Both the position numbers and the translations under genes were made by a program. Source: a virus. From it: 64,000 nt of DNA. The notes beneath the pieces are model-generated. The model saw nothing but the letters and a program-made list of their open reading frames with translations. It had not been told where the DNA came from and made no database searches. Shown here in pieces: positions 1 through 64,000 of this stretch (position 1 is the first letter of the stretch; each line of letters starts with the position of its first letter). Location: positions 1-64,000 of the IMG/VR virus record IMGVR_UViG_3300020200_000009; one strand, written 5' to 3'.

Positions 1-2
1 CA

Positions 3-49
3 AACTGGCACATTCTCACCCCCTGGAGACCCCTGGGGGTGCTTATAAT
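3..49 (+). promoter_or_regulatory. Early-type promoter cassette (AACTGNCAC half-palindrome + TATAAT), truncated by the window edge
   Basis: AACTGGCAC at 3-11 and TATAAT at 44-49; similar layout to the cassettes at 1354 and 1639; lies upstream of the helicase ATG at 71. Confidence 0.6.
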
Positions 50-70
50 ATCTGAGCAATCACAGATTTC

Positions 71-1312
71 ATGAAACTTCGTCCCCACCAGATTCGTGCA
101 CTTGATGCAATGCGTCAACATTGCAAAGGTCAAATTGTCATTCCTACTGGTGGTGGCAAGACTTTTGTGATGATTCACCATACGCTGCATCTTCTCAACA
201 ATCCCCGCACGATTGTTGTTGTTGCTCCGCGTATTCTTCTTGCTACTCAACTGTGTGATGAGTTCGTGCAAGAGTTGCAGGAGCATCCTCACAATGCAGT
301 GCATGTATGTCATGCTCACAGCGGAGAATCGCACTATTTTCACTCTACCAACAGTGACAACATTGCGCTTTTCAATAATACTGCGCGAGCAGCAGGTGAG
401 TCCTGCATCATATTCACTACCTACCACAGTTTGCCCCGCATTGTTGATGCTGGCATCGACGTAGATTGTATCTATTTTGATGAGGCACACAATGGTTGCG
501 CGAAGTCTTTCTTTGTGAGTGTTGCTGCGATGTCTGACATGGCACAATCTTGCTACTTCTTCACTGCAACTCCGCGCATCTCTCAGAAACATGACCGTGG
601 CATGAATTATGTGCCTGTGTGGGGTAACGTTATCGAGAATGTGCCCGCACCTGAGTTGATTGCTGGTGGTAGTATTATTCCTCCCACTATCGTACCTTTT
701 CACACCGAGCATACTGTAGACAAGCAGAATCCGCATATTGTGCACTCTAACACTGTGCAAGATATCATCGACAATCTCGATGAAACTCATGCTGCTAAGG
801 TGTTGGTTGCTGTGCCATCTTCCAAGGTGCTCGGTAACATCCTCGGTCACACAGATATCATCAGTCAACTGCAAGAGCGTGGATACGATGTACTCCACGT
901 CACATCCAAGTTCGGTGCTTATGTCAATCAAACCAAAGTCAATCGCGAAAAGTTCTTTGAAACTCTCACTCAATGGGGTAAAGATGAAGCGCGTAAGTTT
1001 GTTCTCTTTCATTACAGCATCCTGTCGGAAGGTATCAACGTCCCTGGTCTCACTCACACGATACTTCTGCGGAATCTTAACATCGTCGAAATGGCACAAA
1101 CTATCGGTCGCGTTATCAGACTTGATAGGAGAGATTCCGCTGACATTGCGAGCGGTGCTATTCCTCCTGGCGCTCTGCATTTGTATCGCAAATCCACTGG
1201 TTACGTTACTGTGCCTGTGCATCGCAATTATGGTCCCCAAATTATCAAACGACTGCAGCGAGTAGTTGATGAGATCTTTGTGAATGGCACCGCTCCCACC
1301 GCTCTCGTGTGA
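71..1312 (+). CDS. Superfamily II (DEAH) helicase, type III restriction Res-like
   Basis: Walker A PTGGGKT, DEAH, FTATP (motif III), SEGINVP (V), QTIGRVIR (VI). Confidence 0.9.
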   Translation: MKLRPHQIRALDAMRQHCKGQIVIPTGGGKTFVMIHHTLHLLNNPRTIVVVAPRILLATQLCDEFVQELQEHPHNAVHVCHAHSGESHYFHSTNSDNIALFNNTARAAGESCIIFTTYHSLPRIVDAGIDVDCIYFDEAHNGCAKSFFVSVAAMSDMAQSCYFFTATPRISQKHDRGMNYVPVWGNVIENVPAPELIAGGSIIPPTIVPFHTEHTVDKQNPHIVHSNTVQDIIDNLDETHAAKVLVAVPSSKVLGNILGHTDIISQLQERGYDVLHVTSKFGAYVNQTKVNREKFFETLTQWGKDEARKFVLFHYSILSEGINVPGLTHTILLRNLNIVEMAQTIGRVIRLDRRDSADIASGAIPPGALHLYRKSTGYVTVPVHRNYGPQIIKRLQRVVDEIFVNGTAPTALV

Positions 1313-1353
1313 CCTGGTGTCCTACCATCACAAACACCATCAGCACCGCTGTA

Positions 1354-1413
1354 GTGGACACTATGACGAACTGTCCACCAGAGGTCGCCAGGCGCCCCCA
1401 GAGACCCTATATT
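1354..1413 (+). promoter_or_regulatory. Early promoter cassette: inverted repeat + sigma70-like promoter
   Basis: GTGGACA-N11-TGTCCAC (1354-1378), then TCGCCA(1385-1390)-17 bp-TATATT(1408-1413). Confidence 0.7.
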
Positions 1414-1458
1414 AAAGAGGTCAAGGGGGGAAAGACCTCCCACACTTAATTCCCAATC

Positions 1459-1632
1459 GTGAATCGTCAAGAACTTCTCGAAGCATACATCGACCGCATC
1501 CTTGACAACATGTCCACCAAAGATTTGATGCGTTTGGTAGGCGACCAGATCGAAGAAAATCTCTCTGGTTATAGCGACGAGGAACTGATTGCAGAGGTTG
1601 AAGAATATTATCCTGACCTGCTGGAGGACTGA
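1459..1632 (+). CDS. Small acidic hypothetical protein (57 aa, GTG start; not in the ORF track)
   Basis: Translated by hand: MNRQELLEAYIDRILDNMSTKDLMRLVGDQIEENLSGYSDEELIAEVEEYYPDLLED; fills the gap between two promoter cassettes. Confidence 0.8.
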   Translation: MNRQELLEAYIDRILDNMSTKDLMRLVGDQIEENLSGYSDEELIAEVEEYYPDLLED

Positions 1633-1638
1633 GACTCC

Positions 1639-1698
1639 GTGTGACAGTCCCCGAACTGTCCACAAGGGGTTGCAATCCCCCCCAATCGCTGCCATACT
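1639..1698 (+). promoter_or_regulatory. Early promoter cassette: inverted repeat + sigma70-like promoter
   Basis: GTGTGACAGT-N6-ACTGTCCAC (1639-1663), then TTGCAA(1670-1675)-17 bp-CATACT(1693-1698). Confidence 0.75.
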
Positions 1699-1724
1699 AC
1701 AAGAGTCAACCAAACAACCCAACC

Positions 1725-2039
1725 ATGCGTAAGATTGAATCCAAGATGAATGACGCCATCATCGATGGCAAGGATTTCAAGTCTGGCAACACTCAAGTCG
1801 TCACCATCAGCGACGTGTCGTTTGTCTATCTGCACGGCAATCACATCGCTTCCATTGGCAACGACTTCATCCAACTCTTCTCTGGTGGTTGGCACTCTGT
1901 GACCACCAAATCTCGTCTCAATGCACTTCTCTCCGTGCATGGTCTGCCTGGTGAGAAAGTCTTCCAGAAGAACTTTCAGTGGTTTGTGCAACAGGAAGGT
2001 GGTGCAATTCCTTTCTTTGATGGTATGCGTCTCGCTTGA
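1725..2039 (+). CDS. Hypothetical protein (MRKIESKM..., cyanophage early-region type)
   Basis: ATG at 1725 lies downstream of the promoter cassette; the track's 1641 start falls inside the promoter. Confidence 0.8.
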   Translation: MRKIESKMNDAIIDGKDFKSGNTQVVTISDVSFVYLHGNHIASIGNDFIQLFSGGWHSVTTKSRLNALLSVHGLPGEKVFQKNFQWFVQQEGGAIPFFDGMRLA

Positions 2040-2077
2040 TGAAACGACTGACATTCAAGAAAATCTCTCCTCAGAAA

Positions 2078-2203
2078 ATGAAACTACTCTCTCTCACTTT
2101 CCTGGTTTGCTTTCTTCTCTTCCCTTCAGTGCGATATAAAACTGGTAGCGTCATTCATGCTGCTGCCGATGTTATCCAGTCCACCGCACAATCTGCAGAA
2201 TAA
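2078..2203 (+). CDS. Small membrane/secreted peptide (41 aa)
   Basis: MKLLSLTFLVCFLLFPSVRYKTGSVIHAAADVIQSTAQSAE; hydrophobic N-terminus; stop 3 nt before the next ATG. Confidence 0.6.
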   Translation: MKLLSLTFLVCFLLFPSVRYKTGSVIHAAADVIQSTAQSAE

Positions 2204-2206
2204 ATC

Positions 2207-2404
2207 ATGCAATTCCAAGTTACCTACATTGAGTTCGATTTCGACGGTGAAGATGATATAGATGCCTATGAGAAAGACACCATTACTTCCGAAGTGATTG
2301 GTACATTCTGGGAAGCAGTAGATGAAGATGACCTCGTAGAAGAAATTACATGTGCATCAGGTTGGTGCATCAAGTCCATCGATTATCGTCACATTCTCAA
2401 CTAA
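2207..2404 (+). CDS. Acidic hypothetical protein (65 aa)
   Basis: ORF track; tight packing; C-terminal DLVEEITCASGWCIKSIDY resembles cyanophage early hypotheticals. Confidence 0.8.
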   Translation: MQFQVTYIEFDFDGEDDIDAYEKDTITSEVIGTFWEAVDEDDLVEEITCASGWCIKSIDYRHILN

Positions 2405-2409
2405 ACATC

Positions 2410-2520
2410 ATGTCTCGCTCACAACGTCAATCTCACATGGTTAAAACGAATACGACCCCGATTCGTTCTAACTTCGCTTCACACAACAAATATCTTGCTC
2501 AATCTCGCCCCTCTAAATAA
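2410..2520 (+). CDS. Possible small basic peptide (36 aa)
   Basis: MSRSQRQSHMVKTNTTPIRSNFASHNKYLAQSRPSK; fills the intergenic gap. Confidence 0.4.
   Translation: MSRSQRQSHMVKTNTTPIRSNFASHNKYLAQSRPSK
2513..2519 (+). promoter_or_regulatory. T4-like late promoter (CTAAATA)
   Basis: Matches the gp55-type (A/C)TAAATA motif 21 nt upstream of ATG 2541. Confidence 0.5.
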
Positions 2521-2540
2521 AATTACATACATTATATCCA

Positions 2541-3182
2541 ATGACATCCAATCCACTCTCTGATAATCTTACTGAAACAATCGCTAATCAACAGGAAACC
2601 TACGGTGTGTTTCCTATTCCAGTTTCTAAGATTAAACTCGCAAATCATGAAACTTACAAGAAGCAAATCCTTAATTGGATGAGTACGCAAGATTTTTTGA
2701 AGCAACACGGTCGCGAAGCAATTTGTTTTAATGTCTTACAAGTTGGACCCACAAATCAACTCCTTCTCGATCTACCTGACCTCGCTCAAGATATACTCGA
2801 CGCTGTTAATAAACATAACGACAACGCTCACAAATATGCTTCCAATCTTGCCATCTCTGAATCATACCTAGAACTCCACAATAAAGGTGCAATCTATGCT
2901 CCTCACGAGCACTCGAATTGTTTATTCTCTCTTACCTATTTTGTCAACTATGATGTAGAACGACATGCTTACCTAAAGTTTAGACGTAACGTGTCTTCCA
3001 TGCATTACCCTGTCATCCAAATTGATTCCAAAGAGATGACACCTTACAACATGACCGAAGCAACATTTAACATGGCAGAAGGTGATGTTGTCATCTATCC
3101 TGCTAATATGACCCATGGTTATGATAACAACTACAACGATGAAAGAATCACTCTCACTGCCAACATCGTCCCCTCTGAATGA
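2541..3182 (+). CDS. 2OG-Fe(II) oxygenase (TIGR02466-like)
   Basis: N-terminal FPIPV, HEH metal motif, EGDVVIYPANMTH distal His, RITLTANI C-terminal Arg strand. Confidence 0.85.
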   Translation: MTSNPLSDNLTETIANQQETYGVFPIPVSKIKLANHETYKKQILNWMSTQDFLKQHGREAICFNVLQVGPTNQLLLDLPDLAQDILDAVNKHNDNAHKYASNLAISESYLELHNKGAIYAPHEHSNCLFSLTYFVNYDVERHAYLKFRRNVSSMHYPVIQIDSKEMTPYNMTEATFNMAEGDVVIYPANMTHGYDNNYNDERITLTANIVPSE

Positions 3183-3183
3183 T

Positions 3184-3217
3184 AGTTTTCCACAGATTCC
3201 GCAGATTGTGGAAAACT
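3184..3217. repeat. 11-bp inverted repeat made of two opposed TTTTCCACA boxes (terminator and/or DnaA boxes)
   Basis: AGTTTTCCACA (3184-3194) and TGTGGAAAACT (3207-3217), followed by a T run. Confidence 0.8.
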
Positions 3218-3347
3218 TTTAAATGTTAAAATAAATATAAACTAGCGAAGTATTCGTCTCGTTATTCTTTAGATCTATTGTAGTCTTAGAGCGTAACACA
3301 TGAAACGAGATTTTGTCAACACATCAGCATCCCAAATATGCAAGGAC

Positions 3348-3376
3348 TTGACAAACACTTTGCTACTCTCTATAAT
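3348..3376 (+). promoter_or_regulatory. Perfect sigma70 consensus promoter
   Basis: TTGACA(3348-3353)-17 bp-TATAAT(3371-3376), upstream of ATG 3400. Confidence 0.85.
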
Positions 3377-3399
3377 TACAAAGCAACCACGCAAACTAC

Positions 3400-3588
3400 A
3401 TGGGAAGGACATACAAACGCAACGACCTACATAACACACGACGCCCGAAAAGTATCAGGGAAAAACGTCAATTCAATGGCAGCAAACGCCAGACTAATTT
3501 TGACAACGATTCCCAGGACTTTTCCACAGGGTATAACAAACTGCCCCGACAGTATGACAATTATTTCGAGGAACATGACGATGCTTAG
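3400..3588 (+). CDS. Hypothetical protein with a basic N-terminus (MGRTYKRND...)
   Basis: First ATG after the consensus promoter. Confidence 0.75.
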   Translation: MGRTYKRNDLHNTRRPKSIREKRQFNGSKRQTNFDNDSQDFSTGYNKLPRQYDNYFEEHDDA

Positions 3589-3745
3589 TAATGCCTACGA
3601 TGACCCACATGACCGCTCGCTCATTGATAGCGATGACGTTGATGATGACTGGATTGATAGTATACTGAAAGAGGCAGATGATGACCTCTACGATGATGCT
3701 AGTTTACTCGAATTCGCTCCTGATGATAGGGGGGACTGGTCATGA
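3581..3745 (+). CDS. Very acidic small protein (~54 aa)
   Basis: C-terminal part of track ORF 3338-3745; GAGG RBS at 3568; start 3575 or 3581; ATGA overlap with the next gene. Confidence 0.65.
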   Translation: MLSNAYDDPHDRSLIDSDDVDDDWIDSILKEADDDLYDDASLLEFAPDDRGDWS

Positions 3746-3909
3746 GTAAGATAGTCGAATTGCAGACAATTCCTCCCGTTAATGTTAAACTATGGGAGAA
3801 GAATAAGCGTTATTTCTGGGCATATGATTATGATGCATGTCCTAAGAATGGTCCATTCAATTCCTCCAACCTTGCATTAGCGGACGCCTTAGACTATAGC
3901 ACAAAATGA
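3742..3909 (+). CDS. Hypothetical protein (55 aa; not in the ORF track)
   Basis: MSKIVELQTIPPVNVKLWEKNKRYFWAYDYDACPKNGPFNSSNLALADALDYSTK; ATGA overlaps at both ends. Confidence 0.75.
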   Translation: MSKIVELQTIPPVNVKLWEKNKRYFWAYDYDACPKNGPFNSSNLALADALDYSTK

Positions 3910-4103
3910 ATAGTATGTCAACCCACATTGAGGTCCAATTGGATCTATATGATGAAGGACAATTACCACCAGAAGAGCAAGTGCAACTCATGCAATTATT
4001 GATAGATATGGATATGGCACATCACCTCACAGAGTATCAACAATTCTGTGAATATTGCATCGCTGAAGAGTTATGCTATGATGTGAAATCACAGTGCAGT
4101 TGA
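3906..4103 (+). CDS. Acidic hypothetical protein
   Basis: ORF track; coupled to the upstream gene by ATGA. Confidence 0.7.
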   Translation: MNSMSTHIEVQLDLYDEGQLPPEEQVQLMQLLIDMDMAHHLTEYQQFCEYCIAEELCYDVKSQCS

Positions 4104-4272
4104 TGTCTCTGAGGACAGTGTAATCGGTCGCGTTATGTGTATACGCGGTGCGGGTATACGTATATAAAAAACATCCCTAGAGCTAACCTACAACAGTATC
4201 CCAGTGCCCTCGCAATATATCAAAATGAAACTACGGGTCCCCCCATCTGAAAAAAATTTTCCAGGTTATAAA

Positions 4273-4389
4273 TTGTCCACCAGGGTTTCGATAACTGAGC
4301 AAATAGAATACATTTTCATAACCCTCTCAGAGGCGCTTAGAATCGCCTATAATGCCCTTGTCAACACTATCCTTAGAAAAAGTAAGTAA
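4273..4389 (+). CDS. Possible small hypothetical protein (start uncertain)
   Basis: 3' part of track ORF 4204-4389; stop 2 nt before the NlpC/P60 start. Confidence 0.35.
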   Translation: MSTRVSITEQIEYIFITLSEALRIAYNALVNTILRKSK

Positions 4390-4391
4390 CT

Positions 4392-4892
4392 ATGAGTAAT
4401 CGTGACAATGAATGGTTTGCCATTAACGAACAATGGAAAGACTTGATAGGTCTTCCATGGACAGGCAGACGTATATACGGATGTTATGAAATTATTCGAA
4501 AATATTTCAAAGCGAAGTATGGGATGAAGTTGATTGATTTCAATAAGATGGGAGTCTTTGCATTTACAGATGAGGCAATTGAAGAGAGTGCTGCTGGGTG
4601 GGCTTATAGAAAAGAATGGGGAGATGAATTAGACTTTGATAGTTTACAAGCAGAAGATGTCTTAGTATTTCTTTTGTATACAACTCCTCTTGGTGGAGCG
4701 TATTCTGCACCAGTAGGGAGAGCACCTAATCACGGGGCAGTTTATCTTGGTAATGGATTTATGTTACATCATCCTTATGATGGTTTGTCGGAAATTGCAG
4801 ACCTCAGACTAGGCGCTTCTGCCATATGGCGTCAATCCTGTGTCGGTGCAATTCGTGGCAATCCTGGTGCAATTCCTGCGAATCCTATATAA
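4392..4892 (+). CDS. NlpC/P60-family cysteine peptidase (lambda gpK C-domain-like)
   Basis: LIGLPW...GCYEIIRKYF catalytic Cys; NHGAVYLGNGFMLHH His motif. Confidence 0.8.
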   Translation: MSNRDNEWFAINEQWKDLIGLPWTGRRIYGCYEIIRKYFKAKYGMKLIDFNKMGVFAFTDEAIEESAAGWAYRKEWGDELDFDSLQAEDVLVFLLYTTPLGGAYSAPVGRAPNHGAVYLGNGFMLHHPYDGLSEIADLRLGASAIWRQSCVGAIRGNPGAIPANPI

Positions 4893-4906
4893 GAGGATAT
4901 AGCAAG

Positions 4907-5077
4907 ATGACTATGAAGAGATATGTTTTAGATGTTGAGGAAGACGAGCATACTGGAGAGTGTTATGTCACATTTCCTGAGGAATTGCTTGAAGAGACTG
5001 GATGGGAAGAAGGCACACAATTAGAATGGTCCGAAGAGATTGATGGATCTATTATCCTTCGGAAAGTTGAAGAGTAA
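4907..5077 (+). CDS. AbrB/MazE/SpoVT-like small DNA-binding protein
   Basis: YVTFPEELLEETGWEEGTQLEW...GSIILRK fits the swapped-hairpin pattern. Confidence 0.65.
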   Translation: MTMKRYVLDVEEDEHTGECYVTFPEELLEETGWEEGTQLEWSEEIDGSIILRKVEE

Positions 5078-5102
5078 AAAAATCCGAAAAACCGCGTTAA
5101 CC

Positions 5103-5369
5103 ATGAATAACGATTATGATAGAGAAGAGGTAGTAGGTGATATTCCTACTGAATTCAACTCACCAGAAGAATATACCACGTGGTGTGTAAATAATTTAGC
5201 GCAAGCAATTACTAATTTATCCACTCGTATTACTAACTTGGAAATGATTATCCAAAAAATACCGCCCCCAGGTGCTGATATGATTCAGTATAAAATTCCA
5301 GGTACGGATGACTATAAAAATGTAAAAGAATTATTTGATGATATCTATTCAAAAATAGAGTCTAAATAA
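5103..5369 (+). CDS. Hypothetical protein with a coiled-coil segment
   Basis: Likely ATG at 5103 within track ORF 5040-5369. Confidence 0.7.
   Translation: MNNDYDREEVVGDIPTEFNSPEEYTTWCVNNLAQAITNLSTRITNLEMIIQKIPPPGADMIQYKIPGTDDYKNVKELFDDIYSKIESK
5362..5368 (+). promoter_or_regulatory. Late promoter CTAAATA
   Basis: 24 nt upstream of ATG 5393. Confidence 0.65.
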
Positions 5370-5392
5370 TTCAACGCAAGAGTTTCCGTATA

Positions 5393-8300
5393 ATGCCCGC
5401 GTTTATATTAGAAACAGGTAGAGGATATCCAAACCCAATTGATGCTCAGGGGTATAGCACTGTATTTAAACGTCCAGCATCAGGGTCTTACCGTGGCGGG
5501 CACAATCCAAATATTGGCACAGGCACAGATTATCAAATTACATATGAGGGGTCAGGTCCAGGGTCTTTTCCTTTAGGGAAAGATTCTGTGCATTATATTG
5601 GTGACCAAGAACCTACATGTGTTGCAGATTGTGGTAAAACTAGACGACCCATATATCGTTGGTATCGTGGTGTAAAGAGAGACCATAAGTATACCTCAGA
5701 ACCTGAAATCCGCAAAGTGGATATGGGTTGCGAAAATGAGGATTGGAAAGAGGCAGCATCTGGTTACAATGCAGAGCCTCGTAGTAAAAAAGGTGTCTTC
5801 TATGTAATGGACCGCTACGTTAATGGTAGTGTGCCGCTAAAGGCTTGGTATTCACATTGGCCTGATAATTCATATTTAACTATAGGCACCAACCTACCCG
5901 AACCAGCGCAGATTGGTTGCGGGAGAAACTATTATACAGAAGTCGAAACCCTTGGATATGTTTTTACTACTCAAGCTGCAGCAGCTGCATATGGTGCGAC
6001 AGTAAAACCTTTACACCATTATCGTATGGGGAATTATGGTGACGGTAATGGTGAAGCAAAAGCGATTGATGATTTTTATACAATCACTCCAGAGAGTGAA
6101 GTTAATCTAGATGGTCCAATCGAGCCAGCGAAGCGGATGAAGCGGGAGTATAAGTATAAGGGAATTCTCTGCTATGTCTTTGTAGAAAGCTCACCAGAAT
6201 CTCCTCGTAAAAAAGTAGTTGATATTGGAAAGATTGGACCTACAGGACAATGTGTTGATAAGTCTGGATGGTATCAATTTAAATCAACAGGAATATTTTC
6301 ATATCGAGGTTATCGTACTATGTCTGGGACACCAGGTGTAGTTGGATTTGGTAATCCAGATAATGCTTCTATTATTTCAGCAAATGCAAACTTCGAATGG
6401 TTGTATGGATTAAATGGGGCTATTAAAGGAGCAGTGCCTCGGTTTCTAAGTTTTGAAGATTCATATGATTCTCAGTTTGTGTATTACCTATATGATACTT
6501 CATATCCATGGAATGGTCCTATCTTTGGTATTCAATACTTATTGAATAATGTGCCATGTTGCCCAAATGCCATGATAGGCCCCCCACCAACACCAATCTG
6601 TAATAAGGTAGAGAATTATCATTCTCACTTTTATCAAATCCGCCAGGATTCTTGGCAAACAACAAGAACTAAATTAACAATTAATGATTTGTCTACTTAT
6701 GGTGTAAATGAATCGTTTGTCACTATCGATACTGATAGTCCTAGAATCATGTTTAGATATCTTACTCGCACTGGAGATTATAATAGTGGCGAGAAAATTA
6801 ATGGATGGAATATTACTAAGGTTTTATATTATGGGGATGAATTGAAATGTGGTGTTATGGACCTAACCAAAAATGATGGAGTTGGAAATGCATTTACTTA
6901 TTTACAACAATTCACATCTACAGACGGTGGCACAATTCAAGTATTAGCAGGATTTGGAATTGGTAACAAAGCAGCGTTTGCTGGTGTGTATGAATTTCCT
7001 AAGAAAGTTTCTTACTATAAAGTTGAAATTAATCCCGAACATTTGATTCCGTCACGCACACTTGATGTAGCAAAAGCAGAAGCAGTCGTGAATGAAGTTG
7101 GAGCAATTACTTCTGTTAATATAATTAATGGTGGACGTGGTTATAGGAAACCTAATGTAGTTGCAATCTATCCTCGTGTCGATCAGAGTTGGTCTGCAAC
7201 TGACCTTGCAAAAACTCAAGAGGGTGCACTGAGTGGCACTACAGATGCAGCAGAAGCTTTACCAAGACCAGAAGTTGATGGTCAAATAAATGATGTAGTG
7301 CGTGATGCAGTTAAAGCACAGGGGATTGAGGATAAGAGAATTAAATTTCCCATAGACAAAGATGGGGATAAATTTGAATTGCGTCAAGCAAAATTAAAGG
7401 TTACCGAATTAAGTCCAGATGGTGTAATCATGTCCATTGGTGTTGTGGATGGTGGGGCAGGATATAGTCAATCTGAATTACCATCAGTCTTTATTACAGA
7501 CCCAGATGTATACACCCGAAAAGCTGAGGACCTTGGTCCTTTGGATAAGGAAACAGATTATTTTACCAAGGATGCATTCAAAAACGTTAAGATTCCATCG
7601 AGTGTAGGTAGTAGTGGTGGTGATGGAATAAGTCAATTAAAAAATATTATACAATCATCATTTAACATACTACAACAAAATACTGGAGGCGATCTTAATG
7701 CTGGTGGAGCGGTGCAGGTGCCAGACAGTTATATTCGCATGGCAGAAATAGATACTGCTAAAACTAGATATTGTACTAATCTACCAGCAACTTGTATTAA
7801 CATTGATGGTGATACTGGTGGAGTCCTTACGTCATTGCCAAACGCAGAAAATTTTAAATACCTGATGGCAAATAGTGGATTTGCAAAGTTTTATAAAGAA
7901 GGAATGTCTCAAGTATATGATATTGTTAAAAAGAATGATGAGCATAGTCGAACTGTTGGGAAAGGACTATATGGTGCCCAAGGAGGAAATCCTTGCCTGG
8001 ATGTATCACAACCCAAACTGTACAACGTACAACGTTGGTTTGATGTGCCTTGTGCATACTTAGCAGTTGGGTCTGATGGCAAACAAAAAGCTTTTGGATA
8101 TATGCCATTTAAATATTGTGCTTCAAATGAGATAGATGCATCCTTTACAGTTTCGTTGCATTTTGAAGGCAGCACAATAGGTCCACAAGGTGCACAATTT
8201 ATGAATTTTCTCAACACCTTTAAAAAACCAAAATTAACAGAAAAACGCAAAGCAGACGGTGGATATAAAACTTGGAGTTGCACTCAAGGGGTTGTAAAAG

Positions 8301-9085
8301 GAAGATGTTACAGAAACCCAAATAATTCTAACGATATTGTTTTTGTCCCTGTTGGACTAGACGAAAATACTTATGATTATAATCGAAGTGGATTTTCAGA
8401 ATTCGAGCAATTTAAATTATGGTTGGGGAATAATTTGACAAGTGGTAGTCTTACTAGTACTCCACTGACTTGGCAGACTGGATCGACAACTACACCTGGC
8501 ACTGGAGGGAATCCGCCAGTAACTACAATAACAACTTCTTCAACTTCATATACTAGATTCACAGTATCTTGTAGTCCAAATCCAGCAACTACTAATGTGC
8601 CAAATCATACCTGTTGGGATACCTTTGTTAGAAAAACTGGAAATGCCACAGGACCCTTGGATGTATATTGTGGATGGGATAATGCTGGAAATCCAATCCC
8701 AGGATTAAGATTCTGGGAAATTACTGGACCTGGAACGGGTGGCACTGTCAATCCATTTTGCTCACAATGTGCGATTCCTCCTGTAACTTTGCTTTTCACT
8801 CAACCTGCTATAGTGCCACCAAATGTAGGATTAGAAAATGTAAATGATGCATCTATAGCCATTGACCCACAACGAATATATACTGATACAAAATGGGCTA
8901 ATAGAAAAGTGTTGTCAATGGGTCCCTATTATGGCACTATGCTTGTAAGGAATTACTTGTCTGGAGGTATTACACAGTTAAGTAGAATGCTACGTAATTT
9001 TGGTAATCCATATTTTGATGAATGTAGTGACCCAGATACTAATCCTTACGTACAAGGAAATGAAATAATAGACTTATCGAGGTAA
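5393..9085 (+). CDS. Large virion structural protein (putative baseplate/spike-associated)
   Basis: 1230 aa under a late promoter; N-terminal PIYRWY...DHKYT / DDFYT repeats (DUF5648-like); 'ITSVNIINGGRGY' modules shared with gp7; adjacent to a PAAR-like gene. Confidence 0.7.
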   Translation: MPAFILETGRGYPNPIDAQGYSTVFKRPASGSYRGGHNPNIGTGTDYQITYEGSGPGSFPLGKDSVHYIGDQEPTCVADCGKTRRPIYRWYRGVKRDHKYTSEPEIRKVDMGCENEDWKEAASGYNAEPRSKKGVFYVMDRYVNGSVPLKAWYSHWPDNSYLTIGTNLPEPAQIGCGRNYYTEVETLGYVFTTQAAAAAYGATVKPLHHYRMGNYGDGNGEAKAIDDFYTITPESEVNLDGPIEPAKRMKREYKYKGILCYVFVESSPESPRKKVVDIGKIGPTGQCVDKSGWYQFKSTGIFSYRGYRTMSGTPGVVGFGNPDNASIISANANFEWLYGLNGAIKGAVPRFLSFEDSYDSQFVYYLYDTSYPWNGPIFGIQYLLNNVPCCPNAMIGPPPTPICNKVENYHSHFYQIRQDSWQTTRTKLTINDLSTYGVNESFVTIDTDSPRIMFRYLTRTGDYNSGEKINGWNITKVLYYGDELKCGVMDLTKNDGVGNAFTYLQQFTSTDGGTIQVLAGFGIGNKAAFAGVYEFPKKVSYYKVEINPEHLIPSRTLDVAKAEAVVNEVGAITSVNIINGGRGYRKPNVVAIYPRVDQSWSATDLAKTQEGALSGTTDAAEALPRPEVDGQINDVVRDAVKAQGIEDKRIKFPIDKDGDKFELRQAKLKVTELSPDGVIMSIGVVDGGAGYSQSELPSVFITDPDVYTRKAEDLGPLDKETDYFTKDAFKNVKIPSSVGSSGGDGISQLKNIIQSSFNILQQNTGGDLNAGGAVQVPDSYIRMAEIDTAKTRYCTNLPATCINIDGDTGGVLTSLPNAENFKYLMANSGFAKFYKEGMSQVYDIVKKNDEHSRTVGKGLYGAQGGNPCLDVSQPKLYNVQRWFDVPCAYLAVGSDGKQKAFGYMPFKYCASNEIDASFTVSLHFEGSTIGPQGAQFMNFLNTFKKPKLTEKRKADGGYKTWSCTQGVVKGRCYRNPNNSNDIVFVPVGLDENTYDYNRSGFSEFEQFKLWLGNNLTSGSLTSTPLTWQTGSTTTPGTGGNPPVTTITTSSTSYTRFTVSCSPNPATTNVPNHTCWDTFVRKTGNATGPLDVYCGWDNAGNPIPGLRFWEITGPGTGGTVNPFCSQCAIPPVTLLFTQPAIVPPNVGLENVNDASIAIDPQRIYTDTKWANRKVLSMGPYYGTMLVRNYLSGGITQLSRMLRNFGNPYFDECSDPDTNPYVQGNEIIDLSR

Positions 9086-9086
9086 C

Positions 9087-9617
9087 ATGGCATACGGACT
9101 ACTCAAACCAGTTGCAAGTTTAAATGGACTTCCCTGTTCAGGACACGGATTATGTATGCCTGCCACTATCCACTCGGTGCAAGTTTGCAGCAGCCCACCA
9201 GTTCCGTATTCTATTTACATTAAGAATTTTACATGTTGGTGGCCACCCCTACCATTAATCCCTATTTTTCCAGTTACACCAGACCGAGCTACAGTGCTTG
9301 TAAACTTTATTCCAGTTATGTTACTGGGGGATGCATTCATTTTTCACTTTTCACCTTGCACAAATATTATTTGGTATATTTGTCCATGTGGAAAAGGTGT
9401 ATGTATAATCCCAACTCCGATAATATGCAGTATTTTAACTGCTGAAGACACAGGTGTCGGACATATTAGAGTTGCAATAGCAACAACATTAACAGTTTTT
9501 GCATTAAAGAGACCAATTGCTCGTATATTGGACCCACTCGGTGTTGGATTTCCTGGATTTTCTTACCCCTGCTCTTCAGTTATTACATTTGGACATCCAA
9601 CAGTACTTGCATCTTGA
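9087..9617 (+). CDS. PAAR-like spike-tip protein (gp5.4-like) with a Cys-rich insertion
   Basis: CSGHG N-motif; KRPIARILDPLG...PCSSVITFGHPTVLA C-motif typical of PAAR/gp5.4. Confidence 0.65.
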   Translation: MAYGLLKPVASLNGLPCSGHGLCMPATIHSVQVCSSPPVPYSIYIKNFTCWWPPLPLIPIFPVTPDRATVLVNFIPVMLLGDAFIFHFSPCTNIIWYICPCGKGVCIIPTPIICSILTAEDTGVGHIRVAIATTLTVFALKRPIARILDPLGVGFPGFSYPCSSVITFGHPTVLAS

Positions 9618-9624
9618 CTAGATA

Positions 9625-9633
9625 TGCTATACT
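9625..9633 (+). promoter_or_regulatory. Extended -10 promoter (TGnTATACT)
   Basis: TGCTATACT upstream of the GAGGA RBS and ATG 9655. Confidence 0.45.
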
Positions 9634-9654
9634 TTATATGTTTCTGAGGAAATT

Positions 9655-9801
9655 ATGGCAGCAAAATCAAAAGTTGGACTAGTGAAGACAAACTATACCC
9701 CTGGTAAACCGAAAAAAACTCGGCAAGGGCGTAGTCAAAATACACATCTTGGAGCATCTGCACGAAATGGTCGTAAAAAAAGGTATCGTGGACAAGGTTG
9801 A
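9655..9801 (+). CDS. Small basic protein ending KKRYRGQG (48 aa; not in the ORF track)
   Basis: MAAKSKVGLVKTNYTPGKPKKTRQGRSQNTHLGASARNGRKKRYRGQG with GAGGA RBS. Confidence 0.8.
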   Translation: MAAKSKVGLVKTNYTPGKPKKTRQGRSQNTHLGASARNGRKKRYRGQG

Positions 9802-9964
9802 GACAACGCCAGAGCGCGTAAATAAGGCAAATGAGGCACTTTTTCATGCAACAATGAATCTACCTACTGCAGCTGCACACTGTGGTATGACACAACGAGA
9901 GATGAAAATGACTTTTAGAGAGTTTTTGAAGTCTCATCCTTCAGATTATATGTTGAGTCTCTAA
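9788..9964 (+). CDS. Small HTH-like hypothetical protein (start uncertain: 9749/9767/9788)
   Basis: MNLPTAAAHCGMTQREMKMTF resembles a helix-turn-helix. Confidence 0.6.
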   Translation: MDKVETTPERVNKANEALFHATMNLPTAAAHCGMTQREMKMTFREFLKSHPSDYMLSL

Positions 9965-9967
9965 ATA
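9961..9967 (+). promoter_or_regulatory. Late promoter CTAAATA
   Basis: Upstream of the 10010 ORF / gp25 operon. Confidence 0.6.
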
Positions 9968-10009
9968 TATAAGAGATAGCAACCTCTCTAAAAGTTCTGT
10001 TGACCCTTA

Positions 10010-10207
10010 ATGGAGAAACAGATGGCAAATTCACCCGTAGATTTAGGAAATGAGTTTGTAAAATCGGGGATGACCTTAATTACTGACCCAAACAGTGATA
10101 AATATCTCAAAATGGCGCGAAAGCGCCAGTGCGATCCGCCCAAAGATCGCAATTCTAAATGGTGTGGTGGTAAAAATGGGTTTGATGACTATGTAGAGTG
10201 GATGTAA
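10010..10207 (+). CDS. Hypothetical protein preceding gp25
   Basis: ORF track; abuts the gp25 start (alternative start 10022 with GGAG RBS). Confidence 0.7.
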   Translation: MEKQMANSPVDLGNEFVKSGMTLITDPNSDKYLKMARKRQCDPPKDRNSKWCGGKNGFDDYVEWM

Positions 10208-10621
10208 ATGGCATCTTACAGATTCAGATCTGAAAAATACGTCAGTAGAGCATTTAAGGACTTGGCGATTTCATTTAATCGCAATCCCTCTACTGGCGAT
10301 TTTGGCATAGTTAAAGATGAAAACGCAATAAAACAGTCTGTAAGAAATTTAATACTTACTATGTTTGGTGAAAAACCATTTCAAGAGACAATTGGGTCTA
10401 AAGTAAAGATGCTTTTATTCGAACCGTGGGATGTTTTTGCTAAAGATGTTATCGAAGATGAGATTAAAGACACTATTGCTAGATTAGAACCACGAGTTGT
10501 AGTTGATTCTGTCGATTTAACAGACGATTCTGAGATTAATAGTATTCAAGTTTCTATAGATTATACAATTGTCGGACAAACACTTGTCCAAACCGTAGAT
10601 TTCTTGCTAGAGAAGGCATAA
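10208..10621 (+). CDS. gp25: Baseplate wedge subunit gp25
   Basis: FKDLAISF...ENAIKQSVRNLILT..GEKPF...GS...EPRV; upstream of gp6. Confidence 0.93.
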   Translation: MASYRFRSEKYVSRAFKDLAISFNRNPSTGDFGIVKDENAIKQSVRNLILTMFGEKPFQETIGSKVKMLLFEPWDVFAKDVIEDEIKDTIARLEPRVVVDSVDLTDDSEINSIQVSIDYTIVGQTLVQTVDFLLEKA

Positions 10622-10622
10622 A

Positions 10623-12737
10623 ATGTCAGCAATTCCTTCACAGTTAACCTCTTTAGACTTTTTTGAAATTAAAGAGTCTATTAAATCTTACCTTAGGACT
10701 CGTAAAGAGTTTTCAGATTACGATTTTGAAGGTAGTAGCTCAAATTATCTGCTCGATATTTTAGCGTATAACACATATTACACGGCATTTAACGCAAACA
10801 TGGCGTTAAATGAGGCATTTTTAGAAACTGCTACCGTTAGAGACAATATTGTCAAGGTCGCCAAGCAGTTAAATTATACTCCTAGGTCAATTAAGGCGGC
10901 AGTTGCATGTGTTTCTCTTACTGCACAGACCGATATATCCCAAGATAACGTATCTTATCCAGAATTTGCGACTTTGAAGAAGGGAGATGTATTTGTTGCA
11001 GAAAATAGTAACGACACATATACATTTTGTCTACCTAAAGATGTCCAAGTGCCTGTTGACCCATCAACAGGGATTGCTAAATTTGAAAAAATTCTAATTT
11101 ATCAAGGAAATTTACTAGATTTTAACTATACTGTTGATTATACACAAAAACAAGAGTATATTATTCCTGCAGAAAATGTAGATACTGATTTAATCTATGT
11201 TGATATTGCTCCAAATGCACAATCTAGTGAAATTGACACATATAGTCTTAGTAAAAATGTAACTAGTCTTGATTCGAAGTCAAGAGTCTACTTTTTAGAA
11301 GAAAGTGATGACTTAAGATATAGATTAGTTTTCGGTGATGGTGTTATTGGTCGTAAATTAGTCGATGGAGAGTATATCAATATTACCTATGTCAGTACAT
11401 TTGGTGCTGAAGCAAACGGAGCTAGTGATTTTGCATATATTGGTAACATTATCGATAGTGATAATCGTGTAATATCCCCAGCTCTTATAAACCTTAGCAC
11501 TATAGACCCAGCACAACAAGGAGAGGATAGGGAAACTGGTATATCAATCAAATTTAGAGCACCAAGAGCATATGCTACTCAAAATAGAGCTGTTACCGAA
11601 GCAGATTATGAGCATATCGTCAGTGAGATATATCCAGCAGCGGCGTCTGTAACCGCCTATGGGGGTGAGAAACTCAGACCACCCGTATATGGTAAGGTTT
11701 ATATTGCAATTAGACCTAAAACTGGCACAAAACTGAATGCTACGACAAAAGTTAGAATTAAAAATGACTTAATGCGTTATACAGTAGCATCCGTTGAGCC
11801 AGTCATCATTGACCCAGTGACATATTATATTATTCCGAGGTCATACGTTTACTACAATGGAAATGATACAGGTCTTAGCGGTTCGCAATTATCAACAAAA
11901 CTATTGCAGAATATTGATGGATACAATAAGACAAATGCTCCTAATAAATTTGGAGGAAGAATTGACGGATCTAGATATGCCGCAATGCTGGATGGCAGCG
12001 ACAACGCAATTAGTGGTAGTGTCACCCAACTGACATTAGGACAAAATTTAGATAAATTTGTCTTCAGTAGTGTTTTCAACCAATGCTTAGATTTCGGGAA
12101 TCCATTTTACAATCCAGAAGATTTAGCTGGAAGAGACAAAGGTAATGGTAGTGGTAGTGGTAGTGGAAACCAAGGAAACGTTTGTGCTCCAAGTTTTTCT
12201 GTAGTTAAATCTGGCACATTTTATGCAACTGGTTATTCAGAAGATGTTTTAAATCTTATTACGGCAGATAACACTGCAAATGGGCAGATTACTACTCAAG
12301 TATTTTCATCAACAGACCAAAATAGGAATGTATTAGTGCCTGTTACGATTAGAGATGATGGAAGAGGCAATCTAATATTAGTTACAAAGAAAAATGAAAA
12401 AGAAGTAGTCCTTAGTGCTTCGGTAGGTAGTGTTAATTATCAAAATGGCACAGTTTGCGTTGGTCCATTATCAATTGAAGGCACTCCAGATGGGACTGAA
12501 AGACTTCCTATACAAGTTCTCCCATTTGGTGGGTCAATTAGTATTCCACCTGGCGTTGACCCAACTATTTTTAATCCATCTGTAAATCCTATTGATTATA
12601 CTATTTCAGATATTCCAATCCCAACGTTTGATCCTAATAATTTTAATGGATTTAACTTCGGTAACATATCAGGCATAAATATCATTGATTATCCAACGGA
12701 TACCTTTGAATATCCAGTTACTACATCCTGTTTCTGA
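10623..12737 (+). CDS. gp6: Baseplate wedge subunit gp6
   Basis: LDFFEIKESIKSYL, DYDFEGS, LAYNTYY, FGDGVIG, QNRAVTEADY, YGKVYI. Confidence 0.95.
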   Translation: MSAIPSQLTSLDFFEIKESIKSYLRTRKEFSDYDFEGSSSNYLLDILAYNTYYTAFNANMALNEAFLETATVRDNIVKVAKQLNYTPRSIKAAVACVSLTAQTDISQDNVSYPEFATLKKGDVFVAENSNDTYTFCLPKDVQVPVDPSTGIAKFEKILIYQGNLLDFNYTVDYTQKQEYIIPAENVDTDLIYVDIAPNAQSSEIDTYSLSKNVTSLDSKSRVYFLEESDDLRYRLVFGDGVIGRKLVDGEYINITYVSTFGAEANGASDFAYIGNIIDSDNRVISPALINLSTIDPAQQGEDRETGISIKFRAPRAYATQNRAVTEADYEHIVSEIYPAAASVTAYGGEKLRPPVYGKVYIAIRPKTGTKLNATTKVRIKNDLMRYTVASVEPVIIDPVTYYIIPRSYVYYNGNDTGLSGSQLSTKLLQNIDGYNKTNAPNKFGGRIDGSRYAAMLDGSDNAISGSVTQLTLGQNLDKFVFSSVFNQCLDFGNPFYNPEDLAGRDKGNGSGSGSGNQGNVCAPSFSVVKSGTFYATGYSEDVLNLITADNTANGQITTQVFSSTDQNRNVLVPVTIRDDGRGNLILVTKKNEKEVVLSASVGSVNYQNGTVCVGPLSIEGTPDGTERLPIQVLPFGGSISIPPGVDPTIFNPSVNPIDYTISDIPIPTFDPNNFNGFNFGNISGINIIDYPTDTFEYPVTTSCF

Positions 12738-12750
12738 TAGTAATAAATAA

Positions 12751-15700
12751 ATGCAAAAAAATATTGCCGTTTCAGATAGAGTTGAATTCCAACTTCCAGA
12801 ATTTATTCGTGAGGAAGACAGGCAGTTTGTCCATTTTCTTTTTGAGTATTATAAGTCTCAAGAAAAAACTGGAAGACCTTACGATATTCTAAATAATCTT
12901 CTAAATTACCTAGATTTAAATAATTATTCTTCAGATATTTTATCAAGTAATACCAGTCTACTAAAAGATATTGGTATCTATGATACCAAGATTGAAATTG
13001 AAAATATTGATGGATTCCAACCACAAGATGGGTCCATTATGATTGATAATGAAGTAATCTACTACGAGACTCTAACTCGTGGACCAGATGCTATCATTAC
13101 TCCTGGTATTTCATTTTCTCAATTCAATAAGAAAAAGCAGTTATTAGAAAATCCATTCTCATTATTCAATGGTGTAAGGAAGAACTTTCCACTCTTGTTC
13201 TTGGGCACTCCTGTAGCACCACCATCTGCAGAGCACTTGATTGTTATTACATATAACAGCATGAAAGTGCCAAATGTTGATTACTTTATTGAAGGAGACG
13301 AGATTAGATTTGCAGTCGCACCCAGAGCACGTACAGGGGCTGACGATTCAGAATTTACACAGATTATCTATCTTGTTGGATATGCAGACCAAACAATTAT
13401 TACAACTGATAGTATACCTTATCAGGAATGGGAAGGAACAAAATCATATCCACTGAGAGTAAATACTCAAAGTTATACACCAACTTCTGAAATTGGTTTA
13501 ATTATCGAAAAAAATAATAAACTTCAAATACCATATGAAGATTATACTGTATTCAATCAAGAAGTAATTTTTAAATTTCCTATTGGGGCAGCTGATAAAA
13601 TCAATATTCGCTCTATAGAATATATTGCACCTTCATTTGGGTCTGGTGCACAGGCAGTTGTTTCAGTTGCAAATGATGGGTCAGTTTCCAAGATAATTAG
13701 CACACAAGGTGGAAAAGATTATCGCTTAGAGTTTGCCCCAAAGGTTATTATTCAAAGTAAAGATGGTGGTAGTGGATCTACTGCTAAAAGTTTAGTCAGT
13801 GGCATTAAAAATATTAATTTAATTGATGGTGGTCAAGGATATTCAACATATAATCCCCCAATTCCAGTAGTCGTTGCTCCAACAGATAGTAATGGTAGTC
13901 AGGCAAAACTATCATTAACGGTAGACGATGAAACGGGACAAGTAGATAGTATTACAATTGATAATTCTGGAAGTGGATACGATTTTATTCCAGCAATTAC
14001 TTTTATTAATCCAGGTGGTGCTAAAATTAGTAATCCAACCATTGATAGTGAGGGAAGACTCACTATAGGGTCTATTCAACTAACAAGTGGAGGTAATAAT
14101 TATACAAATGCACCATTAGTATACATTGACCCTGCACCCCCTGGCGGAATTAGTGCCCAAGCAATTTCTAAAGTTGACCAAGATGGTCAAGTCTATGAAA
14201 TTTCCATTACAAATCGTGGTAGAGGATATACAACACCACCTAGAGCACGCATTATCGATCCAATTGGTGCTCAAGTTTTAGATGTAACAGTTTCATCTGG
14301 TGTGGTAACAAATATTGAAATGCTTACAGGCGGATCAGGATATATTGATGCTCCATCTGTTTATATTGTAGATGATAGAAAAGATGCCTACGGAGTACCA
14401 ATTGGAGGCACTGGTGCAACTGCTGTTGCTACAATTTTTAATGGAGAAATTACAGATATCAACATTACAAATTTTGGTACAGGATATTCCACACAATATC
14501 CACCAAAAGTCTTTATTGCAACACCAAAATCTGCAAGAGCATCTGTTACTGTAGGATTCAATGAGGTTACTGGATTTGATATTCTACAGAATGGTAAAGG
14601 ATATTCACCATCTGCGTTTTTAAATTGCTCTAGAGGAGTTTCTGGTGCAGTTGGATATGACCAACAGCATAATGAGATTTATGCTGGAGAATCTGTACTT
14701 AGACAATCAAACCACCCCGCAGGATCTATAGTAACTAATTTGGATTCGTTATTTATCAAAGAAATATTTGATAAATTTAGAAGACAGTATCTTCCAACTA
14801 TCTCGATTGATTATTCTTCGGTAAATCCTGTACAAATTATAAAACAGATTAAAGATTATTATATTTCAAAAGGCACGAAACTTGCTACTCAATATCTCTT
14901 CAAAATTATGTTTGGAGAGGAAGTTGATGTTTATTATCCAAAGGATGAAATTATTAGTCCATCTGCAGCAACTTGGGTTGTAGATACAATCTTACGTGTA
15001 GAATTGATTAGTGGCAATTCAGAAAATCTTCTAGATTCTGAATTAATACAATATGCGGATCCTGTAGATCTTAATATAAAACCCGCAACGGCTTTAATTG
15101 AAAATGTTATCAGCATTATTCAAGGTAAAGATACCATTTATGAATTAGAAATTTCCGAAGAAACTCTTGCAGGGTCTTTTGTTATTCCTTATAAAACTAC
15201 TCTCGTTGAGCCTTTAACTACGACTTCAGAAATTATTACTGTTGACTCAACAATTGGATGGCCAGAAAGAAATGGCACAATTCTAATTGATGATTATGAA
15301 GAAGTCCAATATAAAGAAAAATCACTTAACCAATTTATTGAATGCACTAGAAAGAAAAATATTTCTGTTGGTGAAGATTGGGATCCTGGCACTACAATTT
15401 TTAGTAATATTTTTGTATATACAAACAAAGGCACTGACAGAGAGTGTAAGTTAAGAATATTAGGTATTGCAGAAGCAGGAACAACTGTCCTTGATGACAC
15501 TGGGTCTTATTACTTACCAGGGGATAAATTAAAAGTTGCAAATTTAGGATCGACTGTAGTTGGAGAAGAGAGATTAAACTCTTGGTTGTATAATGTCAAG
15601 AAACTGATTAAAGTTGATACTGTTACATCTGGTGGCGTTAATAATCAAACAGCAACTATAAAATGTAAGAATCCTCATGGATTGTTAGTTTCTGACCAAG

Positions 15701-18700
15701 TTACAATTTATGGTGCAAACCCTGTAGTTTATAATGGCACATTTATTGTAACGTCTCGTATTGATGACCTTACATTTTCATATCAATTAACTACTCCAAC
15801 TACCATAGTCCCTCAAGGTAATATTATTCTTTCTGTTGACTTAAACAGAGGGAAGTCTGATGTTACTTCAATTAATAAAATAATCAACGAATTTACCTCT
15901 AACGTTCAAAATACATTCTTCAACAAAGATTATGTCTATGTTGCTGCAAGTGGTCTTCCAAACTATAAAATTGGACCTTTTACTGGGTCTGCCCTTATTC
16001 CTGGAAATCAACGTAAACTACTAAGATTCCCCAGAAAAGTCCAGACTATTTCAGAAAGACAAAGTATTACTCCTGGCACATCTATTGGTGCCTGGATAAA
16101 TGGAGTTTCAATTTGGTCTTATAAATCAAGAGAATTCGTTAGATTTGGACCCATTACATCTATTGATGTTTTAAATGGTGGTGATGGATATGATGCAGGA
16201 AATCTACCTGCGCTAGAAATTAACGGTGGTAATGGCACAGGTGCTGCAGCAGAAGTGGAAATTAATGGAAAATTAGTTTCTTTTGATGTAACTAATAAAG
16301 GCAGTGGTTATACCGAACAACCTTTAGTTTCCATTGTCGGTGGTGGTGGTGTTGGTGCTACTGCACAAGCAGTTGTTACTGGTGGCAAAGTAACTAGAAT
16401 CTTAGTTGAGCAACCTGGTAGTGGATATACATCTCAACCATCAGTATCTATTACTGGTGGTGGGGGCACTGGTGCAGTTGCTGTTGCTAGCGTTAGAGGA
16501 CCCGTAAAATCTGTTAAGGTTACTGCTTTTGGTAGTGGGTATACGTCAGTGCCAACTATTAGATTGAATTCTGGTGAAGATGCATTAGCACAACCAATTG
16601 TAATTAATGGTCGTCTCGTTTCCATTGCTATCATTAATTCTGGAAAGGGATATACAACTCCACCTACACTTGTTATTAATGGAGATGGTTTTGGTGCTAT
16701 TGCAAAAGCAATTATTGGTACAGTTGGTGAAGATAAAGGTCGAGTTTTAAGTGTTGAAATTCTAAACAAAGGTATCGGATACACTCAAGGTAATACGACA
16801 ATTAGATTAGAATCTGTAGGTGAAAATGCAACATTCCAAGCAAATGTATTTGAGTGGAATAAAAATCTTCAATCAGAGTTATCTGCTAAGTTTGATTTTG
16901 CTAGTGGTTACGTTTTTACAGGAGCAAATAATCAGTTTGGTGGAGAATATGCTCACCTATCAGATCCTAAGCAGTTAAGATATGTTGTTGGTGACAATGT
17001 TTTCTTAAATCCTGTTACACAAAAATTCCAAGAATTAAGTGCAAACTTTAAGCACTCCCCAATCTTAGGTTGGGCATATGACGGCAATCCAATTTATGGT
17101 CCATATGGATATATTGACCCAACAGACCAAAATAGTGGCATTAGAAGACTTCGCACATCATATAAGTTAAAGACTAATATTGTATTTGATGCCATTACTA
17201 ATCCAACTCCTGCCCGTATTGATGGTCCATCATTAACAACATATCCTGCAGGGACTTTCATCGATGATTACTTCTATAATTTCCAATCTGGAGATTTAGA
17301 TAATTATAATGGTCGTTTTTGCAAAACTCCAGATTTTCCAGATGGAGTATATGCATATTTTGTCACTGTTGATGCATCGGATGCTGGTATTGCAGAGTTT
17401 CCATATATTGTTGGACCTCAATATAATTCATTACCAGATGGTTGGAATTTTGGTCAAGGGGCAACCCAAGAAAATATTCCAATGGATGTTGTTAGGTTTA
17501 GAGACCCATTTACTGATGTTGATATTGATGTAGAGCGCCAACCAAACCAAACAACTAGTATACTTACTACAGAAATTGAAGGATATCCAATTGTTTTTGA
17601 TATTCAAGATTCAAATAACGATGGGTTGATTGACGCAAATGAACAACAAGAGGTATTAGAGTTATCAGAAGAAGCAACTCTACAAATTTTTGATTACTTC
17701 CCACAAGTATCTGTAGAATCTAGAGTCGATATTGAAGTTGAGAGCACTACTCAATTTGAAGATGCTATAATCGATGGATTTGTAATTGAAAATCCAGGTG
17801 TTTCGTATCAAGTAAATGATGTAGTATTTTTTGATAATGAAGGTACTGGTGGATTTGGTGCATCTGCATTAATTGATTCCGTTAAAGGTCAAAAACTTGT
17901 TAGTTATACAAAAGAAATTATTGCTGATAAACCATATGGTGTAATAACAACTGAGATTGGACATGAATTAAAGCAGAATGATGAAATTATTGTAGATTCG
18001 ACTCCAGTCCTTGATAATACCAATAAAACATTTAAAGTTAAAGTTGTTGCTGGTATCGAAAAAATTAATATTATACAAAGCGGCACAGGATATAACGAGA
18101 CTATTCCACCAACATTTGAATTACTGTCAGAAACTGGACAAGATGGTGCACTTGAGCTGGTATTAGAAAATACTGGGCAAATTAATAAAGTTAATATTAT
18201 TAATTCTGGAAATGCATATGATACTGCAAATCCTCCAGAGATTCGTGTATCACACCCACAACAATTTAAGAAAACTCGTTATTGGTTAACTGAGTATTAT
18301 GAAGCATCTGGTGTAGTAAGAGTTTATCACTCTGTAACTACTTCTCAAAGATTTACATATATTTGTGGAAGTATTACTGAAACAGATGGTGATATTGCAG
18401 GATTCATTGCTAAGTTTGATGACCTTGGATCTAAGGTTTGGGAGAGAAATTTACTTCCACAAAACGCTGGTCAAAAACGATTAGAATTTGTCAAAATGGT
18501 GGTCACTGAAGACACCGAAAATGATTTTATCTATTTGGTTGGTCAATCATATAATACTGGAAGCACACAATATAATCCAGATGTCTTCCTTGCATTATAT
18601 GAGTCTGGATATAATAATGCAAATGTCCCTGATGGAATTCTGAAGTGGCAAAGGTCAATTGCTGGTATTTCTGGTAGCACTAGAAGAGATTATGTAACGT

Positions 18701-21700
18701 CAATCGCTCTTGACCAAGAGAAGAGAATTTATATCTGTGGATATACAGATACAAACTCTCCTGATCCAGACGACATGTGGGTTATCCAATGTAGTATTGA
18801 TGGGGATATTAAAGAGAAGCGTAAGATTGCATCTGAAGATGCATCTGAAAAGATGTATCAGATTCAAATGATAAAAGATGACATATTCTTCTTTGTTGGA
18901 GTAAATGAGGATAATGACGATTTACTCTTTGGTCAATTTGAATTTGATGGTGCAAATATTGAAGTTGATTGGATTAATCAAATTCCTGTTATTGGTGGAC
19001 AAGTGCAAAATCCAAAATTTGCATTTGATGAGTATGGAGCATGTGTTGTTGTTTGGGATGTATTTAACTCAGTAACTGCTAAAGTTGAAAAAATTCAAGT
19101 TAGTAAGTTTCTGTTAGAAACTGCTAGATCTGTATGGGATTGGTCCAAGACTGTTACACTTTCAACAACATTCACATCCATTAATAACGCTGGAATTTCT
19201 GTAGATATATTTGGTAACTATGTAGTAGTATCTGATGTAGTAACAGAGCAGAATGAAAAATTTGCAATAATTCATTACTTAAAATATGATGGCAGTATCC
19301 TTAAAGAAACTAAAGTTAAAGATGTAACTAATATTGGATTTAGTGCAAAACATCACACCACAGATAATTCTGGTGATTGTATTATCGTAGCAAATCGTCA
19401 ACAATCAAACCAATTAGCATCCTTTAGATTTAATACTTTTGGAAACCTAGAATTTGATTTTACAAAACAAAAGTTAGCAACTTGGTCATATGTAGACCAA
19501 ACAAATGTAACTTTAGACTCAACTGTATTTAAATATGGCACTCGGTCATTGAAGTATCTTGCTGGAGGTAAACCAGCAAAACTGAATAATTTTAATATTA
19601 CTCCAGTTGAATGGTCAATGAGAGCATGGTTCTCAATGAAGACTACTGCTTGGTCAACCGCCCATGAACCTGTATTCTTTGAAGTTGTCCCTGCTACTGG
19701 TAGCAAGATTCGTTTTAGTATCGATGGCAATTCAAGTAGTCCCAATTATCAAAAAGTATTAGTATACGTCAATTCCACTTTAGTTGCATCCTCAGTTTCA
19801 CAAACCAGTTGGACTGCCTTCGGTGGCGCTGCTTGGGTGCACATTACCTTCCAGAAGCGTTTAGAATCTCTTGGTCTCTATAAGTATGAAGTATTTGTTA
19901 ATGGTAATCTCCAATTAAGTTATCAATCCACTACTGACATTGGTCTTGATGATGTTGTAATCGGTGGTCCTGTAACATCACCAACTACAACTAACTGCTT
20001 TATCGGTAATATTGACGATTTGGTTATTGATGATATTGCACCATACTTTAACTCATACACTGTGCCAACAGCTGAAATTGAGATAACCACTAGAGACTCT
20101 GATGTTGCATTAATTAAGTTTGATAGATTACATACAAACCGCGATACCTTTACTTTTGCAGATTTAACAAAGTATAAAGACTTTGAATTTAGTGATATTG
20201 AAAGTACTACAACTTGGACAGACATTGTTATTCCTGGATTTACTACCTGGGAACTAGGTCCTGGTGGATTACAAATTCTCGATATGTCTCAGGTAGTGTC
20301 AACCTTTAATCCAACAACATTTAATTTAACTACTAAAAAATATCAATATACATCAAAAACCTCTACAATTCCTTCTCCTAGAGGTAAGAGATTACTGATT
20401 ACATCCGAAGTAATTAATAAATTCTACTTAAAAGATGCATCTTATCAAAAAATTGATAATGTGATGAATATTGTATTAAATCAAGATGTAAAATTCACAA
20501 AATATGCTCTTTTACAACAATTTAATTCTTTAGGTGTTGTTTCAGCATTTGGCACAATTGTAGAAGTCCCAACAGGATCTTTAACACAACCTGGAGTTGG
20601 AAATACCTATAAAATTGGTAAAGTTTTTGGCACCTTCAACACTACAGATAGATTAAAAACTAGTGTAGGTGATATTAACCACATTGAAGGAGAATACTTT
20701 GATACTGAAGAAGCAGAATCTCCCTGGCAACCTGGCAAAGCGTATGTAGTCGGAAATAGAGTATATTCAAACAAGAGAATTTATGCTTCACAGACAGATG
20801 GAGTTTCTGGCACCATTTCACCACAACATACAGCTGGTACTGCAACTGATGGGAATCTCAATTGGGCATTAGTCGGTAATGCAGGTATCTTTACTATAAA
20901 CTTGGCAGAAAAACCATATCCAAGACCAAAATATACAGATTTGGATATGCCTGAGTGGGATGCTCATAAGTTATATGCTGTTGGTCAAAAAGTATGGTGG
21001 AAATTAAACGTTTATACAGTAGCAACTGGTGGAGGTGGAGTTTCTGGGACTAATCCTCCAGTTCACTCTAGTGGTAATGCATCCGATGGTGGAGTAACTT
21101 GGAGTCATACATCTACTAACACACCAATTTCTTCATTTGCAAGATTTTTACCATATGACCAAGGAAATCATTACAGTGTTACTATTGAAGAAATACATCC
21201 TGGGTCGAATTTTATTCCTGGAGATGTAGTAACTTTTAATCAATCAAATCTTCAATTGTCAACAGATAGAAAAGTTGCAACTATTCTTGGATTTGCATCT
21301 GTTAAAAAAATTCGTGTTACAGCACGTTTAGAAAAAGATATTATTCCACAAACTCCTACTAGGACAAATTTAGTATACTGCACATCATCGACTCCACACT
21401 TCTATAAGGAATCAGATATTATTTTCAGTGAGGGATTCCAAGGCACTCAATTCAATGGGTCATTCTTTGTTAAGGATGTTATTGGTAGTAGAGATTTTAT
21501 ATTCGCAATCCGATCAACTGCTCTTACAGCACCACAATTTACTTCAAATGCAATTGCAAATGTTAATATCTATGCTAAGCACCCAACATTAACTTTTACA
21601 CGTAATCATCAATATAATTTTGATTTGAGTGATGCATCTAATTTTGGTTATTATCTCTCATTCTCTCAAGATAATCAATATAAATTAGAATATTCATTCA

Positions 21701-24700
21701 ATAATATTATTAGGGAAGGCACTCCAGGGATAGCTGCTCTAGGAGCTGCACCATTTGTTAAATTCCTAGCAATCGGTGCTCTTACAAATATTTCTTATTA
21801 TTTCGATCCATCACGCATTGGTAATACATCTCCAGTGGGAGCAAATTCATTTATTGACGTATTAGAAACTCCATTCAAAGGACGATTTAAAATCAATGAG
21901 GTCACTAATGATTTCACCTTTAAATTCCCGCTTTTGATAGAACCAGAAAGGTCATCTGCAGAAGTTGGAGCTGACGACCAGGATAATGAATATTCATATT
22001 ATTCAACTACTTCAGTAAAAGCAGTTGGTCCAATCAACTCAATTAAACTTGTTTCTCCTGGTGGATTCTATAAGAAACTTCCAATTGTTAAAGAAATTGC
22101 ATCTTTCCGCAGAATTGAAAAAATTATTATTGTCTCTGGTGGCACAGAGTATGCCCCTGGTGTATATTACGATGTCCCTATTTTTGGAGATGGAGAAGGA
22201 GCAAAATGTATTGTTACTGTAGATTTTGATGATGAAGTGGGGTCTGGCACCGTAGTCGATATTGATATATCGGACCCAGGAAAAGGATATACCTTTGCAA
22301 CTGTAGATATTGATGCAATCCCAGGAATTTTAGGACCACAACTTGCTGGCTCTGGTGCTGTAGCTACGGTAATCATTCCAGAAGAAGGTAGCGGATCGTC
22401 AGTATTCCTCACTGGTAAGAATATTGGTAAGATTAAGAGATTAAAAAATAATGAATTTGGATTTGGTTATTCACATGACTACACATTAAAACCAGAAATT
22501 ACATTCCCAGTTAATTTACAGTTATTCAATACTTCTATTCTATCTCAAATCAAGGTTACTAATCCTGGTAGTGGATATACATCTGCTCCTGCAGTAGTTA
22601 TTGAAGGTGGTGGCGGTACTGGTGCTGATGCACTTGCAATTATTAAGAATAATCGTTTAAGTGAAATTCAAATTAAAAATCCTGGGTCTGGATATTCATC
22701 AGAACCAACAATAACCCTTAAATCAGAATTTAACTACGTAGTTAACCTTGACCTCAACTATTTGCAGTTTAATTTCCCGCATGGTATTACAACTGGTGCT
22801 CCAATTCAACTTAGAGCTGAAGATGTCGGCACTACTGTTGGTGAGCTTCCAAAACCAAGTAGTGCTGGTTTAACAACTTTAGTTGAAGGACAAATTTATT
22901 ATGCAATTACTGGAGATATAAACTCTCTTGAGCCAGCTCAACTTAGATTTGCGTTAACAGCACAGGCTGCAGCTGCTGGCGATTACATTACATTTTTAAC
23001 ACAAGGTAGTGGTCGTCAAGTTCTATTGACGGAAGTCTTCGGTGGTAAAGCCGAAGCAGTTGTAGAAACTTCAAGATTCTTAGCAGGCGAAACAGTATTC
23101 CAAGGAAGCACTATTGAGCAGGCGACTGCAATAGGTAAAGTATCTACAAATACTGGATGGCAGATTGGTCCCAAAATTCTAAAAATTGTTGATTATGAAG
23201 GAGATTGGAAAATCGGGGAAAAGGTAAACGGTGTTATTTCTAAAGCATCTGGAGTAATTGATAATTTGAGCATGGCTCGTGGTGTGTTGAATATTGGGTC
23301 ATTAACTAAAACTCCTGGTAAGTTTATTGATGATGTGGGCAAACCTTCAGAAATTGTCCAAAAAATTCAAGATTCATTCTTCTATCAAAACTTCTCATAT
23401 GTTGTTAAGTCTGATATTCCAATTACAAGATGGAAAACCCAAATTTTACGAAATAACCACGCAGCTGGATTCTTAATGTTTGGACAATTGCAATTGTCTG
23501 GTGGAAAAGATATATCTGGACGTAGAGTTGCAACGGCGTTTACAAAAGAAGTAAACATTAATAACTATGCAAATATTAATGAAATCACTTCTTTTGCTGC
23601 GGCAGAACCAATCTATACCGACTATAATAATACAGAAGTCCTTTTCCGTAAGAAGCGTTTAACATCTTCAGAAGAAATTCTGACTTCTATCGTTAAAAAA
23701 TTGGACAATATAGCTAATCTCTTTAATGGAATTGATAAAGCATTCCCATTAACGATTCAAGGGGAGCAAGTAGTAATTAATACTAATCAGTTGCTTATTA
23801 CACTGAATGGTGTAATTCAATCTCCTGGAGATGCATATCAAGTAGTTGGCGGAAATATTGTATTCTCAGAGCCACCTAAACCGTCATCTAAGGTAGTTTA
23901 TAAAACATTAGGAATTACTCCTATACCGATTTATAGAATTGCTTTATATAGTGCACAGGTTGGTGCTACTAATTATGGTATTTTCCCAACATTAGGGCAA
24001 CAAGTAAAGGGCAATAATAGTAATGTTATTGCTACAGTAATTGATTCTGGCACAAATCATATTGATGTTATTAATCTTACTGGTGGGTCATTCCAATTGA
24101 ATGAAGAAATTGTTAGAGGAAATTTATTCTCTGCATTAGTACAAACAGTAACTCTTCTTAATACTGAAACTATCTTTAGATTTGAGGAAACAGTTACTAA
24201 TTTAAGTGGAAATACGGCAGTTATCAATCAAGTTAATGTCAATAATGGTCAATTAACAGATAGAGTAGTTGTAAGTAAAACATCTGGCACTGCTGAATAT
24301 GAGACAGGAATTTTTGATATTAAATTAAACGACTTCATTTATTCAGCATCTAGTAAAATTGCTGGTAAGGTAACATATATTTCACCTTATGTTGACCCAC
24401 AAACTAATCAACCTGTTGAAGAATTAATTCTCAACCAAGGGTCAACTTTTTACGGATTGCTGTTTGAGCGTTTAGTTAGTATTACCAATCCCAATATTAT
24501 CCTTGATGATATTTCAAAATCATCTATTACTCCAACAGAATTATATGACTCAGATAAACGTATTAATTCCAGTTTCTTAAGTTTTGAAGATGTAAGAAGC
24601 ACAGAAGTTGAATATACAGATCTTGCTAATGGCACTTTAGTAGACGAAGAATTTGTTGCAAACAAAAAAGTAGTTTATGCAAATCCCGTTTCGGCATATC

Positions 24701-27700
24701 ATGGAAGTGCTACTAATAGATTTAAAGATGCATCAGACATGATTAAATTCAATAAGCAAGAAATTATTGATTTTGCTGAAGCTGAAATTGCTGTGGAATT
24801 CCCAGACTTTTACTTCCCTGGTGATGTTATTACAAATCCATTCAGCAGATATTCAGATGCTTATAGAATGATTCAGAAAAATAAAAATCTGATTGTGGGT
24901 ATGGCATATGATGATATGAAGACCCAGTATCCATCAGCAACTATACCAAATGTTAATAAGTGCAAGAGAGATCTTACTTATTTCGTAGATGCATTGTCAA
25001 TTGACGTTTTCCGTGGGGGAAATGTATATACTAGAAAATTCACTTTGCAATATTTTGTCAATGGCACTTTCACTTATGTAAATGCTCAAGAATTAGAGAC
25101 TCGTTTCGCTTACGAAAAAGCACTGAGCTGGATGAAGAAAGCAATTACTAATCAACTGGCTGGCACTATTACTGCAGTAAACTCTACAGATTCTTGGGTT
25201 GGATATCAAGATTTAACAATCACTGCAGACCCATCACCAAATGACCCATATGGCACAAATGGAAGTAATACAAGTAACACAAATATCGATGTCTGCTCAG
25301 ATGTACAAGACGCTCTTGAAACACTTTGGGAGATAGTTGATGTTGCTTTGGGTGATGGCGACCTCACTGAATTACCAGATGAAGACCTAGGCACATATTC
25401 TCCTAATGAAATTAAGTGCCGTCGCGATATTGGTCTCTTTATTGATGCTATTGCAGATGATGTAGATAGAGGTGGAAACTATAACATTGTAAAATTCACT
25501 AAAAAATATTTCAATACTAGTGGACAACCTATTACAAATGGTTTAGTTAATGAAGAAGCACAGTCAGTTGTTGCATTTGAAAAAGCAAGAGACCTTGCAT
25601 ATAGAGCAATTAATAATCTCTTATACTATAAGATTCTTTCTCCTGTCAGTCCTAATTACAATCTTAACGACCCTCTGAGTTACGGTGGTACTGCACCAGG
25701 TCATACTTATGACGCAAACTATAGTTCTGGTAATAATCAAGATGTTGCAAACTGTGCTGATGTTAAATCGTATATTGCAACACTTACTGATATTGCAGTT
25801 GATGCCATCGTTGCTGGAAATCTGGATAACATTAATGCACTGTCAAGTATTACTGATGGCACATATGAAGACGGTGAAAATGTTAGGTCAACTAAACTTG
25901 CCTTTAAGAATAAATCTACAGGATTATTCACAACTGGAGACCAGATTAAAGGTGTAACTAGTAATGCAATTTTCAAAGCAATTGGGTCTAATACAGGACT
26001 GAAGTGGATTTATGCTGGACCAATCACTGGAACATTCCAAGTTGGTGAGTATATTACAAATTCAACTCTTACAAATCAAGGTGGTGTTACTCAAAGTGTT
26101 GTTGTTAAGAAAGCAGAATTAAGTGGCACAAAATCTCTCAAATTCTCTGGCACCTCATATCTTAGTGCAGCAGAATCATATGATTTTAATTTTGGTGCTG
26201 TAGATAATTTTACACTTGAGGGTTGGATTAGACCATCTGGTATCACTGGCACCCAACATATCTTTGATTTAAGAAGGGTTGTTGATTCTGGGTTAAGAGT
26301 TATCATGGATAATAAAAAACTCAGAGTTTATGATGGCACAACATCATTAATCATTAGTGCAGATGTATTTAATACGGCAAACACATGGTATCACGTTTCA
26401 GTCGTAAGAACTAATAATGTCCTTCAGGCATATGTAAATGGTGCACAAGTTGGGTCTAATTATGCAGATACTAACAATTATAAGTATGCACCATGCTACG
26501 TTGGATCTAGTTTCCAGGGCACCAGTGCATTTACTGGATATATGGATAATGTATATGTGAAGAAGGGCGAGTCAGACCATACTGGTGCTTTCACACCCCC
26601 AACACAAATTGATTATACAGATAGTAACATTGTGCTTGGATTGGATGGAGAAGGTCCACTTATTGTTTCGACAACAGACACTTATGCAACGTTAACTAGT
26701 GTTAATGTGTATAGCTCAACTATCAAAGTAGTAGACTATGAGAATTTGAGTTTTGTAATTAAAGATATTGACCTTGGTAGAAAAGAATACAGAGATTGTG
26801 CAAAAATTATTGGTGTGAATTCAGCTTGGATTGCTGATGAAGCAGTTGGACGCATGAAAACTCAGTTTCCTGATTTCATTATGCCTGGAGATGACCCAGG
26901 AAGTAATCAATATGGTGGCACAAATTACTGCATAAGAGACACAAGAGATTTTATTATTCCAGCTTTGGTAAAAGATTTAGAAACTGGAGGAAATTATAAT
27001 ACTTTATATACTGCTCGTACATATCTGACAACATCTGGTAAATTGCAGCATATTGGAAATGAAATTCTTCAAACTGTATATACTTGGGATGAAGTAAGCA
27101 ATATTATGATTGATGTAATCACTACAGTAAGTAGTGATTTGACTGGTGCATATTCAGATAGACTTCGTATTCCAAATAATTTTGCTTCACCTGCATCACA
27201 AGCGGTGCAAGATGAAATCCGTAAACTTATGGATGACATGTTGGAGGTTATTGCACCATCTCCTGATAGATTCCGTGATTCTGGAGTTATTATTTGGAAA
27301 AACCGCGATTATATTGCTGATGAAGTTGTTGGTTATATTCAGAACAAATATGTCCAAACTCTTGGTGGTGTTGCAGTAGATTTCCTGATTATTCCTGGTG
27401 GAGATGCCGCATGTAAGAAAGATATTAAGACTTATATTATTCCAGCAATTATTGCTGATTTAGCGACAGGCGGCACATATCAAACACAAACTGTAATTGA
27501 CAATTATCTCGATAGTCAAAAGAATATTTTGTTTGTTGAAGATGAATTAAATCCAATGTTGGATGCATTTAATAGGACAAAAGAATTGTGCCAATATGCA
27601 ATTAATAATCTTCTGTTGAACCCAGGTGAAACTGCTGCTGGTTTAGGGGTGCCAACCTGGGTGCAAGATGACTATTATGAGCCACAATATACTACGAAAA

Positions 27701-30700
27701 ATGCATATCGTGATACAACAATTACTATTGATGATGAAGGATATCCACAAACCAATCGTGTCAAAAATGATAGATTCATTGATGCAACTAATTTAATCAA
27801 GTCTAATAAAGAATTAATTGCTCAAGAAGCAGTTGCAATAATGAATAATCTATCTAAATTTGGAGATTTACAAATTCCTGGAGGGCACGTTAACTGTGAA
27901 GATGATGTTAAAGATGTATTAGATGCACTTATCCATGATTTACTGTATGATTGCAATGATAGAATATATGGAGCAGCATCACTGTATATTGAGCCAGAAA
28001 ATAATTCTCTTAGACATATTGAGTCTGAATGGGAAGCATCTGTAACAACGTTTAAAATTGTTAGAGATATTGCAACTCTAACAATGAGAAATGCTTTCGG
28101 TAGAGATTATATTCCTGGCACAAATAGATCTACTACAGCTGTAGAAAGCTATGAGCAGAATCCAAAAGACACTATTTTTGCAGACTGCGGTAATGCAATT
28201 GATGGAAATATTCGTTATATTGCCGAGCAAGCAGTATATGATGGACAACAACAATATCCAACTCTTGTAATTCCAGGTGGCTCAATTAACTGTGTGCATG
28301 ATGTTACTGATATCTTAGAAGCTCTGGTATTTAACCTTAAGTATGGTGGTGATAACTGGATGCAATATGCTACAGAATACTATGTAAACTATTCTGGTAA
28401 TTTACAGCATATTACATCTCAATCAGCTCAAACTATTTGGATTTTGAATAGAGCTAGAGATCTTGCAATTAAGGCAATTAAAGATGCTCCAATTACAAAT
28501 AACTCTGGGTCTACTAATATTCAAAGATATTATGATGCTGCACCAAATCCAACAAACCAACTGAGAAATTCAAATCAAACAACTGGAGTTATTATTACTG
28601 CATTTAATAACTCAGTCACCAGAACGTTTGCAGCAGGTACAAATAATATTGAAAATGCTGACAATACTAGCACTGGTATGGATAACAGTGACGATTTTGT
28701 TGCTCGTTGTGTTACGATACTTCCATCAACTACTCCAGTGAATTGTGTATTATTTGAAGGTGGTAGCACTGCCCAGGGCACATGGATTGGTTTCAGAGAT
28801 AATGGCACTTATTTAAGATTACGTGCAGGTACTGGAACTACTGCATATTCTGGAGGTGCAAGTTATACTAGTGATACTGGATTAGCAATGTTAGATATTC
28901 CTGTCTCAACATTGACTACAGCTGGTTACATGGATGGTAACCAACATGAATTAGTCTGGGAAGTTAGAGTTGGCGGTAATATTGCAACTGGACCAGGAAG
29001 AGTTAGATTGTTTATTGATGGTAACCTTGTTGGCGAAGCATCTACACCTGGTGTTTTAAATACTGGTCTTGGCGCTGCAGCAGGACTTTGGTCTAATGGT
29101 AACGTAGGAACGTTTGCAGCAACTGCAGCTGCAGTACCAAATGGAGAGCCAACTACAGCATGGCCATACCAAATTACTGGCACCATGTCTTACTATCGTG
29201 GTCGTTTAGTAGACCCAGGTTATACTGGTAATGAGGCAGCAGCAGTTATTGCTGATATTACGACCTTAATGCAAAAAGTTACCAGTGGTATTCAAACTCC
29301 AGCAACGGTTGCAACTCGTACATATACCTTACCAATAGTTTGGCCAGTTAAATTTACTCCAGAATCTGTTAAGCGTGATTTAAGTATTACATTTGATTCT
29401 GCTGGCGGTGGCAGTGGTGCAACCAGTACTTGGAATGCTACATGCTCAGAAGTTGCTTCTGCAATCAATACATTAATGGAAATATTAATTGATACTATTG
29501 AAAATGCAGCAAATAGTAATATTAATTATCTTTCAAGTATAACTAGAACATTTAAACCAACAAATAATACCATATATCAATATGGCACTTGCCATGATGT
29601 TGTGTCTGCGATAGATACGCTGTTTACCTTAATGTCTGAGACATTAGGTGCTGGTGCAGAGAATGCAAAAATGGTTGCAAATATGATTCTCTTCAATCAA
29701 ACAGCAATTGCTACAAGAGCACTTGATAAAACTACTTCATATTATGGCACAACAAATCTAACGATTGGATTCTGTAATAATGTCCTTAAAGCACTTCGTT
29801 ATGACATGATTACTGGAGGAAATGGGGCAACATTCTACTTGCTGCAGAGTTGGTTTGATGGCGAAGGAAACTTTATTGCATTCCCCACTGTAACTAGGTC
29901 TCATTTAATATATTGCATTACAAGACTCAGAGAATACATTAAGAGTGCAATGTATTTACTAGGTAGTGACCCAGCGTGGGCAACATATACCACTTATGAC
30001 CCACCTGGAAGATTAGAATGGTATCAAGAAGCTGCAGAATTTATTATAGATTCTTCTCTTAACCCGATTGAATTTGCATTAAGAAATTCTAAATTCCCAA
30101 CTGAAGCAAAAGTAACATTCCAAGCATCTGCTCATGCAGTAAATCTTAAGAATACTTACAATATGGGAATTGATTACAATACTGACCCAGCACTTGTTAC
30201 TCTCTTACCATTGATAGAAGTCGGATACGAGCGTGCTGAATATAGAATTAGAATTAATCGTCCTAACTTCTTCCGTAGAGGAGATATTCTCCAATATGTC
30301 CCAGCATCGTCAACTCCTCTTACTGGTTTGCAAAGTAATGAATACTTCTATGTAATTAATGCAGAAGCAAGTTGGTTTGAAATTGGTGCCCACTATATTC
30401 ATGATGGAAGATTTAGAAAATTTGAGGTAAGCACTACAAATACTGGAGCACAAATTTTACAGGTTGTTAGAAGATCTGGAGTTGTACAGAAAGATCCTAT
30501 TTTTGCAGTTGACCCATCAGATACACCAGTGCTTGGAGGATTTAATCTATCTGATATAATCTATGGAGTTACTTCAGAAGCATCTGCTGAGGTTGGGTTT
30601 GTGCAGAAGAATCTGGCCAAGATATTCAAAACATTCAACAGATATGACTTGATTGATGTCTCTGAAACATTGGGCGTATATGACAACTTTATAAATGGTG

Positions 30701-32928
30701 AGCAAGTTGTAGTCCAAGGAGCAACAACTAATACTGGATATGTTTATCAAACCAAAAATACAAATGATGATGGTGAAACATTTGTAAATATCATTGACAA
30801 AATTGGCACTATTTCAATTGGTGATACCATCTTAGGTATTACTAGTGGCACGACTGCTGAAATTGCTGCTATTTCTGACAGGATGTTGTTAAATGTCAAG
30901 TCTGGTGATTTCGCAGCAAATCAATGGTTGTTTGCAGAAAATGATGCAACGGAAGCATACATTACCGAATATGTAAATAAGAGCGGCACATTGACAGGGA
31001 ATACAGGAGGACGTATCACAATTGATGTTGAGACTATTCAGAATAGTTGGAATACTGGTGATGTAATTTATGGAAGTTTGACCGATTATATTCTTGATGT
31101 CAAAGGTATTTCTGGCACTCAACTTCAATTGAATCAGTATATTCACGGAACGAATGTTTATCAATTAGAGTTAGGAGTTGCAATTACGGATACTGGTGTT
31201 GCCGATACATTTAGACCTGGAGATGAAGTATATCTGCTTCAAGGAACTACGATTAAGAATCCTGGATTCAAAGCTACCGTGACAGAGTATATTAACGATA
31301 CTATCAATAATATCCATAGATTGTTTATCGCAAACTTGATTGATGTTGGAACAGGAGCACCTATTTCAGAAGTTGCTATCAGCTCAAATAATATTGGTAA
31401 AGTTGATATCGGGTCTAACTTCCCAACAGTTTACGCAAACACAATTTCTTACACTAATACTGGATATACTTCTTATGGTAAAGTTGTTGCAATTGAGCAA
31501 AGTGGGATTACTGCGAAAATCTGGGTAGAAAACGCAGTTGGTGACTTTGTTAATAACATGACTGTTAAGTCAGATTATGGATGGGGCGCAGGCGTATCCA
31601 AAGCAACTATTCTCCAAGGTAGAGTTGATAGATATTTCCGTGGATTTGATGGATCTCAAACAACATTTAGTCTGACTATTAATAATGGAGAAGCATACTT
31701 CCCAGATCCAGCAGGACATTTACTTGTATATGTAAATGCTGTTTTACAACCACCTGGTCCTACAAATGCTTATATTGCATTCTCTGATAAAATTCAATTT
31801 ACTGAAGCACCTGAAGTTGGGTCAGAATTTATTGGGTCTTACATAGGTAAACTTCGTCAACTAGATGATATTAGCTTTGAGTTTGATTCATTGCGCTCAT
31901 CGTTTAACTTAAAGCGTGGCGGTCTTTTCTACTCACTAACCTTAACCGAAGGGTCGTCTTCTGCTACTATTTTACCAGAAAATAATATTCTTGTATCTCT
32001 GAATGGAATTATTCAAGAACCAGGTGTTGCTTATAGATTAGTTGGGTCTAGAATTATTTTCTCAGAAGTGCCAAGATCTGGAGCATCGTTTGTAGGATTC
32101 TCATATATCGGTAGTGATGCTGATGTTATTGCTGCAGATGTGGTGCCACCTATTGAATCTGGAGACAAATTATTCATTGAAGGTGAAGAATTTGCTCGTG
32201 AAGTTGCTGTTATTGAGTCTTCTAACTCATTAGTAACATTTGAATATACTGGGTCGGTTAAAGGTAGAAATGCTGCTGCACTAGCACAAATTAAAGGTGG
32301 TCAACTAACAAGTGCAATTTTAACAAATCCTGGTAATGGATATACAACACGCCCCAACGTAGATATAATTTCATCCTCAGGTTTTGATGGAAGAATTAAA
32401 GCTCTGATGGGTATCACAAGAATTGATGTTAAAACTCCTGGAGTTGGATATAAGAATCCAGTTGTTGCTGTAGACACAACTGTCCCAGATGATTTTGTTT
32501 CTCCAACTGGCACTCCAATTAATGGTGGTATTGATATTTACAACCCCGATGAAAATGATGATATTATTGATAATCCTATTCCTCCTGGTTTTATCGCTAT
32601 CAATCAAAACCCTGTAAACGTAACTGTTAACCAAGGTCAAACTGCATTATTTACAGTTGCTGCTACGGTATCTAATAATCAAACTCTAAATTATCAATGG
32701 CAGAAGAAAGAATATGGTGCTGTAACTTGGTCTAATATTATTGGAGCAAACCAAGCAACATATATTACATTGAATGCTGCTCAATCTGATGATAATGATG
32801 AATTTAGAGTTGCAATTACTGCTGCTGGTGCTGCGCCAACTTATTCGTTGTCTGCAATTATTACTGTGCAGACAGGAGCAACAGTAATTAATAACTTTAA
32901 TCCATCAAATATTTTTGATGACATCTAA
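12751..32928 (+). CDS. gp7: Giant (6725 aa) baseplate wedge initiator gp7, multidomain
   Basis: N-terminal QLPEFIREE...FLFEYYKSQE and IKDYYISKGT...FKIMFG; IQDSFFYQNFSYVVKS...HAAG gp7 motif; lies between gp6 and gp8; contains YHYH-like, propeller-like, two LamG, CBM-like, phycobiliprotein-like and C-terminal Ig domains. Confidence 0.88.
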   Translation: MQKNIAVSDRVEFQLPEFIREEDRQFVHFLFEYYKSQEKTGRPYDILNNLLNYLDLNNYSSDILSSNTSLLKDIGIYDTKIEIENIDGFQPQDGSIMIDNEVIYYETLTRGPDAIITPGISFSQFNKKKQLLENPFSLFNGVRKNFPLLFLGTPVAPPSAEHLIVITYNSMKVPNVDYFIEGDEIRFAVAPRARTGADDSEFTQIIYLVGYADQTIITTDSIPYQEWEGTKSYPLRVNTQSYTPTSEIGLIIEKNNKLQIPYEDYTVFNQEVIFKFPIGAADKINIRSIEYIAPSFGSGAQAVVSVANDGSVSKIISTQGGKDYRLEFAPKVIIQSKDGGSGSTAKSLVSGIKNINLIDGGQGYSTYNPPIPVVVAPTDSNGSQAKLSLTVDDETGQVDSITIDNSGSGYDFIPAITFINPGGAKISNPTIDSEGRLTIGSIQLTSGGNNYTNAPLVYIDPAPPGGISAQAISKVDQDGQVYEISITNRGRGYTTPPRARIIDPIGAQVLDVTVSSGVVTNIEMLTGGSGYIDAPSVYIVDDRKDAYGVPIGGTGATAVATIFNGEITDINITNFGTGYSTQYPPKVFIATPKSARASVTVGFNEVTGFDILQNGKGYSPSAFLNCSRGVSGAVGYDQQHNEIYAGESVLRQSNHPAGSIVTNLDSLFIKEIFDKFRRQYLPTISIDYSSVNPVQIIKQIKDYYISKGTKLATQYLFKIMFGEEVDVYYPKDEIISPSAATWVVDTILRVELISGNSENLLDSELIQYADPVDLNIKPATALIENVISIIQGKDTIYELEISEETLAGSFVIPYKTTLVEPLTTTSEIITVDSTIGWPERNGTILIDDYEEVQYKEKSLNQFIECTRKKNISVGEDWDPGTTIFSNIFVYTNKGTDRECKLRILGIAEAGTTVLDDTGSYYLPGDKLKVANLGSTVVGEERLNSWLYNVKKLIKVDTVTSGGVNNQTATIKCKNPHGLLVSDQVTIYGANPVVYNGTFIVTSRIDDLTFSYQLTTPTTIVPQGNIILSVDLNRGKSDVTSINKIINEFTSNVQNTFFNKDYVYVAASGLPNYKIGPFTGSALIPGNQRKLLRFPRKVQTISERQSITPGTSIGAWINGVSIWSYKSREFVRFGPITSIDVLNGGDGYDAGNLPALEINGGNGTGAAAEVEINGKLVSFDVTNKGSGYTEQPLVSIVGGGGVGATAQAVVTGGKVTRILVEQPGSGYTSQPSVSITGGGGTGAVAVASVRGPVKSVKVTAFGSGYTSVPTIRLNSGEDALAQPIVINGRLVSIAIINSGKGYTTPPTLVINGDGFGAIAKAIIGTVGEDKGRVLSVEILNKGIGYTQGNTTIRLESVGENATFQANVFEWNKNLQSELSAKFDFASGYVFTGANNQFGGEYAHLSDPKQLRYVVGDNVFLNPVTQKFQELSANFKHSPILGWAYDGNPIYGPYGYIDPTDQNSGIRRLRTSYKLKTNIVFDAITNPTPARIDGPSLTTYPAGTFIDDYFYNFQSGDLDNYNGRFCKTPDFPDGVYAYFVTVDASDAGIAEFPYIVGPQYNSLPDGWNFGQGATQENIPMDVVRFRDPFTDVDIDVERQPNQTTSILTTEIEGYPIVFDIQDSNNDGLIDANEQQEVLELSEEATLQIFDYFPQVSVESRVDIEVESTTQFEDAIIDGFVIENPGVSYQVNDVVFFDNEGTGGFGASALIDSVKGQKLVSYTKEIIADKPYGVITTEIGHELKQNDEIIVDSTPVLDNTNKTFKVKVVAGIEKINIIQSGTGYNETIPPTFELLSETGQDGALELVLENTGQINKVNIINSGNAYDTANPPEIRVSHPQQFKKTRYWLTEYYEASGVVRVYHSVTTSQRFTYICGSITETDGDIAGFIAKFDDLGSKVWERNLLPQNAGQKRLEFVKMVVTEDTENDFIYLVGQSYNTGSTQYNPDVFLALYESGYNNANVPDGILKWQRSIAGISGSTRRDYVTSIALDQEKRIYICGYTDTNSPDPDDMWVIQCSIDGDIKEKRKIASEDASEKMYQIQMIKDDIFFFVGVNEDNDDLLFGQFEFDGANIEVDWINQIPVIGGQVQNPKFAFDEYGACVVVWDVFNSVTAKVEKIQVSKFLLETARSVWDWSKTVTLSTTFTSINNAGISVDIFGNYVVVSDVVTEQNEKFAIIHYLKYDGSILKETKVKDVTNIGFSAKHHTTDNSGDCIIVANRQQSNQLASFRFNTFGNLEFDFTKQKLATWSYVDQTNVTLDSTVFKYGTRSLKYLAGGKPAKLNNFNITPVEWSMRAWFSMKTTAWSTAHEPVFFEVVPATGSKIRFSIDGNSSSPNYQKVLVYVNSTLVASSVSQTSWTAFGGAAWVHITFQKRLESLGLYKYEVFVNGNLQLSYQSTTDIGLDDVVIGGPVTSPTTTNCFIGNIDDLVIDDIAPYFNSYTVPTAEIEITTRDSDVALIKFDRLHTNRDTFTFADLTKYKDFEFSDIESTTTWTDIVIPGFTTWELGPGGLQILDMSQVVSTFNPTTFNLTTKKYQYTSKTSTIPSPRGKRLLITSEVINKFYLKDASYQKIDNVMNIVLNQDVKFTKYALLQQFNSLGVVSAFGTIVEVPTGSLTQPGVGNTYKIGKVFGTFNTTDRLKTSVGDINHIEGEYFDTEEAESPWQPGKAYVVGNRVYSNKRIYASQTDGVSGTISPQHTAGTATDGNLNWALVGNAGIFTINLAEKPYPRPKYTDLDMPEWDAHKLYAVGQKVWWKLNVYTVATGGGGVSGTNPPVHSSGNASDGGVTWSHTSTNTPISSFARFLPYDQGNHYSVTIEEIHPGSNFIPGDVVTFNQSNLQLSTDRKVATILGFASVKKIRVTARLEKDIIPQTPTRTNLVYCTSSTPHFYKESDIIFSEGFQGTQFNGSFFVKDVIGSRDFIFAIRSTALTAPQFTSNAIANVNIYAKHPTLTFTRNHQYNFDLSDASNFGYYLSFSQDNQYKLEYSFNNIIREGTPGIAALGAAPFVKFLAIGALTNISYYFDPSRIGNTSPVGANSFIDVLETPFKGRFKINEVTNDFTFKFPLLIEPERSSAEVGADDQDNEYSYYSTTSVKAVGPINSIKLVSPGGFYKKLPIVKEIASFRRIEKIIIVSGGTEYAPGVYYDVPIFGDGEGAKCIVTVDFDDEVGSGTVVDIDISDPGKGYTFATVDIDAIPGILGPQLAGSGAVATVIIPEEGSGSSVFLTGKNIGKIKRLKNNEFGFGYSHDYTLKPEITFPVNLQLFNTSILSQIKVTNPGSGYTSAPAVVIEGGGGTGADALAIIKNNRLSEIQIKNPGSGYSSEPTITLKSEFNYVVNLDLNYLQFNFPHGITTGAPIQLRAEDVGTTVGELPKPSSAGLTTLVEGQIYYAITGDINSLEPAQLRFALTAQAAAAGDYITFLTQGSGRQVLLTEVFGGKAEAVVETSRFLAGETVFQGSTIEQATAIGKVSTNTGWQIGPKILKIVDYEGDWKIGEKVNGVISKASGVIDNLSMARGVLNIGSLTKTPGKFIDDVGKPSEIVQKIQDSFFYQNFSYVVKSDIPITRWKTQILRNNHAAGFLMFGQLQLSGGKDISGRRVATAFTKEVNINNYANINEITSFAAAEPIYTDYNNTEVLFRKKRLTSSEEILTSIVKKLDNIANLFNGIDKAFPLTIQGEQVVINTNQLLITLNGVIQSPGDAYQVVGGNIVFSEPPKPSSKVVYKTLGITPIPIYRIALYSAQVGATNYGIFPTLGQQVKGNNSNVIATVIDSGTNHIDVINLTGGSFQLNEEIVRGNLFSALVQTVTLLNTETIFRFEETVTNLSGNTAVINQVNVNNGQLTDRVVVSKTSGTAEYETGIFDIKLNDFIYSASSKIAGKVTYISPYVDPQTNQPVEELILNQGSTFYGLLFERLVSITNPNIILDDISKSSITPTELYDSDKRINSSFLSFEDVRSTEVEYTDLANGTLVDEEFVANKKVVYANPVSAYHGSATNRFKDASDMIKFNKQEIIDFAEAEIAVEFPDFYFPGDVITNPFSRYSDAYRMIQKNKNLIVGMAYDDMKTQYPSATIPNVNKCKRDLTYFVDALSIDVFRGGNVYTRKFTLQYFVNGTFTYVNAQELETRFAYEKALSWMKKAITNQLAGTITAVNSTDSWVGYQDLTITADPSPNDPYGTNGSNTSNTNIDVCSDVQDALETLWEIVDVALGDGDLTELPDEDLGTYSPNEIKCRRDIGLFIDAIADDVDRGGNYNIVKFTKKYFNTSGQPITNGLVNEEAQSVVAFEKARDLAYRAINNLLYYKILSPVSPNYNLNDPLSYGGTAPGHTYDANYSSGNNQDVANCADVKSYIATLTDIAVDAIVAGNLDNINALSSITDGTYEDGENVRSTKLAFKNKSTGLFTTGDQIKGVTSNAIFKAIGSNTGLKWIYAGPITGTFQVGEYITNSTLTNQGGVTQSVVVKKAELSGTKSLKFSGTSYLSAAESYDFNFGAVDNFTLEGWIRPSGITGTQHIFDLRRVVDSGLRVIMDNKKLRVYDGTTSLIISADVFNTANTWYHVSVVRTNNVLQAYVNGAQVGSNYADTNNYKYAPCYVGSSFQGTSAFTGYMDNVYVKKGESDHTGAFTPPTQIDYTDSNIVLGLDGEGPLIVSTTDTYATLTSVNVYSSTIKVVDYENLSFVIKDIDLGRKEYRDCAKIIGVNSAWIADEAVGRMKTQFPDFIMPGDDPGSNQYGGTNYCIRDTRDFIIPALVKDLETGGNYNTLYTARTYLTTSGKLQHIGNEILQTVYTWDEVSNIMIDVITTVSSDLTGAYSDRLRIPNNFASPASQAVQDEIRKLMDDMLEVIAPSPDRFRDSGVIIWKNRDYIADEVVGYIQNKYVQTLGGVAVDFLIIPGGDAACKKDIKTYIIPAIIADLATGGTYQTQTVIDNYLDSQKNILFVEDELNPMLDAFNRTKELCQYAINNLLLNPGETAAGLGVPTWVQDDYYEPQYTTKNAYRDTTITIDDEGYPQTNRVKNDRFIDATNLIKSNKELIAQEAVAIMNNLSKFGDLQIPGGHVNCEDDVKDVLDALIHDLLYDCNDRIYGAASLYIEPENNSLRHIESEWEASVTTFKIVRDIATLTMRNAFGRDYIPGTNRSTTAVESYEQNPKDTIFADCGNAIDGNIRYIAEQAVYDGQQQYPTLVIPGGSINCVHDVTDILEALVFNLKYGGDNWMQYATEYYVNYSGNLQHITSQSAQTIWILNRARDLAIKAIKDAPITNNSGSTNIQRYYDAAPNPTNQLRNSNQTTGVIITAFNNSVTRTFAAGTNNIENADNTSTGMDNSDDFVARCVTILPSTTPVNCVLFEGGSTAQGTWIGFRDNGTYLRLRAGTGTTAYSGGASYTSDTGLAMLDIPVSTLTTAGYMDGNQHELVWEVRVGGNIATGPGRVRLFIDGNLVGEASTPGVLNTGLGAAAGLWSNGNVGTFAATAAAVPNGEPTTAWPYQITGTMSYYRGRLVDPGYTGNEAAAVIADITTLMQKVTSGIQTPATVATRTYTLPIVWPVKFTPESVKRDLSITFDSAGGGSGATSTWNATCSEVASAINTLMEILIDTIENAANSNINYLSSITRTFKPTNNTIYQYGTCHDVVSAIDTLFTLMSETLGAGAENAKMVANMILFNQTAIATRALDKTTSYYGTTNLTIGFCNNVLKALRYDMITGGNGATFYLLQSWFDGEGNFIAFPTVTRSHLIYCITRLREYIKSAMYLLGSDPAWATYTTYDPPGRLEWYQEAAEFIIDSSLNPIEFALRNSKFPTEAKVTFQASAHAVNLKNTYNMGIDYNTDPALVTLLPLIEVGYERAEYRIRINRPNFFRRGDILQYVPASSTPLTGLQSNEYFYVINAEASWFEIGAHYIHDGRFRKFEVSTTNTGAQILQVVRRSGVVQKDPIFAVDPSDTPVLGGFNLSDIIYGVTSEASAEVGFVQKNLAKIFKTFNRYDLIDVSETLGVYDNFINGEQVVVQGATTNTGYVYQTKNTNDDGETFVNIIDKIGTISIGDTILGITSGTTAEIAAISDRMLLNVKSGDFAANQWLFAENDATEAYITEYVNKSGTLTGNTGGRITIDVETIQNSWNTGDVIYGSLTDYILDVKGISGTQLQLNQYIHGTNVYQLELGVAITDTGVADTFRPGDEVYLLQGTTIKNPGFKATVTEYINDTINNIHRLFIANLIDVGTGAPISEVAISSNNIGKVDIGSNFPTVYANTISYTNTGYTSYGKVVAIEQSGITAKIWVENAVGDFVNNMTVKSDYGWGAGVSKATILQGRVDRYFRGFDGSQTTFSLTINNGEAYFPDPAGHLLVYVNAVLQPPGPTNAYIAFSDKIQFTEAPEVGSEFIGSYIGKLRQLDDISFEFDSLRSSFNLKRGGLFYSLTLTEGSSSATILPENNILVSLNGIIQEPGVAYRLVGSRIIFSEVPRSGASFVGFSYIGSDADVIAADVVPPIESGDKLFIEGEEFAREVAVIESSNSLVTFEYTGSVKGRNAAALAQIKGGQLTSAILTNPGNGYTTRPNVDIISSSGFDGRIKALMGITRIDVKTPGVGYKNPVVAVDTTVPDDFVSPTGTPINGGIDIYNPDENDDIIDNPIPPGFIAINQNPVNVTVNQGQTALFTVAATVSNNQTLNYQWQKKEYGAVTWSNIIGANQATYITLNAAQSDDNDEFRVAITAAGAAPTYSLSAIITVQTGATVINNFNPSNIFDDI

Positions 32929-32931
32929 ATA
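32925..32931 (+). promoter_or_regulatory. Late promoter CTAAATA
   Basis: Overlaps the gp7 stop; upstream of the AAGGA RBS and ATG 32943. Confidence 0.6.
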
Positions 32932-32942
32932 AAAGGAAAAAC

Positions 32943-34544
32943 ATGCCTGCAAACGCCAGTTACAACAATGCTACAAAAAGACTTGCAGTGTCTGCGGATA
33001 ATCTTCCAGGACCTGTAAGTCGTGGCACATTTCCAAACCAGAATAATACAAATACTGTAACAGAGCAAGATTTTGATCATGAGTTTTTATATCGTGGTGG
33101 CACTTTTGGAGTTACACGTACATTTGATAGTAATGCTTGGACGCAAACTGGATTTATTAGAAGTATTACTCTATCTGTAGCAGATAATGCATTGTTTGGG
33201 GTTAATAATCAAATTAGAAGTGGAGACCATCTCTTCTTTGTTTTTAGTGATGGAATAAAAAGAAAATTTTTATTTACTGGCACTACATTTACATCGATTG
33301 CTGATAGGTGTTGGTTAGCTGCAGATAATAGACTTGATTTGATTATGACAAATCAAGCAGCGTCAACTGGCACATACACATACTATGACCAAAGAAATGG
33401 GCGATCGGCAACCCCACTTGGTGCTATTGGAATTGCAGCAAATGGAGTAGTATTATTCAATCCAAGTGCAGGGACTGCTGCAAATCCACCATTTGGATTT
33501 AATTGGAATACATACAGGCAGGATTCTACAACTCCTATTAATTTCGGTGAAGATACTTGTGGTGGACGACCAGATGTAACAGGTCAATACCACTACCAGG
33601 ATAGTTCTATTTTAACCTGTTGGCGAACCTCTGGAGCGATGTCTACTTATAATGATTATTATGGAAGCTCCCAATATAATGGTGATAATATTAGGCATCC
33701 AGATGGACATTCAAAAATTATAGGATTTTCATTTGATGGATTCCCCATATACGGACCATACGCATACAACAGTCCTTGGGATAATTTAAGTGGAGTCAAA
33801 TATTTGACTTCATCTTTTGAGATTAGAAATACTGAAGTTTCTGGAAGACCACAATATGGTGCTACACTTCAAAATCCTCCTGCTGGCTCATTAATGCAGG
33901 ATTGGCGATATGAAGAGGGTTTAGGTGACCTGGATATACATAACGGAAGATTTTGTATAACTCCAGAATATCAAGATGGCACGTATGCATATTTTATTTC
34001 TATTGATTCTAATGGAAAGCCTGCATTTCCATATATAATTGGCACGTCTACTAGGGAAACTATTGACCCACCGCCAGGAAATGGAGCAAGAGCTCCAGAG
34101 CTTCCGCCGCCTCCACCACCACCTGATTACGTCAGACCAACTCTTCAATTCACGTTACAACCACAAAATGCAACTGTAAATGCTAATCAATCTGTAACAT
34201 TTACTGTACAAGGTCAAGTGGTTACAAGCGAAGCAGCAACTTCAATTGGATATCAATGGTTTAGATCGACTGATGGCGGTTTTGCGTTTGCTGCTATTAC
34301 TGGAGCAACGAATAGCACATATACTATAACTGCTCTAGCATATATGACTGGGTATCGATACAGATGTCGTATTACTGGACCTTTAGGAGTGCCTACAAAT
34401 CGTACTGCATCAAATTCTCCCCTAGATTCAAATACAGCAGTCCTAACAGTCACTGGTGGTGGAGATGGTGGAAGTCTAAACAATAGATTTGATTCTTCAT
34501 CATCAAGATTTGACTCGACTTCACAAAGATTTGACGGCACCTAA
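32943..34544 (+). CDS. YHYH-domain virion protein with poly-Pro linker and Ig-like domain
   Basis: GAIGIAANGV, GQYHY, HSKIIGFSFDGFPIYGPY, DLDIHNGRF..TPEY..GTYAYF; Ig YQWFRS...YRCRI; C-terminal (RFDS)x3-like tail. Confidence 0.85.
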   Translation: MPANASYNNATKRLAVSADNLPGPVSRGTFPNQNNTNTVTEQDFDHEFLYRGGTFGVTRTFDSNAWTQTGFIRSITLSVADNALFGVNNQIRSGDHLFFVFSDGIKRKFLFTGTTFTSIADRCWLAADNRLDLIMTNQAASTGTYTYYDQRNGRSATPLGAIGIAANGVVLFNPSAGTAANPPFGFNWNTYRQDSTTPINFGEDTCGGRPDVTGQYHYQDSSILTCWRTSGAMSTYNDYYGSSQYNGDNIRHPDGHSKIIGFSFDGFPIYGPYAYNSPWDNLSGVKYLTSSFEIRNTEVSGRPQYGATLQNPPAGSLMQDWRYEEGLGDLDIHNGRFCITPEYQDGTYAYFISIDSNGKPAFPYIIGTSTRETIDPPPGNGARAPELPPPPPPPDYVRPTLQFTLQPQNATVNANQSVTFTVQGQVVTSEAATSIGYQWFRSTDGGFAFAAITGATNSTYTITALAYMTGYRYRCRITGPLGVPTNRTASNSPLDSNTAVLTVTGGGDGGSLNNRFDSSSSRFDSTSQRFDGT

Positions 34545-34547
34545 ATA
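34541..34547 (+). promoter_or_regulatory. Late promoter CTAAATA
   Basis: 22 nt upstream of ATG 34570. Confidence 0.65.
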
Positions 34548-34569
34548 ACACTGTAAAGAGTAACTATCA

Positions 34570-36048
34570 ATGGCTAAACAAAATATTAACATAGGTACAT
34601 CTGCCAATGATGGGACTGGAGACAGTCTTAGAGATGGCGCTATTAAAGTAAATAGCGTAATCAATGAAATTTATACCAATCTAGGCAATGATACTAATCT
34701 TTTAGTGAATGTTAATAATCCTGTAGATGGACAAGTGCTCAAGTGGAATGGCACAGTCTTTGCAGAAGGTCATTTTGATGCGTTAAGTGCAGATTTAAAT
34801 GTTAAAGGTTTTAGAATTATATCACAAACAAATGGTGATATAGTAATTAAGCCGCATGGCACAGGGGATATTAAATTTTGGGCAGGCAATACTGGTAGTG
34901 CATACACTTATATTGATGGTGCTGATGGTAAATTAAAATACACTAATGTGTATGATGATATAACTGATTTACCAAATGCAACTAGTCATCATGGAATGTT
35001 TGCTCATGTGCATGAAACAGAAAGAGCATATTATGCCCATGGCGGTTCTTGGACTCAACTAATTGATAATGGGTCATCAATTGGAGAATTATTCGATGTT
35101 GACATGACTGTTGGAGGTGGTCCTTCAGCAGGTCAAGTATTAAAATGGAATGGAGAATCCTGGGCCCCTGCTAATGATTTACTAGGAGAGGGGGGCGGCG
35201 GTGGTGGTGTCGTAAATCAATGGTTATCTATTTTTGCAGATAGTGGACAAACTACTGCCAGTGCACCTACAGATGTTTTAACAATTGCTGGTGGAACAAA
35301 TATATCAACTTCTATTAGTGGAGATACTCTTACTGTCGATTTCACTGGAGAATTGGGAGGTCCAACTCAAAATGCCTTTGGCACTATTGGGGCTGACAAT
35401 GGGAGTAATACTGCATCTACACCATCGGCAACAATCAATATTGTCGGTGGCACAGGTATTACTACAGCAATTAATGGTAGTAATTTAACTGTAACTAATA
35501 GTCAACCAAACATTGTCCAAGAAGTTTATAAAACTGTTGCTGGAGATACTGGGAATACCACAGCACAATTAGCAACTTCTACATTAACCATTGCTGGCGG
35601 TTTAGGTCTTACCACTGTAGCAACAACAAATACAATTACAGCAAATGCTCAGTTTTGGACTAATGGCACAATAGCAGAAAACAAAACTATTATTTTCGAT
35701 GCTGATGGTCAATCTGTAATTACACCTAGTCCAACACTTGGATGGACTATTACTGGCACTACTGGTGGAGGTTATAAATTTACTGGACCTGGAGTTTCAA
35801 GTGACACTTCCAATCCGACAATTTATGTGTATAGAGGATTTACCTATAGATTTAATAATCAATCTGGAGTAGCGCACCCATTTGCACTACGTCAAAGTAG
35901 TGGAGGAAGTTCTGTTACTACTGGAGTAACTGGGTCACTCAATGGTGTGCAATTTTGGACTGTGCCTATGTCTCTTGCTGCTGGCACGACATATGTCTAT
36001 CAATGCACCCAACACCCAGGCATGATAGGAAACCTCGTGGTCGTATAA
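34570..36048 (+). CDS. gp9/gp10-like baseplate-fibre connector with a C-terminal cupredoxin-like domain
   Basis: MAKQNINIGTSANDGTGDSLRDGAIKVN = gp9/gp10 N-terminus; C-terminal HPF...YQCTQHPGMIG. Confidence 0.8.
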   Translation: MAKQNINIGTSANDGTGDSLRDGAIKVNSVINEIYTNLGNDTNLLVNVNNPVDGQVLKWNGTVFAEGHFDALSADLNVKGFRIISQTNGDIVIKPHGTGDIKFWAGNTGSAYTYIDGADGKLKYTNVYDDITDLPNATSHHGMFAHVHETERAYYAHGGSWTQLIDNGSSIGELFDVDMTVGGGPSAGQVLKWNGESWAPANDLLGEGGGGGGVVNQWLSIFADSGQTTASAPTDVLTIAGGTNISTSISGDTLTVDFTGELGGPTQNAFGTIGADNGSNTASTPSATINIVGGTGITTAINGSNLTVTNSQPNIVQEVYKTVAGDTGNTTAQLATSTLTIAGGLGLTTVATTNTITANAQFWTNGTIAENKTIIFDADGQSVITPSPTLGWTITGTTGGGYKFTGPGVSSDTSNPTIYVYRGFTYRFNNQSGVAHPFALRQSSGGSSVTTGVTGSLNGVQFWTVPMSLAAGTTYVYQCTQHPGMIGNLVVV

Positions 36049-36051
36049 TAA

Positions 36052-37938
36052 ATGGCAAAAACAGTACCTGGAAGTGGCGCAGAAATATTCCCAGTATTTA
36101 ATAGTATTTCTGGGGTAAGAGAAGTATATGTCATTAATGGTGGTACAGGGTATAGTCCAACTAATCCACCTAGACTTCGTATCGAAAATTGTGGCACTCC
36201 AATTCGTGAGGCAGTTTTAAGACCAGTAATTCAAGGATCTTTAGGTGAAATTACTGCTGTTGAAATTTTAGATCCAGGAGAAGGTTATAACCCACTTCGA
36301 TTGGTAATTACAGATGCAAATGCTTCAGTACAAGCTGCTGGTCGAATATTCCTTAAACCAGATGGAGGAATTGACTATATCCAAGTAACTAAATTTGGAG
36401 ATGAATATTATAATGCAACTGCAGAAATCGTAGGAGGAGCTGGATCTGGTAGTGAATTGATACCAATTACAGGATCGATAACAGGTCTTGCTATTGAAGA
36501 GTATGGTAGAAATTATACAGAGACTGATACTAACCTTGTTATTACTGGAGGAGGAGGTGGCACGGGTGCTAGTGGTGTTGTATCTGTAAACAGATTTAGT
36601 GAAGTATCTGGTATTACATTAACAAACCAAGGTGAGTTTTTTGAAACTGCTCCCATCATACAATTAATTGGTGGTGGAGGGTCTGGTGCATCTGCACGTG
36701 CGAATATTAATTTAGGAAAAATTACTAGCATCAATCTTTTATCTAGTGGTAGTGGATATGTAAATACCCCTCAAGTTGTTTTTGCAAGAAATACTGATTT
36801 AGTTAAAACCACAAGAAATAGACGGTCATTAAATACTACAATTTATGATTTAACAGGACTTCTTAAAAATGTCACAATAGACGACGATGAAATTTTTGTA
36901 GAAACAACGGACCCATATGTGGGGTCTGGAAAAATTCTCTTAAATAAAGAAATCATTAGATACACTGGAAAAACACCAATTTCCTTTACTGGATGTGATA
37001 GAGGAATTAACTTCCGTTTTGACCAAAAAATTATCCTTGATAGTTTGCAAAATGACCCAAATACAGGAATTTCAAATTATCAATTCCAAGTAACCGATAA
37101 GGTTAGACGTGCAGTTGAAAATGCTAATAATAGAAAGCCAATTGTATATGATTGGAATCCAGCAGAAAGAGCATTATATTTAACTTTTGAGGTTGATGCA
37201 CTATCATTTATTGATGGTGGTAGGTCTAATGAGAAATCAAAAATTATCGCATTTTCTGCTGGCATCGCTGCTGCATCTGGAACTGGAGTTGCTCCGCACA
37301 CTTTAGTTGAAGCAGAGGGGCAAAATATTGTTGCATTTACTAACCCAATATCATTTATTCTTAATAGAAAATTTGAAGATAATGATGAGCAATATACAGA
37401 TTCCAACGGAAATTTAATTACTGGTGACGGTATTGCAGACTTAATTAATGATAATACAGAATTTGACAATCAAATTAGTTTAGATGGTGGAATTGCATCA
37501 TCTAAATATGGTATTGAGGAAAATCTAGGTGGCACTAATACTACCCTTTTCCAAGTAGGAGACCAACTATACGATGGTAGTCCTAGTGGTGGACTACTTG
37601 CAACTGTGCAATCTGCTGGTCAATTAGGTGATGGTGACCCTCATGTTTCATCCGCTGATATTGTAATAAAATACGATACAGTAACCTTATTCTCAGTACC
37701 AGGTAGTGGTGGTGAAGAAACAGTTACAGGAAGTACATCAGGCGTAAGTGCAACTACTGTTTCTAGACGAGTTGGCAGTAAACCAGGACAGTTTATTTTG
37801 ACTGTAAAAAATATTACTAATAATAATCTTGTGTATAAATTTGCAGTTGGAGAAACACTTGAAGGGGTTACAAGTGGTGCTGAAGCAGAAATTATATCTG
37901 TTGCATACACTTCATTCGTCAGAAATGAGCCTGAATAA
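36052..37938 (+). CDS. Virion structural protein with gp7-like GGG/GSGY repeats
   Basis: Repeated 'I...GxGY...P.I...GGGG' modules; lies in the baseplate cluster. Confidence 0.75.
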   Translation: MAKTVPGSGAEIFPVFNSISGVREVYVINGGTGYSPTNPPRLRIENCGTPIREAVLRPVIQGSLGEITAVEILDPGEGYNPLRLVITDANASVQAAGRIFLKPDGGIDYIQVTKFGDEYYNATAEIVGGAGSGSELIPITGSITGLAIEEYGRNYTETDTNLVITGGGGGTGASGVVSVNRFSEVSGITLTNQGEFFETAPIIQLIGGGGSGASARANINLGKITSINLLSSGSGYVNTPQVVFARNTDLVKTTRNRRSLNTTIYDLTGLLKNVTIDDDEIFVETTDPYVGSGKILLNKEIIRYTGKTPISFTGCDRGINFRFDQKIILDSLQNDPNTGISNYQFQVTDKVRRAVENANNRKPIVYDWNPAERALYLTFEVDALSFIDGGRSNEKSKIIAFSAGIAAASGTGVAPHTLVEAEGQNIVAFTNPISFILNRKFEDNDEQYTDSNGNLITGDGIADLINDNTEFDNQISLDGGIASSKYGIEENLGGTNTTLFQVGDQLYDGSPSGGLLATVQSAGQLGDGDPHVSSADIVIKYDTVTLFSVPGSGGEETVTGSTSGVSATTVSRRVGSKPGQFILTVKNITNNNLVYKFAVGETLEGVTSGAEAEIISVAYTSFVRNEPE

Positions 37939-37943
37939 TTATC

Positions 37944-37950
37944 ATAAATA
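37944..37950 (+). promoter_or_regulatory. Late promoter ATAAATA
   Basis: 24 nt upstream of the gp8 ATG. Confidence 0.7.
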
Positions 37951-37974
37951 AACTTATAAGCAAACTGGTATAAA

Positions 37975-39510
37975 ATGGCGTTACTTACTGATCAATTCAG
38001 AATTTTTACTGCCAATCGTCTTATCAAAGCATTGGAGGGTCCAGACCCTACTCAGCCTGATATTGATGCTGGCAGTGACCGTGACCGTCTTTATGTTTTC
38101 ATTGGTCGTCCACAACCATGGGATAATGAAAATGCGGCACCAGACCCGATTGATTCTCTGCAAGAATTCGGAGATACATTTTCTGATATGATTTCTTTGA
38201 AGAGAGTGCTTGCAAATGACACAATTCAAGTTATTCGTAGAATTGATTGGATTCCACCTGAGCAAACAACTGGTGGACTAGGATACGTTTATGACATGTA
38301 TCGTCATGATTATAGTGCAACAAAAACAGCATCATCTGGTGCAACCAAACTTTATGATGCTGATTTCTATGTTGTAAACTCATCATATCAAGTATATAAG
38401 TGCATCTATAACGGCACGTCACCTTCAGACCCCAACGGTAAACCATCCACTGTTGAGCCAACAGGGACATCTACATCTATTATCACAACTGCAGATGGAT
38501 ACCGTTGGAAGTATATGTATACAATTCCAGTTGGTATGGTGCTGAAATTTTTCTCAAATGAATACATGCCAGTGTTGCAAGACACCGCTGTAGTATCTGA
38601 TGCTATTGGGGGTGAAATTGATACTGTTATTATTTCATCTTCAGGATCTGGATATAACAATGGCACCTACGAAAATGTGCCAATTAAAGGAGATGGTATT
38701 GGAGGAAGAGTCTCCTTAGTTGTAGATGGTGGTCGTCTCGTTTCTGCAACAGTTACTTCAGGTGGTAGTGGATATACTTTCGGAAAAGTAATTATTGATG
38801 AAGTAAATGGTATTGGAGCTGGCACTGGCACTGGCGGTAGTATTGAGGTGATTATCTCCCCAACTGGAGGTCACGGGTATCAACCATCAACTGAGATGGG
38901 TGGATATAGAGTAATGATTAATACTAAGTTTACCTATGCTGAAGGAAGTGGTGACTTCCCAACAGATAATGACTATCGTCGTATTGGTCTTCTTATTAAT
39001 CCATACAAGTATGGCACAAGTGAATTGGCTGCTGAAATTACCTTATCAGCAACTAAAGCAGTTATTTTCCCTCCAACATTCACTGGGCAATTTGTAACAG
39101 ATGAAATTATTACACAATCACGCACTATCGGTGGACAGCAGGTAACTGCTAGGGGTCGAGTAATTTCTTGGAATACTAGCACAAAAGTGCTGAAGTATTA
39201 TCAAAATAGAATTGATGGTATTTTCCCAGAATTTACTGGTAGTTTAATTGAATTTGAAGGAGGAAACCCAGTTGTAGGTAGCACCTCTGGTGCATCAGCT
39301 GACCCCGATATTAACTTCCCAATTGTATCTGGATCTTCAACTAGAGTTATTAACAATACGGAGTTTGACCTTGGTATGTCATTTACCAATGGTTATGCAA
39401 AACCAGAAGTTGAGCCCAATTCTGGGCAAATTATTTACATAGATAATAGAGGTGCGATTACTCGTGCTGGTGACCAAATCGAAGACATCAAGATCGTAGT
39501 AGAGTTCTAA
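37975..39510 (+). CDS. gp8: Baseplate wedge subunit gp8
   Basis: ALLTDQFRI, LYVFIGRPQPW, YDMYRHDYS, VYKCIYNG, DGYRWKYMYTI, EDIKIVVEF. Confidence 0.95.
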   Translation: MALLTDQFRIFTANRLIKALEGPDPTQPDIDAGSDRDRLYVFIGRPQPWDNENAAPDPIDSLQEFGDTFSDMISLKRVLANDTIQVIRRIDWIPPEQTTGGLGYVYDMYRHDYSATKTASSGATKLYDADFYVVNSSYQVYKCIYNGTSPSDPNGKPSTVEPTGTSTSIITTADGYRWKYMYTIPVGMVLKFFSNEYMPVLQDTAVVSDAIGGEIDTVIISSSGSGYNNGTYENVPIKGDGIGGRVSLVVDGGRLVSATVTSGGSGYTFGKVIIDEVNGIGAGTGTGGSIEVIISPTGGHGYQPSTEMGGYRVMINTKFTYAEGSGDFPTDNDYRRIGLLINPYKYGTSELAAEITLSATKAVIFPPTFTGQFVTDEIITQSRTIGGQQVTARGRVISWNTSTKVLKYYQNRIDGIFPEFTGSLIEFEGGNPVVGSTSGASADPDINFPIVSGSSTRVINNTEFDLGMSFTNGYAKPEVEPNSGQIIYIDNRGAITRAGDQIEDIKIVVEF

Positions 39511-39511
39511 C

Positions 39512-42500
39512 ATGCCGCAGAATACTAACCTGAATATCGCTCCTTATTTTGACGACTTTGATAAGGACAAGAATTTCTACAGAGTCCTCTTTAGACCTGG
39601 ATTTCCTATTCAGGCAAGAGAACTCACTACCATGCAATCGATTCTGCAGAATCAGATTGAATCGATTGGTCAACACTTCTTTAAAGAAGGGTCCATGGTC
39701 ATCCCAGGACAAGTTGGTTATGACCTTAATGTGCAAGCTGTTATTCTTCAGCAATCATTCCTTGGTGTTGATATTGAAACGTATCGAGAGCAATTGAATG
39801 GGCAAATTATTGAAGGTATTACTACGGGAGTTAAAGCAAAAGTACTTTATTCAATCTCAGCAGAAGAATCGGATCGTGGTTATATCACATTATATGTAAA
39901 ATACGTTGACTCGGGTGATACTGTATCAACAGAAAATTTTAAAACATTCCAACCAAATGAGCAACTTCTTGCAGAAAAAGAAATCACATTTGGTGCAACC
40001 TTAATTGAAATCGGGTCTCCGTTTGCTCAACTTTTACCAGCAAACGCCACTTCACTTGCATCATCAGCATATATTAATGCTGGTGTATATTTTATGAGAG
40101 GGCATTTTGTAGATGTCCAATCTGCATATTTGATTCTTGACCAATATGGTAATAATCCATCATATAGAATTGGTCTTGAAATAAGCGAATCAATTGTCAC
40201 TCCAGAGGATGACCCCGAGCTCAATGACAATGCAGCAGGGTCGTCAAACTATGCAGCACCAGGTGGACATAGATTCAGAATTAAAACATCTCTTACTAAG
40301 AAAGTAATTTCAGATGAAACTGATAAAAATTTCATTGAATTACTTCGTATTAATAATAGTAAGGTTGAGCAATTTGTTAATGCAACTGCATACTCTGAGT
40401 TAGAAAAGAGTCTTGCACGTCGCACGTATGAAGAATCTGGTGATTATGTAATTGAATCAATTACAGCTAAAGCACGAGAGCAACTTGATGATGGATTTAA
40501 TAATGGTGTGTATCGCCCTGGAGAATTGTCAGCACAGAAAAATCTAGCGTCTGATGATTTTGTTACATTTGAAGTATCTCCTGGAAGAGCATACGTTAAA
40601 GGATATCGAACTGAGTTTTTAGTGCCTCAGTATGTAGATTGCCCAAAACCAAGAGATTATGAAAGTGTGCAAAATAGCATTCTTTCATTCAGAGTAGGTA
40701 ACTTCGTTAAGGTATATGATGTATATGGTTGGCCAGATTTAACTGGAGAAGGAGTCACGAAAGCATACCAAGTGCTTGAATTATATGATAATTGGACTAT
40801 TGGCACCACCAATACGGTTGTAGGCACAATGATTGGGCGTACACGCACCATTCAAATGCAACTAGATTCTGGTGAGGTATATGATATGTGGATTTTCGAT
40901 CCACAAATGTTTACTGCTATTAATTTTGCAGCAGGAAATCAGGCGGTAATAGTTGGAGATGTATTAGTAGGAAGGACAAGTGGTGCTAGAGGATTTGTTG
41001 CTCAAGCCCCTGGCGGTACATCATGTATGCTTGAGCAAGTTTCGGGAGTATTTTTAAATGGAGAAGTGCTTCTGAGAGATAACAGAGTAGTTGGCACTAT
41101 GACCGCTGCACATACTTACAATCTTACTGATGTTAGAACTTGCCGTGGTAGAAATAATAACAATGCAATTATTTTTGGAGCAAACTGGCAATTAAATGAC
41201 CAGCAAGAAATTGAATCATCCACAGTAACAATTGACCAGACTGGCGGCACTATTACTGGATTCCGTACAAAATTTGCTAATGATTTAAGACCTGGTGATG
41301 TAATTACTCCTACTAATACTACTCCAACAGGTAATAATACTCTTAGAATTACAAGAGTAAACCCAACACAAATTTCCGTGAGCAGTGGAAATGCGTATAC
41401 TGGGGCACCAGTATCATCACACATTTTTAATTATCTAACTCAAGTAGCGAAGATTGATTCTGCGCTTAAAAAAGGCACGGTGGCTAGTGGAGAATTTGCA
41501 TCTCTTACTAGATTAAGACCATTTATCTTCCAAAAAGATTATCAAGATGGTGAGATGTCTGTTGACTGCGCTCGCGTATCTATGAGGTCTATTACTGATG
41601 AATCCTTCTTTGTATATCGCACGTTTACTAATAAGACAGTAGTTGCTGGTGGCATCACAGTATCTCTGCCAGAATCTGAGCAATTTGCATCGTTAGATAA
41701 TGAAAACTATGTTTTAACTATCTTGGCACAAAACGGATCTGCATATCCTGTCGGAAAAAATCTTGATATTGATGCACTTAATGATGATGGCACTCTTACT
41801 GTTACATTTGGTGCAGATAGACAGTCAATTACAATTTCTGGATTGACTAATGTGCAAACAGTTAAATTGACTGCACTGATATCAAAAAATATTGTTACTA
41901 GAAAAATCAAAACTGCATCAAAGATGCGTGCTATGAAAGTTATACGCACGCAGAATAATAATGATGTGCAGAAATTTGGACTAGCATATGGTAATTTATA
42001 CGGCACTCGTATTGAAGACAATGAAATATCATTTGCGTTAAATGATGTTTATAAGATTCATGCAGTATACGAATCAGAAGATGATTCTGATGCTAGTCCT
42101 CCATACATTGTGTTGCAGAATCCAACATTCTTTGATAATGGTAGTGTAGTTATTGGTAAAACATCTGGTGCACGTGGTAGAGTTATTCAATTTATCAACA
42201 GCACATTAAGATTATATTTTATCTCTCTTAACAATATTCCATTTATAGCAGGTGAGCAAATTGATGGAGTTGATGATGATAATATCCAATTAGTAGGATT
42301 TGTAGATGATGCTGAGGGATCTATTTTCAAAGGTAGTAAAGTAATTACTACTCAATTTGAATTGGATTCGGGACAGAAACCACATTTCTATGATGTGTCT
42401 CGCATGATTCGTTTGCCAGGTTTTTCGGCACCGATTCGTAAAGTAATGGTTATCTTTGATTACTTCTTACACGAATCATCTGGTGATTACTTCTCAGCGC

Positions 42501-45500
42501 AATCATATACAGGTATTGGATTTAAAGATATTCCAAAATATAAATTAGATGGGTCCATCAACTGGATTAGAGACCAAGTTGACTTCCGTCCTGGTGTTGG
42601 AGAATTGGCATCTGGCACTGGATCTATCACTGCACCATTCTTTGTAAATTGTGCATCATTGGATTTTGGTGCTCGTCAGTTTGATACTTCAGGTGGAGCT
42701 GGTGGGTCTACAATCTTTGATGTGCCTAAAGTAAATACTGAAATTAGATTTGACTATACTTATTATATTCCAAGAGCATCAAAACTTTTCTTAACTCATG
42801 ACAATCAATTAAAGATTGTAAATGGTGCATCTCACCCAGAACTGCCACCCCCAGATAATATTCAGAATGCTATGTTACTCGCATCTATTGAAATGCGAGC
42901 ATATGTATATGATGTAGAAAGAGATGTAATCATCAGACCAGAAATCATTCGTCGTTATACGATGAAAGACCTTGGGGATATAGAAACTCGTCTACGTAAT
43001 GTTGAATATTATACTGCACTTTCTTTACTTGAATCTCAAGCAGAAAATACAAAAACATATGATGACAATGGGTTTGACCGTTTAAAGAATGGTTATGTTG
43101 TGGACGATTTCACAGACCATAGCATTGGAGATGTGTTTAACGTAGATTATAAATGCTCTCTGGATTTCAAAGAAGGTTTCCTTAGACCTTCTCACTATAC
43201 AACAAATGTGCCATTACAATTGAATTTAGATGCATCTACAGATGTTGTAAAAACTGTAGGGAATATGGTCCTTCTTCCATATGAAGATTTGGCTATTATA
43301 ACTCAACCATATGCATCTCGTACTGAAAATGTTAATCCATTCAACGTGTTTGCATTTATTGGTAGAGTTGACCTTTCCCCTGCTTCAGATGATTGGGTGG
43401 ATATCGATCGTCTACCTGCTCGTATAGAAAACGTAGAAGGTGATTTTTCTGCTGTTTCTAGAGATTTACAAGTTGACCAAAACGGATTCGCTCCTATTCA
43501 ATGGGGGTCGTGGGAGACTAACTGGACTGGAGAATCTTTAGTTTCAACTAGTCAGTTCACGGGCGACGGTAGTTTTGCACAAGGTGGTCGTCGTCTCGGT
43601 CGTTTAGGACACGGACAAGGACAGCAACCAATCTTCGTGCATGAAAGACGCACATGGAGGGTAGTAAATAACCAAGCACGTCAGGGTGTAAGGACAAGAG
43701 TAACCCCAAGAGTTGACCAAAAATCATTGGGCGATACTATCCTTTCGCAATCTGTAATTCCTTGGGTGCGCTCTAGAAATGTTGGTTTTAACATTGAGAG
43801 AGCTAAGCCTCGCACAAGAATGTATCTATTCTTTGATGGAGTAAACATTACAAATTATGTAACACCAAAAATTATTGAGTTGACAAAGAGTAGCACTCAA
43901 GATACAAACACAAATGAAACTCCATTCGTGGTTGGCGAAACTGTAATAGGACAAACCTCAGGTTGTCGTCTTCGTGTTGCTCCTGCAAATGATGGTTATA
44001 AAACTGACCCATATGGTGTCGGCACCGCTCAACTTGCAGAATCCTATGCATCACAAACCAATTATTTAAATATTGACATTACAGCAATGGCAGAAAGTGT
44101 TAATCCAAATTTCTATGGAAATGTATTAACAGGTGAAGTATTAGTTGGACAAACATCAGGTGCTAGAGCAATTGTTAGAGACCGTCGTATTCTCTGTGAT
44201 AATATTGGGCAAACAATCGGAACATTCTTTATTCCGTCTCCAAAAATTGATTCAAATCCACGTTGGGCAACTGGCACCAGAACTGTAAGATTTACAACAT
44301 CACCAACAAATGATAAAACGCCTGGCACGGTAGATTCTTCTGCAGAGACTACATATACTGCCTCAGGTCAATTAAGAGTTATACGTGAAAATATTCTTGC
44401 AGTACGTAATGCAGAACTTGTTAGAGATACTGTATCGGATGAAAGAACTGTTATCACTACTAGGACAGATGAGAGACAAATTGGATGGATTGACCCGTTA
44501 GCACAATCCTTTATTGTAGATGAGCAAGGCGGAGTATTCTTAACAGGTGTTGATGTATTCTTTAGAACTAAAGATGATACTATTCCAATCTCCATGCAAA
44601 TTCGAACCATGGAAAATGGATATCCGACTAAAGATATTCTTCCGTTCTCTGATACTACGCTAAGTCCAATAGAAGTTGAATTGTCAGAAAACGCTGCAAT
44701 TCCAACTAGATTTACATTTAGGTCTCCAGTATACATTAAGTCATCGATAGAATATTGCTTTGTGCTCTTATCAGACTCAAACTCATATAATGTTTGGATT
44801 TCTAGAATGGGTGATATTGATGTATCAGGCACCAGAACTATTTCCGAACAACCATATGCAGGTGTGCTATTTAAATCGCAAAACGCATCAACGTGGACAG
44901 CAGACCAATATGAAGATTTGAAATTTACAGTTTATCGTGCTGACTTTGTATCAAATATTGGTACTGCAATATTTAATAATGCAGAATTAGGTAAAGGAAA
45001 TTATGGTATTCATAACTTAATTGAAAATCCTATTGAAACTCTTAAACCAAACCAGCAATTGGTATTAGCAACTGACCAGAATTACAACTTCACAGTTGGA
45101 GCCAGAATTGTACAGGAACCCTCAGGTGCATCTGCTACGGTTAAAGAGTTTGATTCAGTTTCAAATCCAGAAGTATTAAAAATTACTGATATATCTGGTA
45201 TTTTCTCTGCTGGATTCTTAGATGCTAATGGTAATGCATTCCAAGGATTGTCATCTTCACAATCAGTAGCAACTATTGTTTTGTCAGCCGTTTATAACGG
45301 CACATTCGTAGTTGGTGATATAGTCACTGGCAGCACATCTAATGCTGATGGTGTTGTTACATCTTATGCTGCTAATACTCTAACCCTTAACTATGTTGGT
45401 AAGAGCTTTAGCACTTCAGATACTTTGACAGCACCAAGTGGTGTAAGTGCAACTATTACATCCATTAATTATAGTGGAGATTCTCGTAATGCATATCCAA

Positions 45501-46831
45501 CTGCAGCACCTTCTTATCCTTCTGATGATAAGGAAGTATTAGTGCGTCATAGAAATCATGGTATGCACCAACGAACAAATAATGTATTGATTGAAGGTGT
45601 AGTTTCTGAAGTGCCACCAACAACCCTAACAACAACTTTAACCGTAGGATCATCAACGATTCAAATTCAAGATGCATCTCAATTCCACAGAATTATTGGT
45701 GGAGCAACTATAGGTAACCTAAATCCTGGTTATATTAAAATCAATAATGAGTTGATTCAATATGCTGGAATTTCAGATAACGGTCAAACAATTACTGTTG
45801 CAACTGGCGGCAGAGGAGCAAGCGGCACTGCTGATGTTGAGCACCCATCTGGTAGCGTAGTTGAATGTTACAATCTTGATGGAATTCCCCTGGTTGATAT
45901 TAATAAACTTCACCAAAAACTTGAGTGTCCATGGATGGATACATATATGTTAGCCACTAATCACGTAGCAACTAATGGAATTCGTGCAGGTGGCACTAAT
46001 GCTTATGGCACACAAAACGTGCAGTTTGAGGTATTGACTCCAACAGTATCTACTATGGTATTGCCACAGACACAAATTGTAGCTCGTGTAAATACGACAA
46101 CTGCAACTTCAGTTGGAGATGGTGGAGGAGAAGGTGGGTCTTCTCCAATTGACCAAGCGTCATTTATTAATAATGGAAACTTTACAGATGTTGTATTGAA
46201 TAACAAAAACATTTTCTCATCTCCTCAAATGATTGCTTCTAAGGTCAATGAAGATAATGAATTAGACGGAAATAAATCCTTTACGATGGCTGTTGAATTG
46301 ACAACAGAAAAGCCTACTCTTTCTCCATGTATTGACCTTGACCGCACTTCATTAATCTGCACAACCAATAGAATTAATATGTGGCCAGGTGGACCTAATG
46401 TTTATGGTCAACAGAATCAGATTGATAGAACTCAAGATGTTTCTACCTTCCCAATTGGTGACCAGAATGACGCTGTGTATATTACAAGACTTGCACGTTT
46501 AGCTAAAGAAGCTCGCTCGCTGAAGGTTGATTTCCAAATCGCTCGTCATCCTACTACTGAAGTTAAAATTTACTATAGAGCATTTAATACTGGCGACGCA
46601 GCAGACTATAATACTCTTGGTTGGACAATTATGCCTCTACCAACAAGTAATATTAATGCAGCAGAAGCATATGATACTTCACCTACAGACCAATTCTTGT
46701 GGAAAGATTATTCATATGAAGTAAGAGGTCTAAGTTTTAACGCATTCCAAGTTAAAATTGTTATGAGATCTAAGAGTCAAGCTAATGTGCCACTCATTGC
46801 AGATTTACGTGCTATTGCACTTGCTACATAA
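39512..46831 (+). CDS. VrlC-like (DUF4815) large virion structural protein
   Basis: MPQNTNLNIAPYFDDF...RVLFRPG..IQARELTT.QSILQNQ; ARRTYEESGDY; DPLAQSF; LFKSQNASTW. Confidence 0.88.
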   Translation: MPQNTNLNIAPYFDDFDKDKNFYRVLFRPGFPIQARELTTMQSILQNQIESIGQHFFKEGSMVIPGQVGYDLNVQAVILQQSFLGVDIETYREQLNGQIIEGITTGVKAKVLYSISAEESDRGYITLYVKYVDSGDTVSTENFKTFQPNEQLLAEKEITFGATLIEIGSPFAQLLPANATSLASSAYINAGVYFMRGHFVDVQSAYLILDQYGNNPSYRIGLEISESIVTPEDDPELNDNAAGSSNYAAPGGHRFRIKTSLTKKVISDETDKNFIELLRINNSKVEQFVNATAYSELEKSLARRTYEESGDYVIESITAKAREQLDDGFNNGVYRPGELSAQKNLASDDFVTFEVSPGRAYVKGYRTEFLVPQYVDCPKPRDYESVQNSILSFRVGNFVKVYDVYGWPDLTGEGVTKAYQVLELYDNWTIGTTNTVVGTMIGRTRTIQMQLDSGEVYDMWIFDPQMFTAINFAAGNQAVIVGDVLVGRTSGARGFVAQAPGGTSCMLEQVSGVFLNGEVLLRDNRVVGTMTAAHTYNLTDVRTCRGRNNNNAIIFGANWQLNDQQEIESSTVTIDQTGGTITGFRTKFANDLRPGDVITPTNTTPTGNNTLRITRVNPTQISVSSGNAYTGAPVSSHIFNYLTQVAKIDSALKKGTVASGEFASLTRLRPFIFQKDYQDGEMSVDCARVSMRSITDESFFVYRTFTNKTVVAGGITVSLPESEQFASLDNENYVLTILAQNGSAYPVGKNLDIDALNDDGTLTVTFGADRQSITISGLTNVQTVKLTALISKNIVTRKIKTASKMRAMKVIRTQNNNDVQKFGLAYGNLYGTRIEDNEISFALNDVYKIHAVYESEDDSDASPPYIVLQNPTFFDNGSVVIGKTSGARGRVIQFINSTLRLYFISLNNIPFIAGEQIDGVDDDNIQLVGFVDDAEGSIFKGSKVITTQFELDSGQKPHFYDVSRMIRLPGFSAPIRKVMVIFDYFLHESSGDYFSAQSYTGIGFKDIPKYKLDGSINWIRDQVDFRPGVGELASGTGSITAPFFVNCASLDFGARQFDTSGGAGGSTIFDVPKVNTEIRFDYTYYIPRASKLFLTHDNQLKIVNGASHPELPPPDNIQNAMLLASIEMRAYVYDVERDVIIRPEIIRRYTMKDLGDIETRLRNVEYYTALSLLESQAENTKTYDDNGFDRLKNGYVVDDFTDHSIGDVFNVDYKCSLDFKEGFLRPSHYTTNVPLQLNLDASTDVVKTVGNMVLLPYEDLAIITQPYASRTENVNPFNVFAFIGRVDLSPASDDWVDIDRLPARIENVEGDFSAVSRDLQVDQNGFAPIQWGSWETNWTGESLVSTSQFTGDGSFAQGGRRLGRLGHGQGQQPIFVHERRTWRVVNNQARQGVRTRVTPRVDQKSLGDTILSQSVIPWVRSRNVGFNIERAKPRTRMYLFFDGVNITNYVTPKIIELTKSSTQDTNTNETPFVVGETVIGQTSGCRLRVAPANDGYKTDPYGVGTAQLAESYASQTNYLNIDITAMAESVNPNFYGNVLTGEVLVGQTSGARAIVRDRRILCDNIGQTIGTFFIPSPKIDSNPRWATGTRTVRFTTSPTNDKTPGTVDSSAETTYTASGQLRVIRENILAVRNAELVRDTVSDERTVITTRTDERQIGWIDPLAQSFIVDEQGGVFLTGVDVFFRTKDDTIPISMQIRTMENGYPTKDILPFSDTTLSPIEVELSENAAIPTRFTFRSPVYIKSSIEYCFVLLSDSNSYNVWISRMGDIDVSGTRTISEQPYAGVLFKSQNASTWTADQYEDLKFTVYRADFVSNIGTAIFNNAELGKGNYGIHNLIENPIETLKPNQQLVLATDQNYNFTVGARIVQEPSGASATVKEFDSVSNPEVLKITDISGIFSAGFLDANGNAFQGLSSSQSVATIVLSAVYNGTFVVGDIVTGSTSNADGVVTSYAANTLTLNYVGKSFSTSDTLTAPSGVSATITSINYSGDSRNAYPTAAPSYPSDDKEVLVRHRNHGMHQRTNNVLIEGVVSEVPPTTLTTTLTVGSSTIQIQDASQFHRIIGGATIGNLNPGYIKINNELIQYAGISDNGQTITVATGGRGASGTADVEHPSGSVVECYNLDGIPLVDINKLHQKLECPWMDTYMLATNHVATNGIRAGGTNAYGTQNVQFEVLTPTVSTMVLPQTQIVARVNTTTATSVGDGGGEGGSSPIDQASFINNGNFTDVVLNNKNIFSSPQMIASKVNEDNELDGNKSFTMAVELTTEKPTLSPCIDLDRTSLICTTNRINMWPGGPNVYGQQNQIDRTQDVSTFPIGDQNDAVYITRLARLAKEARSLKVDFQIARHPTTEVKIYYRAFNTGDAADYNTLGWTIMPLPTSNINAAEAYDTSPTDQFLWKDYSYEVRGLSFNAFQVKIVMRSKSQANVPLIADLRAIALAT

Positions 46832-46894
46832 TATAGGTACTAGAGAGTCTCTTTGCAACCCTTACAAGGTTGATTATAATTATTTTTAGATACT

Positions 46895-47185
46895 ATGTCA
46901 AGTCCTTTTTATTCGCAACCACCTCAACATCCATCAACCGATAAGATTAATATTTTCAAACCAAATCTTATACCTGTTGAAGGTAGAGAGGGTTGGTTTC
47001 GAGACCCAGATACAAATGCAATTGTAAATTGTAATGATACTGAGTATGATAATTACATGGCATCATATGAGCGCCGTCAAAAGAAAGATTCTAAATTAGA
47101 GTCTTTACAAGATGATGTTAATACGCTAAAATCAGATCTCGGTGAAATCAAAGACCTACTCAAATTATTAACTAAAGGAGAATAA
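46895..47185 (+). CDS. Hypothetical protein (VEG...RDPDTNAIVN; coiled-coil C-terminus)
   Basis: ORF track; motif typical of the gene following VrlC in T4-like cyanophages. Confidence 0.8.
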   Translation: MSSPFYSQPPQHPSTDKINIFKPNLIPVEGREGWFRDPDTNAIVNCNDTEYDNYMASYERRQKKDSKLESLQDDVNTLKSDLGEIKDLLKLLTKGE

Positions 47186-47186
47186 A

Positions 47187-47405
47187 ATGCCCGCTGAAGT
47201 GACAGAAACCATGGACCAAGACACCCTTCTTACTCAATTTCGTACTCGTTACGAATCTCTAGTTCGTCAAAATCAAGAGTTGGCGAAACAAATCAAAGAA
47301 AATGAAGTGACTGCTTTCAAACTCCAAGGAGCAATTGAAACATTAGAGTATCTCGGCGGAAACGATGAGGGGTCTAATGAATCTACAGAAGAAGCTGCTG
47401 AGTAA
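47187..47405 (+). CDS. Small coiled-coil protein (possible fibre chaperone)
   Basis: AGGAG RBS; KLQGAIETLEYL motif. Confidence 0.75.
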   Translation: MPAEVTETMDQDTLLTQFRTRYESLVRQNQELAKQIKENEVTAFKLQGAIETLEYLGGNDEGSNESTEEAAE

Positions 47406-47411
47406 TGCAGC

Positions 47412-47435
47412 GCCCCCATAAGGGGGTTTTTTATT
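47412..47435 (+). terminator. Rho-independent terminator
   Basis: GCCCCC-ATAA-GGGGGT followed by a T run. Confidence 0.85.
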
Positions 47436-47439
47436 ACGC

Positions 47440-47446
47440 ATAAATA
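47440..47446 (+). promoter_or_regulatory. Late promoter ATAAATA
   Basis: Immediately after the terminator, upstream of the tail-fibre ATG 47491. Confidence 0.75.
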
Positions 47447-47490
47447 AACAAGAAAGACTGTATCCAGTTGTTGCAGGACCCGTATAAGCA

Positions 47491-50400
47491 ATGGCAAATA
47501 GAATTCAACTAAGACGAGATGGTGCTCAACAATGGGCAAATGTTAACCCAATTCTTGCACAAGGAGAGTTGGGAATTGAAATCGATACATCTCGTATCAA
47601 AATTGGTGATGGTGTTACAGCATGGAACTCTCTCAAGTATGAGAGACCCATTGAGTCGGAATCTAATACTGCCAATACTCTGGTAAAAAGAAACGCAGAT
47701 GGTAACTTCGAAGCAGGTGCTATTACTGCTTCACTTATTGGTAATGCTTCAACTGCAAGTAGACTAGCAAACGCTCGTCAAATCACCCTTGGTGGTGACA
47801 TGACAGGTAGTGGCACATTTGATGGGTCCTCGAATCTTACAATCACTGCTGAATTAAACTACGTTCCTGCTCTTCCACACTACGATCCTCTAGATTTAGA
47901 TGCTACAGGCACATATACCCGTTTTACCGTAGACTCTCGTGGACGTATTGTTGATGCTGATACTCCAACTACTCTTGCTCAGTATAATATAGTTGATGCA
48001 CAAGCATTAGATTCTGACTTGACATCGCTCGCGAGCATGACTGGTTTTGGATTTATTTCACGTGAAGCTGTAGGCACTTTAGTTAATCGTACTATCACTG
48101 GTGGTAGTGGTCGTATTATTGTGCAAAATGGTAGTGCCCAAACAGCAAATCCATTCCTTGACCTTGCAGATACTACAGTTGTTGTGGGTAAATACAATCC
48201 CATCACAGCGATGGACCCGCTAGTTAATCCAAAAATATCTGCAACAACTGGTGAGCAAACTGTTAATACTTGCAACTTACAAGTTGACAGATATGGTCGT
48301 TTAATTTATGCTAATACTTCACCCATTGCTACAGCAACCCAGGGCGCGAAGAATGGCACATCATTTTCTAATTATAATAATTCTACAGCATATCCTAGAT
48401 TTTCAAAAGTTATTGCAACTAATGGGAGATGTTATCAAGCAGCGATTAGGGATATTCCAGCTGGACTTGGAGAACCGTCACACAACACCCAGGATGGTGC
48501 TGCAGACGATCAAGGTGGATGGAGAGACTTGGGTACTGATGCCATCGAGCAAAAAGGTCTGGCGAGTTTTGACCAAGAAGACTTTGACGTAGATGCAAAT
48601 GGACATGTAACAATTGCTGCTGCAGCAATTGAAAATACACAACTACAATCTCTCGGTAGATTGATGTTTACTGACCAAAGTTCTACTGAGGTATTCGAAC
48701 TTGACACCGAGCGTACGATTAATAATGCATATCACGGCATTACCTCTATTAACCATGTTAATGTTAACAACAGGACTGGTAATAGCGTCTTTCGTGTCGT
48801 TGGTTATAATACTACTGAATATCCATATCAACCTGGAATTCTCCCTCAGGGATCTTCCTATCCCGCTGTTGCTGCTGATACTCAATATGGTAATGGCAGT
48901 TCTAACTCGGGATCTTCATTTACTGGTGCTTTTGACCTTAATCTCGACACTACCATCTCTGGTAACATCACTCTTGATGTCTCAAAAACAAATCAATTTA
49001 TAAAGCGCACTAGCGGTAATGTTGACTTCCATCTTCAAATCAATGAAAATGCATCTCGTAATTTAAATATCTATGCAGAAAATGCACATACAACAGGTTT
49101 AGCAAATATTAACATCATTGCTGATAATGAAATCACTATTACTAGCACGGATGGTAATTATTTTGTTAACGTAGAAGATTATAGATTCCAACAGAATACT
49201 CTTAGCACTCGTAATGCTACGATGATTCTTGACCCAGGTGATGATGATGCTATTACTGGTCTTGTCCAAATTCGTGGTGATTTGCAAGTAGATGGTGTAA
49301 CTACAACTGTTAATTCGGTTGTAATGACTGTCCAAGACCCTATCATTACCTTAGGTGGTGAGGATGTTCTTACAAGTGATGACAATAAAGACCGTGGTAT
49401 CGAATTTAGGTATTATGATACTCAACAACGTTTTGGTTTCTTTGGATGGGATGAAAATTATGCAAATGCTAATATCTGGAATGGCACTGGCGGGTATCGC
49501 TTCCTCTACAATGCGACTAACACCAATGAAGTTTTTACTGGCACTGACGCTGCTCTCATTGCTGGTAACCTCCGACTCACAACAAACACAAACTCAACTA
49601 GTACAACTACAGGCACTTTAGTAGTTACTGGTGGATTTGGTCTTTCTGGAAATGCTCACATTGGGGGCAATGTCACCATTGCAGATTATCTAGAAGTAAA
49701 TGATACTATTCTTTTGAAGTCGGATAATGAAGACTTCTTAATTCAAACTGGCGCAGGAGTTACTAAATTTAGTGTAGATTCTGATAATGGTAATACTGTA
49801 ATTGAGGGCACATTAGATGTGCAACTTGAGACTGAAATTACTGATAACCTTATCATTTCTGCCGACGCTAAAGAATTTATTATTCGGACTGCTGGTAATA
49901 TTAATAAGTTTACAGTTGATACTGATAACGGAAATACTGATATCCAAGGCACTCTCCACGTTGTCAATTCTGTTGATTTTGATAATGCTTTTAATGTCGA
50001 TGGTGCTGTAACATTTAATAGCACTTTAGATGTTGATGATGATGTAGTTTTTCATAATGACTTCTTAATGGATGTCAGTGGGAAATTCTTTACTATAACT
50101 AACGGGACATCCCAAAAATTCCGAATTGATACAGCAACTGGTAACACTGATATTGAAGGCACATTGAATGTTGCCGCATTTAATACATTTGAGCGCACAA
50201 ATAATATTGTAGTCGATGCCGTAGCATCTGAATCTGACATCACTTTGACTACTCAGGGTAATGCAACATTCCAAGGTGGTGTTAATATTGAGAAAGATGT
50301 CCGTATTGCGACAGACCTTTACGTTGCTGACCGCATCGTAGTTAAAGATGCTGGCACTGCTCGCACTCGTCCATCATTACTTAACAACCTTGATGTAAAA

Positions 50401-53400
50401 TATCATCAATATATTGGTGCAAGTGCTGCACATAATGCAACTTTTGCAAATGACCCAGGTGCCAACTTAAGGATTGCTGGTGGAGTTGGTATTGTAGATG
50501 ACCTCCATATTGGCGACGATCTTTTTATTGGTAAAGTTGGAGTTAACGATACTGTAGAATTTCAAGTTTTAGGTGAATCTGGAGCTACTACTATTGGTAG
50601 AGATGGTCAAGGTAATGCTACTGATGGTAGTCTTACTGTCCATGGTGATGTTATCTTTAATAGAAATGTAACATTAAATGGTAGTGCACTTACATTAGGT
50701 AATGAATCCTCAGATGCATTAGCAATAAATGCAACATCTACATTCAATGCTGGAGTATCTCTTTCTGGGTCAAATAATCTTTCCGTTGGCGGAAACGTTT
50801 CTATAACGGGTAATCTTACAGTCAATGGTAGCACCACAACTGTAAATTCGACTACCGTTACAGTTGATGACCCAATCATTACTTTGGGTGGAGACACTGC
50901 TCCAACCTCAAATGATGCTAAAGATAGAGGTGTTGAATTTAGATATTTTGCTGGCGGTGCTGCTAGACTTGGATTCTTTGGATGGGATGAGTCTGCAGGA
51001 AGATATTCATTCTTAAACACTGCGACAAATACATCTGAGGTCTACGCAGGCACTCGCTCAGGCATTGATGCTGGGTCGTTAAAACTATTTGATACCACAA
51101 ATGCTACTAGTCCTTCTAGCGGCACTCTTGTCGTTGGTGGCGGTGCTGGTATTGGTCTCAAATTATTTGTAGGTTCAGACCTCTCAGTGTCTGGTGGTGC
51201 AACAATTACTGGAGCAACTACACTCTCGTCTACTCTGAGTGTTGCTGGTGATTTCAATGTTTCTACAACATTTACTGTAGATGACACGACTGGTAATACA
51301 TTTGCTAATGGCACATTTACTGTTAATGGTAATGCTGCAATTGGTAATGCATCATCAGATGCTCATACATTTTTAGGTACAGTTGCTTTTAACCAACCAA
51401 TTACTTCTACTGATATTACAGCAGACCAAATCAAAATTGGTGTTGATGCATCAAATGAAATTAGTACTACTGCTGGTAATTTAATCCTTGATTCCTTTGC
51501 TGGCACTGTTGCGATAGACGATAATGCTACTGTTGCTGGCACTTTAGGAGTTACTGGTGTAACCACACTTTCTTCTGCATTGGTAGTAAATGGTAATGCC
51601 ACAATTGGTGATGCTGGCACTGATGCTCATACTGTCAATGGCACTGTGCAATTCAATCATGCAATTACAGGTGCTGCTCGTGCAAATATCCGAAATATTA
51701 AAATTGGCACTGATGGGTCTTCAGAAATTAGCACAAGCGCAGGTAATCTCATTTTAGATTCCTTTACAGGACTTACACAAGTTGATGATAATTTGAGTGT
51801 AGTTGGCACATTATCTGTTGGTGGTAATACTGCAATTGGGGATGCTGCAACTGATGCTCATACAGTTACAGGTACAATTACTTTTAACCAAGCAATTACC
51901 TCTACTGATATTACTGCAGACACCATTAAGATTGGTGTTGACGGGTCTTCAGAAATTAGCACAACAGCAGGCAACCTCGTCTTAGATTCTTTTACAGGGA
52001 CTACTCAAGTTGATGATAATCTTTCAGTATCTGGCACTTCTTTGCTTACGGGTCAAACTACAGTTACCGATAACATTATTCTTAATGCAGCATCTAAGTC
52101 ATTTATTATCAGAAGCAATCTTGTAGATAAATTCACTGTTGACTCTTCGACTGGTAATACTACTATCGCAGGTAGTTTGGGTGTTACAGGTGCCACCACA
52201 TTGAGTAGCACTCTTGCAGTAACAAGTGGTGTTACATTATCGAGTACTCTTGGTGTTACTGGGCAAGTATCAGTTACTAATGCAACTAATCCATCTATCG
52301 CGCCCAATAATTTTGCAAATCTTTTACAACCAGCATTCAAAGTAACTGGTGGGATGCAGGTTGGTGGACACCTTGCCGTCGCTTCTAATCTTAGAGTATA
52401 TGGCGACTTTGAGATCGACGGCAACGTTCTGACAACTGGTAACCAAGGATTCACTGGTAGAGTAACATTTAATAGGAATGAAACTCCAACAACTCTTGCC
52501 AGTGGTGCGCCATTGATGATTCCTAATGGTGGTGCAACTATTGCAACAGATTTGTTTGTAGGATCTGATATTTTTATTGGTGCAAATAATGCTACTAAAA
52601 TTTCACTTTTTGGGGATACAGGTAATGCAACATTTGCTGGGACTCTTGGGGTTACAGGTAATACTACATTAGGGATTCTTGGATGCTCAACCCTTACTAC
52701 TTCTGGGACAGCAAATATTGCAGGATCTCTACTGGTTAACACAAACAAATTTACTGTTATAGCAGCAAGTGGTAATACTTCTGTTGCTGGCACATTAGCT
52801 GTTACTGGTAATACTACACTTACAGGCGCCCTGAATGTTATTAGTGCAGTAGATTTTGATAGCACTCTGAATGTTGATGGTGCCACTACATTTAATAATA
52901 CCATCACTCAGAATAGCACTTCACTCTTTAAAGATAATTTTGTATTACAGGGTGCTTCTAAAGTATTACAACTAAAAGATGGTGCAGGGAATATCAAGGT
53001 TGAAATGCAATCTACCAGTGGTAATATTACTGCTAATGGATTAGTTTCTTCTAATACTCTTGCAACAAGTAGTAATGCTACAGTTGGTGGGACTCTTGGG
53101 GTTACAGGTCAAATTACTGGTAATGTAACGGGTAATCTCACAGGGATTGCAGATAAGAGTAATCTGGTTAACATTACAGAAACTGCATCATCAAACCTTT
53201 CATATTTTATTCCATTTGTATCTACAAACTCTGGATACACTGAAGTCCGTACGGATTCTAGCAACCTTACATATAATCCTAGCACTAACACACTTCAAGT
53301 TAATAACTTTAAATCAACTACTGACTTTGAAGTCCAAGGTAACCTGAATGTTACTGGTACTATTAGTTTCTTCCAATCAACAGTTGGTAGTATTGCTAAC

Positions 53401-54396
53401 CATACTACAAATGCACTTGCAGAAGGCACATCAAATCTTTACTTCACTAATGAAAGAGTTGATGATAGAGTTGCTGCTCTGATTAATGGTGGCACGGGTA
53501 TTGCTGCATCTTACGATGATGCTGGCAATGTTTTGAGTCTTTCTGTTGACTTTGGAGAAATTAGCACTACAAATCTGACCGAAGGCACCAAACTATTCTA
53601 TACCCAAGCAAGATTTGATACTGCATTTACTGCTAAAACAACAACGAATCTAGCAGAAGGCACTAATTTATACTACACCCAAGCAAGATTTGATACTGCA
53701 TTTACTGCTAAAACAACAACGAATCTAGCAGAAGGCACTAATTTATACTACACCCAAGCAAGATTTGATACTGCATTTGCTGCAAAATCAACAACAAATC
53801 TAGCGGAAGGCACTAATTTATTCTATACAGATGAAAGAGTCGATGACAGAGTTGCTGCTCTGATTATTGGTGGCACTGGAATTTCTTCCACCTACAATGA
53901 CACGGCAAATACATTAACATTAGCAGTAGACTTTACCGAATTTTCTACCACTAATATTGTTGAAGGCACTAATTTATACTACACCCAAGCAAGATTTGAT
54001 ACTGCATTTACAGCAAAATCAACTACTAATCTGACGGAAGGCACGAATCAATACTTTACAAATGCAAGAGCAAGATCTGCAATTAGTGTTTCTGGATCGT
54101 TAGGTTATAATTCATCCACTGGTGTTATTTCATATACTGCTCCAACAGTTACTGCCTTCGGGCAAAGTCTTATTGATGATGTTGATGCTGCAGCAGCTCG
54201 AACAACCTTAGGTCTGGGTACTGCTGCTACAACTGCTAGCACTGCATATGCAACATCTGCTCAAGGTTCTACTGCCGATGATACTAGTAGTGATTTGAAT
54301 GCTCTTTATGCTGCTTTAAGAGCAATTGGAAATGATGTTAATGTCACTGATATCACAACACTTAAAGCTGCTCTTGCTGCACTCACTCGCCCTTAA
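47491..54396 (+). CDS. Long tail fibre / fibre-like protein (2301 aa)
   Basis: MANRIQLRRD..W...NPILAQGELGIEIDT..KIGDG (Mtd/hyaluronidase-N-like); Gly/Thr-rich beta repeats; TNL.EGTNLY repeats. Confidence 0.85.
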   Translation: MANRIQLRRDGAQQWANVNPILAQGELGIEIDTSRIKIGDGVTAWNSLKYERPIESESNTANTLVKRNADGNFEAGAITASLIGNASTASRLANARQITLGGDMTGSGTFDGSSNLTITAELNYVPALPHYDPLDLDATGTYTRFTVDSRGRIVDADTPTTLAQYNIVDAQALDSDLTSLASMTGFGFISREAVGTLVNRTITGGSGRIIVQNGSAQTANPFLDLADTTVVVGKYNPITAMDPLVNPKISATTGEQTVNTCNLQVDRYGRLIYANTSPIATATQGAKNGTSFSNYNNSTAYPRFSKVIATNGRCYQAAIRDIPAGLGEPSHNTQDGAADDQGGWRDLGTDAIEQKGLASFDQEDFDVDANGHVTIAAAAIENTQLQSLGRLMFTDQSSTEVFELDTERTINNAYHGITSINHVNVNNRTGNSVFRVVGYNTTEYPYQPGILPQGSSYPAVAADTQYGNGSSNSGSSFTGAFDLNLDTTISGNITLDVSKTNQFIKRTSGNVDFHLQINENASRNLNIYAENAHTTGLANINIIADNEITITSTDGNYFVNVEDYRFQQNTLSTRNATMILDPGDDDAITGLVQIRGDLQVDGVTTTVNSVVMTVQDPIITLGGEDVLTSDDNKDRGIEFRYYDTQQRFGFFGWDENYANANIWNGTGGYRFLYNATNTNEVFTGTDAALIAGNLRLTTNTNSTSTTTGTLVVTGGFGLSGNAHIGGNVTIADYLEVNDTILLKSDNEDFLIQTGAGVTKFSVDSDNGNTVIEGTLDVQLETEITDNLIISADAKEFIIRTAGNINKFTVDTDNGNTDIQGTLHVVNSVDFDNAFNVDGAVTFNSTLDVDDDVVFHNDFLMDVSGKFFTITNGTSQKFRIDTATGNTDIEGTLNVAAFNTFERTNNIVVDAVASESDITLTTQGNATFQGGVNIEKDVRIATDLYVADRIVVKDAGTARTRPSLLNNLDVKYHQYIGASAAHNATFANDPGANLRIAGGVGIVDDLHIGDDLFIGKVGVNDTVEFQVLGESGATTIGRDGQGNATDGSLTVHGDVIFNRNVTLNGSALTLGNESSDALAINATSTFNAGVSLSGSNNLSVGGNVSITGNLTVNGSTTTVNSTTVTVDDPIITLGGDTAPTSNDAKDRGVEFRYFAGGAARLGFFGWDESAGRYSFLNTATNTSEVYAGTRSGIDAGSLKLFDTTNATSPSSGTLVVGGGAGIGLKLFVGSDLSVSGGATITGATTLSSTLSVAGDFNVSTTFTVDDTTGNTFANGTFTVNGNAAIGNASSDAHTFLGTVAFNQPITSTDITADQIKIGVDASNEISTTAGNLILDSFAGTVAIDDNATVAGTLGVTGVTTLSSALVVNGNATIGDAGTDAHTVNGTVQFNHAITGAARANIRNIKIGTDGSSEISTSAGNLILDSFTGLTQVDDNLSVVGTLSVGGNTAIGDAATDAHTVTGTITFNQAITSTDITADTIKIGVDGSSEISTTAGNLVLDSFTGTTQVDDNLSVSGTSLLTGQTTVTDNIILNAASKSFIIRSNLVDKFTVDSSTGNTTIAGSLGVTGATTLSSTLAVTSGVTLSSTLGVTGQVSVTNATNPSIAPNNFANLLQPAFKVTGGMQVGGHLAVASNLRVYGDFEIDGNVLTTGNQGFTGRVTFNRNETPTTLASGAPLMIPNGGATIATDLFVGSDIFIGANNATKISLFGDTGNATFAGTLGVTGNTTLGILGCSTLTTSGTANIAGSLLVNTNKFTVIAASGNTSVAGTLAVTGNTTLTGALNVISAVDFDSTLNVDGATTFNNTITQNSTSLFKDNFVLQGASKVLQLKDGAGNIKVEMQSTSGNITANGLVSSNTLATSSNATVGGTLGVTGQITGNVTGNLTGIADKSNLVNITETASSNLSYFIPFVSTNSGYTEVRTDSSNLTYNPSTNTLQVNNFKSTTDFEVQGNLNVTGTISFFQSTVGSIANHTTNALAEGTSNLYFTNERVDDRVAALINGGTGIAASYDDAGNVLSLSVDFGEISTTNLTEGTKLFYTQARFDTAFTAKTTTNLAEGTNLYYTQARFDTAFTAKTTTNLAEGTNLYYTQARFDTAFAAKSTTNLAEGTNLFYTDERVDDRVAALIIGGTGISSTYNDTANTLTLAVDFTEFSTTNIVEGTNLYYTQARFDTAFTAKSTTNLTEGTNQYFTNARARSAISVSGSLGYNSSTGVISYTAPTVTAFGQSLIDDVDAAAARTTLGLGTAATTASTAYATSAQGSTADDTSSDLNALYAALRAIGNDVNVTDITTLKAALAALTRP
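53602..53778 (+). repeat. Perfect 75-bp tandem repeat (~2.4 copies) in the tail fibre, plus a 50-bp exact copy at 53962-54011
   Basis: Unit ACCCAAGCAAGATTTGATACTGCATTTACTGCTAAAACAACAACGAATCTAGCAGAAGGCACTAATTTATACTAC starts at 53602, 53677 and 53752. Confidence 0.92.
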
Positions 54397-54402
54397 TAAC
54401 TA

Positions 54403-55203
54403 ATGTCAACTCCAACTTCTAAAGCAGAATTAAAAGAATATTGTCTTCGTAGACTGGGTAAACCAGTTTTGGAAATCAATGTTTCTAACGATCAAGTAGA
54501 TGATGCGGTAGATTACACTTTACAGAAATTTCAACAATTTCATTACGATGGTGCTGAGCGAGTCTATTTAAAGCATAAAATTACTCAAGATGTTTTAGAT
54601 CGAGCAAAGACTTCAACAAATACACAATCTAAGGCAGGTAACGATACTTGGAAAGAGGGAAATGGTTATATTGAAGTCCCAGAGCATATCCTTGCTATAG
54701 AAGGTCTTTTTTCTTTTACAGATAAAGGTACAGCAAATATTTTTGATATTCGTTATCAAATGCGTCTCAACGATTTGTATGATTTTACATCTACCCAATT
54801 TTATCATTACTACATGATTCAACAGCATTTGGAAACTATTGATTTTCTTCTTGAAGGAATGAAACCGATTCGTTATAGTCAAGTGCAAGATAGACTTTAT
54901 ATTGATTGGGATTGGCCAGCTGATGCTCAATTAAATCAATTTATTGTAGTTAAGGCATGGAGAGCACTTGACCCAAATACATGGACTGAAATCTACAATC
55001 AGATGTGGGTCAAAGATTATGCTACTGCTAAAATTAAAAAGCAGTGGGGGCAAAATCTCACCAAGTTTACAGGCGTGCAAATGCCTGGAGGTGTTAGTCT
55101 TAATGGTGAGATGATTTATAATGATGCTGTTGAGGAGTTAAAAAATTTAGATGAGCAACTTCGCACTACATGGGAAACACCACCGTTGGACATGATCGGA
55201 TAA
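54403..55203 (+). CDS. gp13: Neck protein gp13
   Basis: LKEYCLRRLGKPVLEINV, HYDG, KKQWGQNLTKF.GVQMPGGV.LNG. Confidence 0.95.
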   Translation: MSTPTSKAELKEYCLRRLGKPVLEINVSNDQVDDAVDYTLQKFQQFHYDGAERVYLKHKITQDVLDRAKTSTNTQSKAGNDTWKEGNGYIEVPEHILAIEGLFSFTDKGTANIFDIRYQMRLNDLYDFTSTQFYHYYMIQQHLETIDFLLEGMKPIRYSQVQDRLYIDWDWPADAQLNQFIVVKAWRALDPNTWTEIYNQMWVKDYATAKIKKQWGQNLTKFTGVQMPGGVSLNGEMIYNDAVEELKNLDEQLRTTWETPPLDMIG

Positions 55204-55204
55204 T

Positions 55205-56080
55205 ATGGCACTCAATCCATTCTTTACTCAAGGCACTACGGGAGAGCAAAATCTACTGGAGGATTTAGTTGCAGAGCAGATTAAAATGTTCGGGAAAAAT
55301 GTTTACTACATTCCTAGGACTTTAGTTAAAGAGGATACAATTTTTACAGAAGATACCCTATCACGATTTGATAGTGCATTTGAAATTGAAGTTTATCTTG
55401 AAGATGCTATTGGGTTTAGGGGTGATAAGGATATGTTTACTAAATTTGGTTTGAGGATTTCAGACCAGGTAACGTTTATTGTTTCTAAGAAAAGATTTAA
55501 ACAAGCAGTAGACGATAATACAACTTTAATTGTAGAAGGGAGACCAAATGAAGGAGACCTTATTCATTTTTCAATGGTCGGAAAAACTTTTGAAATCCAG
55601 TATGTTGAGCATGAAGTGCCCTTCTTCCAGTTGGGCAAAGTGTATGTTTGGGGTCTCAGATGTGAGCTCTTTGAATTCAGCGATGAGGACATCGATACAG
55701 GAGTCCCAGAGGTTGATGCTATCCAAACCAACTTTGCAAATGCAATCACACTCACCTTGCTTGCAGGTGGGACAGGAAACTTTACCCCTGGTGAGACTAT
55801 TACGGGATCCGTTACCAATTCTACTGCTGATGTGAAAACTTGGGATAGTGCCACTGGTAAACTTGTTGTTATTAATAGGTCGGGTAGATTTAGTATTCCT
55901 GAAACTATCACTGGGAATACTAGTCTTGCATCTTGGACAACAGGGAATTTCAATACGATAAATAATGTGAATGATGATACAGATCAGAATTTCGATATTG
56001 AAATCAAAGCCGATGCGATTCTTGATTTTACAGAAGGAAATCCATTTGGTGACTACGGCAATAAAGGTGGGACAGTCTAA
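55205..56080 (+). CDS. gp14: Neck protein gp14
   Basis: MALNPFF, EQIKMFG..VYYIPR, KFG, RPNEGDLI, PFFQLGK, DFTEGNPFG. Confidence 0.93.
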   Translation: MALNPFFTQGTTGEQNLLEDLVAEQIKMFGKNVYYIPRTLVKEDTIFTEDTLSRFDSAFEIEVYLEDAIGFRGDKDMFTKFGLRISDQVTFIVSKKRFKQAVDDNTTLIVEGRPNEGDLIHFSMVGKTFEIQYVEHEVPFFQLGKVYVWGLRCELFEFSDEDIDTGVPEVDAIQTNFANAITLTLLAGGTGNFTPGETITGSVTNSTADVKTWDSATGKLVVINRSGRFSIPETITGNTSLASWTTGNFNTINNVNDDTDQNFDIEIKADAILDFTEGNPFGDYGNKGGTV

Positions 56081-56883
56081 TGCTAGGAACATATGCATAT
56101 CACGAAATTATTAGAAAGACAGTAGTCAGTTTTGGCACACTGTTTAATAATATTGAAATTCGTCGCACTTCTGGAAGTAAAACAGAAGTTATGAAAGTGC
56201 CTTTGGCATATGGTCCAAAACAAAAGTTTTTATCAAGACTAAGAGCTATTGGTGATTTAAGTAAAAAAGACCAAGTGCAAATTACTTTGCCACGTCTTTA
56301 TTTTGAAATTACTGGTATTTCATATGATGCAACTCGTAAGTTATCTCCAACCCAAGTTATTCGTCATACAAAAAATGATGGGACTGAAACTAAAGTTTTT
56401 ATGCCTGTCCCATATAATTTAAATTTTGAGTTAGGGATTCTTGCAAAAAATCAAGATGATGGTTTACAAATCTTAGAGCAAATCCTTCCATTCTTTCAAC
56501 CAAGTTTTAATATCACAATGAATTTGGTTTCAGAAGTTGGAGAAAAAAGAGACTTCCCAGTCACTCTAACATCAGTAGATTACTCAGATGATTATGAGGG
56601 TGACTTTGATACTCGTAGGACATTAATCTATACCTTACAGTTTACCTGCAAAACTTATCTGTATGGTCCTGTTAGTGACGCTACTAACTCTCTTATCAAG
56701 AAAGTGCAGGTTGATATGGCAACTCGTGTAGATGTTACTGCCCCTAGAGAAGTGCGTTATACAGTAACACCAGATCCTATTAACGCAGATCCAGATGATA
56801 ATTTTGGATTCAATGAAATTTATAGTGAGTTTACAGATGCAAAATCATGGAATCCAGTGACGGGACAAGATGAAGACATTTGA
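56080..56883 (+). CDS. gp15: Tail sheath stabiliser / completion protein gp15
   Basis: YHEIIRKTVVSFGTLFNNI, VPLAYGPKQKFL, MPVPYN, QILEQILPFFQP. Confidence 0.95.
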   Translation: MLGTYAYHEIIRKTVVSFGTLFNNIEIRRTSGSKTEVMKVPLAYGPKQKFLSRLRAIGDLSKKDQVQITLPRLYFEITGISYDATRKLSPTQVIRHTKNDGTETKVFMPVPYNLNFELGILAKNQDDGLQILEQILPFFQPSFNITMNLVSEVGEKRDFPVTLTSVDYSDDYEGDFDTRRTLIYTLQFTCKTYLYGPVSDATNSLIKKVQVDMATRVDVTAPREVRYTVTPDPINADPDDNFGFNEIYSEFTDAKSWNPVTGQDEDI

Positions 56884-57280
56884 TGGTATTGAAGATGCTT
56901 TGGATGTAGAGACTTCTATAGTCCCAGTAGATGAGACTGCAATTTCTCAGGCAAATCCTACTACAACAAAAGACCAACTAAAAAAGGATTATGAATATAC
57001 AAGAGCAAATTTGTATAGTCTAATCGAAAAGGGACAAGAAGCAGTTGATGGTATTCTTGAATTAGCACAAGAATCTGACCAACCTCGGGCATATGAAGTT
57101 GCTGGTCAACTAATTAAACATATTGGAGATGTTGCTGATAAACTTGTAGACCTTCAAAAGAAGGTAAATGAAATTGAAAATCCAAAGAAAGAAAAGCAAA
57201 TTACCACAACAAATAACACCATGTTTGTTGGTAGCACTGCAGATCTTGCAAAGTTTTTAAAGTCTCAAACAGATAAATAA
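56870..57280 (+). CDS. gp16: Terminase small subunit gp16
   Basis: DYEYTRANLYSLIEKGQEA, PRAYEVAGQLIK, FVGSTADL. Confidence 0.95.
   Translation: MKTFDGIEDALDVETSIVPVDETAISQANPTTTKDQLKKDYEYTRANLYSLIEKGQEAVDGILELAQESDQPRAYEVAGQLIKHIGDVADKLVDLQKKVNEIENPKKEKQITTTNNTMFVGSTADLAKFLKSQTDK
57273..57279 (+). promoter_or_regulatory. Late promoter ATAAATA
   Basis: Overlaps the gp16 stop; upstream of the 57293/57305 start. Confidence 0.65.
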
Positions 57281-57292
57281 TCATAGGAATAT

Positions 57293-58960
57293 ATGGACTT
57301 GTATATGTCATTTTCAAAATTTATGTCCGAGGAAGGTGCGGACAGAATTAAAGATCGTAGACTTGAAAGAGGTGGCATGGATGGCAATACACGATATCCT
57401 ACAAAACCGTCTACATCTGCACCACAATCTGATGCTGATAGAAAAGCAGCAATGGATAAGCATAGACAGACTGCCAATGACGCACTAGCTGCAGTGAGAG
57501 CATCAATAGCAAAAAAGTATGGTAGTAAAGCTCTCCTTCCTAATAGAAGTGAAGAAACAGTCTTTGAAAAACTTGGACTGTGGGACCGCATCCATGCTAA
57601 AAGAAAGCGTGGAGAACGTCCAGCCAGACCAGGTGAAAAAGATTATCCAAAAACTTTAAACGTTGAAGCAAGAGTAGATGATAGGATTCCAGAATGGAAA
57701 AGATCTGCTGCTAGAACTGATAGATATGGTAATCCACATGGTTCTGTGGGCAGTGGACCTCAGAGAGATCGTAGAGCAGAGCATGAAGAAAGAAGAGGTG
57801 TCAAGACTAAGGGGTCTAGGGTTACAGAAGACACTATTCAGGAAGATGAGTATCGTAGATTAATGGCGCAAGAGCGTCGGGATGAGCGAAATAGAGAACA
57901 AGCGCGTGCTGGTCGCAAGAGCATTACTCCTGGGGTCCGAGCCGCCAGTGCTGGTAGAGACTATGCTAATAGCAATATCAAATTTCATGCCAAAGTAACT
58001 GGTAAGACGACAACAACTGAAGAGTCTTTACATGAAGCAGGTGGTCGCCAGGGCGGCGGCACAATTCGACCACCAAAACCAGGCAAAAAACCAGTAGAAA
58101 CTCAACCAACTAATCGTGGTGCTATCCGCTTCGGAAAAGTTAATTCTTCTTATGCACCAGAAGGTGAGGTTATTGATGAAGCAGGTGACTATTGGCATCC
58201 AGATCCAGAAAAAGATAAGAAAATTAGTGGTGCTGGAAATAAACTTCGTGCACGTGAAGATCAAGCAGCTTCTCAACAACCAAAAGAAGACCCTAAGAAA
58301 CTACGTCCTGGGGAATCTTACTCAGATTATTCTAATAGAATACAAGGAAAGACTAAACCACAACCCGTAGCAAAACCTTCTCTTTCAGATAGAATAAAAA
58401 ATAAACTTGGTAAAGTAATTGATAAAGTCGGAGGTATTAAAACCGAAGGTTGTATTACATATCGGGATTTTATCTTAGAGGGTAATCGCACTGCTCGTAT
58501 GCTGCATAAATCAAACACTAAAGTCACAGGTCATATTTCTGCAGATCGTGGCAACGATGAGAGTAAGAATCGTGAAGGTCGTAAGACTCTTGAGAAAGAC
58601 CTTAAGAAGCACGGCATTGGACATAAGAAAGGTGTAGGTGAATATAAGTATGACAGTGGAGAAACTGGTAGAGAAGTTTCCTATCAAACATCTAAACCAG
58701 ATAAAATGTCTAAGCGTAGATTTGGAAAGGTAATGCGTCGTCTTGGTCGTAAACATGGTCAGGAATCTGTTATTACAAAAGATTCCAGCAAACCTGCTAA
58801 ACTACATTACACTGAGAAAGGTAGTAAAGCAAAGTCTGACTCTATTGGCAAATCTAAAGCTGGCAAGCACCCCGAAGGCTATGGTGAAACATCTGGCACT
58901 AAGGTGAGAGGCGGCAAACTTCCTGCTAAAACAACTAAAGGGTCTTATCATTATGGATGA
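57293..58960 (+). CDS. Putative internal head polyprotein (basic modules separated by Glu linkers)
   Basis: MSFSKFMSEE capsid-targeting-like motif (ATG 57305); repeated x-x-E linkers; Lys/Arg-rich modules. Confidence 0.7.
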   Translation: MDLYMSFSKFMSEEGADRIKDRRLERGGMDGNTRYPTKPSTSAPQSDADRKAAMDKHRQTANDALAAVRASIAKKYGSKALLPNRSEETVFEKLGLWDRIHAKRKRGERPARPGEKDYPKTLNVEARVDDRIPEWKRSAARTDRYGNPHGSVGSGPQRDRRAEHEERRGVKTKGSRVTEDTIQEDEYRRLMAQERRDERNREQARAGRKSITPGVRAASAGRDYANSNIKFHAKVTGKTTTTEESLHEAGGRQGGGTIRPPKPGKKPVETQPTNRGAIRFGKVNSSYAPEGEVIDEAGDYWHPDPEKDKKISGAGNKLRAREDQAASQQPKEDPKKLRPGESYSDYSNRIQGKTKPQPVAKPSLSDRIKNKLGKVIDKVGGIKTEGCITYRDFILEGNRTARMLHKSNTKVTGHISADRGNDESKNREGRKTLEKDLKKHGIGHKKGVGEYKYDSGETGREVSYQTSKPDKMSKRRFGKVMRRLGRKHGQESVITKDSSKPAKLHYTEKGSKAKSDSIGKSKAGKHPEGYGETSGTKVRGGKLPAKTTKGSYHYG

Positions 58961-59099
58961 AAAACATCAATTTTCAGAAGATTTGAAATGTAAATTCTGT
59001 GGAATAACTCCACCCAAAGGACATTGGAGACCTAATACTTGGTTACAAAAACATGAGGAGAATTGTCCTCTTAATCCATCGCTTGCAGACAAACAATGA
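58953..59099 (+). CDS. Small C2HC zinc-finger protein (48 aa; not in the ORF track)
   Basis: MDEKHQFSEDLKCKFCGITPPKGHWRPNTWLQKHEENCPLNPSLADKQ; overlaps both neighbours. Confidence 0.7.
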   Translation: MDEKHQFSEDLKCKFCGITPPKGHWRPNTWLQKHEENCPLNPSLADKQ

Positions 59100-59680
59100 A
59101 TACTTTTCAAGAGTTTATAACAGTTACTGAAGGTCTTGATATGAAGACCTTCAAAGCAAATCGTAGAAAAGCACAGAGAACTGCTGCAACTGCTGATGCT
59201 CGTAAGAGAGGGCACGAAGGACACGAATGGCACAATACTGGAAGAACTTATAGTCCAGATGAAGCAAAGTCTCGTCGTGCAAATATGTCCGATGATGATA
59301 GAGCAGCAAGACACCGTGCTGCTGTAGATCCTGATGATGATCGTGATGAGAATACATACTCAGCAACTAAGACTAAGAATCCTAGGAAGCAACGTAAGCA
59401 GGCTGCCATGGGGGAGGGTGTGACTTACCGCGACTTCATTACAGAAGTTGCAGCGTGGCAACGTAAAGAAGGTAAGAACAAAACAGGTGGACTTAACGAA
59501 ATAGGACGCAAATCTTACGAGGCAGAAAATCCTGGGTCGGATTTAAAACCACCCCAACCTGGTGGTGGTCCACGTAAGAGGTCATTCTGTGCCCGTATGG
59601 GTGGGGTGAAGGGACCGATGAAAGATGAAAAAGGTCGCCCAACAAGAAAAGCACTAGCACTAAGAAAGTGGAAATGCTGA
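59096..59680 (+). CDS. Putative internal head protein with a DUF6321-like C-terminal module
   Basis: MNTFQEFI capsid-targeting-like start; second TYRDFITE; AWQRKEGKN..GGLN..GRKSY...SFCARMGG...ALRKWKC. Confidence 0.75.
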   Translation: MNTFQEFITVTEGLDMKTFKANRRKAQRTAATADARKRGHEGHEWHNTGRTYSPDEAKSRRANMSDDDRAARHRAAVDPDDDRDENTYSATKTKNPRKQRKQAAMGEGVTYRDFITEVAAWQRKEGKNKTGGLNEIGRKSYEAENPGSDLKPPQPGGGPRKRSFCARMGGVKGPMKDEKGRPTRKALALRKWKC

Positions 59681-59749
59681 CATAGTATCATTAGATATAT
59701 TTTAATTCTATTAAATAGTGATATACTTTCAGTAGTTGCTTGATACAAT

Positions 59750-59977
59750 ATGGTAACATTTTATTTTACTCTCGCTATCATAGTATTATTGCTTTGGTAT
59801 GGGGGATTAGACGGCACTCTGCGATTATTTGCATATGTCGATTTGCAAATAAGATATGCTGGTATTCAAGCACAACTGTCATGGATGCGTTGGAAACTTA
59901 AGAAGCAACTTATTAAGGATACAACAGAATTCCAAAAGTTTCTTCAAAAAGAGGACAAATATGAAAGAAATATCTAA
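59750..59977 (+). CDS. Small membrane protein
   Basis: N-terminal hydrophobic helix FYFTLAIIVLLLWYGG. Confidence 0.7.
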   Translation: MVTFYFTLAIIVLLLWYGGLDGTLRLFAYVDLQIRYAGIQAQLSWMRWKLKKQLIKDTTEFQKFLQKEDKYERNI

Positions 59978-60221
59978 TCTTTCTATAGAAAGAAAAGAAT
60001 GTGAAAGATGTGGTGCAATATGGATGAATGGAGAACACTACTGGTCTGGCACAGGAAAGAAAGGTAATGAATTAGATCTTGCTGGGTTAGTTTGTAATTC
60101 AATAAAAGCACCAGAATGTATAAATCCTAGTTTAGGAAAAAACGGGGGCGACACCTGGGAGAAAAGATTGACAGATTTAAATAATGACCATCCATTCAAT
60201 CACCAGTCAACAATTAAATAA
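59961..60221 (+). CDS. Hypothetical Cys-containing protein (CxxC...HYWSGTG)
   Basis: GAGGA RBS before ATG 59961 within track ORF 59856-60221. Confidence 0.75.
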   Translation: MKEISNLSIERKECERCGAIWMNGEHYWSGTGKKGNELDLAGLVCNSIKAPECINPSLGKNGGDTWEKRLTDLNNDHPFNHQSTIK

Positions 60222-60258
60222 TCCTATATATTAATACTGGCATACAAGGAGATGGAGG

Positions 60259-60375
60259 ATGTCCAAGTCCCCAAACAAAGGTAAAAAGGGTTCTCCTGGA
60301 GGTCAAAAGAACTCCAAACAGAATCAAGGAAATGCTACTGCTAAGAAAGCAAAGAATGGTGGCAAGAAAAAATGA
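60259..60375 (+). CDS. Tiny Lys/Gly-rich basic peptide (38 aa; not in the ORF track)
   Basis: MSKSPNKGKKGSPGGQKNSKQNQGNATAKKAKNGGKKK; AGGAG upstream; ATGA overlap with the next ORF. Confidence 0.65.
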   Translation: MSKSPNKGKKGSPGGQKNSKQNQGNATAKKAKNGGKKK

Positions 60376-60584
60376 TTCCTCTAATCCTGGCATCAATTTT
60401 TACAGCTACTCCCATGGGACCTGGACAGGTACCTCACTTTATGAGAACTTGTGATAGAATACGTATTCATGATGCTAAGTCAGGCACCAATTGGATTCTT
60501 TGTATCAACGGTGTTTATCAGTTTCCTAAAAACGGAAAACCTCAGGACAGGAGTTTGCCACAACATAAACAACAATTAATTTAA
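60372..60584 (+). CDS. Hypothetical protein with a signal-like N-terminus
   Basis: ORF track; coupled start. Confidence 0.6.
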   Translation: MIPLILASIFTATPMGPGQVPHFMRTCDRIRIHDAKSGTNWILCINGVYQFPKNGKPQDRSLPQHKQQLI

Positions 60585-60588
60585 TAGT

Positions 60589-60744
60589 ATGAACTATATT
60601 GTATTTGCTATTGTTGGGATGGTAGAGACTGGACCGAATGTATGTAAGATTGATTACTTACGTTATGTTGATGTTGCGTCAGTAACCATTCCTTGCAATG
60701 TCATCAAACTAAATACTATACAGGACCCAGGACAAAAGAAATGA
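60589..60744 (+). CDS. Hypothetical protein (51 aa; not in the ORF track)
   Basis: MNYIVFAIVGMVETGPNVCKIDYLRYVDVASVTIPCNVIKLNTIQDPGQKK; ATGA overlap with 60741. Confidence 0.6.
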   Translation: MNYIVFAIVGMVETGPNVCKIDYLRYVDVASVTIPCNVIKLNTIQDPGQKK

Positions 60745-61010
60745 GATTAAAAATTATAGGAACAGAGGTAGCTTTAGCAACCACAGCAGCAGCAGCAAGC
60801 GACTTTAGTAACGCAAGAGAAGTTCGTCTTGTGCATGACGCTACTGCTGCTACAACTCATTTAGTGACAATCACCGATTCTAGTGGCACTACATTGGCAA
60901 CTTTTAGTATGCCAGCATCAAATGTTGTTGTTATTAGAAAAGAGCCAACCCATAAAATTTTTGCTTCTAATGATGATATTAGAGGAGTAGCAGTTTCATA
61001 CGTCTCGTAA
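60741..61010 (+). CDS. Small putative virion protein
   Basis: ATG 60741 downstream of late promoter CTAAATA (60709-60715); beta-rich sequence. Confidence 0.75.
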   Translation: MRLKIIGTEVALATTAAAASDFSNAREVRLVHDATAATTHLVTITDSSGTTLATFSMPASNVVVIRKEPTHKIFASNDDIRGVAVSYVS

Positions 61011-61016
61011 TAAAAC

Positions 61017-61640
61017 ATGATTGATAATGCGATTATGCTTGATAAGCGTAATCAAGTTGTGGTAATTGATAACTTGTTTACACTTGCAGAAATTGAATAC
61101 ATCCATGAGTATTTTTTAAAATTCGATGGGTGGCAGTTTATTTTCGATGATTCTCCAGAAGACGATACTGCATATTATTCCTTGGGTAGAGTAGTAGACC
61201 AACCAAACTTTGGTGAGTTTGAAAATTTTTGCATTGATTATGCATTTAAACGAGCGGGAATTCCTATACCAAAATTTCACCGTTGCGTACATAATGCATT
61301 TAGATTTGGAGATACTGCTGGACTTCACGTAGATGGAGAGCATCTAGATGCTCTCAGTTTTTTGATATACGGTAATAAAGAGTGGCACCACAGTTGGGGT
61401 GGTGAAACAGTTTTTATGCTTAACAATGAAATATCAGATATTGTAATCCCCAAACCTGGAAGGTGTGTCGTTTTTCCTGGTTTAGTTTTACACGGGGCAA
61501 AACCACTATCGAAAATTCATAAGTTTCCTGCTAGATATAGTGCTGTCTTCCAATACTGTCCAGGTCAAGAAGACGCAGTGTTAGCACATGCTGCTACACA
61601 ACCAAAAAATACTAGAACATTTCCTCATGTCTCAACCTGA
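61017..61640 (+). CDS. 2OG-Fe(II) oxygenase, prolyl-hydroxylase-like
   Basis: LHVD (HxD), WHHSWGGETVF, PKPGRCVVFPG..LH, RYSAVF. Confidence 0.88.
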   Translation: MIDNAIMLDKRNQVVVIDNLFTLAEIEYIHEYFLKFDGWQFIFDDSPEDDTAYYSLGRVVDQPNFGEFENFCIDYAFKRAGIPIPKFHRCVHNAFRFGDTAGLHVDGEHLDALSFLIYGNKEWHHSWGGETVFMLNNEISDIVIPKPGRCVVFPGLVLHGAKPLSKIHKFPARYSAVFQYCPGQEDAVLAHAATQPKNTRTFPHVST

Positions 61641-63279
61641 TATTTACTTAGGCAATCCTAATCTTAAGCGGGTTAATGTTGCACAAAATTTTACACCAGA
61701 TGAAGTAAAGGAGTATATTAGGTGTAGTAAAGATCCAGTTTACTTTATAAAAAAATACATTAAGATTATTTCGCTTGATAGAGGTTTGATTCCTTTTGAG
61801 ATGTATGACTTTCAATCTGATATGGTTGAGAAGTTTCATGAGAATAGATTTAATATTGCAAAACTACCTCGACAGTCTGGAAAGTCCACAGTAGTTACTG
61901 CATATCTACTTTGGTATTCTCTTTTCAATGCAAACTCAAACATTGCTATCCTTGCTAACAAAGCAGCAACAGCAAGAGAAATGTTACAACGTTTACAACT
62001 ATCATATGAAAACCTCCCAAAATGGATGCAGCAAGGAGTTGTCAACTGGAACAGAGGTAGTCTGGAATTGGAAAATGGAAGCAAAATCATGGCTGCTTCT
62101 ACTTCTGCATCTGCTGTCCGTGGTATGTCCTTTAATATTATATTTTTGGACGAATTCGCGTTTATTCCGACGCACATTGCTGATGAGTTTTTTAGCTCTG
62201 TGTATCCTACTATTTCCTCTGGTACATCTACTAAGGTCATAATCATTTCTACACCGAAGGGAATGAATATGTTTTATAAACTTTGGCATGATGCGGAATT
62301 GAGTAGAAATGAATATGTTACTACTGAAGTGCATTGGTCTCAGGTGCCTGGGAGAGACTCTGACTGGAAAGAACAAACAATCCGAAATACTTCAGAAGAG
62401 CAATTTAATCAGGAATTTGAGTGCGAATTTTTAGGGTCTGTTAATACTCTTATTACATCTGCTAAGTTGAAGACCTTAGTATATGACACACCAATTACAT
62501 CTAATGCTGGATTAGATGTATACGAAGACCCAGAAGAAGACCACACATATGTTATGACTGTAGACGTTGCACGAGGACTGACAAAAGATTACTCAGCATT
62601 CTGTGTGATTGATACAACCACTATCCCATATAAATTAGTAGCAAAATATCGCAACAACAAGATTAAACCATTGCTATTTCCAAACGTAATCAATGATGTA
62701 GCAAGAGCATATAACCATGCGTATGTCATGGTAGAAGTTAATGATATTGGTGGGCAGGTAGCGGACACACTTCAGTTTGACTTAGAGTATGATAACTTAT
62801 TAATGTCTTCCATGAGGGGCAGAGCTGGACAAGTAGTAGGGCAAGGATTTTCTGGGTCAAAAGTGCAATTAGGAGTTAAGATGTCCACAGCAGTTAAAAA
62901 AACTGGATGTGCAAACATGAAACAATTGGTCGAAGATGATAAACTAGTCTTTACTGACTATGATATTATTTCAGAGTTAACTACCTTTATTCAAAGAGGT
63001 CCAGCGTGGGAAGCAGAAGAAGGGTGTAATGATGACCTTGCAATGTGTCTTGTAATTTTTAGTTGGTTAGCAACTTCAGATTACTTTAAAGAATTACATA
63101 ATGATGATGTCCGTAAGAGAATGTATCTTGAGCAAAAAGAAGCAATCGAAGCAGATATGTCACCTTTTGGATTTATCGATGATGGGATTAGTGGAGACAC
63201 TACATTTGTAGATGAAGATGGTCAAGTCTGGCATACTCCAGAGTATGGGGATATGGCATACATGTGGGAATATAGATGA
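61627..63279 (+). CDS. gp17: Terminase large subunit gp17
   Basis: YLGNPNLK, PRQSGKST Walker A, IFLDEFAF Walker B, ISTPKG, VDVARG..DYSAF, NDDLAM; start ATG 61627. Confidence 0.97.
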   Translation: MSQPDIYLGNPNLKRVNVAQNFTPDEVKEYIRCSKDPVYFIKKYIKIISLDRGLIPFEMYDFQSDMVEKFHENRFNIAKLPRQSGKSTVVTAYLLWYSLFNANSNIAILANKAATAREMLQRLQLSYENLPKWMQQGVVNWNRGSLELENGSKIMAASTSASAVRGMSFNIIFLDEFAFIPTHIADEFFSSVYPTISSGTSTKVIIISTPKGMNMFYKLWHDAELSRNEYVTTEVHWSQVPGRDSDWKEQTIRNTSEEQFNQEFECEFLGSVNTLITSAKLKTLVYDTPITSNAGLDVYEDPEEDHTYVMTVDVARGLTKDYSAFCVIDTTTIPYKLVAKYRNNKIKPLLFPNVINDVARAYNHAYVMVEVNDIGGQVADTLQFDLEYDNLLMSSMRGRAGQVVGQGFSGSKVQLGVKMSTAVKKTGCANMKQLVEDDKLVFTDYDIISELTTFIQRGPAWEAEEGCNDDLAMCLVIFSWLATSDYFKELHNDDVRKRMYLEQKEAIEADMSPFGFIDDGISGDTTFVDEDGQVWHTPEYGDMAYMWEYR

Positions 63280-63280
63280 T

Positions 63281-63526
63281 ATGACAGAAGAGTTTGGTAT
63301 AGACCTAGAGCACTTTCTTTTTGTAGACCGACAGTGTAGGAAATGTCTACGTATTATGTCACTGGTAGATAATTTTTATTTGACAAGAAAAGATAGAGGA
63401 TCTAATCCATCAGCATACTCATATGTGTGTAAAGAGTGCACCATAAAAAGAGTATCTAAAACTTACCGAGCGGGAATAAAGCATAAAAAAGAAGTATGTA
63501 TTGATGAAAATTATCCCGATTGGTAA
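63281..63526 (+). CDS. Zinc-ribbon protein (CxxC...YxCKEC), resembling an endonuclease N-terminal domain
   Basis: RQCRKC...FY.TRK.RG...YSYVCKEC; between gp17 and gp18. Confidence 0.7.
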   Translation: MTEEFGIDLEHFLFVDRQCRKCLRIMSLVDNFYLTRKDRGSNPSAYSYVCKECTIKRVSKTYRAGIKHKKEVCIDENYPDW

Positions 63527-63573
63527 TATTTTTTTATTCACGTCATATTTCCCCTCTGTAAACATAGAAAATT

Positions 63574-63580
63574 CTAAATA
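63574..63580 (+). promoter_or_regulatory. Late promoter CTAAATA
   Basis: Upstream of the AGGAG RBS and gp18 ATG. Confidence 0.7.
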
Positions 63581-63621
63581 GTTTCAGCATCCAATGATTG
63601 AATCTATCAAGGAGATTACAG

Positions 63622-64000
63622 ATGGCATCAACACAGCTTTCCCCAGGGGTTGTTGTACTAGAAAGAGATCTTACGAGTGTAGTAAACTCGACTGTCGATA
63701 ATATTGCTGCCATCGTCGGCGCATTTGAAAAGGGTCCTGTAGAGCAAGTAACCACTGTCACTAGTGAGAAGGAACTTCTCTCTATCTTTGGTCGTCCAAA
63801 CGACTATAACTACGAGTATTGGTTTTCAGCAGCGCAATTCCTGCTGTATGGTGGCTCACTCAAAGTAGTGAGAGCGTTTAACGCTTCCCTTAAAAATGCA
63901 ATTGATAGTGCTCAGTTTGTAGTAAATAATTTTTCAGCATCAGATACTACTCTGACTGTTGTTTCTGCAGTAGATTTTGATGTCAATGACATCCTTCTGA
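63622..64000 (+). CDS. gp18: Tail sheath protein gp18 (5' part, runs off the window)
   Basis: MASTQLSPGVVVLERDLT...GAFEKGPV...IFGRP...YEYWFSAAQFLLYGG.L.VVR; open to the window end. Confidence 0.93.
   Translation, partial: MASTQLSPGVVVLERDLTSVVNSTVDNIAAIVGAFEKGPVEQVTTVTSEKELLSIFGRPNDYNYEYWFSAAQFLLYGGSLKVVRAFNASLKNAIDSAQFVVNNFSASDTTLTVVSAVDFDVNDILL

Follow-up and report, generated by a model that had tools for sequence, protein, structure and literature searches.

A lytic, T4-like lake cyanophage avoids the four-letter word GWWC (GAAC, GTTC, GATC and GTAC). The avoidance is real, it is synonymous and it acts at the DNA level; about 70% of the sites are gone. We analysed a window of 64,000 nucleotides, with which a contig of this phage, 89,743 bp long, begins. 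The window's phage carries a nuclease–methylase cassette of subfamily B upstream of the window (Table 1). This restriction-modification-like pair of the phage itself, encoded just ahead of the window, is probably what drives the loss of GWWC. When a phage avoids restriction sites, a host defence is usually held to have left this footprint; here it points to the phage's own genes.

Table 1. Features of the window and of the adjoining upstream locus (L423).
Feature	Position	Strand	Basis
GWWC-depleted DNA	1..64000	.	runs on to contig end 89,743; codon shuffle, frames, intergenic, bins
Overlap with metagenome contig Ga0194126_10002849 (locus L423)	1..1625	.	blastn 99.8% over 1625 nt
Helicase, DEAD/DEAH (ResIII-type)	71..1312	+	Pfam PF04851, PF00270, PF00271
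Synonymous recoding example, Gly-Thr = GGC/GGG ACN	51121..52800	+	13/15 pairs, against 41 GGT among 74 Gly codons
Nuclease, 198 aa, subfamily B	L423:7525-8121	minus strand of locus	tblastn
Methylase	L423:6623-7462	minus strand of locus	tblastn; Pfam PF01555

Under a Markov model of order 2, the observed/expected ratios (o/e) in the window were 0.35 for GAAC (78/222), 0.20 for GTTC (35/172), 0.35 for GATC (90/256) and 0.30 for GTAC (68/228). Codons were also shuffled synonymously within each of the 24 plus-strand open reading frames (58,281 nt, 300 shuffles). These frames held 241 GWWC where 790.5 ± 17.3 were expected (o/e 0.30, z −31.7), and the lowest count in any shuffle was 734. The original prediction of a synonymous avoidance is thus borne out under a codon-preserving null. 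The control words CWWG, GWWG and CWWC had ratios of 1.02, 1.18 and 1.09 in the same shuffle. For the whole contig (85,239 coding nt, 200 shuffles) the observed/expected counts were 99/299 for GAAC, 57/260 for GTTC, 116/316 for GATC and 85/267 for GTAC; by z, no other of the 256 tetramers was as depleted as these four. The loss was even along the contig, with GWWC ratios of 0.18–0.55 in 45 of 45 bins of 2 kb. Intergenic DNA (3,783 nt) held 14 GWWC against 47.3 ± 6.5 expected, and none of 1000 shuffles was as low.

All 12 motif-by-frame cells were depleted (o/e 0.13–0.69). Frame-0 sites, in which the C opens a codon and a C-to-T change is mostly non-synonymous, were as depleted as those in the other frames, and the changes there lie in the codon before, at its third base. 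It is therefore the word that seems to be selected against, and single-base decay is not indicated. A mutation bias without selection, for example if a modified cytosine in GWWC were deaminated, would suit a methylase that possibly acts on cytosine N4, as its SPPY motif suggests. Yet besides the frame-0 result, the one-base neighbours of GWWC rise evenly in the window shuffle (GWWT 1.11, AWWC 1.09, GWWG 1.18), and we regard such a bias as very improbable.

The recoding is visible codon by codon. The share of GGT drops from 50% to 9% ahead of ACN or TCN. Ahead of CNN, the share of GAT drops from 83% to 25%, that of GAA from 79% to 31% and that of GTT from 48% to 6%. The hand tallies that accompanied the original prediction were all reproduced: the Gly-Thr preference (Table 1), 6 GWWC in 13261–14400, no plus-strand GTTC between 2465 and 9136, and a bias that reaches into the early helicase gene, which holds 7 GWWC.

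The avoidance had been linked to phosphorothioation, since Dnd systems modify DNA at GAAC/GTTC and GATC. To our knowledge GTAC is not among the Dnd motifs, and it is equally depleted here. None of 401 sampled host-family genomes, many of them incomplete, and none of 5 named picocyanobacteria gave a match to DndC (TIGR03183). The window's helicase reached 30.7 bits against the Dnd restriction model, which has a cut-off of 600. Loci of Prochlorococcus and Synechococcus/Cyanobium, marine or mixed hosts and not the lake host itself, had GAAC/GTTC ratios of 0.76–1.17 and no loss of these words or of GATC. Among the literature matches listed for Prochlorococcus and phosphorothioate, none dealt with phosphorothioated cyanobacterial DNA. 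Thus the link finds no support, and we give next to no weight to host Dnd/Ssp systems, or phosphorothioate-dependent nucleases, selecting against GAAC/GTTC and GATC, although these words match.

The cassette was located on locus L423, which overlaps the start of the window and prolongs the phage genome 7.2 kb upstream. Both genes lie on the window's plus strand, 5.0–6.5 kb before window base 1, with the methylase directly downstream of the nuclease and co-oriented. L423 was covered throughout at one depth per run in four lake runs, and a 513-nt contig bridges its junction with the window. The helicase at the start of the window is a conserved early-region gene and a neighbour of the cassette in related phages. 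In loci where the helicase was seen, the cassette lay 2–7 kb upstream or about 0.7–1 kb downstream of it, with the exception of one locus at about 0.1 kb upstream.

The nuclease belongs to an uncharacterised PD-(D/E)xK family with the fold of restriction enzymes (NaeI/EcoRV-like), judged by structure models (pLDDT 88.7 and 89.2). It has no Pfam family and no matching sequence family. A G-Y-D...E-x-K motif is invariant in two alignments, as G88, D90, E99 and K101 across 29 sequences and as G80, D82, E91 and K93 across 21 sequences headed by the protein of the window's phage. In VIA-align, the best 14 and 16 structural matches of the two models were all restriction endonucleases. NaeI was the top match (Z 9.7, rmsd 4.2 over 158 residues; second model Z 9.0 over 156), at Z values modestly above the best Z of 7–8 usual in such searches. 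In Foldseek nothing reached E ≤ 0.001; the best match, at E 2e-3, was also NaeI. The nuclease profile matched 0 of the 401 sampled host-family genomes, with its matches among whole phage genomes as positive control. The partner gene encodes a predicted beta-class N6/N4 DNA methylase (PF01555 N6_N4_Mtase, E 5.5e-43). Its best PDB match is the cytosine-N4 methylase 8S9M (E 4.8e-17).

We then compared 80 IMG/VR loci, each encoding a methylase related to gp060 of P-TIM40. In most of these, a nuclease-like reading frame ended −13 to +154 nt from the methylase start; the nuclease gene is gp059 in P-TIM40 and gp61 in Syn9. GAAC/GTTC o/e was below 0.5 in 63 of the 80 cassette loci and below 0.35 in 53, against 10/80 and 17/80 below 0.5 in control loci anchored on TerL and gp8. 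The other 17 cassette loci were not below 0.5, and 7 of the 80 reached at least 0.7 (L309, L311, L327, L328, L335, L336 and L338). As a control for the genome region, helicase-anchored loci were used. The five with the methylase were all depleted (GAAC/GTTC o/e 0.07–0.11), whereas among the 75 without it only 2 fell below 0.5 and 70 were at 0.7 or above; both depleted methylase-negative loci end at the upstream contig edge. Among whole genomes, P-TIM40, Syn9 and G402 match the nuclease profile and 3/3 are depleted, with an o/e of 0.08 in P-TIM40 against 0.3 in the window's phage. No match was found in the whole genomes of S-WAM1, S-TIM4, S-SZBM1, P-RSM6, P-SSP7, Syn5 and G412, and 0/7 of these are depleted (o/e 0.85–1.05). 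The loci are mutually related, so that Fisher values for this association overstate independence. The association could also stem from a shared host range and not from cause.

The set of words that a phage loses varies with the subfamily of its nuclease, as compared after leaving out 13 of the 80 loci without a classifiable adjacent nuclease. In subfamily A (n = 40), GAAC/GTTC was below 0.5 in 37 loci and GATC in none. In subfamily B (n = 11), GAAC/GTTC and GATC were each below 0.5 in 10, and this subfamily goes with loss of all four words. In subfamily C the pattern varies between subclades. The earlier treatment of GWWC as one unit therefore holds for this phage, in which all four are reduced to the same degree, just like in other carriers of its subfamily. 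It is not universal, as close relatives such as P-TIM40 keep GATC and lose GAAC/GTTC and GTAC. The pattern of subfamily A, with GAAC/GTTC and GTAC lost and GATC kept, is unlike that of a simple palindrome reader. An additional strong loss, of TGAAC and TGATC, does not follow from the proposed cassette mechanism.

Host restriction enzymes, either one reading GWWC or separate ones for GAAC, GATC and GTAC, might instead select against the words, with the phage methylase as a counter-measure and the neighbouring nuclease-like gene unrelated. Under-use of short words is classically taken as a sign of host restriction. For CCGG the count is 0, with 80.5 expected, and RGCY is scarce family-wide, with or without the cassette. 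Some losses also occur in cassette-free DNA, of GTAC in S-TIM4 and of GATC without GAAC in L219/L220, L184 and L189; evidently there are further agents, which could contribute to the loss in this phage. However, avoidance would be expected to ease under a protecting methylase, and still the carriers are the depleted ones, and the pattern tracks the nuclease subfamily. Podoviruses of marine picocyanobacteria (GAAC/GTTC 1.00 in P-SSP7, 0.88 in Syn5) are undepleted, as are the sampled host loci, and a passage of one source describes restriction-modification as uncommon in marine picocyanobacteria (PMC6708340). We consider host restriction unlikely as the main agent. The selecting agent, first sought in a host defence, is thus most likely phage-borne, and the 'undescribed nuclease/modifier' that had also been suggested is its best reading.

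Less likely still, host enzymes of type IV, which cut only modified DNA, would select against GWWC-type words once the phage methylase has marked them. This would fit four loci with the methylase and no nearby nuclease, in which GAAC/GTTC is still at 0.39–0.63 (L326, L331–L333). Loci with an adjacent nuclease are far more depleted (0.02–0.3), and a reason for keeping so costly a methylase is not evident.

We therefore return to the phage's own cassette. The nuclease would cut G-W-W-C words, as read from k-mer footprints alone, in host DNA, in rival-phage DNA, or in both; GWWC words occur every 50–93 bp in cyanobacterial DNA. The methylase would mark the sites left in the phage's own DNA, perhaps at cytosine N4. 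Newly replicated phage DNA would never be completely marked, and because of this each site would be a small risk. Selection would then exchange about 70% of the sites through synonymous codons. The contig retains 374 GWWC sites, one per 240 bp, so that protection must rest on the predicted methylase. A nuclease with a methylase covering the leftover sites fits the partial loss, and the 'partially penetrant' system once proposed is not needed. More tentatively, T4-like cyanophages may possess a mobile, fast-diverging type II restriction-modification family of their own, built on a new nuclease family, with 4-bp specificities that all lie within G-W-W-C (GAAC/GTTC alone, these with GTAC, or full GWWC). 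We know of no characterised restriction enzyme with a GWWC or GAAC site. If this reading is true, a new nuclease family would be at hand, perhaps with new 4-bp specificities for reagents. The specificity of an enzyme would also be readable from the k-mer footprint of its carrier, and orphan nucleases could be assigned. A passage of a 2010 review states that cyanomyoviruses lack denA, denB and ndd and calls their host-DNA breakdown 'as yet un-described' (PMC2984593). A nuclease that cuts GWWC-type words would offer cyanomyoviruses a mechanism for this breakdown and for self/non-self discrimination, with host or rival-phage DNA cut and their own spared without these three genes. The cassette is present in the cultured phages P-TIM40 and Syn9, and thus the idea is directly testable.

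Bacterial genomes with type II restriction-modification avoid their own recognition sites (Rusinov et al. 2015, PMC4687349). Like these carriers, the bearer of the nuclease–methylase pair under-uses its presumed target word, with a partial loss and a methylase that would cover the rest. In contrast to them, we are dealing with a lytic T4-like phage and a degenerate 4-bp word, and the nuclease belongs to an unnamed family whose specificity we infer. The nuclease is likest the PD-(D/E)xK type II endonucleases NaeI, EcoRV, SfiI, BglI, SwaI and DpnI (PDB 1EV7, 1EO3, 2EZV, 1DMU, 5TGQ and 4ESJ), with Z 5–9.7 over 140–180 residues and the D...E-x-K in common, but identity is just 6–14%, with no sequence-family match, and the recognised sites differ. 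With Dnd phosphorothioation two of three word classes coincide; unlike there, the searched hosts yielded no dnd genes, GTAC is not covered and the depletion tracks a phage gene. Restriction-modification genes of chloroviruses (such as CviAII and CviJI; PBCV-1 and relatives) are said to degrade host DNA, and in that literature the virus is described as relying on methylation and is not known to rely on avoidance at the codon level. Chloroviruses infect algae and their proteins are unrelated, but they share with our phage a virus-borne 4-bp cutter, here a predicted one, beside a methylase, host DNA full of sites, and degenerate 4-bp sites, such as RGCY in their case.

GWWC words (GAAC, GTTC, GATC and GTAC) were strongly depleted in the window. 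Under an order-2 Markov model the observed/expected ratios (o/e) were 0.35 for GAAC, 0.20 for GTTC, 0.35 for GATC and 0.30 for GTAC. The original prediction had described a synonymous avoidance of these words from hand counts and codon switches, all of which were reproduced on recount. The depletion also held under a null model in which synonymous codons were shuffled inside each of the 24 plus-strand ORFs of the window: 241 GWWC were observed against 790.5 ± 17.3 expected (z −31.7), and the control words CWWG, GWWG and CWWC had o/e values of 1.02–1.18. Among all 256 tetramers in the whole contig, the four words were the most depleted. The loss was seen in each codon frame and in each 2-kb bin of the contig, and 3.8 kb of intergenic DNA held 14 GWWC where 47 were expected (0/1000 shuffles as low). 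Taken together with the codon switches, GWWC loss therefore attaches to the word in the DNA itself and not to codon pairs. Flanking bases had a further effect. TGAAC/GTTCA reached an o/e of 0.10 in the whole contig and 0.03 in P-TIM40 (NC_028663), and TGATC/GATCA stood at 0.13 in the contig, compared with 0.41–0.51 in other GATC contexts. Host DNA carries one GWWC per 50–93 bp, the window's phage one per 240 bp.

Within an 89,743-bp contig of a T4-like cyanophage, the window makes up the first 64 kb and encodes baseplate, neck and terminase genes (Pfam); the closest cultured relatives by TerL are P-TIM40 (82.7%), S-SZBM1, S-WAM1 and P-RSM6. The window sequence was present in 24 runs from 2018 labelled "lake water metagenome" (0.88–0.96 of sampled words). 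Thus, the phage is a freshwater member of the otherwise mostly marine Kyanoviridae-like group.

For comparison with relatives, 80 IMG/VR loci around TerL and the 41.7-kb TerL regions of four cultured phages were analyzed. GAAC/GTTC was low (0.11–0.30) in exactly 11 members of one TerL clade (SH-aLRT 99), namely the window's phage, P-TIM40 and loci L001–L008 and L028; the sister groups had values of about 0.85–1.1. The small locus L023, beyond this clade, was also low. GATC was normal in the clade except in the window's phage (0.33) and L008 (0 vs 14 expected). In the codon shuffle of the whole P-TIM40 genome, GAAC/GTTC was found 95/1125 times (0.08), GTAC 124/580 (0.21) and GATC 1016/801 (1.27); Syn9 gave 0.21, 0.25 and 0.95, respectively. 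Another 80 loci, taken around gp8 of Syn9 and examined together with S-TIM4, showed all combinations of GAAC, GTAC and GATC loss. Hence the three losses are separable traits that are rapidly gained and lost. Relatives were thus not equally depleted, and GWWC did not behave as one unit across them, since most of the clade keeps GATC; a single GWWC system acting on all relatives was rejected on the same grounds. A single GWAC/GTWC motif is contradicted by loci with GAAC loss only (L249, L193, L218) and by cases with GTAC loss only (S-TIM4, L199).

The original prediction had attributed the avoidance to a host system, possibly one linked to phosphorothioation. DndC was not found in five named genomes or in 401 sampled host-family genomes. 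Prochlorococcus, Synechococcus and Cyanobium loci of at least 9 kb around psbA had GAAC/GTTC values of 0.76–1.17, with no other word of the set purged. In these samples, nothing pointed to phosphorothioation or another host agent as the cause. The podoviruses P-SSP7 and Syn5 were not depleted. Portions of one paper (PMC6708340) describe restriction-modification as uncommon among marine picocyanobacteria, and P-TIM40 and Syn9 as generalists. Avoidance of GAAC by generalists would fit these two phages, but the generalist S-TIM4 keeps the word (1.05).

The depletion was instead associated with a phage-borne cassette of a predicted PD-(D/E)xK nuclease gene and an N6/N4 methylase gene. In P-TIM40, gp059 (206 aa) falls in no Pfam family and runs into the start of gp060, which encodes an N6_N4 methylase; Syn9 gp61/gp62 are the same pair (42% and 78% identity). 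Neither gene is present in the non-depleted S-WAM1. Among 80 loci encoding a gp060 relative, GAAC/GTTC was <0.5 in 63, <0.35 in 53 and ≥0.7 in 7; values <0.5 occurred in 10/80 and 17/80 loci of the two structural-gene samples (TerL and gp8). As the loci with the cassette derive from the early region, a same-region control was made of 80 loci taken around the neighbouring helicase. This sample was drawn with an alignment of four helicases, the helicase of the window's phage alone giving 4 loci. Loci were scored methylase-positive at ≥55% identity over ≥200 aa. All five positive loci were low in GAAC/GTTC (0.07–0.11). Of the 75 negative loci, 70 were ≥0.7 and only 2 were <0.5; in both of the latter the contig breaks off a short way upstream of the helicase. 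Fisher values were small but overstate independence, as the loci are mutually related. At the level of whole genomes, the nuclease profile matched three depleted ones, P-TIM40, Syn9 and the 199-kb record G402. It had no match in seven without GAAC/GTTC depletion: S-WAM1, S-TIM4, S-SZBM1, P-RSM6, P-SSP7, Syn5 and the 182-kb record G412. It also gave no match in the 401 host-family genomes. Profile A1 did not match five fragmentary depleted-phage records, which at 13–28% completeness are uninformative, and TerL of the window's phage had no match in nine of ten cassette-bearing fragments.

In nearly all methylase loci, an ORF of 195–242 aa ends at the methylase start. By motif and tree these ORFs form three subfamilies. 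Subfamily A (E-N/D-K, FATGNN; n=40) had pooled values of 0.15 for GAAC/GTTC, 0.30 for GTAC and 0.94 for GATC, with GATC <0.5 in 0/40. For subfamily B (E-F-K, FATGNK; n=11), to which the nuclease of the window's phage belongs, they were 0.29, 0.37 and 0.29, with GATC <0.5 in 10/11. In subfamily C (ACLGN; n=16), the loss covered GAAC/GTTC alone, GAAC/GTTC and GTAC, or all four words, depending on the subclade. All these patterns fall within G-W-W-C. The comparison excluded 13 loci without a classifiable adjacent nuclease; four of these (L326, L331–L333) had no nuclease nearby and mild GAAC/GTTC loss (0.39–0.63).

The contig itself contains no homologue of the nuclease/methylase pair, and no clade-specific nuclease was seen in it, including by Pfam and PHROGs. 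However, it starts 70 bases before the helicase, and many relatives carry the cassette 2–7 kb upstream of this gene. A 39-base word from the helicase matched one metagenome contig, Ga0194126_10002849 (L423). Its reverse complement agrees with contig bases 1–1625 at 99.8% and continues 7.2 kb further upstream, where both cassette genes lie 5.0–6.5 kb before window base 1. Four lake runs span the whole of L423 at a single depth per run (about 50, 42, 50 and 150-fold), and a 513-nt contig bridges the junction. L423 had o/e values of 0.32 for GAAC/GTTC, 0.46 for GTAC and 0.29 for GATC.

Features of the window's phage and its flanking sequence
Feature	Position	Size	Remarks
Subfamily-B nuclease	Ga0194126_10002849, upstream stretch	198 aa	Identical to nuclease of locus L299
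Methylase	Ga0194126_10002849, beside nuclease		74% identity to gp060
Early-region variant	L423 4383-4649		Form without 223 bases occurs in lake runs
Protein with S-adenosylmethionine lyase domain	Window 57293-58960	555 aa	Between terS and terL; C-terminal PF23780, residues 415-523, E 4.7e-7
D12-class methylase	Contig 86525-87367 (L089:14525-15367)		Beyond window; between clamp-loader genes; annotated dam in P-TIM40 and Syn9
Staphylococcal-nuclease homologue	Contig 88919-89326 (L089:16919-17326)		PF00565, E 4.2e-16

Other candidates were tried and rejected. Relatives of gp074, a CcrM-like methylase of P-TIM40, sit in loci with normal GAAC/GTTC. The PF00565 nuclease is unlinked to the depletion, because tblastn finds a homologue in S-WAM1 and P-RSM6 as well as in P-TIM40. 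The D12 methylase was dropped as the reason why relatives keep GATC: a methylase occupies this position in the window's phage, P-TIM40, S-WAM1 and Syn9 alike, and for the window phage's copy the nearest solved relative is the alpha-class N4-cytosine methylase M.CbeI (7M6B, E 1.4e-49, compared with 2.6e-4 for E. coli Dam). LexA half-sites, MutH and primase sites were also dropped, as selection acts against each individual site and on both strands.

Further words were avoided. CCGG was wholly absent from the window and the contig to base 89743 (0 vs 80.5 expected, codon shuffle), and RGCY was low in the contig (GGCC 13/76, AGCT 102/272, GGCT 44/155, AGCC 43/94). These losses recur in almost every T4-like relative, whether or not it carries the cassette, and are absent in hosts, P-SSP7 and Syn5. 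GCGC was missing from P-TIM40 (0 vs 134 expected) and the P-RSM6 region L081, L084–L087 (0 vs 17), both phages having been isolated on Prochlorococcus NATL2A; in the window's phage it was just mildly low (63/87). Complete GATC loss with normal GAAC/GTTC was found in loci L219 (0/47 expected), L220 (0/82), L335 (1/51) and L336 (0/58), which looks like the work of a separate GATC agent; L335 and L336 have a pair of neighbouring methylase genes as well as a distant gp060 relative. Agents besides the cassette act on the same phage family: loss of CCGG and RGCY is general, and GATC alone or GTAC alone is lost in some phages that lack the cassette. The lyase domain between terS and terL may be an anti-restriction module degrading S-adenosylmethionine.

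Neither Pfam nor PHROGs gives the cassette nuclease a name, and 90 relatives in the databases likewise all lack one. Its G-Y-D, E-x-K and FATGN motifs are invariant. AlphaFold models (pLDDT 88.7 for subfamily A, 89.2 for the window phage's nuclease) were compared with 48,161 PDB chains, and the best 14 and 16 matches were all restriction endonucleases. NaeI ranked first (Z 9.7 and 9.0, rmsd 4.2, 158 and 156 residues), followed by ThaI-type 3NDH, SfiI, SwaI, BglI and DpnI. Foldseek against PDB returned the same enzymes as best matches, the best at E 2e-3 and none at 0.001 or better. The cassette methylase carries S-P-P-Y, a motif (SPPY/F) characteristic of N4-cytosine enzymes, and among PDB entries it matches a cytosine-N4 methylase best. 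Of the bases in the four GWWC words, the 3' C alone is common to both strands of all four, which would make it a candidate target of the methylase.

The simplest reading has the phage avoiding the target of a predicted nuclease that it carries itself, with the methylase covering sites still left. Such avoidance would leave the loss partial and confined to carriers, would shift the set of lost words with the nuclease subfamily, and would leave hosts and other phages untouched. It offers no evident reason for the sparing of GATC in subfamily A carriers. Titles and opening abstract lines yielded no description of the cassette or of GAAC avoidance; no report of cyanophage restriction site avoidance was found, nor anything on restriction or methylation under GWWC, and the portions consulted of PMC8919816 and PMC9516812 mention neither GAAC nor cyanophages. 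Under avoidance of its own nuclease's target, the cassette is a candidate for host-DNA degradation in its carriers, and a role against rival phages is just as possible. Part of a 2010 review (PMC2984593) describes cyanomyoviruses as lacking denA, denB and ndd and as perhaps degrading host DNA by an undescribed route.

Follow-up and report, generated by a model that had tools for sequence, protein, structure and literature searches.

The locus described here raises the question of whether a structural protein of a virus of marine cyanobacteria can carry bilin pigments. The preliminary description of the window (the whole stretch of viral DNA that was analysed, 64,000 nucleotides) placed about seven helical repeats with phycobiliprotein-like cysteine motifs inside the baseplate protein gp7, and suggested that the virion might be pigmented and light-responsive. 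We asked what these repeats are, whether their cysteines correspond to bilin-attachment sites, and which explanation best fits their conservation and distribution.

The giant baseplate protein and its repeats

The repeats lie in a single ORF (12751..32928, plus strand) that encodes 6725 amino acids, of which residues 3990-5780 form the repeat segment. The gp7 position is supported. The protein directly follows gp6, i.e., it occupies the position of gp7, the baseplate wedge initiator; its upstream neighbour (ORF 10623-12737) belongs to phrog_219, a baseplate wedge subunit; and its relatives carry the annotation 'baseplate wedge initiator'. For the 6619-aa ortholog S-SZBM1_208, the virion proteomics data of PMC9146016 give 71 peptides identified by mass spectrometry in CsCl-purified particles. 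Outside the repeats, the 6725-aa protein contains a Laminin_G_3 domain and a YHYH domain, and 19 of its 32 cysteines fall within the repeat segment.

The repeat HMM was seeded with six repeats of the window, to which copies from 35 IMG/VR loci were added. It recovered seven copies of a helical core of ~105 residues in the ORF, six of them strong (i-E from 6e-23 to 4e-35) and the seventh weaker (E 1.5e-11), so the earlier count of about seven was correct. The seventh copy has no C-x-x-D motif, and neither do its aligned orthologs. No other ORF of at least 80 aa in the window matched the repeat HMM better than E 0.06. The features of the segment are as follows.

24718..24831, plus strand: half copy with helices A and B only (aa 3990-4027; HMM E 8e-4, profile positions 2-39)
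24850..25152, plus strand: repeat 1 core, helices A, B, E, F and G (aa 4034-4134), with Cys4071-K-R-Asp4074 (HMM i-E 4.6e-27)
25294..25365, plus strand: helix H of repeat 1, headed by Cys4182 (CSDVQDALETLWEIV; AF2 fold match to phycoerythrin beta)
25417..25617, plus strand: outer domain ('repeat 2'), body of helices E, F and G from Cys4223-R-R-Asp4226 onward (HMM i-E 5.9e-23 for aa 4186-4289; nesting as predicted by the AF2 model)
25753..25824, plus strand: helix H of the outer domain, headed by Cys4335 (CADVKSYIATLTDIA; model helix 348-371)
26149..26559, plus strand: Laminin_G_3 / concanavalin-like domain separating the repeat groups (PF13385, E 4.9e-16, 59.7 bits, cut-off 27.6)
26788..27123, plus strand: repeat 3 (aa 4680-4791), with Cys4727-I-R-Asp (HMM i-E 2.4e-33)
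27271..27609, plus strand: repeat 4 (aa 4841-4953), with Cys4888-K-K-Asp (HMM i-E 2.1e-31)
27775..28092, plus strand: repeat 5 (aa 5009-5114), with Cys5049-E-D-Asp (HMM i-E 2.9e-32)
28177..28482, plus strand: repeat 6 (aa 5143-5244), with Cys5181-V-H-Asp (HMM i-E 3.9e-35)
29443..29661, plus strand: two more helices of the helix-H type, each headed by a Cys (Cys5565, CSEV...; Cys5614, CHDV...), in frame, assigned by helix-H motif match
29677..29952, plus strand: repeat 7 (aa 5643-5734), degenerate, without C-x-x-D (HMM i-E 1.5e-11)
24961 (CKRD), 25417 (CRRD), 26929 (CIRD), 27412 (CKKD), 27895 (CEDD) and 28291 (CVHD), plus strand: first Cys codons, in frame
25294 (CSDV), 25753 (CADV), 29443 (CSEV) and 29590 (CHDV), plus strand: second Cys codons, in frame

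The AF2 model places at least one domain within the B-E loop of another. The half copy would supply the N-terminal part of the outer member of this nested pair: its predicted helices (model residues 6-32) pack against the later E-G body and the last helix, and globins align across residues 3..371 of the nested-pair model with Z of 6-7. The G-H loop ahead of helix H of repeat 1 comprises ~45 residues. Repeat 3 has a long B-E loop, PBP-like in length.

Sequence relationship to phycobiliproteins

The phycobiliprotein (PBP) family profile PF00502 matched the whole 1791-aa segment with 33.2 bits (E 6.4e-8), above its gathering cut-off of 22.2. On single repeats, only repeat 1 (18.9 bits) and repeat 3 (16.5 bits) were matched, both below that cut-off, and four of the six gave no match; repeat 3 also matched the apcB profile TIGR01337 with E 0.0016, below cut-off. 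In profile searches of the PDB, the best E value was 1.2e-3 for a profile of six repeats, 8e-5 for one of 57 repeats and 3.7e-6 for one of 16 full units. PBPs or PBP-derived proteins accounted for 60, 59 and 60 of the 60 matches listed in each search, and no globin-coupled sensor, RsbR-type globin, photocobilin or bilin-binding globin of the BBAG group appeared among those matches by sequence. The repeat profile contains no conserved His that could serve as a heme ligand.

In the alignments from these searches, the first Cys of the repeats falls on Cys84 and the Asp at +3 on Asp87, in agreement with the earlier alignment of this Cys with the bilin-site Cys. The YP...PGG loop and the GG(N/T) motif occupy the same columns as in PBPs. 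PBP position 39 is aligned with an Asp that all 16 full units share; in PBPs, beta-Asp39 holds the beta-155 bilin.

Predicted fold

The AF2 model of the repeat 1 core (pLDDT 89.8) resembled allophycocyanin most closely (VIA Z 12.3, rmsd 2.6, 105 residues aligned), and its best fold matches were allophycocyanin, ApcE and phycoerythrin, with Z of 11.5-12.3. When helix H was included, phycoerythrin beta was the best match: model residues 37..217 aligned with its residues 22..184 (rmsd 3.7, 152 residues) at Z 14.9, a score to be read with the tool's own warning that helical models can reach Z ~14 against unrelated chains. Foldseek E values were weak (0.03 or higher), with nothing at 0.001 or better. 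In the fold searches of both AF2 models, PBPs ranked above all other globins; globin sensors and RsbR also matched, with lower Z of 7-10. The globin/PBP fold proposed earlier is thus reproduced in the models, and by profile match and predicted structure the repeats are true relatives of PBPs, that is, PBP-family globin-fold domains.

The predicted domain consists of helices A, B, E, F and G, a long loop, and helix H. The X-Y hairpin is absent: alignments begin at PBP residue 22-31 (fold) or 33-39 (sequence), and the AF2 models place no helices ahead of helix A within the repeat. Because of this, we rejected a classification of the repeats as light-harvesting subunits (alpha or beta of PC, PE or APC), and there is no sign of alpha-beta monomers or discs.

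Conservation of the cysteine sites

All ten Cys codons named in the preliminary description lie in frame 0, and their motifs read as given there. Cys together with Asp(+3) is present in six of the seven window repeats. Across 102 unique repeats, Cys and Asp(+3) are each kept in 90%, while the identity between copies is only 20-30%; C-x-x-D also occurs in 41 of the 45 repeats from 10 cultured phages. Arg86 is near-invariant in PBPs, whereas the equivalent position holds Arg in three of the six window repeats (CKRD, CRRD and CIRD) and, among the 102 unique repeats, is Arg in 44% and Asp in 26% (CxDD types).

The second Cys was originally equated with the beta-153/155 site, and this equation stands for the predicted topology. 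The helix that it heads is helix H in the model, so the Cys would sit at the end of the G-H loop, where beta-Cys153/155 lies; HMMER left helix H unaligned, and residue-exact equivalence is therefore not claimed. Cys4182 (helix H of repeat 1) and Cys4223 (outer domain) are invariant in 10/10 orthologs, and Cys4335 (helix H of the outer domain) is kept in 8/10. Among 13 stretches of cultured phages, nine show the same helix-H Cys motif as repeat 1.

Many domains have the Cys84-like Cys without a helix-H Cys (repeats 3-6, the second protein of P-HM2, S-BM3 and ACG-2014f), which argues against a simple disulfide pair. In P-SSM4, the Cys is lost from all three repeats and cpeT is still kept; this phage is also entered with pcyA in a published table.

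Distribution, cpeT and light-dependent adsorption

The two sets of repeat-matching phage records (344 and 366) were all cyanophage-named, while gp6, used for comparison, matched 2367 records from many hosts; Pelagibacter phage HTVC008M gave zero repeat matches.

Co-occurrence with bilin genes held for the lyase gene and failed for the synthesis genes. Among 25 cyanomyoviruses, 19 have repeats and cpeT, four have neither, two have repeats only, and none has cpeT only. All 19 CpeT-positive genomes gave 3-11 repeat matches; the six CpeT-negative ones gave 0, 0, 0, 0, 1 and 3. In S-PM2, Syn1 and Sf-FP1, cpeT lies 0.7-2 kb upstream of a repeat-bearing giant fibre gene. C-x-x-D is also kept in S-BM3 and ACG-2014f, which lack cpeT. 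By gp6, ACG-2014f groups with the four double-negatives in a single clade (support 100/100), so the association with cpeT rests on few independent events. P-SSM2 and S-SSM7 carry pebS and ho1 according to Table 3 of Sullivan 2010, and their genomes gave no repeats when searched; the bilin synthesis genes therefore serve another purpose. The window's own record yielded no cpeT, bilin reductase or heme oxygenase, but it is ~50% complete and this negative carries no weight in either direction. T-type lyases are reported as specific for beta-Cys155 (PMC2327270), and PMC3037559 treats the function of cpeT in phages as an unsettled question.

As reported in PMC6628666, adsorption fails in the dark for P-HM1 and P-HM2 but not for P-SSM2, and that of S-PM2 depends on light without needing photosynthesis. 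Our repeat matches number 6, 6, 0 and 11 for P-HM1, P-HM2, P-SSM2 and S-PM2, respectively, a correspondence that rests on four phages.

Proposed pigmentation and competing explanations

The relationship to PBPs together with retained pigment-attachment residues makes a pigmented, light-sensing virion a testable idea, and we put bilin binding by the repeats at a little under an even chance. Photoprotection of the virion and an origin of the domains by capture from the host are likewise conjectural. In the mechanism that we propose, the domains would be chromophorylated inside the infected cell. One bilin would be bonded to the Cys84-like Cys, with the Asp87-like Asp holding it, and domains with a helix-H Cys would carry a second bilin there. 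The phage T-type lyase CpeT would serve this second site, and the first would be served by S/U-type lyases of the host or by the domain itself; the bilin could come from the host or from phage ho1, pebS or pcyA. Through the pigmented baseplate or fibre, light would then alter the adsorption apparatus in its conformation or exposure. Such a mechanism, which as a whole we hold to be nearly as probable as not, would account for light-dependent adsorption that is independent of host photosynthesis. Its widest form is rather unlikely: that most T4-like cyanophage virions bear bilins covalently on nested PBP-like domains of baseplate and fibre proteins, loaded by CpeT, as a photoreceptor gating adsorption to the light period. 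If true, virus particles would here be seen for the first time to incorporate a light sensor, and the presence of cpeT in phages would be explained along with the light dependence of adsorption. The literature that we found contains no description of PBP-like domains in the cyanophage baseplate protein and no bilin adduct or colour for them.

A serious competitor, with a fair share of the probability though short of half, is that the PBP fold was reused without pigment, giving a rigid helical module that can be nested and that makes the baseplate or fibre longer or decorates it. Conserved Cys, Asp, Gly-Gly-Asn and Tyr would then serve folding, helix capping or inter-domain contacts. The copy number varies widely, as is typical of fibre spacer modules: cultured genomes have between 1 and 11 copies, and a single protein can have as many as 35 stretches. 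Repeat 7 and the three P-SSM4 repeats persist without the Cys, Asp often replaces Arg86, most copies have a shortened B-E loop, the X-Y hairpin is missing, and shared ancestry alone could produce the co-occurrence with cpeT. Nevertheless, a lone Cys and Asp(+3) are kept in ~90% of such divergent copies exactly at the bilin site, also in domains without a partner Cys, which folding needs alone hardly explain; and the synteny with cpeT in three genera would be a coincidence.

A redox, metal or other ligand role of the conserved Cys without bilin, such as a metal site formed by Cys and Asp, or inter-domain disulfides locking the nested array of the extracellular virion, is improbable. Virions do reside in oxidising sea water, the full unit has two conserved Cys, and the predicted nesting brings the inner helix-H Cys to within ~40 residues of the outer Cys84-like Cys; however, the second Cys is missing from many domains that have the first, and C-x-x-D has no adjoining conserved His or second Cys. 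Convergence or chance likeness of a generic globin-like helical bundle is very improbable: single repeats below the Pfam cut-off, the lack of a Foldseek match at E 0.001 or better and the matches to globin sensors and RsbR would fit it, but three independent PDB profile searches listed nearly only PBPs, with better E values for deeper profiles, the Cys, Asp, YP...PGG and GG(N/T) elements are in register on PBP columns, and PBPs lead both fold searches.

Comparison with known systems

The closest likeness is to PBP beta subunits (CpcB, CpeB; PF00502). The phage domains share with them the globin-like core of helices A, B, E, F, G and H, the YP...PGG loop, a Cys-x-(R)-Asp that opens helix E and aligns with Cys84/Asp87, the GG(N/T) after helix E, an Asp that aligns with position 39, and a long predicted G-H loop ending in a Cys before helix H, comparable to beta-155. 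Unlike them, the phage domains have no X-Y hairpin, show only 12-23% identity, often replace Arg86 and, in most copies, have a B-E loop ~8 residues shorter before the Cys. A beta subunit is a free protein of 170 aa, whereas the phage domains are many nested or tandem copies in a virion protein of 6725 aa.

Photocobilins (8j2y/8j2w) and the BBAGs of Rockwell et al. 2023 are likewise globin-fold, bilin-binding proteins used for sensing and not for light harvesting; they are, however, cellular and not virion proteins, and such bilin-binding globins outside phycobilisomes matched our models with Z of 9.4-10.7, lower than PBPs. Cyanophage CpeT, an orphan enzyme homologous to T-type lyases, accompanies the repeats in 19/19 CpeT-positive genomes but is encoded by a separate gene.

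ApcE, the core-membrane linker, also holds a PBP-fold domain within a large multidomain protein, and that domain has an insertion in its B-E loop; in the phage protein, the predicted insertion is another whole PBP-like domain. The fold match to ApcE had Z of 12.1-13.2 and rmsd of 2.0-2.4. As stated in PMC2327270, ApcE attaches its bilin autocatalytically. It has one such domain and is a cellular protein of the phycobilisome core.

The giant baseplate protein and its repeats

The window comes from a T4-like cyanomyovirus and carries its baseplate and tail module, with a terminase further on; the source is an IMG/VR contig of 89.7 kb with a completeness estimate of about 50%. The features of the module are:

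PAAR protein
gp6 (phrog_219)
12751..32928 (+), ORF of 6725 aa in the position of gp7
Laminin_G_3 domain (Pfam), between repeat copies of this giant ORF
gp8/9/10-like wedge and connector proteins

Relatives of the giant ORF carry the annotation 'baseplate wedge initiator'. The nearest cultured phage by gp6 is the Synechococcus phage S-SZBM1 (64% protein identity), and megablast of the segment against phage records gave no match, so no close cultured relative exists among them at the DNA level. The S-SZBM1 ortholog, a protein of 6619 aa, was identified by 71 peptides in CsCl-purified virions, as listed in a table of PMC9146016. Towards its N-terminus, the giant ORF contains a YHYH domain (PF14240, E 7e-30; window 16855-17376, aa 1369-1542), and Pfam gave a Baseplate_wedge match at aa 694-734 that was weak and below threshold. 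Pfam matched neither the final 945 aa nor aa 5284-5550 (window 28600-29400), the ~250 residues from repeat 6 to the late Cys-headed helices, which by eye resemble a Laminin_G-type insert.

The repeats are helical cores of ~105 residues (helices A, B, E, F and G). With an HMM built from six of them and enriched with copies from 35 IMG/VR loci, we observed seven copies and a half copy at the start, in agreement with the 'about 7' of the preliminary description, and nothing comparable in the other ORFs of the window. The ten cysteine codons named in that description are all in frame, in the contexts it gave.

Relationship to phycobiliproteins

The proposed kinship of the repeats with phycobiliproteins (PBPs) was borne out by four agreeing lines, namely Pfam, profile searches of the PDB, the alignment register and an AlphaFold2 model. 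PF00502 scored 33.2 bits on the whole segment (cut-off 22.2), with single repeats below the cut-off. Searched against all PDB sequences, the repeat profiles matched hardly anything but chains of phycocyanin, phycoerythrin and allophycocyanin or derivatives of these, and the best E-value fell as the profile was enriched, from 1.2e-3 (6 rows) to 8e-5 (57 rows) and 3.7e-6 (16 full units). In the profile-to-PDB alignments, the Cys of the C-x-x-D motif aligned to Cys84 and the Asp at +3 to Asp87, the register expected beforehand. Moreover, the YP...PG(G) loop aligned to the B-E loop of PBPs and GG(N/T) to PBP residues 100-102. Matches to NCBIfam were sub-threshold only (apcB, E 0.0016 on repeat 3). 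The domains are members of the PF00502 sequence family and fold.

Predicted fold and nesting

The AlphaFold2 model of repeat 1 (57-row alignment, pLDDT 89.8) is a five-helix globin-like core. Among 48,161 chains, its top match was allophycocyanin (VIA Z 12.3, rmsd 2.6, 105 residues aligned), followed by the ApcE bilin domain (Z 12.1) and phycoerythrin (Z 11.5), with photocobilin bilin domains (Z 10.7) and heme sensor globins (Z 8 or less) lower; since helical models can reach Z ~14 from arrangement alone, these values count only in combination with the sequence evidence. The Foldseek comparison suggested earlier bore out the kinship in its ranking, with PBPs first, and not in its E-values, which were weak (0.03 and above; no match at 0.001 or better for either model). 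The argument therefore rests on the ranking, the VIA Z-scores and the sequence profiles.

The second model covers aa 3985-4370 and was built from ten orthologs (10-row MSA; the ortholog scan for repeats 0-2 added 3 loci only). It is moderately confident (pLDDT 75.7, pTM 0.81), with loops below 50. Model residues 37-217 take in repeat 1, the 'CSDV' helix and, between them, a disordered loop of ~45 residues; they aligned with residues 22-184 of phycoerythrin beta (Z 14.9, 152 residues), which makes this Cys-headed helix, in the model, helix H of repeat 1. The helix-H Cys, as modelled, closes the G-H loop and so takes the topological position of beta-Cys153/155. Across model residues 3-371, several globins aligned with Z 6-7, which points to a second, outer domain; its parts are the half copy, the 'CADV' helix and, from 'repeat 2', the E-G body. 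Repeat 1 is thus predicted to sit inserted in the B-E loop of the outer domain; the model covers this one pair (repeats 0-2). The same pattern, A/B-only halves followed by bodies without A/B helices, each with a Cys-headed helix after it, was found in S-PM2, Syn1, Sf-FP1 and S-SZBM1.

We must also note the recursive, 'Russian-doll' appearance of this arrangement in the window (24718-25824, aa 3990-4358), in S-PM2 (NC_006820, 55.5-58 kb), and in Syn1 and Sf-FP1. A/B-only half copies lead, a full domain follows, and E-G bodies come last, every one of them with a Cys-headed helix to close it; whole PBP-like domains would thus lie within the B-E loops of outer ones.

Conservation of the site residues

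Copy-to-copy identity was about 20-30% in a set of 102 unique repeats taken from the window and metagenomic loci. The Cys was conserved in 90% (the remainder being gaps), the Asp at +3 in 90%, the helix B Asn in 84%, the Asp...Gly-Gly-Asn motif in 75-88% and one Tyr in 89%, with Arg at +2 in only 44%. C-x-x-D was present in 41 of the 45 repeats found in 13 stretches of ten cultured phages; the exceptions were all three repeats of P-SSM4 and one copy of the repeat-7 type. In this Prochlorococcus phage (AY940168, about 70.5-75.6 kb), the Cys is replaced by Ala, Lys or Val and cpeT, which encodes a T-type bilin lyase homologue, is kept. The P-SSM4 repeats are a natural 'apo' control.

The helix-H Cys motif occurred in 9 of the 13 stretches, and the helix-H Cys of repeat 1 was invariant in 10/10 orthologs. 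The 16 full units were picked for carrying helix H, so its Cys is invariant there by selection; their other invariant residues include an Asp aligned to PBP position 39. In PBPs, beta-Asp39 has the same part at the beta-155 bilin that Asp87 has at the 84 site, binding the pyrrole nitrogens.

Distribution

The repeats had been considered informative if confined to cyanophages as against phages of non-phototrophs, and this restriction held when 50,697 phage records were searched twice by tblastn. The 344 and 366 matching records were all named Synechococcus, Prochlorococcus or 'Cyanophage', save one 'Marine'; for comparison, the gp6 of the window matched 2367 records from many hosts. Pelagibacter phage HTVC008M, of the same family, gave no match to the repeat profile.

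Scanned in full with HMMER, a set of 1.84 billion representative proteins gave 1399 clusters (E 0.001 or better), and a single protein had as many as 35 repeat stretches. The ten clusters (10/1399) checked by name and source were all unnamed or hypothetical metagenomic proteins. One carried the label of a freshwater Nanopelagicaceae MAG (partial protein, contigs of 2-5.5 kb), and is probably mis-binned phage DNA. Three metagenomic proteins of 4800-6400 aa contained 31-35 repeat stretches each, and so consist mostly of PBP-like domains.

Association with cpeT and bilin synthesis genes

The repeat profile and PF06206 (CpeT) were run against 25 cyanomyovirus genomes. Both were present in 19/25 and CpeT alone in none; four had neither (P-SSM2, S-SM2, S-SSM7, S-CAM9), and two had repeats without CpeT, i.e. 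S-BM3 (one copy) and ACG-2014f (three partial matches). Repeat counts were 3-11 in CpeT-positive and 0-3 in CpeT-negative genomes. The anticipated co-occurrence was thus found for cpeT and not for the bilin synthesis genes: P-SSM2 and S-SSM7 have no repeats despite carrying pebS and ho1 (Sullivan 2010, Table 3). At first sight the association with cpeT is strong (Fisher p 0.0012), but this p-value is discounted in view of the gp6 tree, in which the four double-negative genomes and ACG-2014f form one clade with full support (S-B64 is not in the tree, its gp6 not passing 1e-10). This leaves perhaps two or three independent events behind the association, which is suggestive only.

In the window's own record, about 50% complete, no cpeT, bilin reductase or heme oxygenase was found; given this completeness, the absence was set aside as evidence. 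Syn1 appears without cpeT in Sullivan 2010, Table 3, an entry overruled by the gene annotated in the GenBank record (NC_015288, 19938-20477) and its PF06206 match (E 1.5e-35).

Gene order is more telling for the cpeT link than co-occurrence. In S-PM2 and Syn1, cpeT is followed by one to three short ORFs (in Syn1 also a tRNA gene), a 2OG-Fe(II) oxygenase, a giant repeat-bearing 'short tail fiber protein' and gp12, and in Sf-FP1 cpeT lies about 2 kb upstream of the repeat ORF. The oxygenase gene (T4-GC 104) between cpeT and the giant fibre gene (S-PM2 NC_006820, 163952-177267; Syn1 NC_015288, 19938-33236) possibly encodes a modifying enzyme for the fibre. Sixteen tRNA features share a locus tag with, and lie inside, the S-PM2 'short tail fiber protein' CDS (NC_006820.1, 168556-173383), which looks like a coordinate error of the record.

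Light-dependent adsorption

According to PMC6628666, adsorption in the dark fails in P-HM1 and P-HM2 and still takes place, if less well, in P-SSM2; in S-PM2 the need for light does not depend on photosynthesis. The repeat profile matched 6 times in P-HM1, 6 in P-HM2, 11 in S-PM2 and 0 in P-SSM2. The direction is as predicted; a set of four phages that includes a near-identical pair is too small to be a test. Jia and co-workers (2010) reportedly found that red light allowed less adsorption than blue, green or yellow light.

Possible function of the domains

Homology, fold, conservation of the site residues, virion location of the ortholog, restriction to cyanophage records and the cpeT association are established, as is, within the model, the nesting of one domain pair. 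The reading we tentatively prefer, at somewhat less than an even chance, is that the domains are pigmented. Each would carry covalent bilin at one or two Cys, CpeT would be the lyase serving the helix-H site, and adsorption would be light-gated. T-type lyases are described as site-specific for beta-Cys155 in PMC2327270.

A serious competitor, with a probability slightly above one in three, is that the fold was reused structurally with no pigment. Several observations count against bilin attachment: Arg86 is often lost, most copies have a shortened B-E loop, the P-SSM4 repeats lack the Cys despite cpeT, two phages without cpeT keep C-x-x-D, and no coloured virions have been reported; on the other side stand the register with Cys84 and Asp87 and the position of cpeT near the repeat genes. 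Another role of the Cys, in a disulfide or metal binding, seems unlikely. Chance likeness to PBPs is very improbable.

Why some marine cyanophages adsorb only in light, independently of host photosynthesis, has been open for 15-20 years (PMC6628666), as has the purpose of phage cpeT and the bilin synthesis genes, the role of cpeT being termed unresolved in PMC3037559. The virion itself now offers a candidate substrate of CpeT and a candidate light-responsive part. With residues to mutate and peptides to seek defined, both old questions become direct experiments. Even without pigment, the recruitment of a host antenna fold into a virion protein is unusual, as would be the predicted recursive insertion of one domain in the B-E loop of another.

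Comparison with known systems

In the open-access literature we found no paper on PBP-like domains in cyanophage virion proteins, which is not proof of novelty. The X-Y hairpin of light-harvesting subunits is absent from the phage domains, which are therefore not light-harvesting subunits. By their features they come nearest to the PBP beta subunits, which have a pair of Cys sites, Asp39 and an extended G-H loop. By context the nearest protein is ApcE, a large protein whose PBP domain has an insertion in the B-E loop and attaches its bilin autocatalytically.
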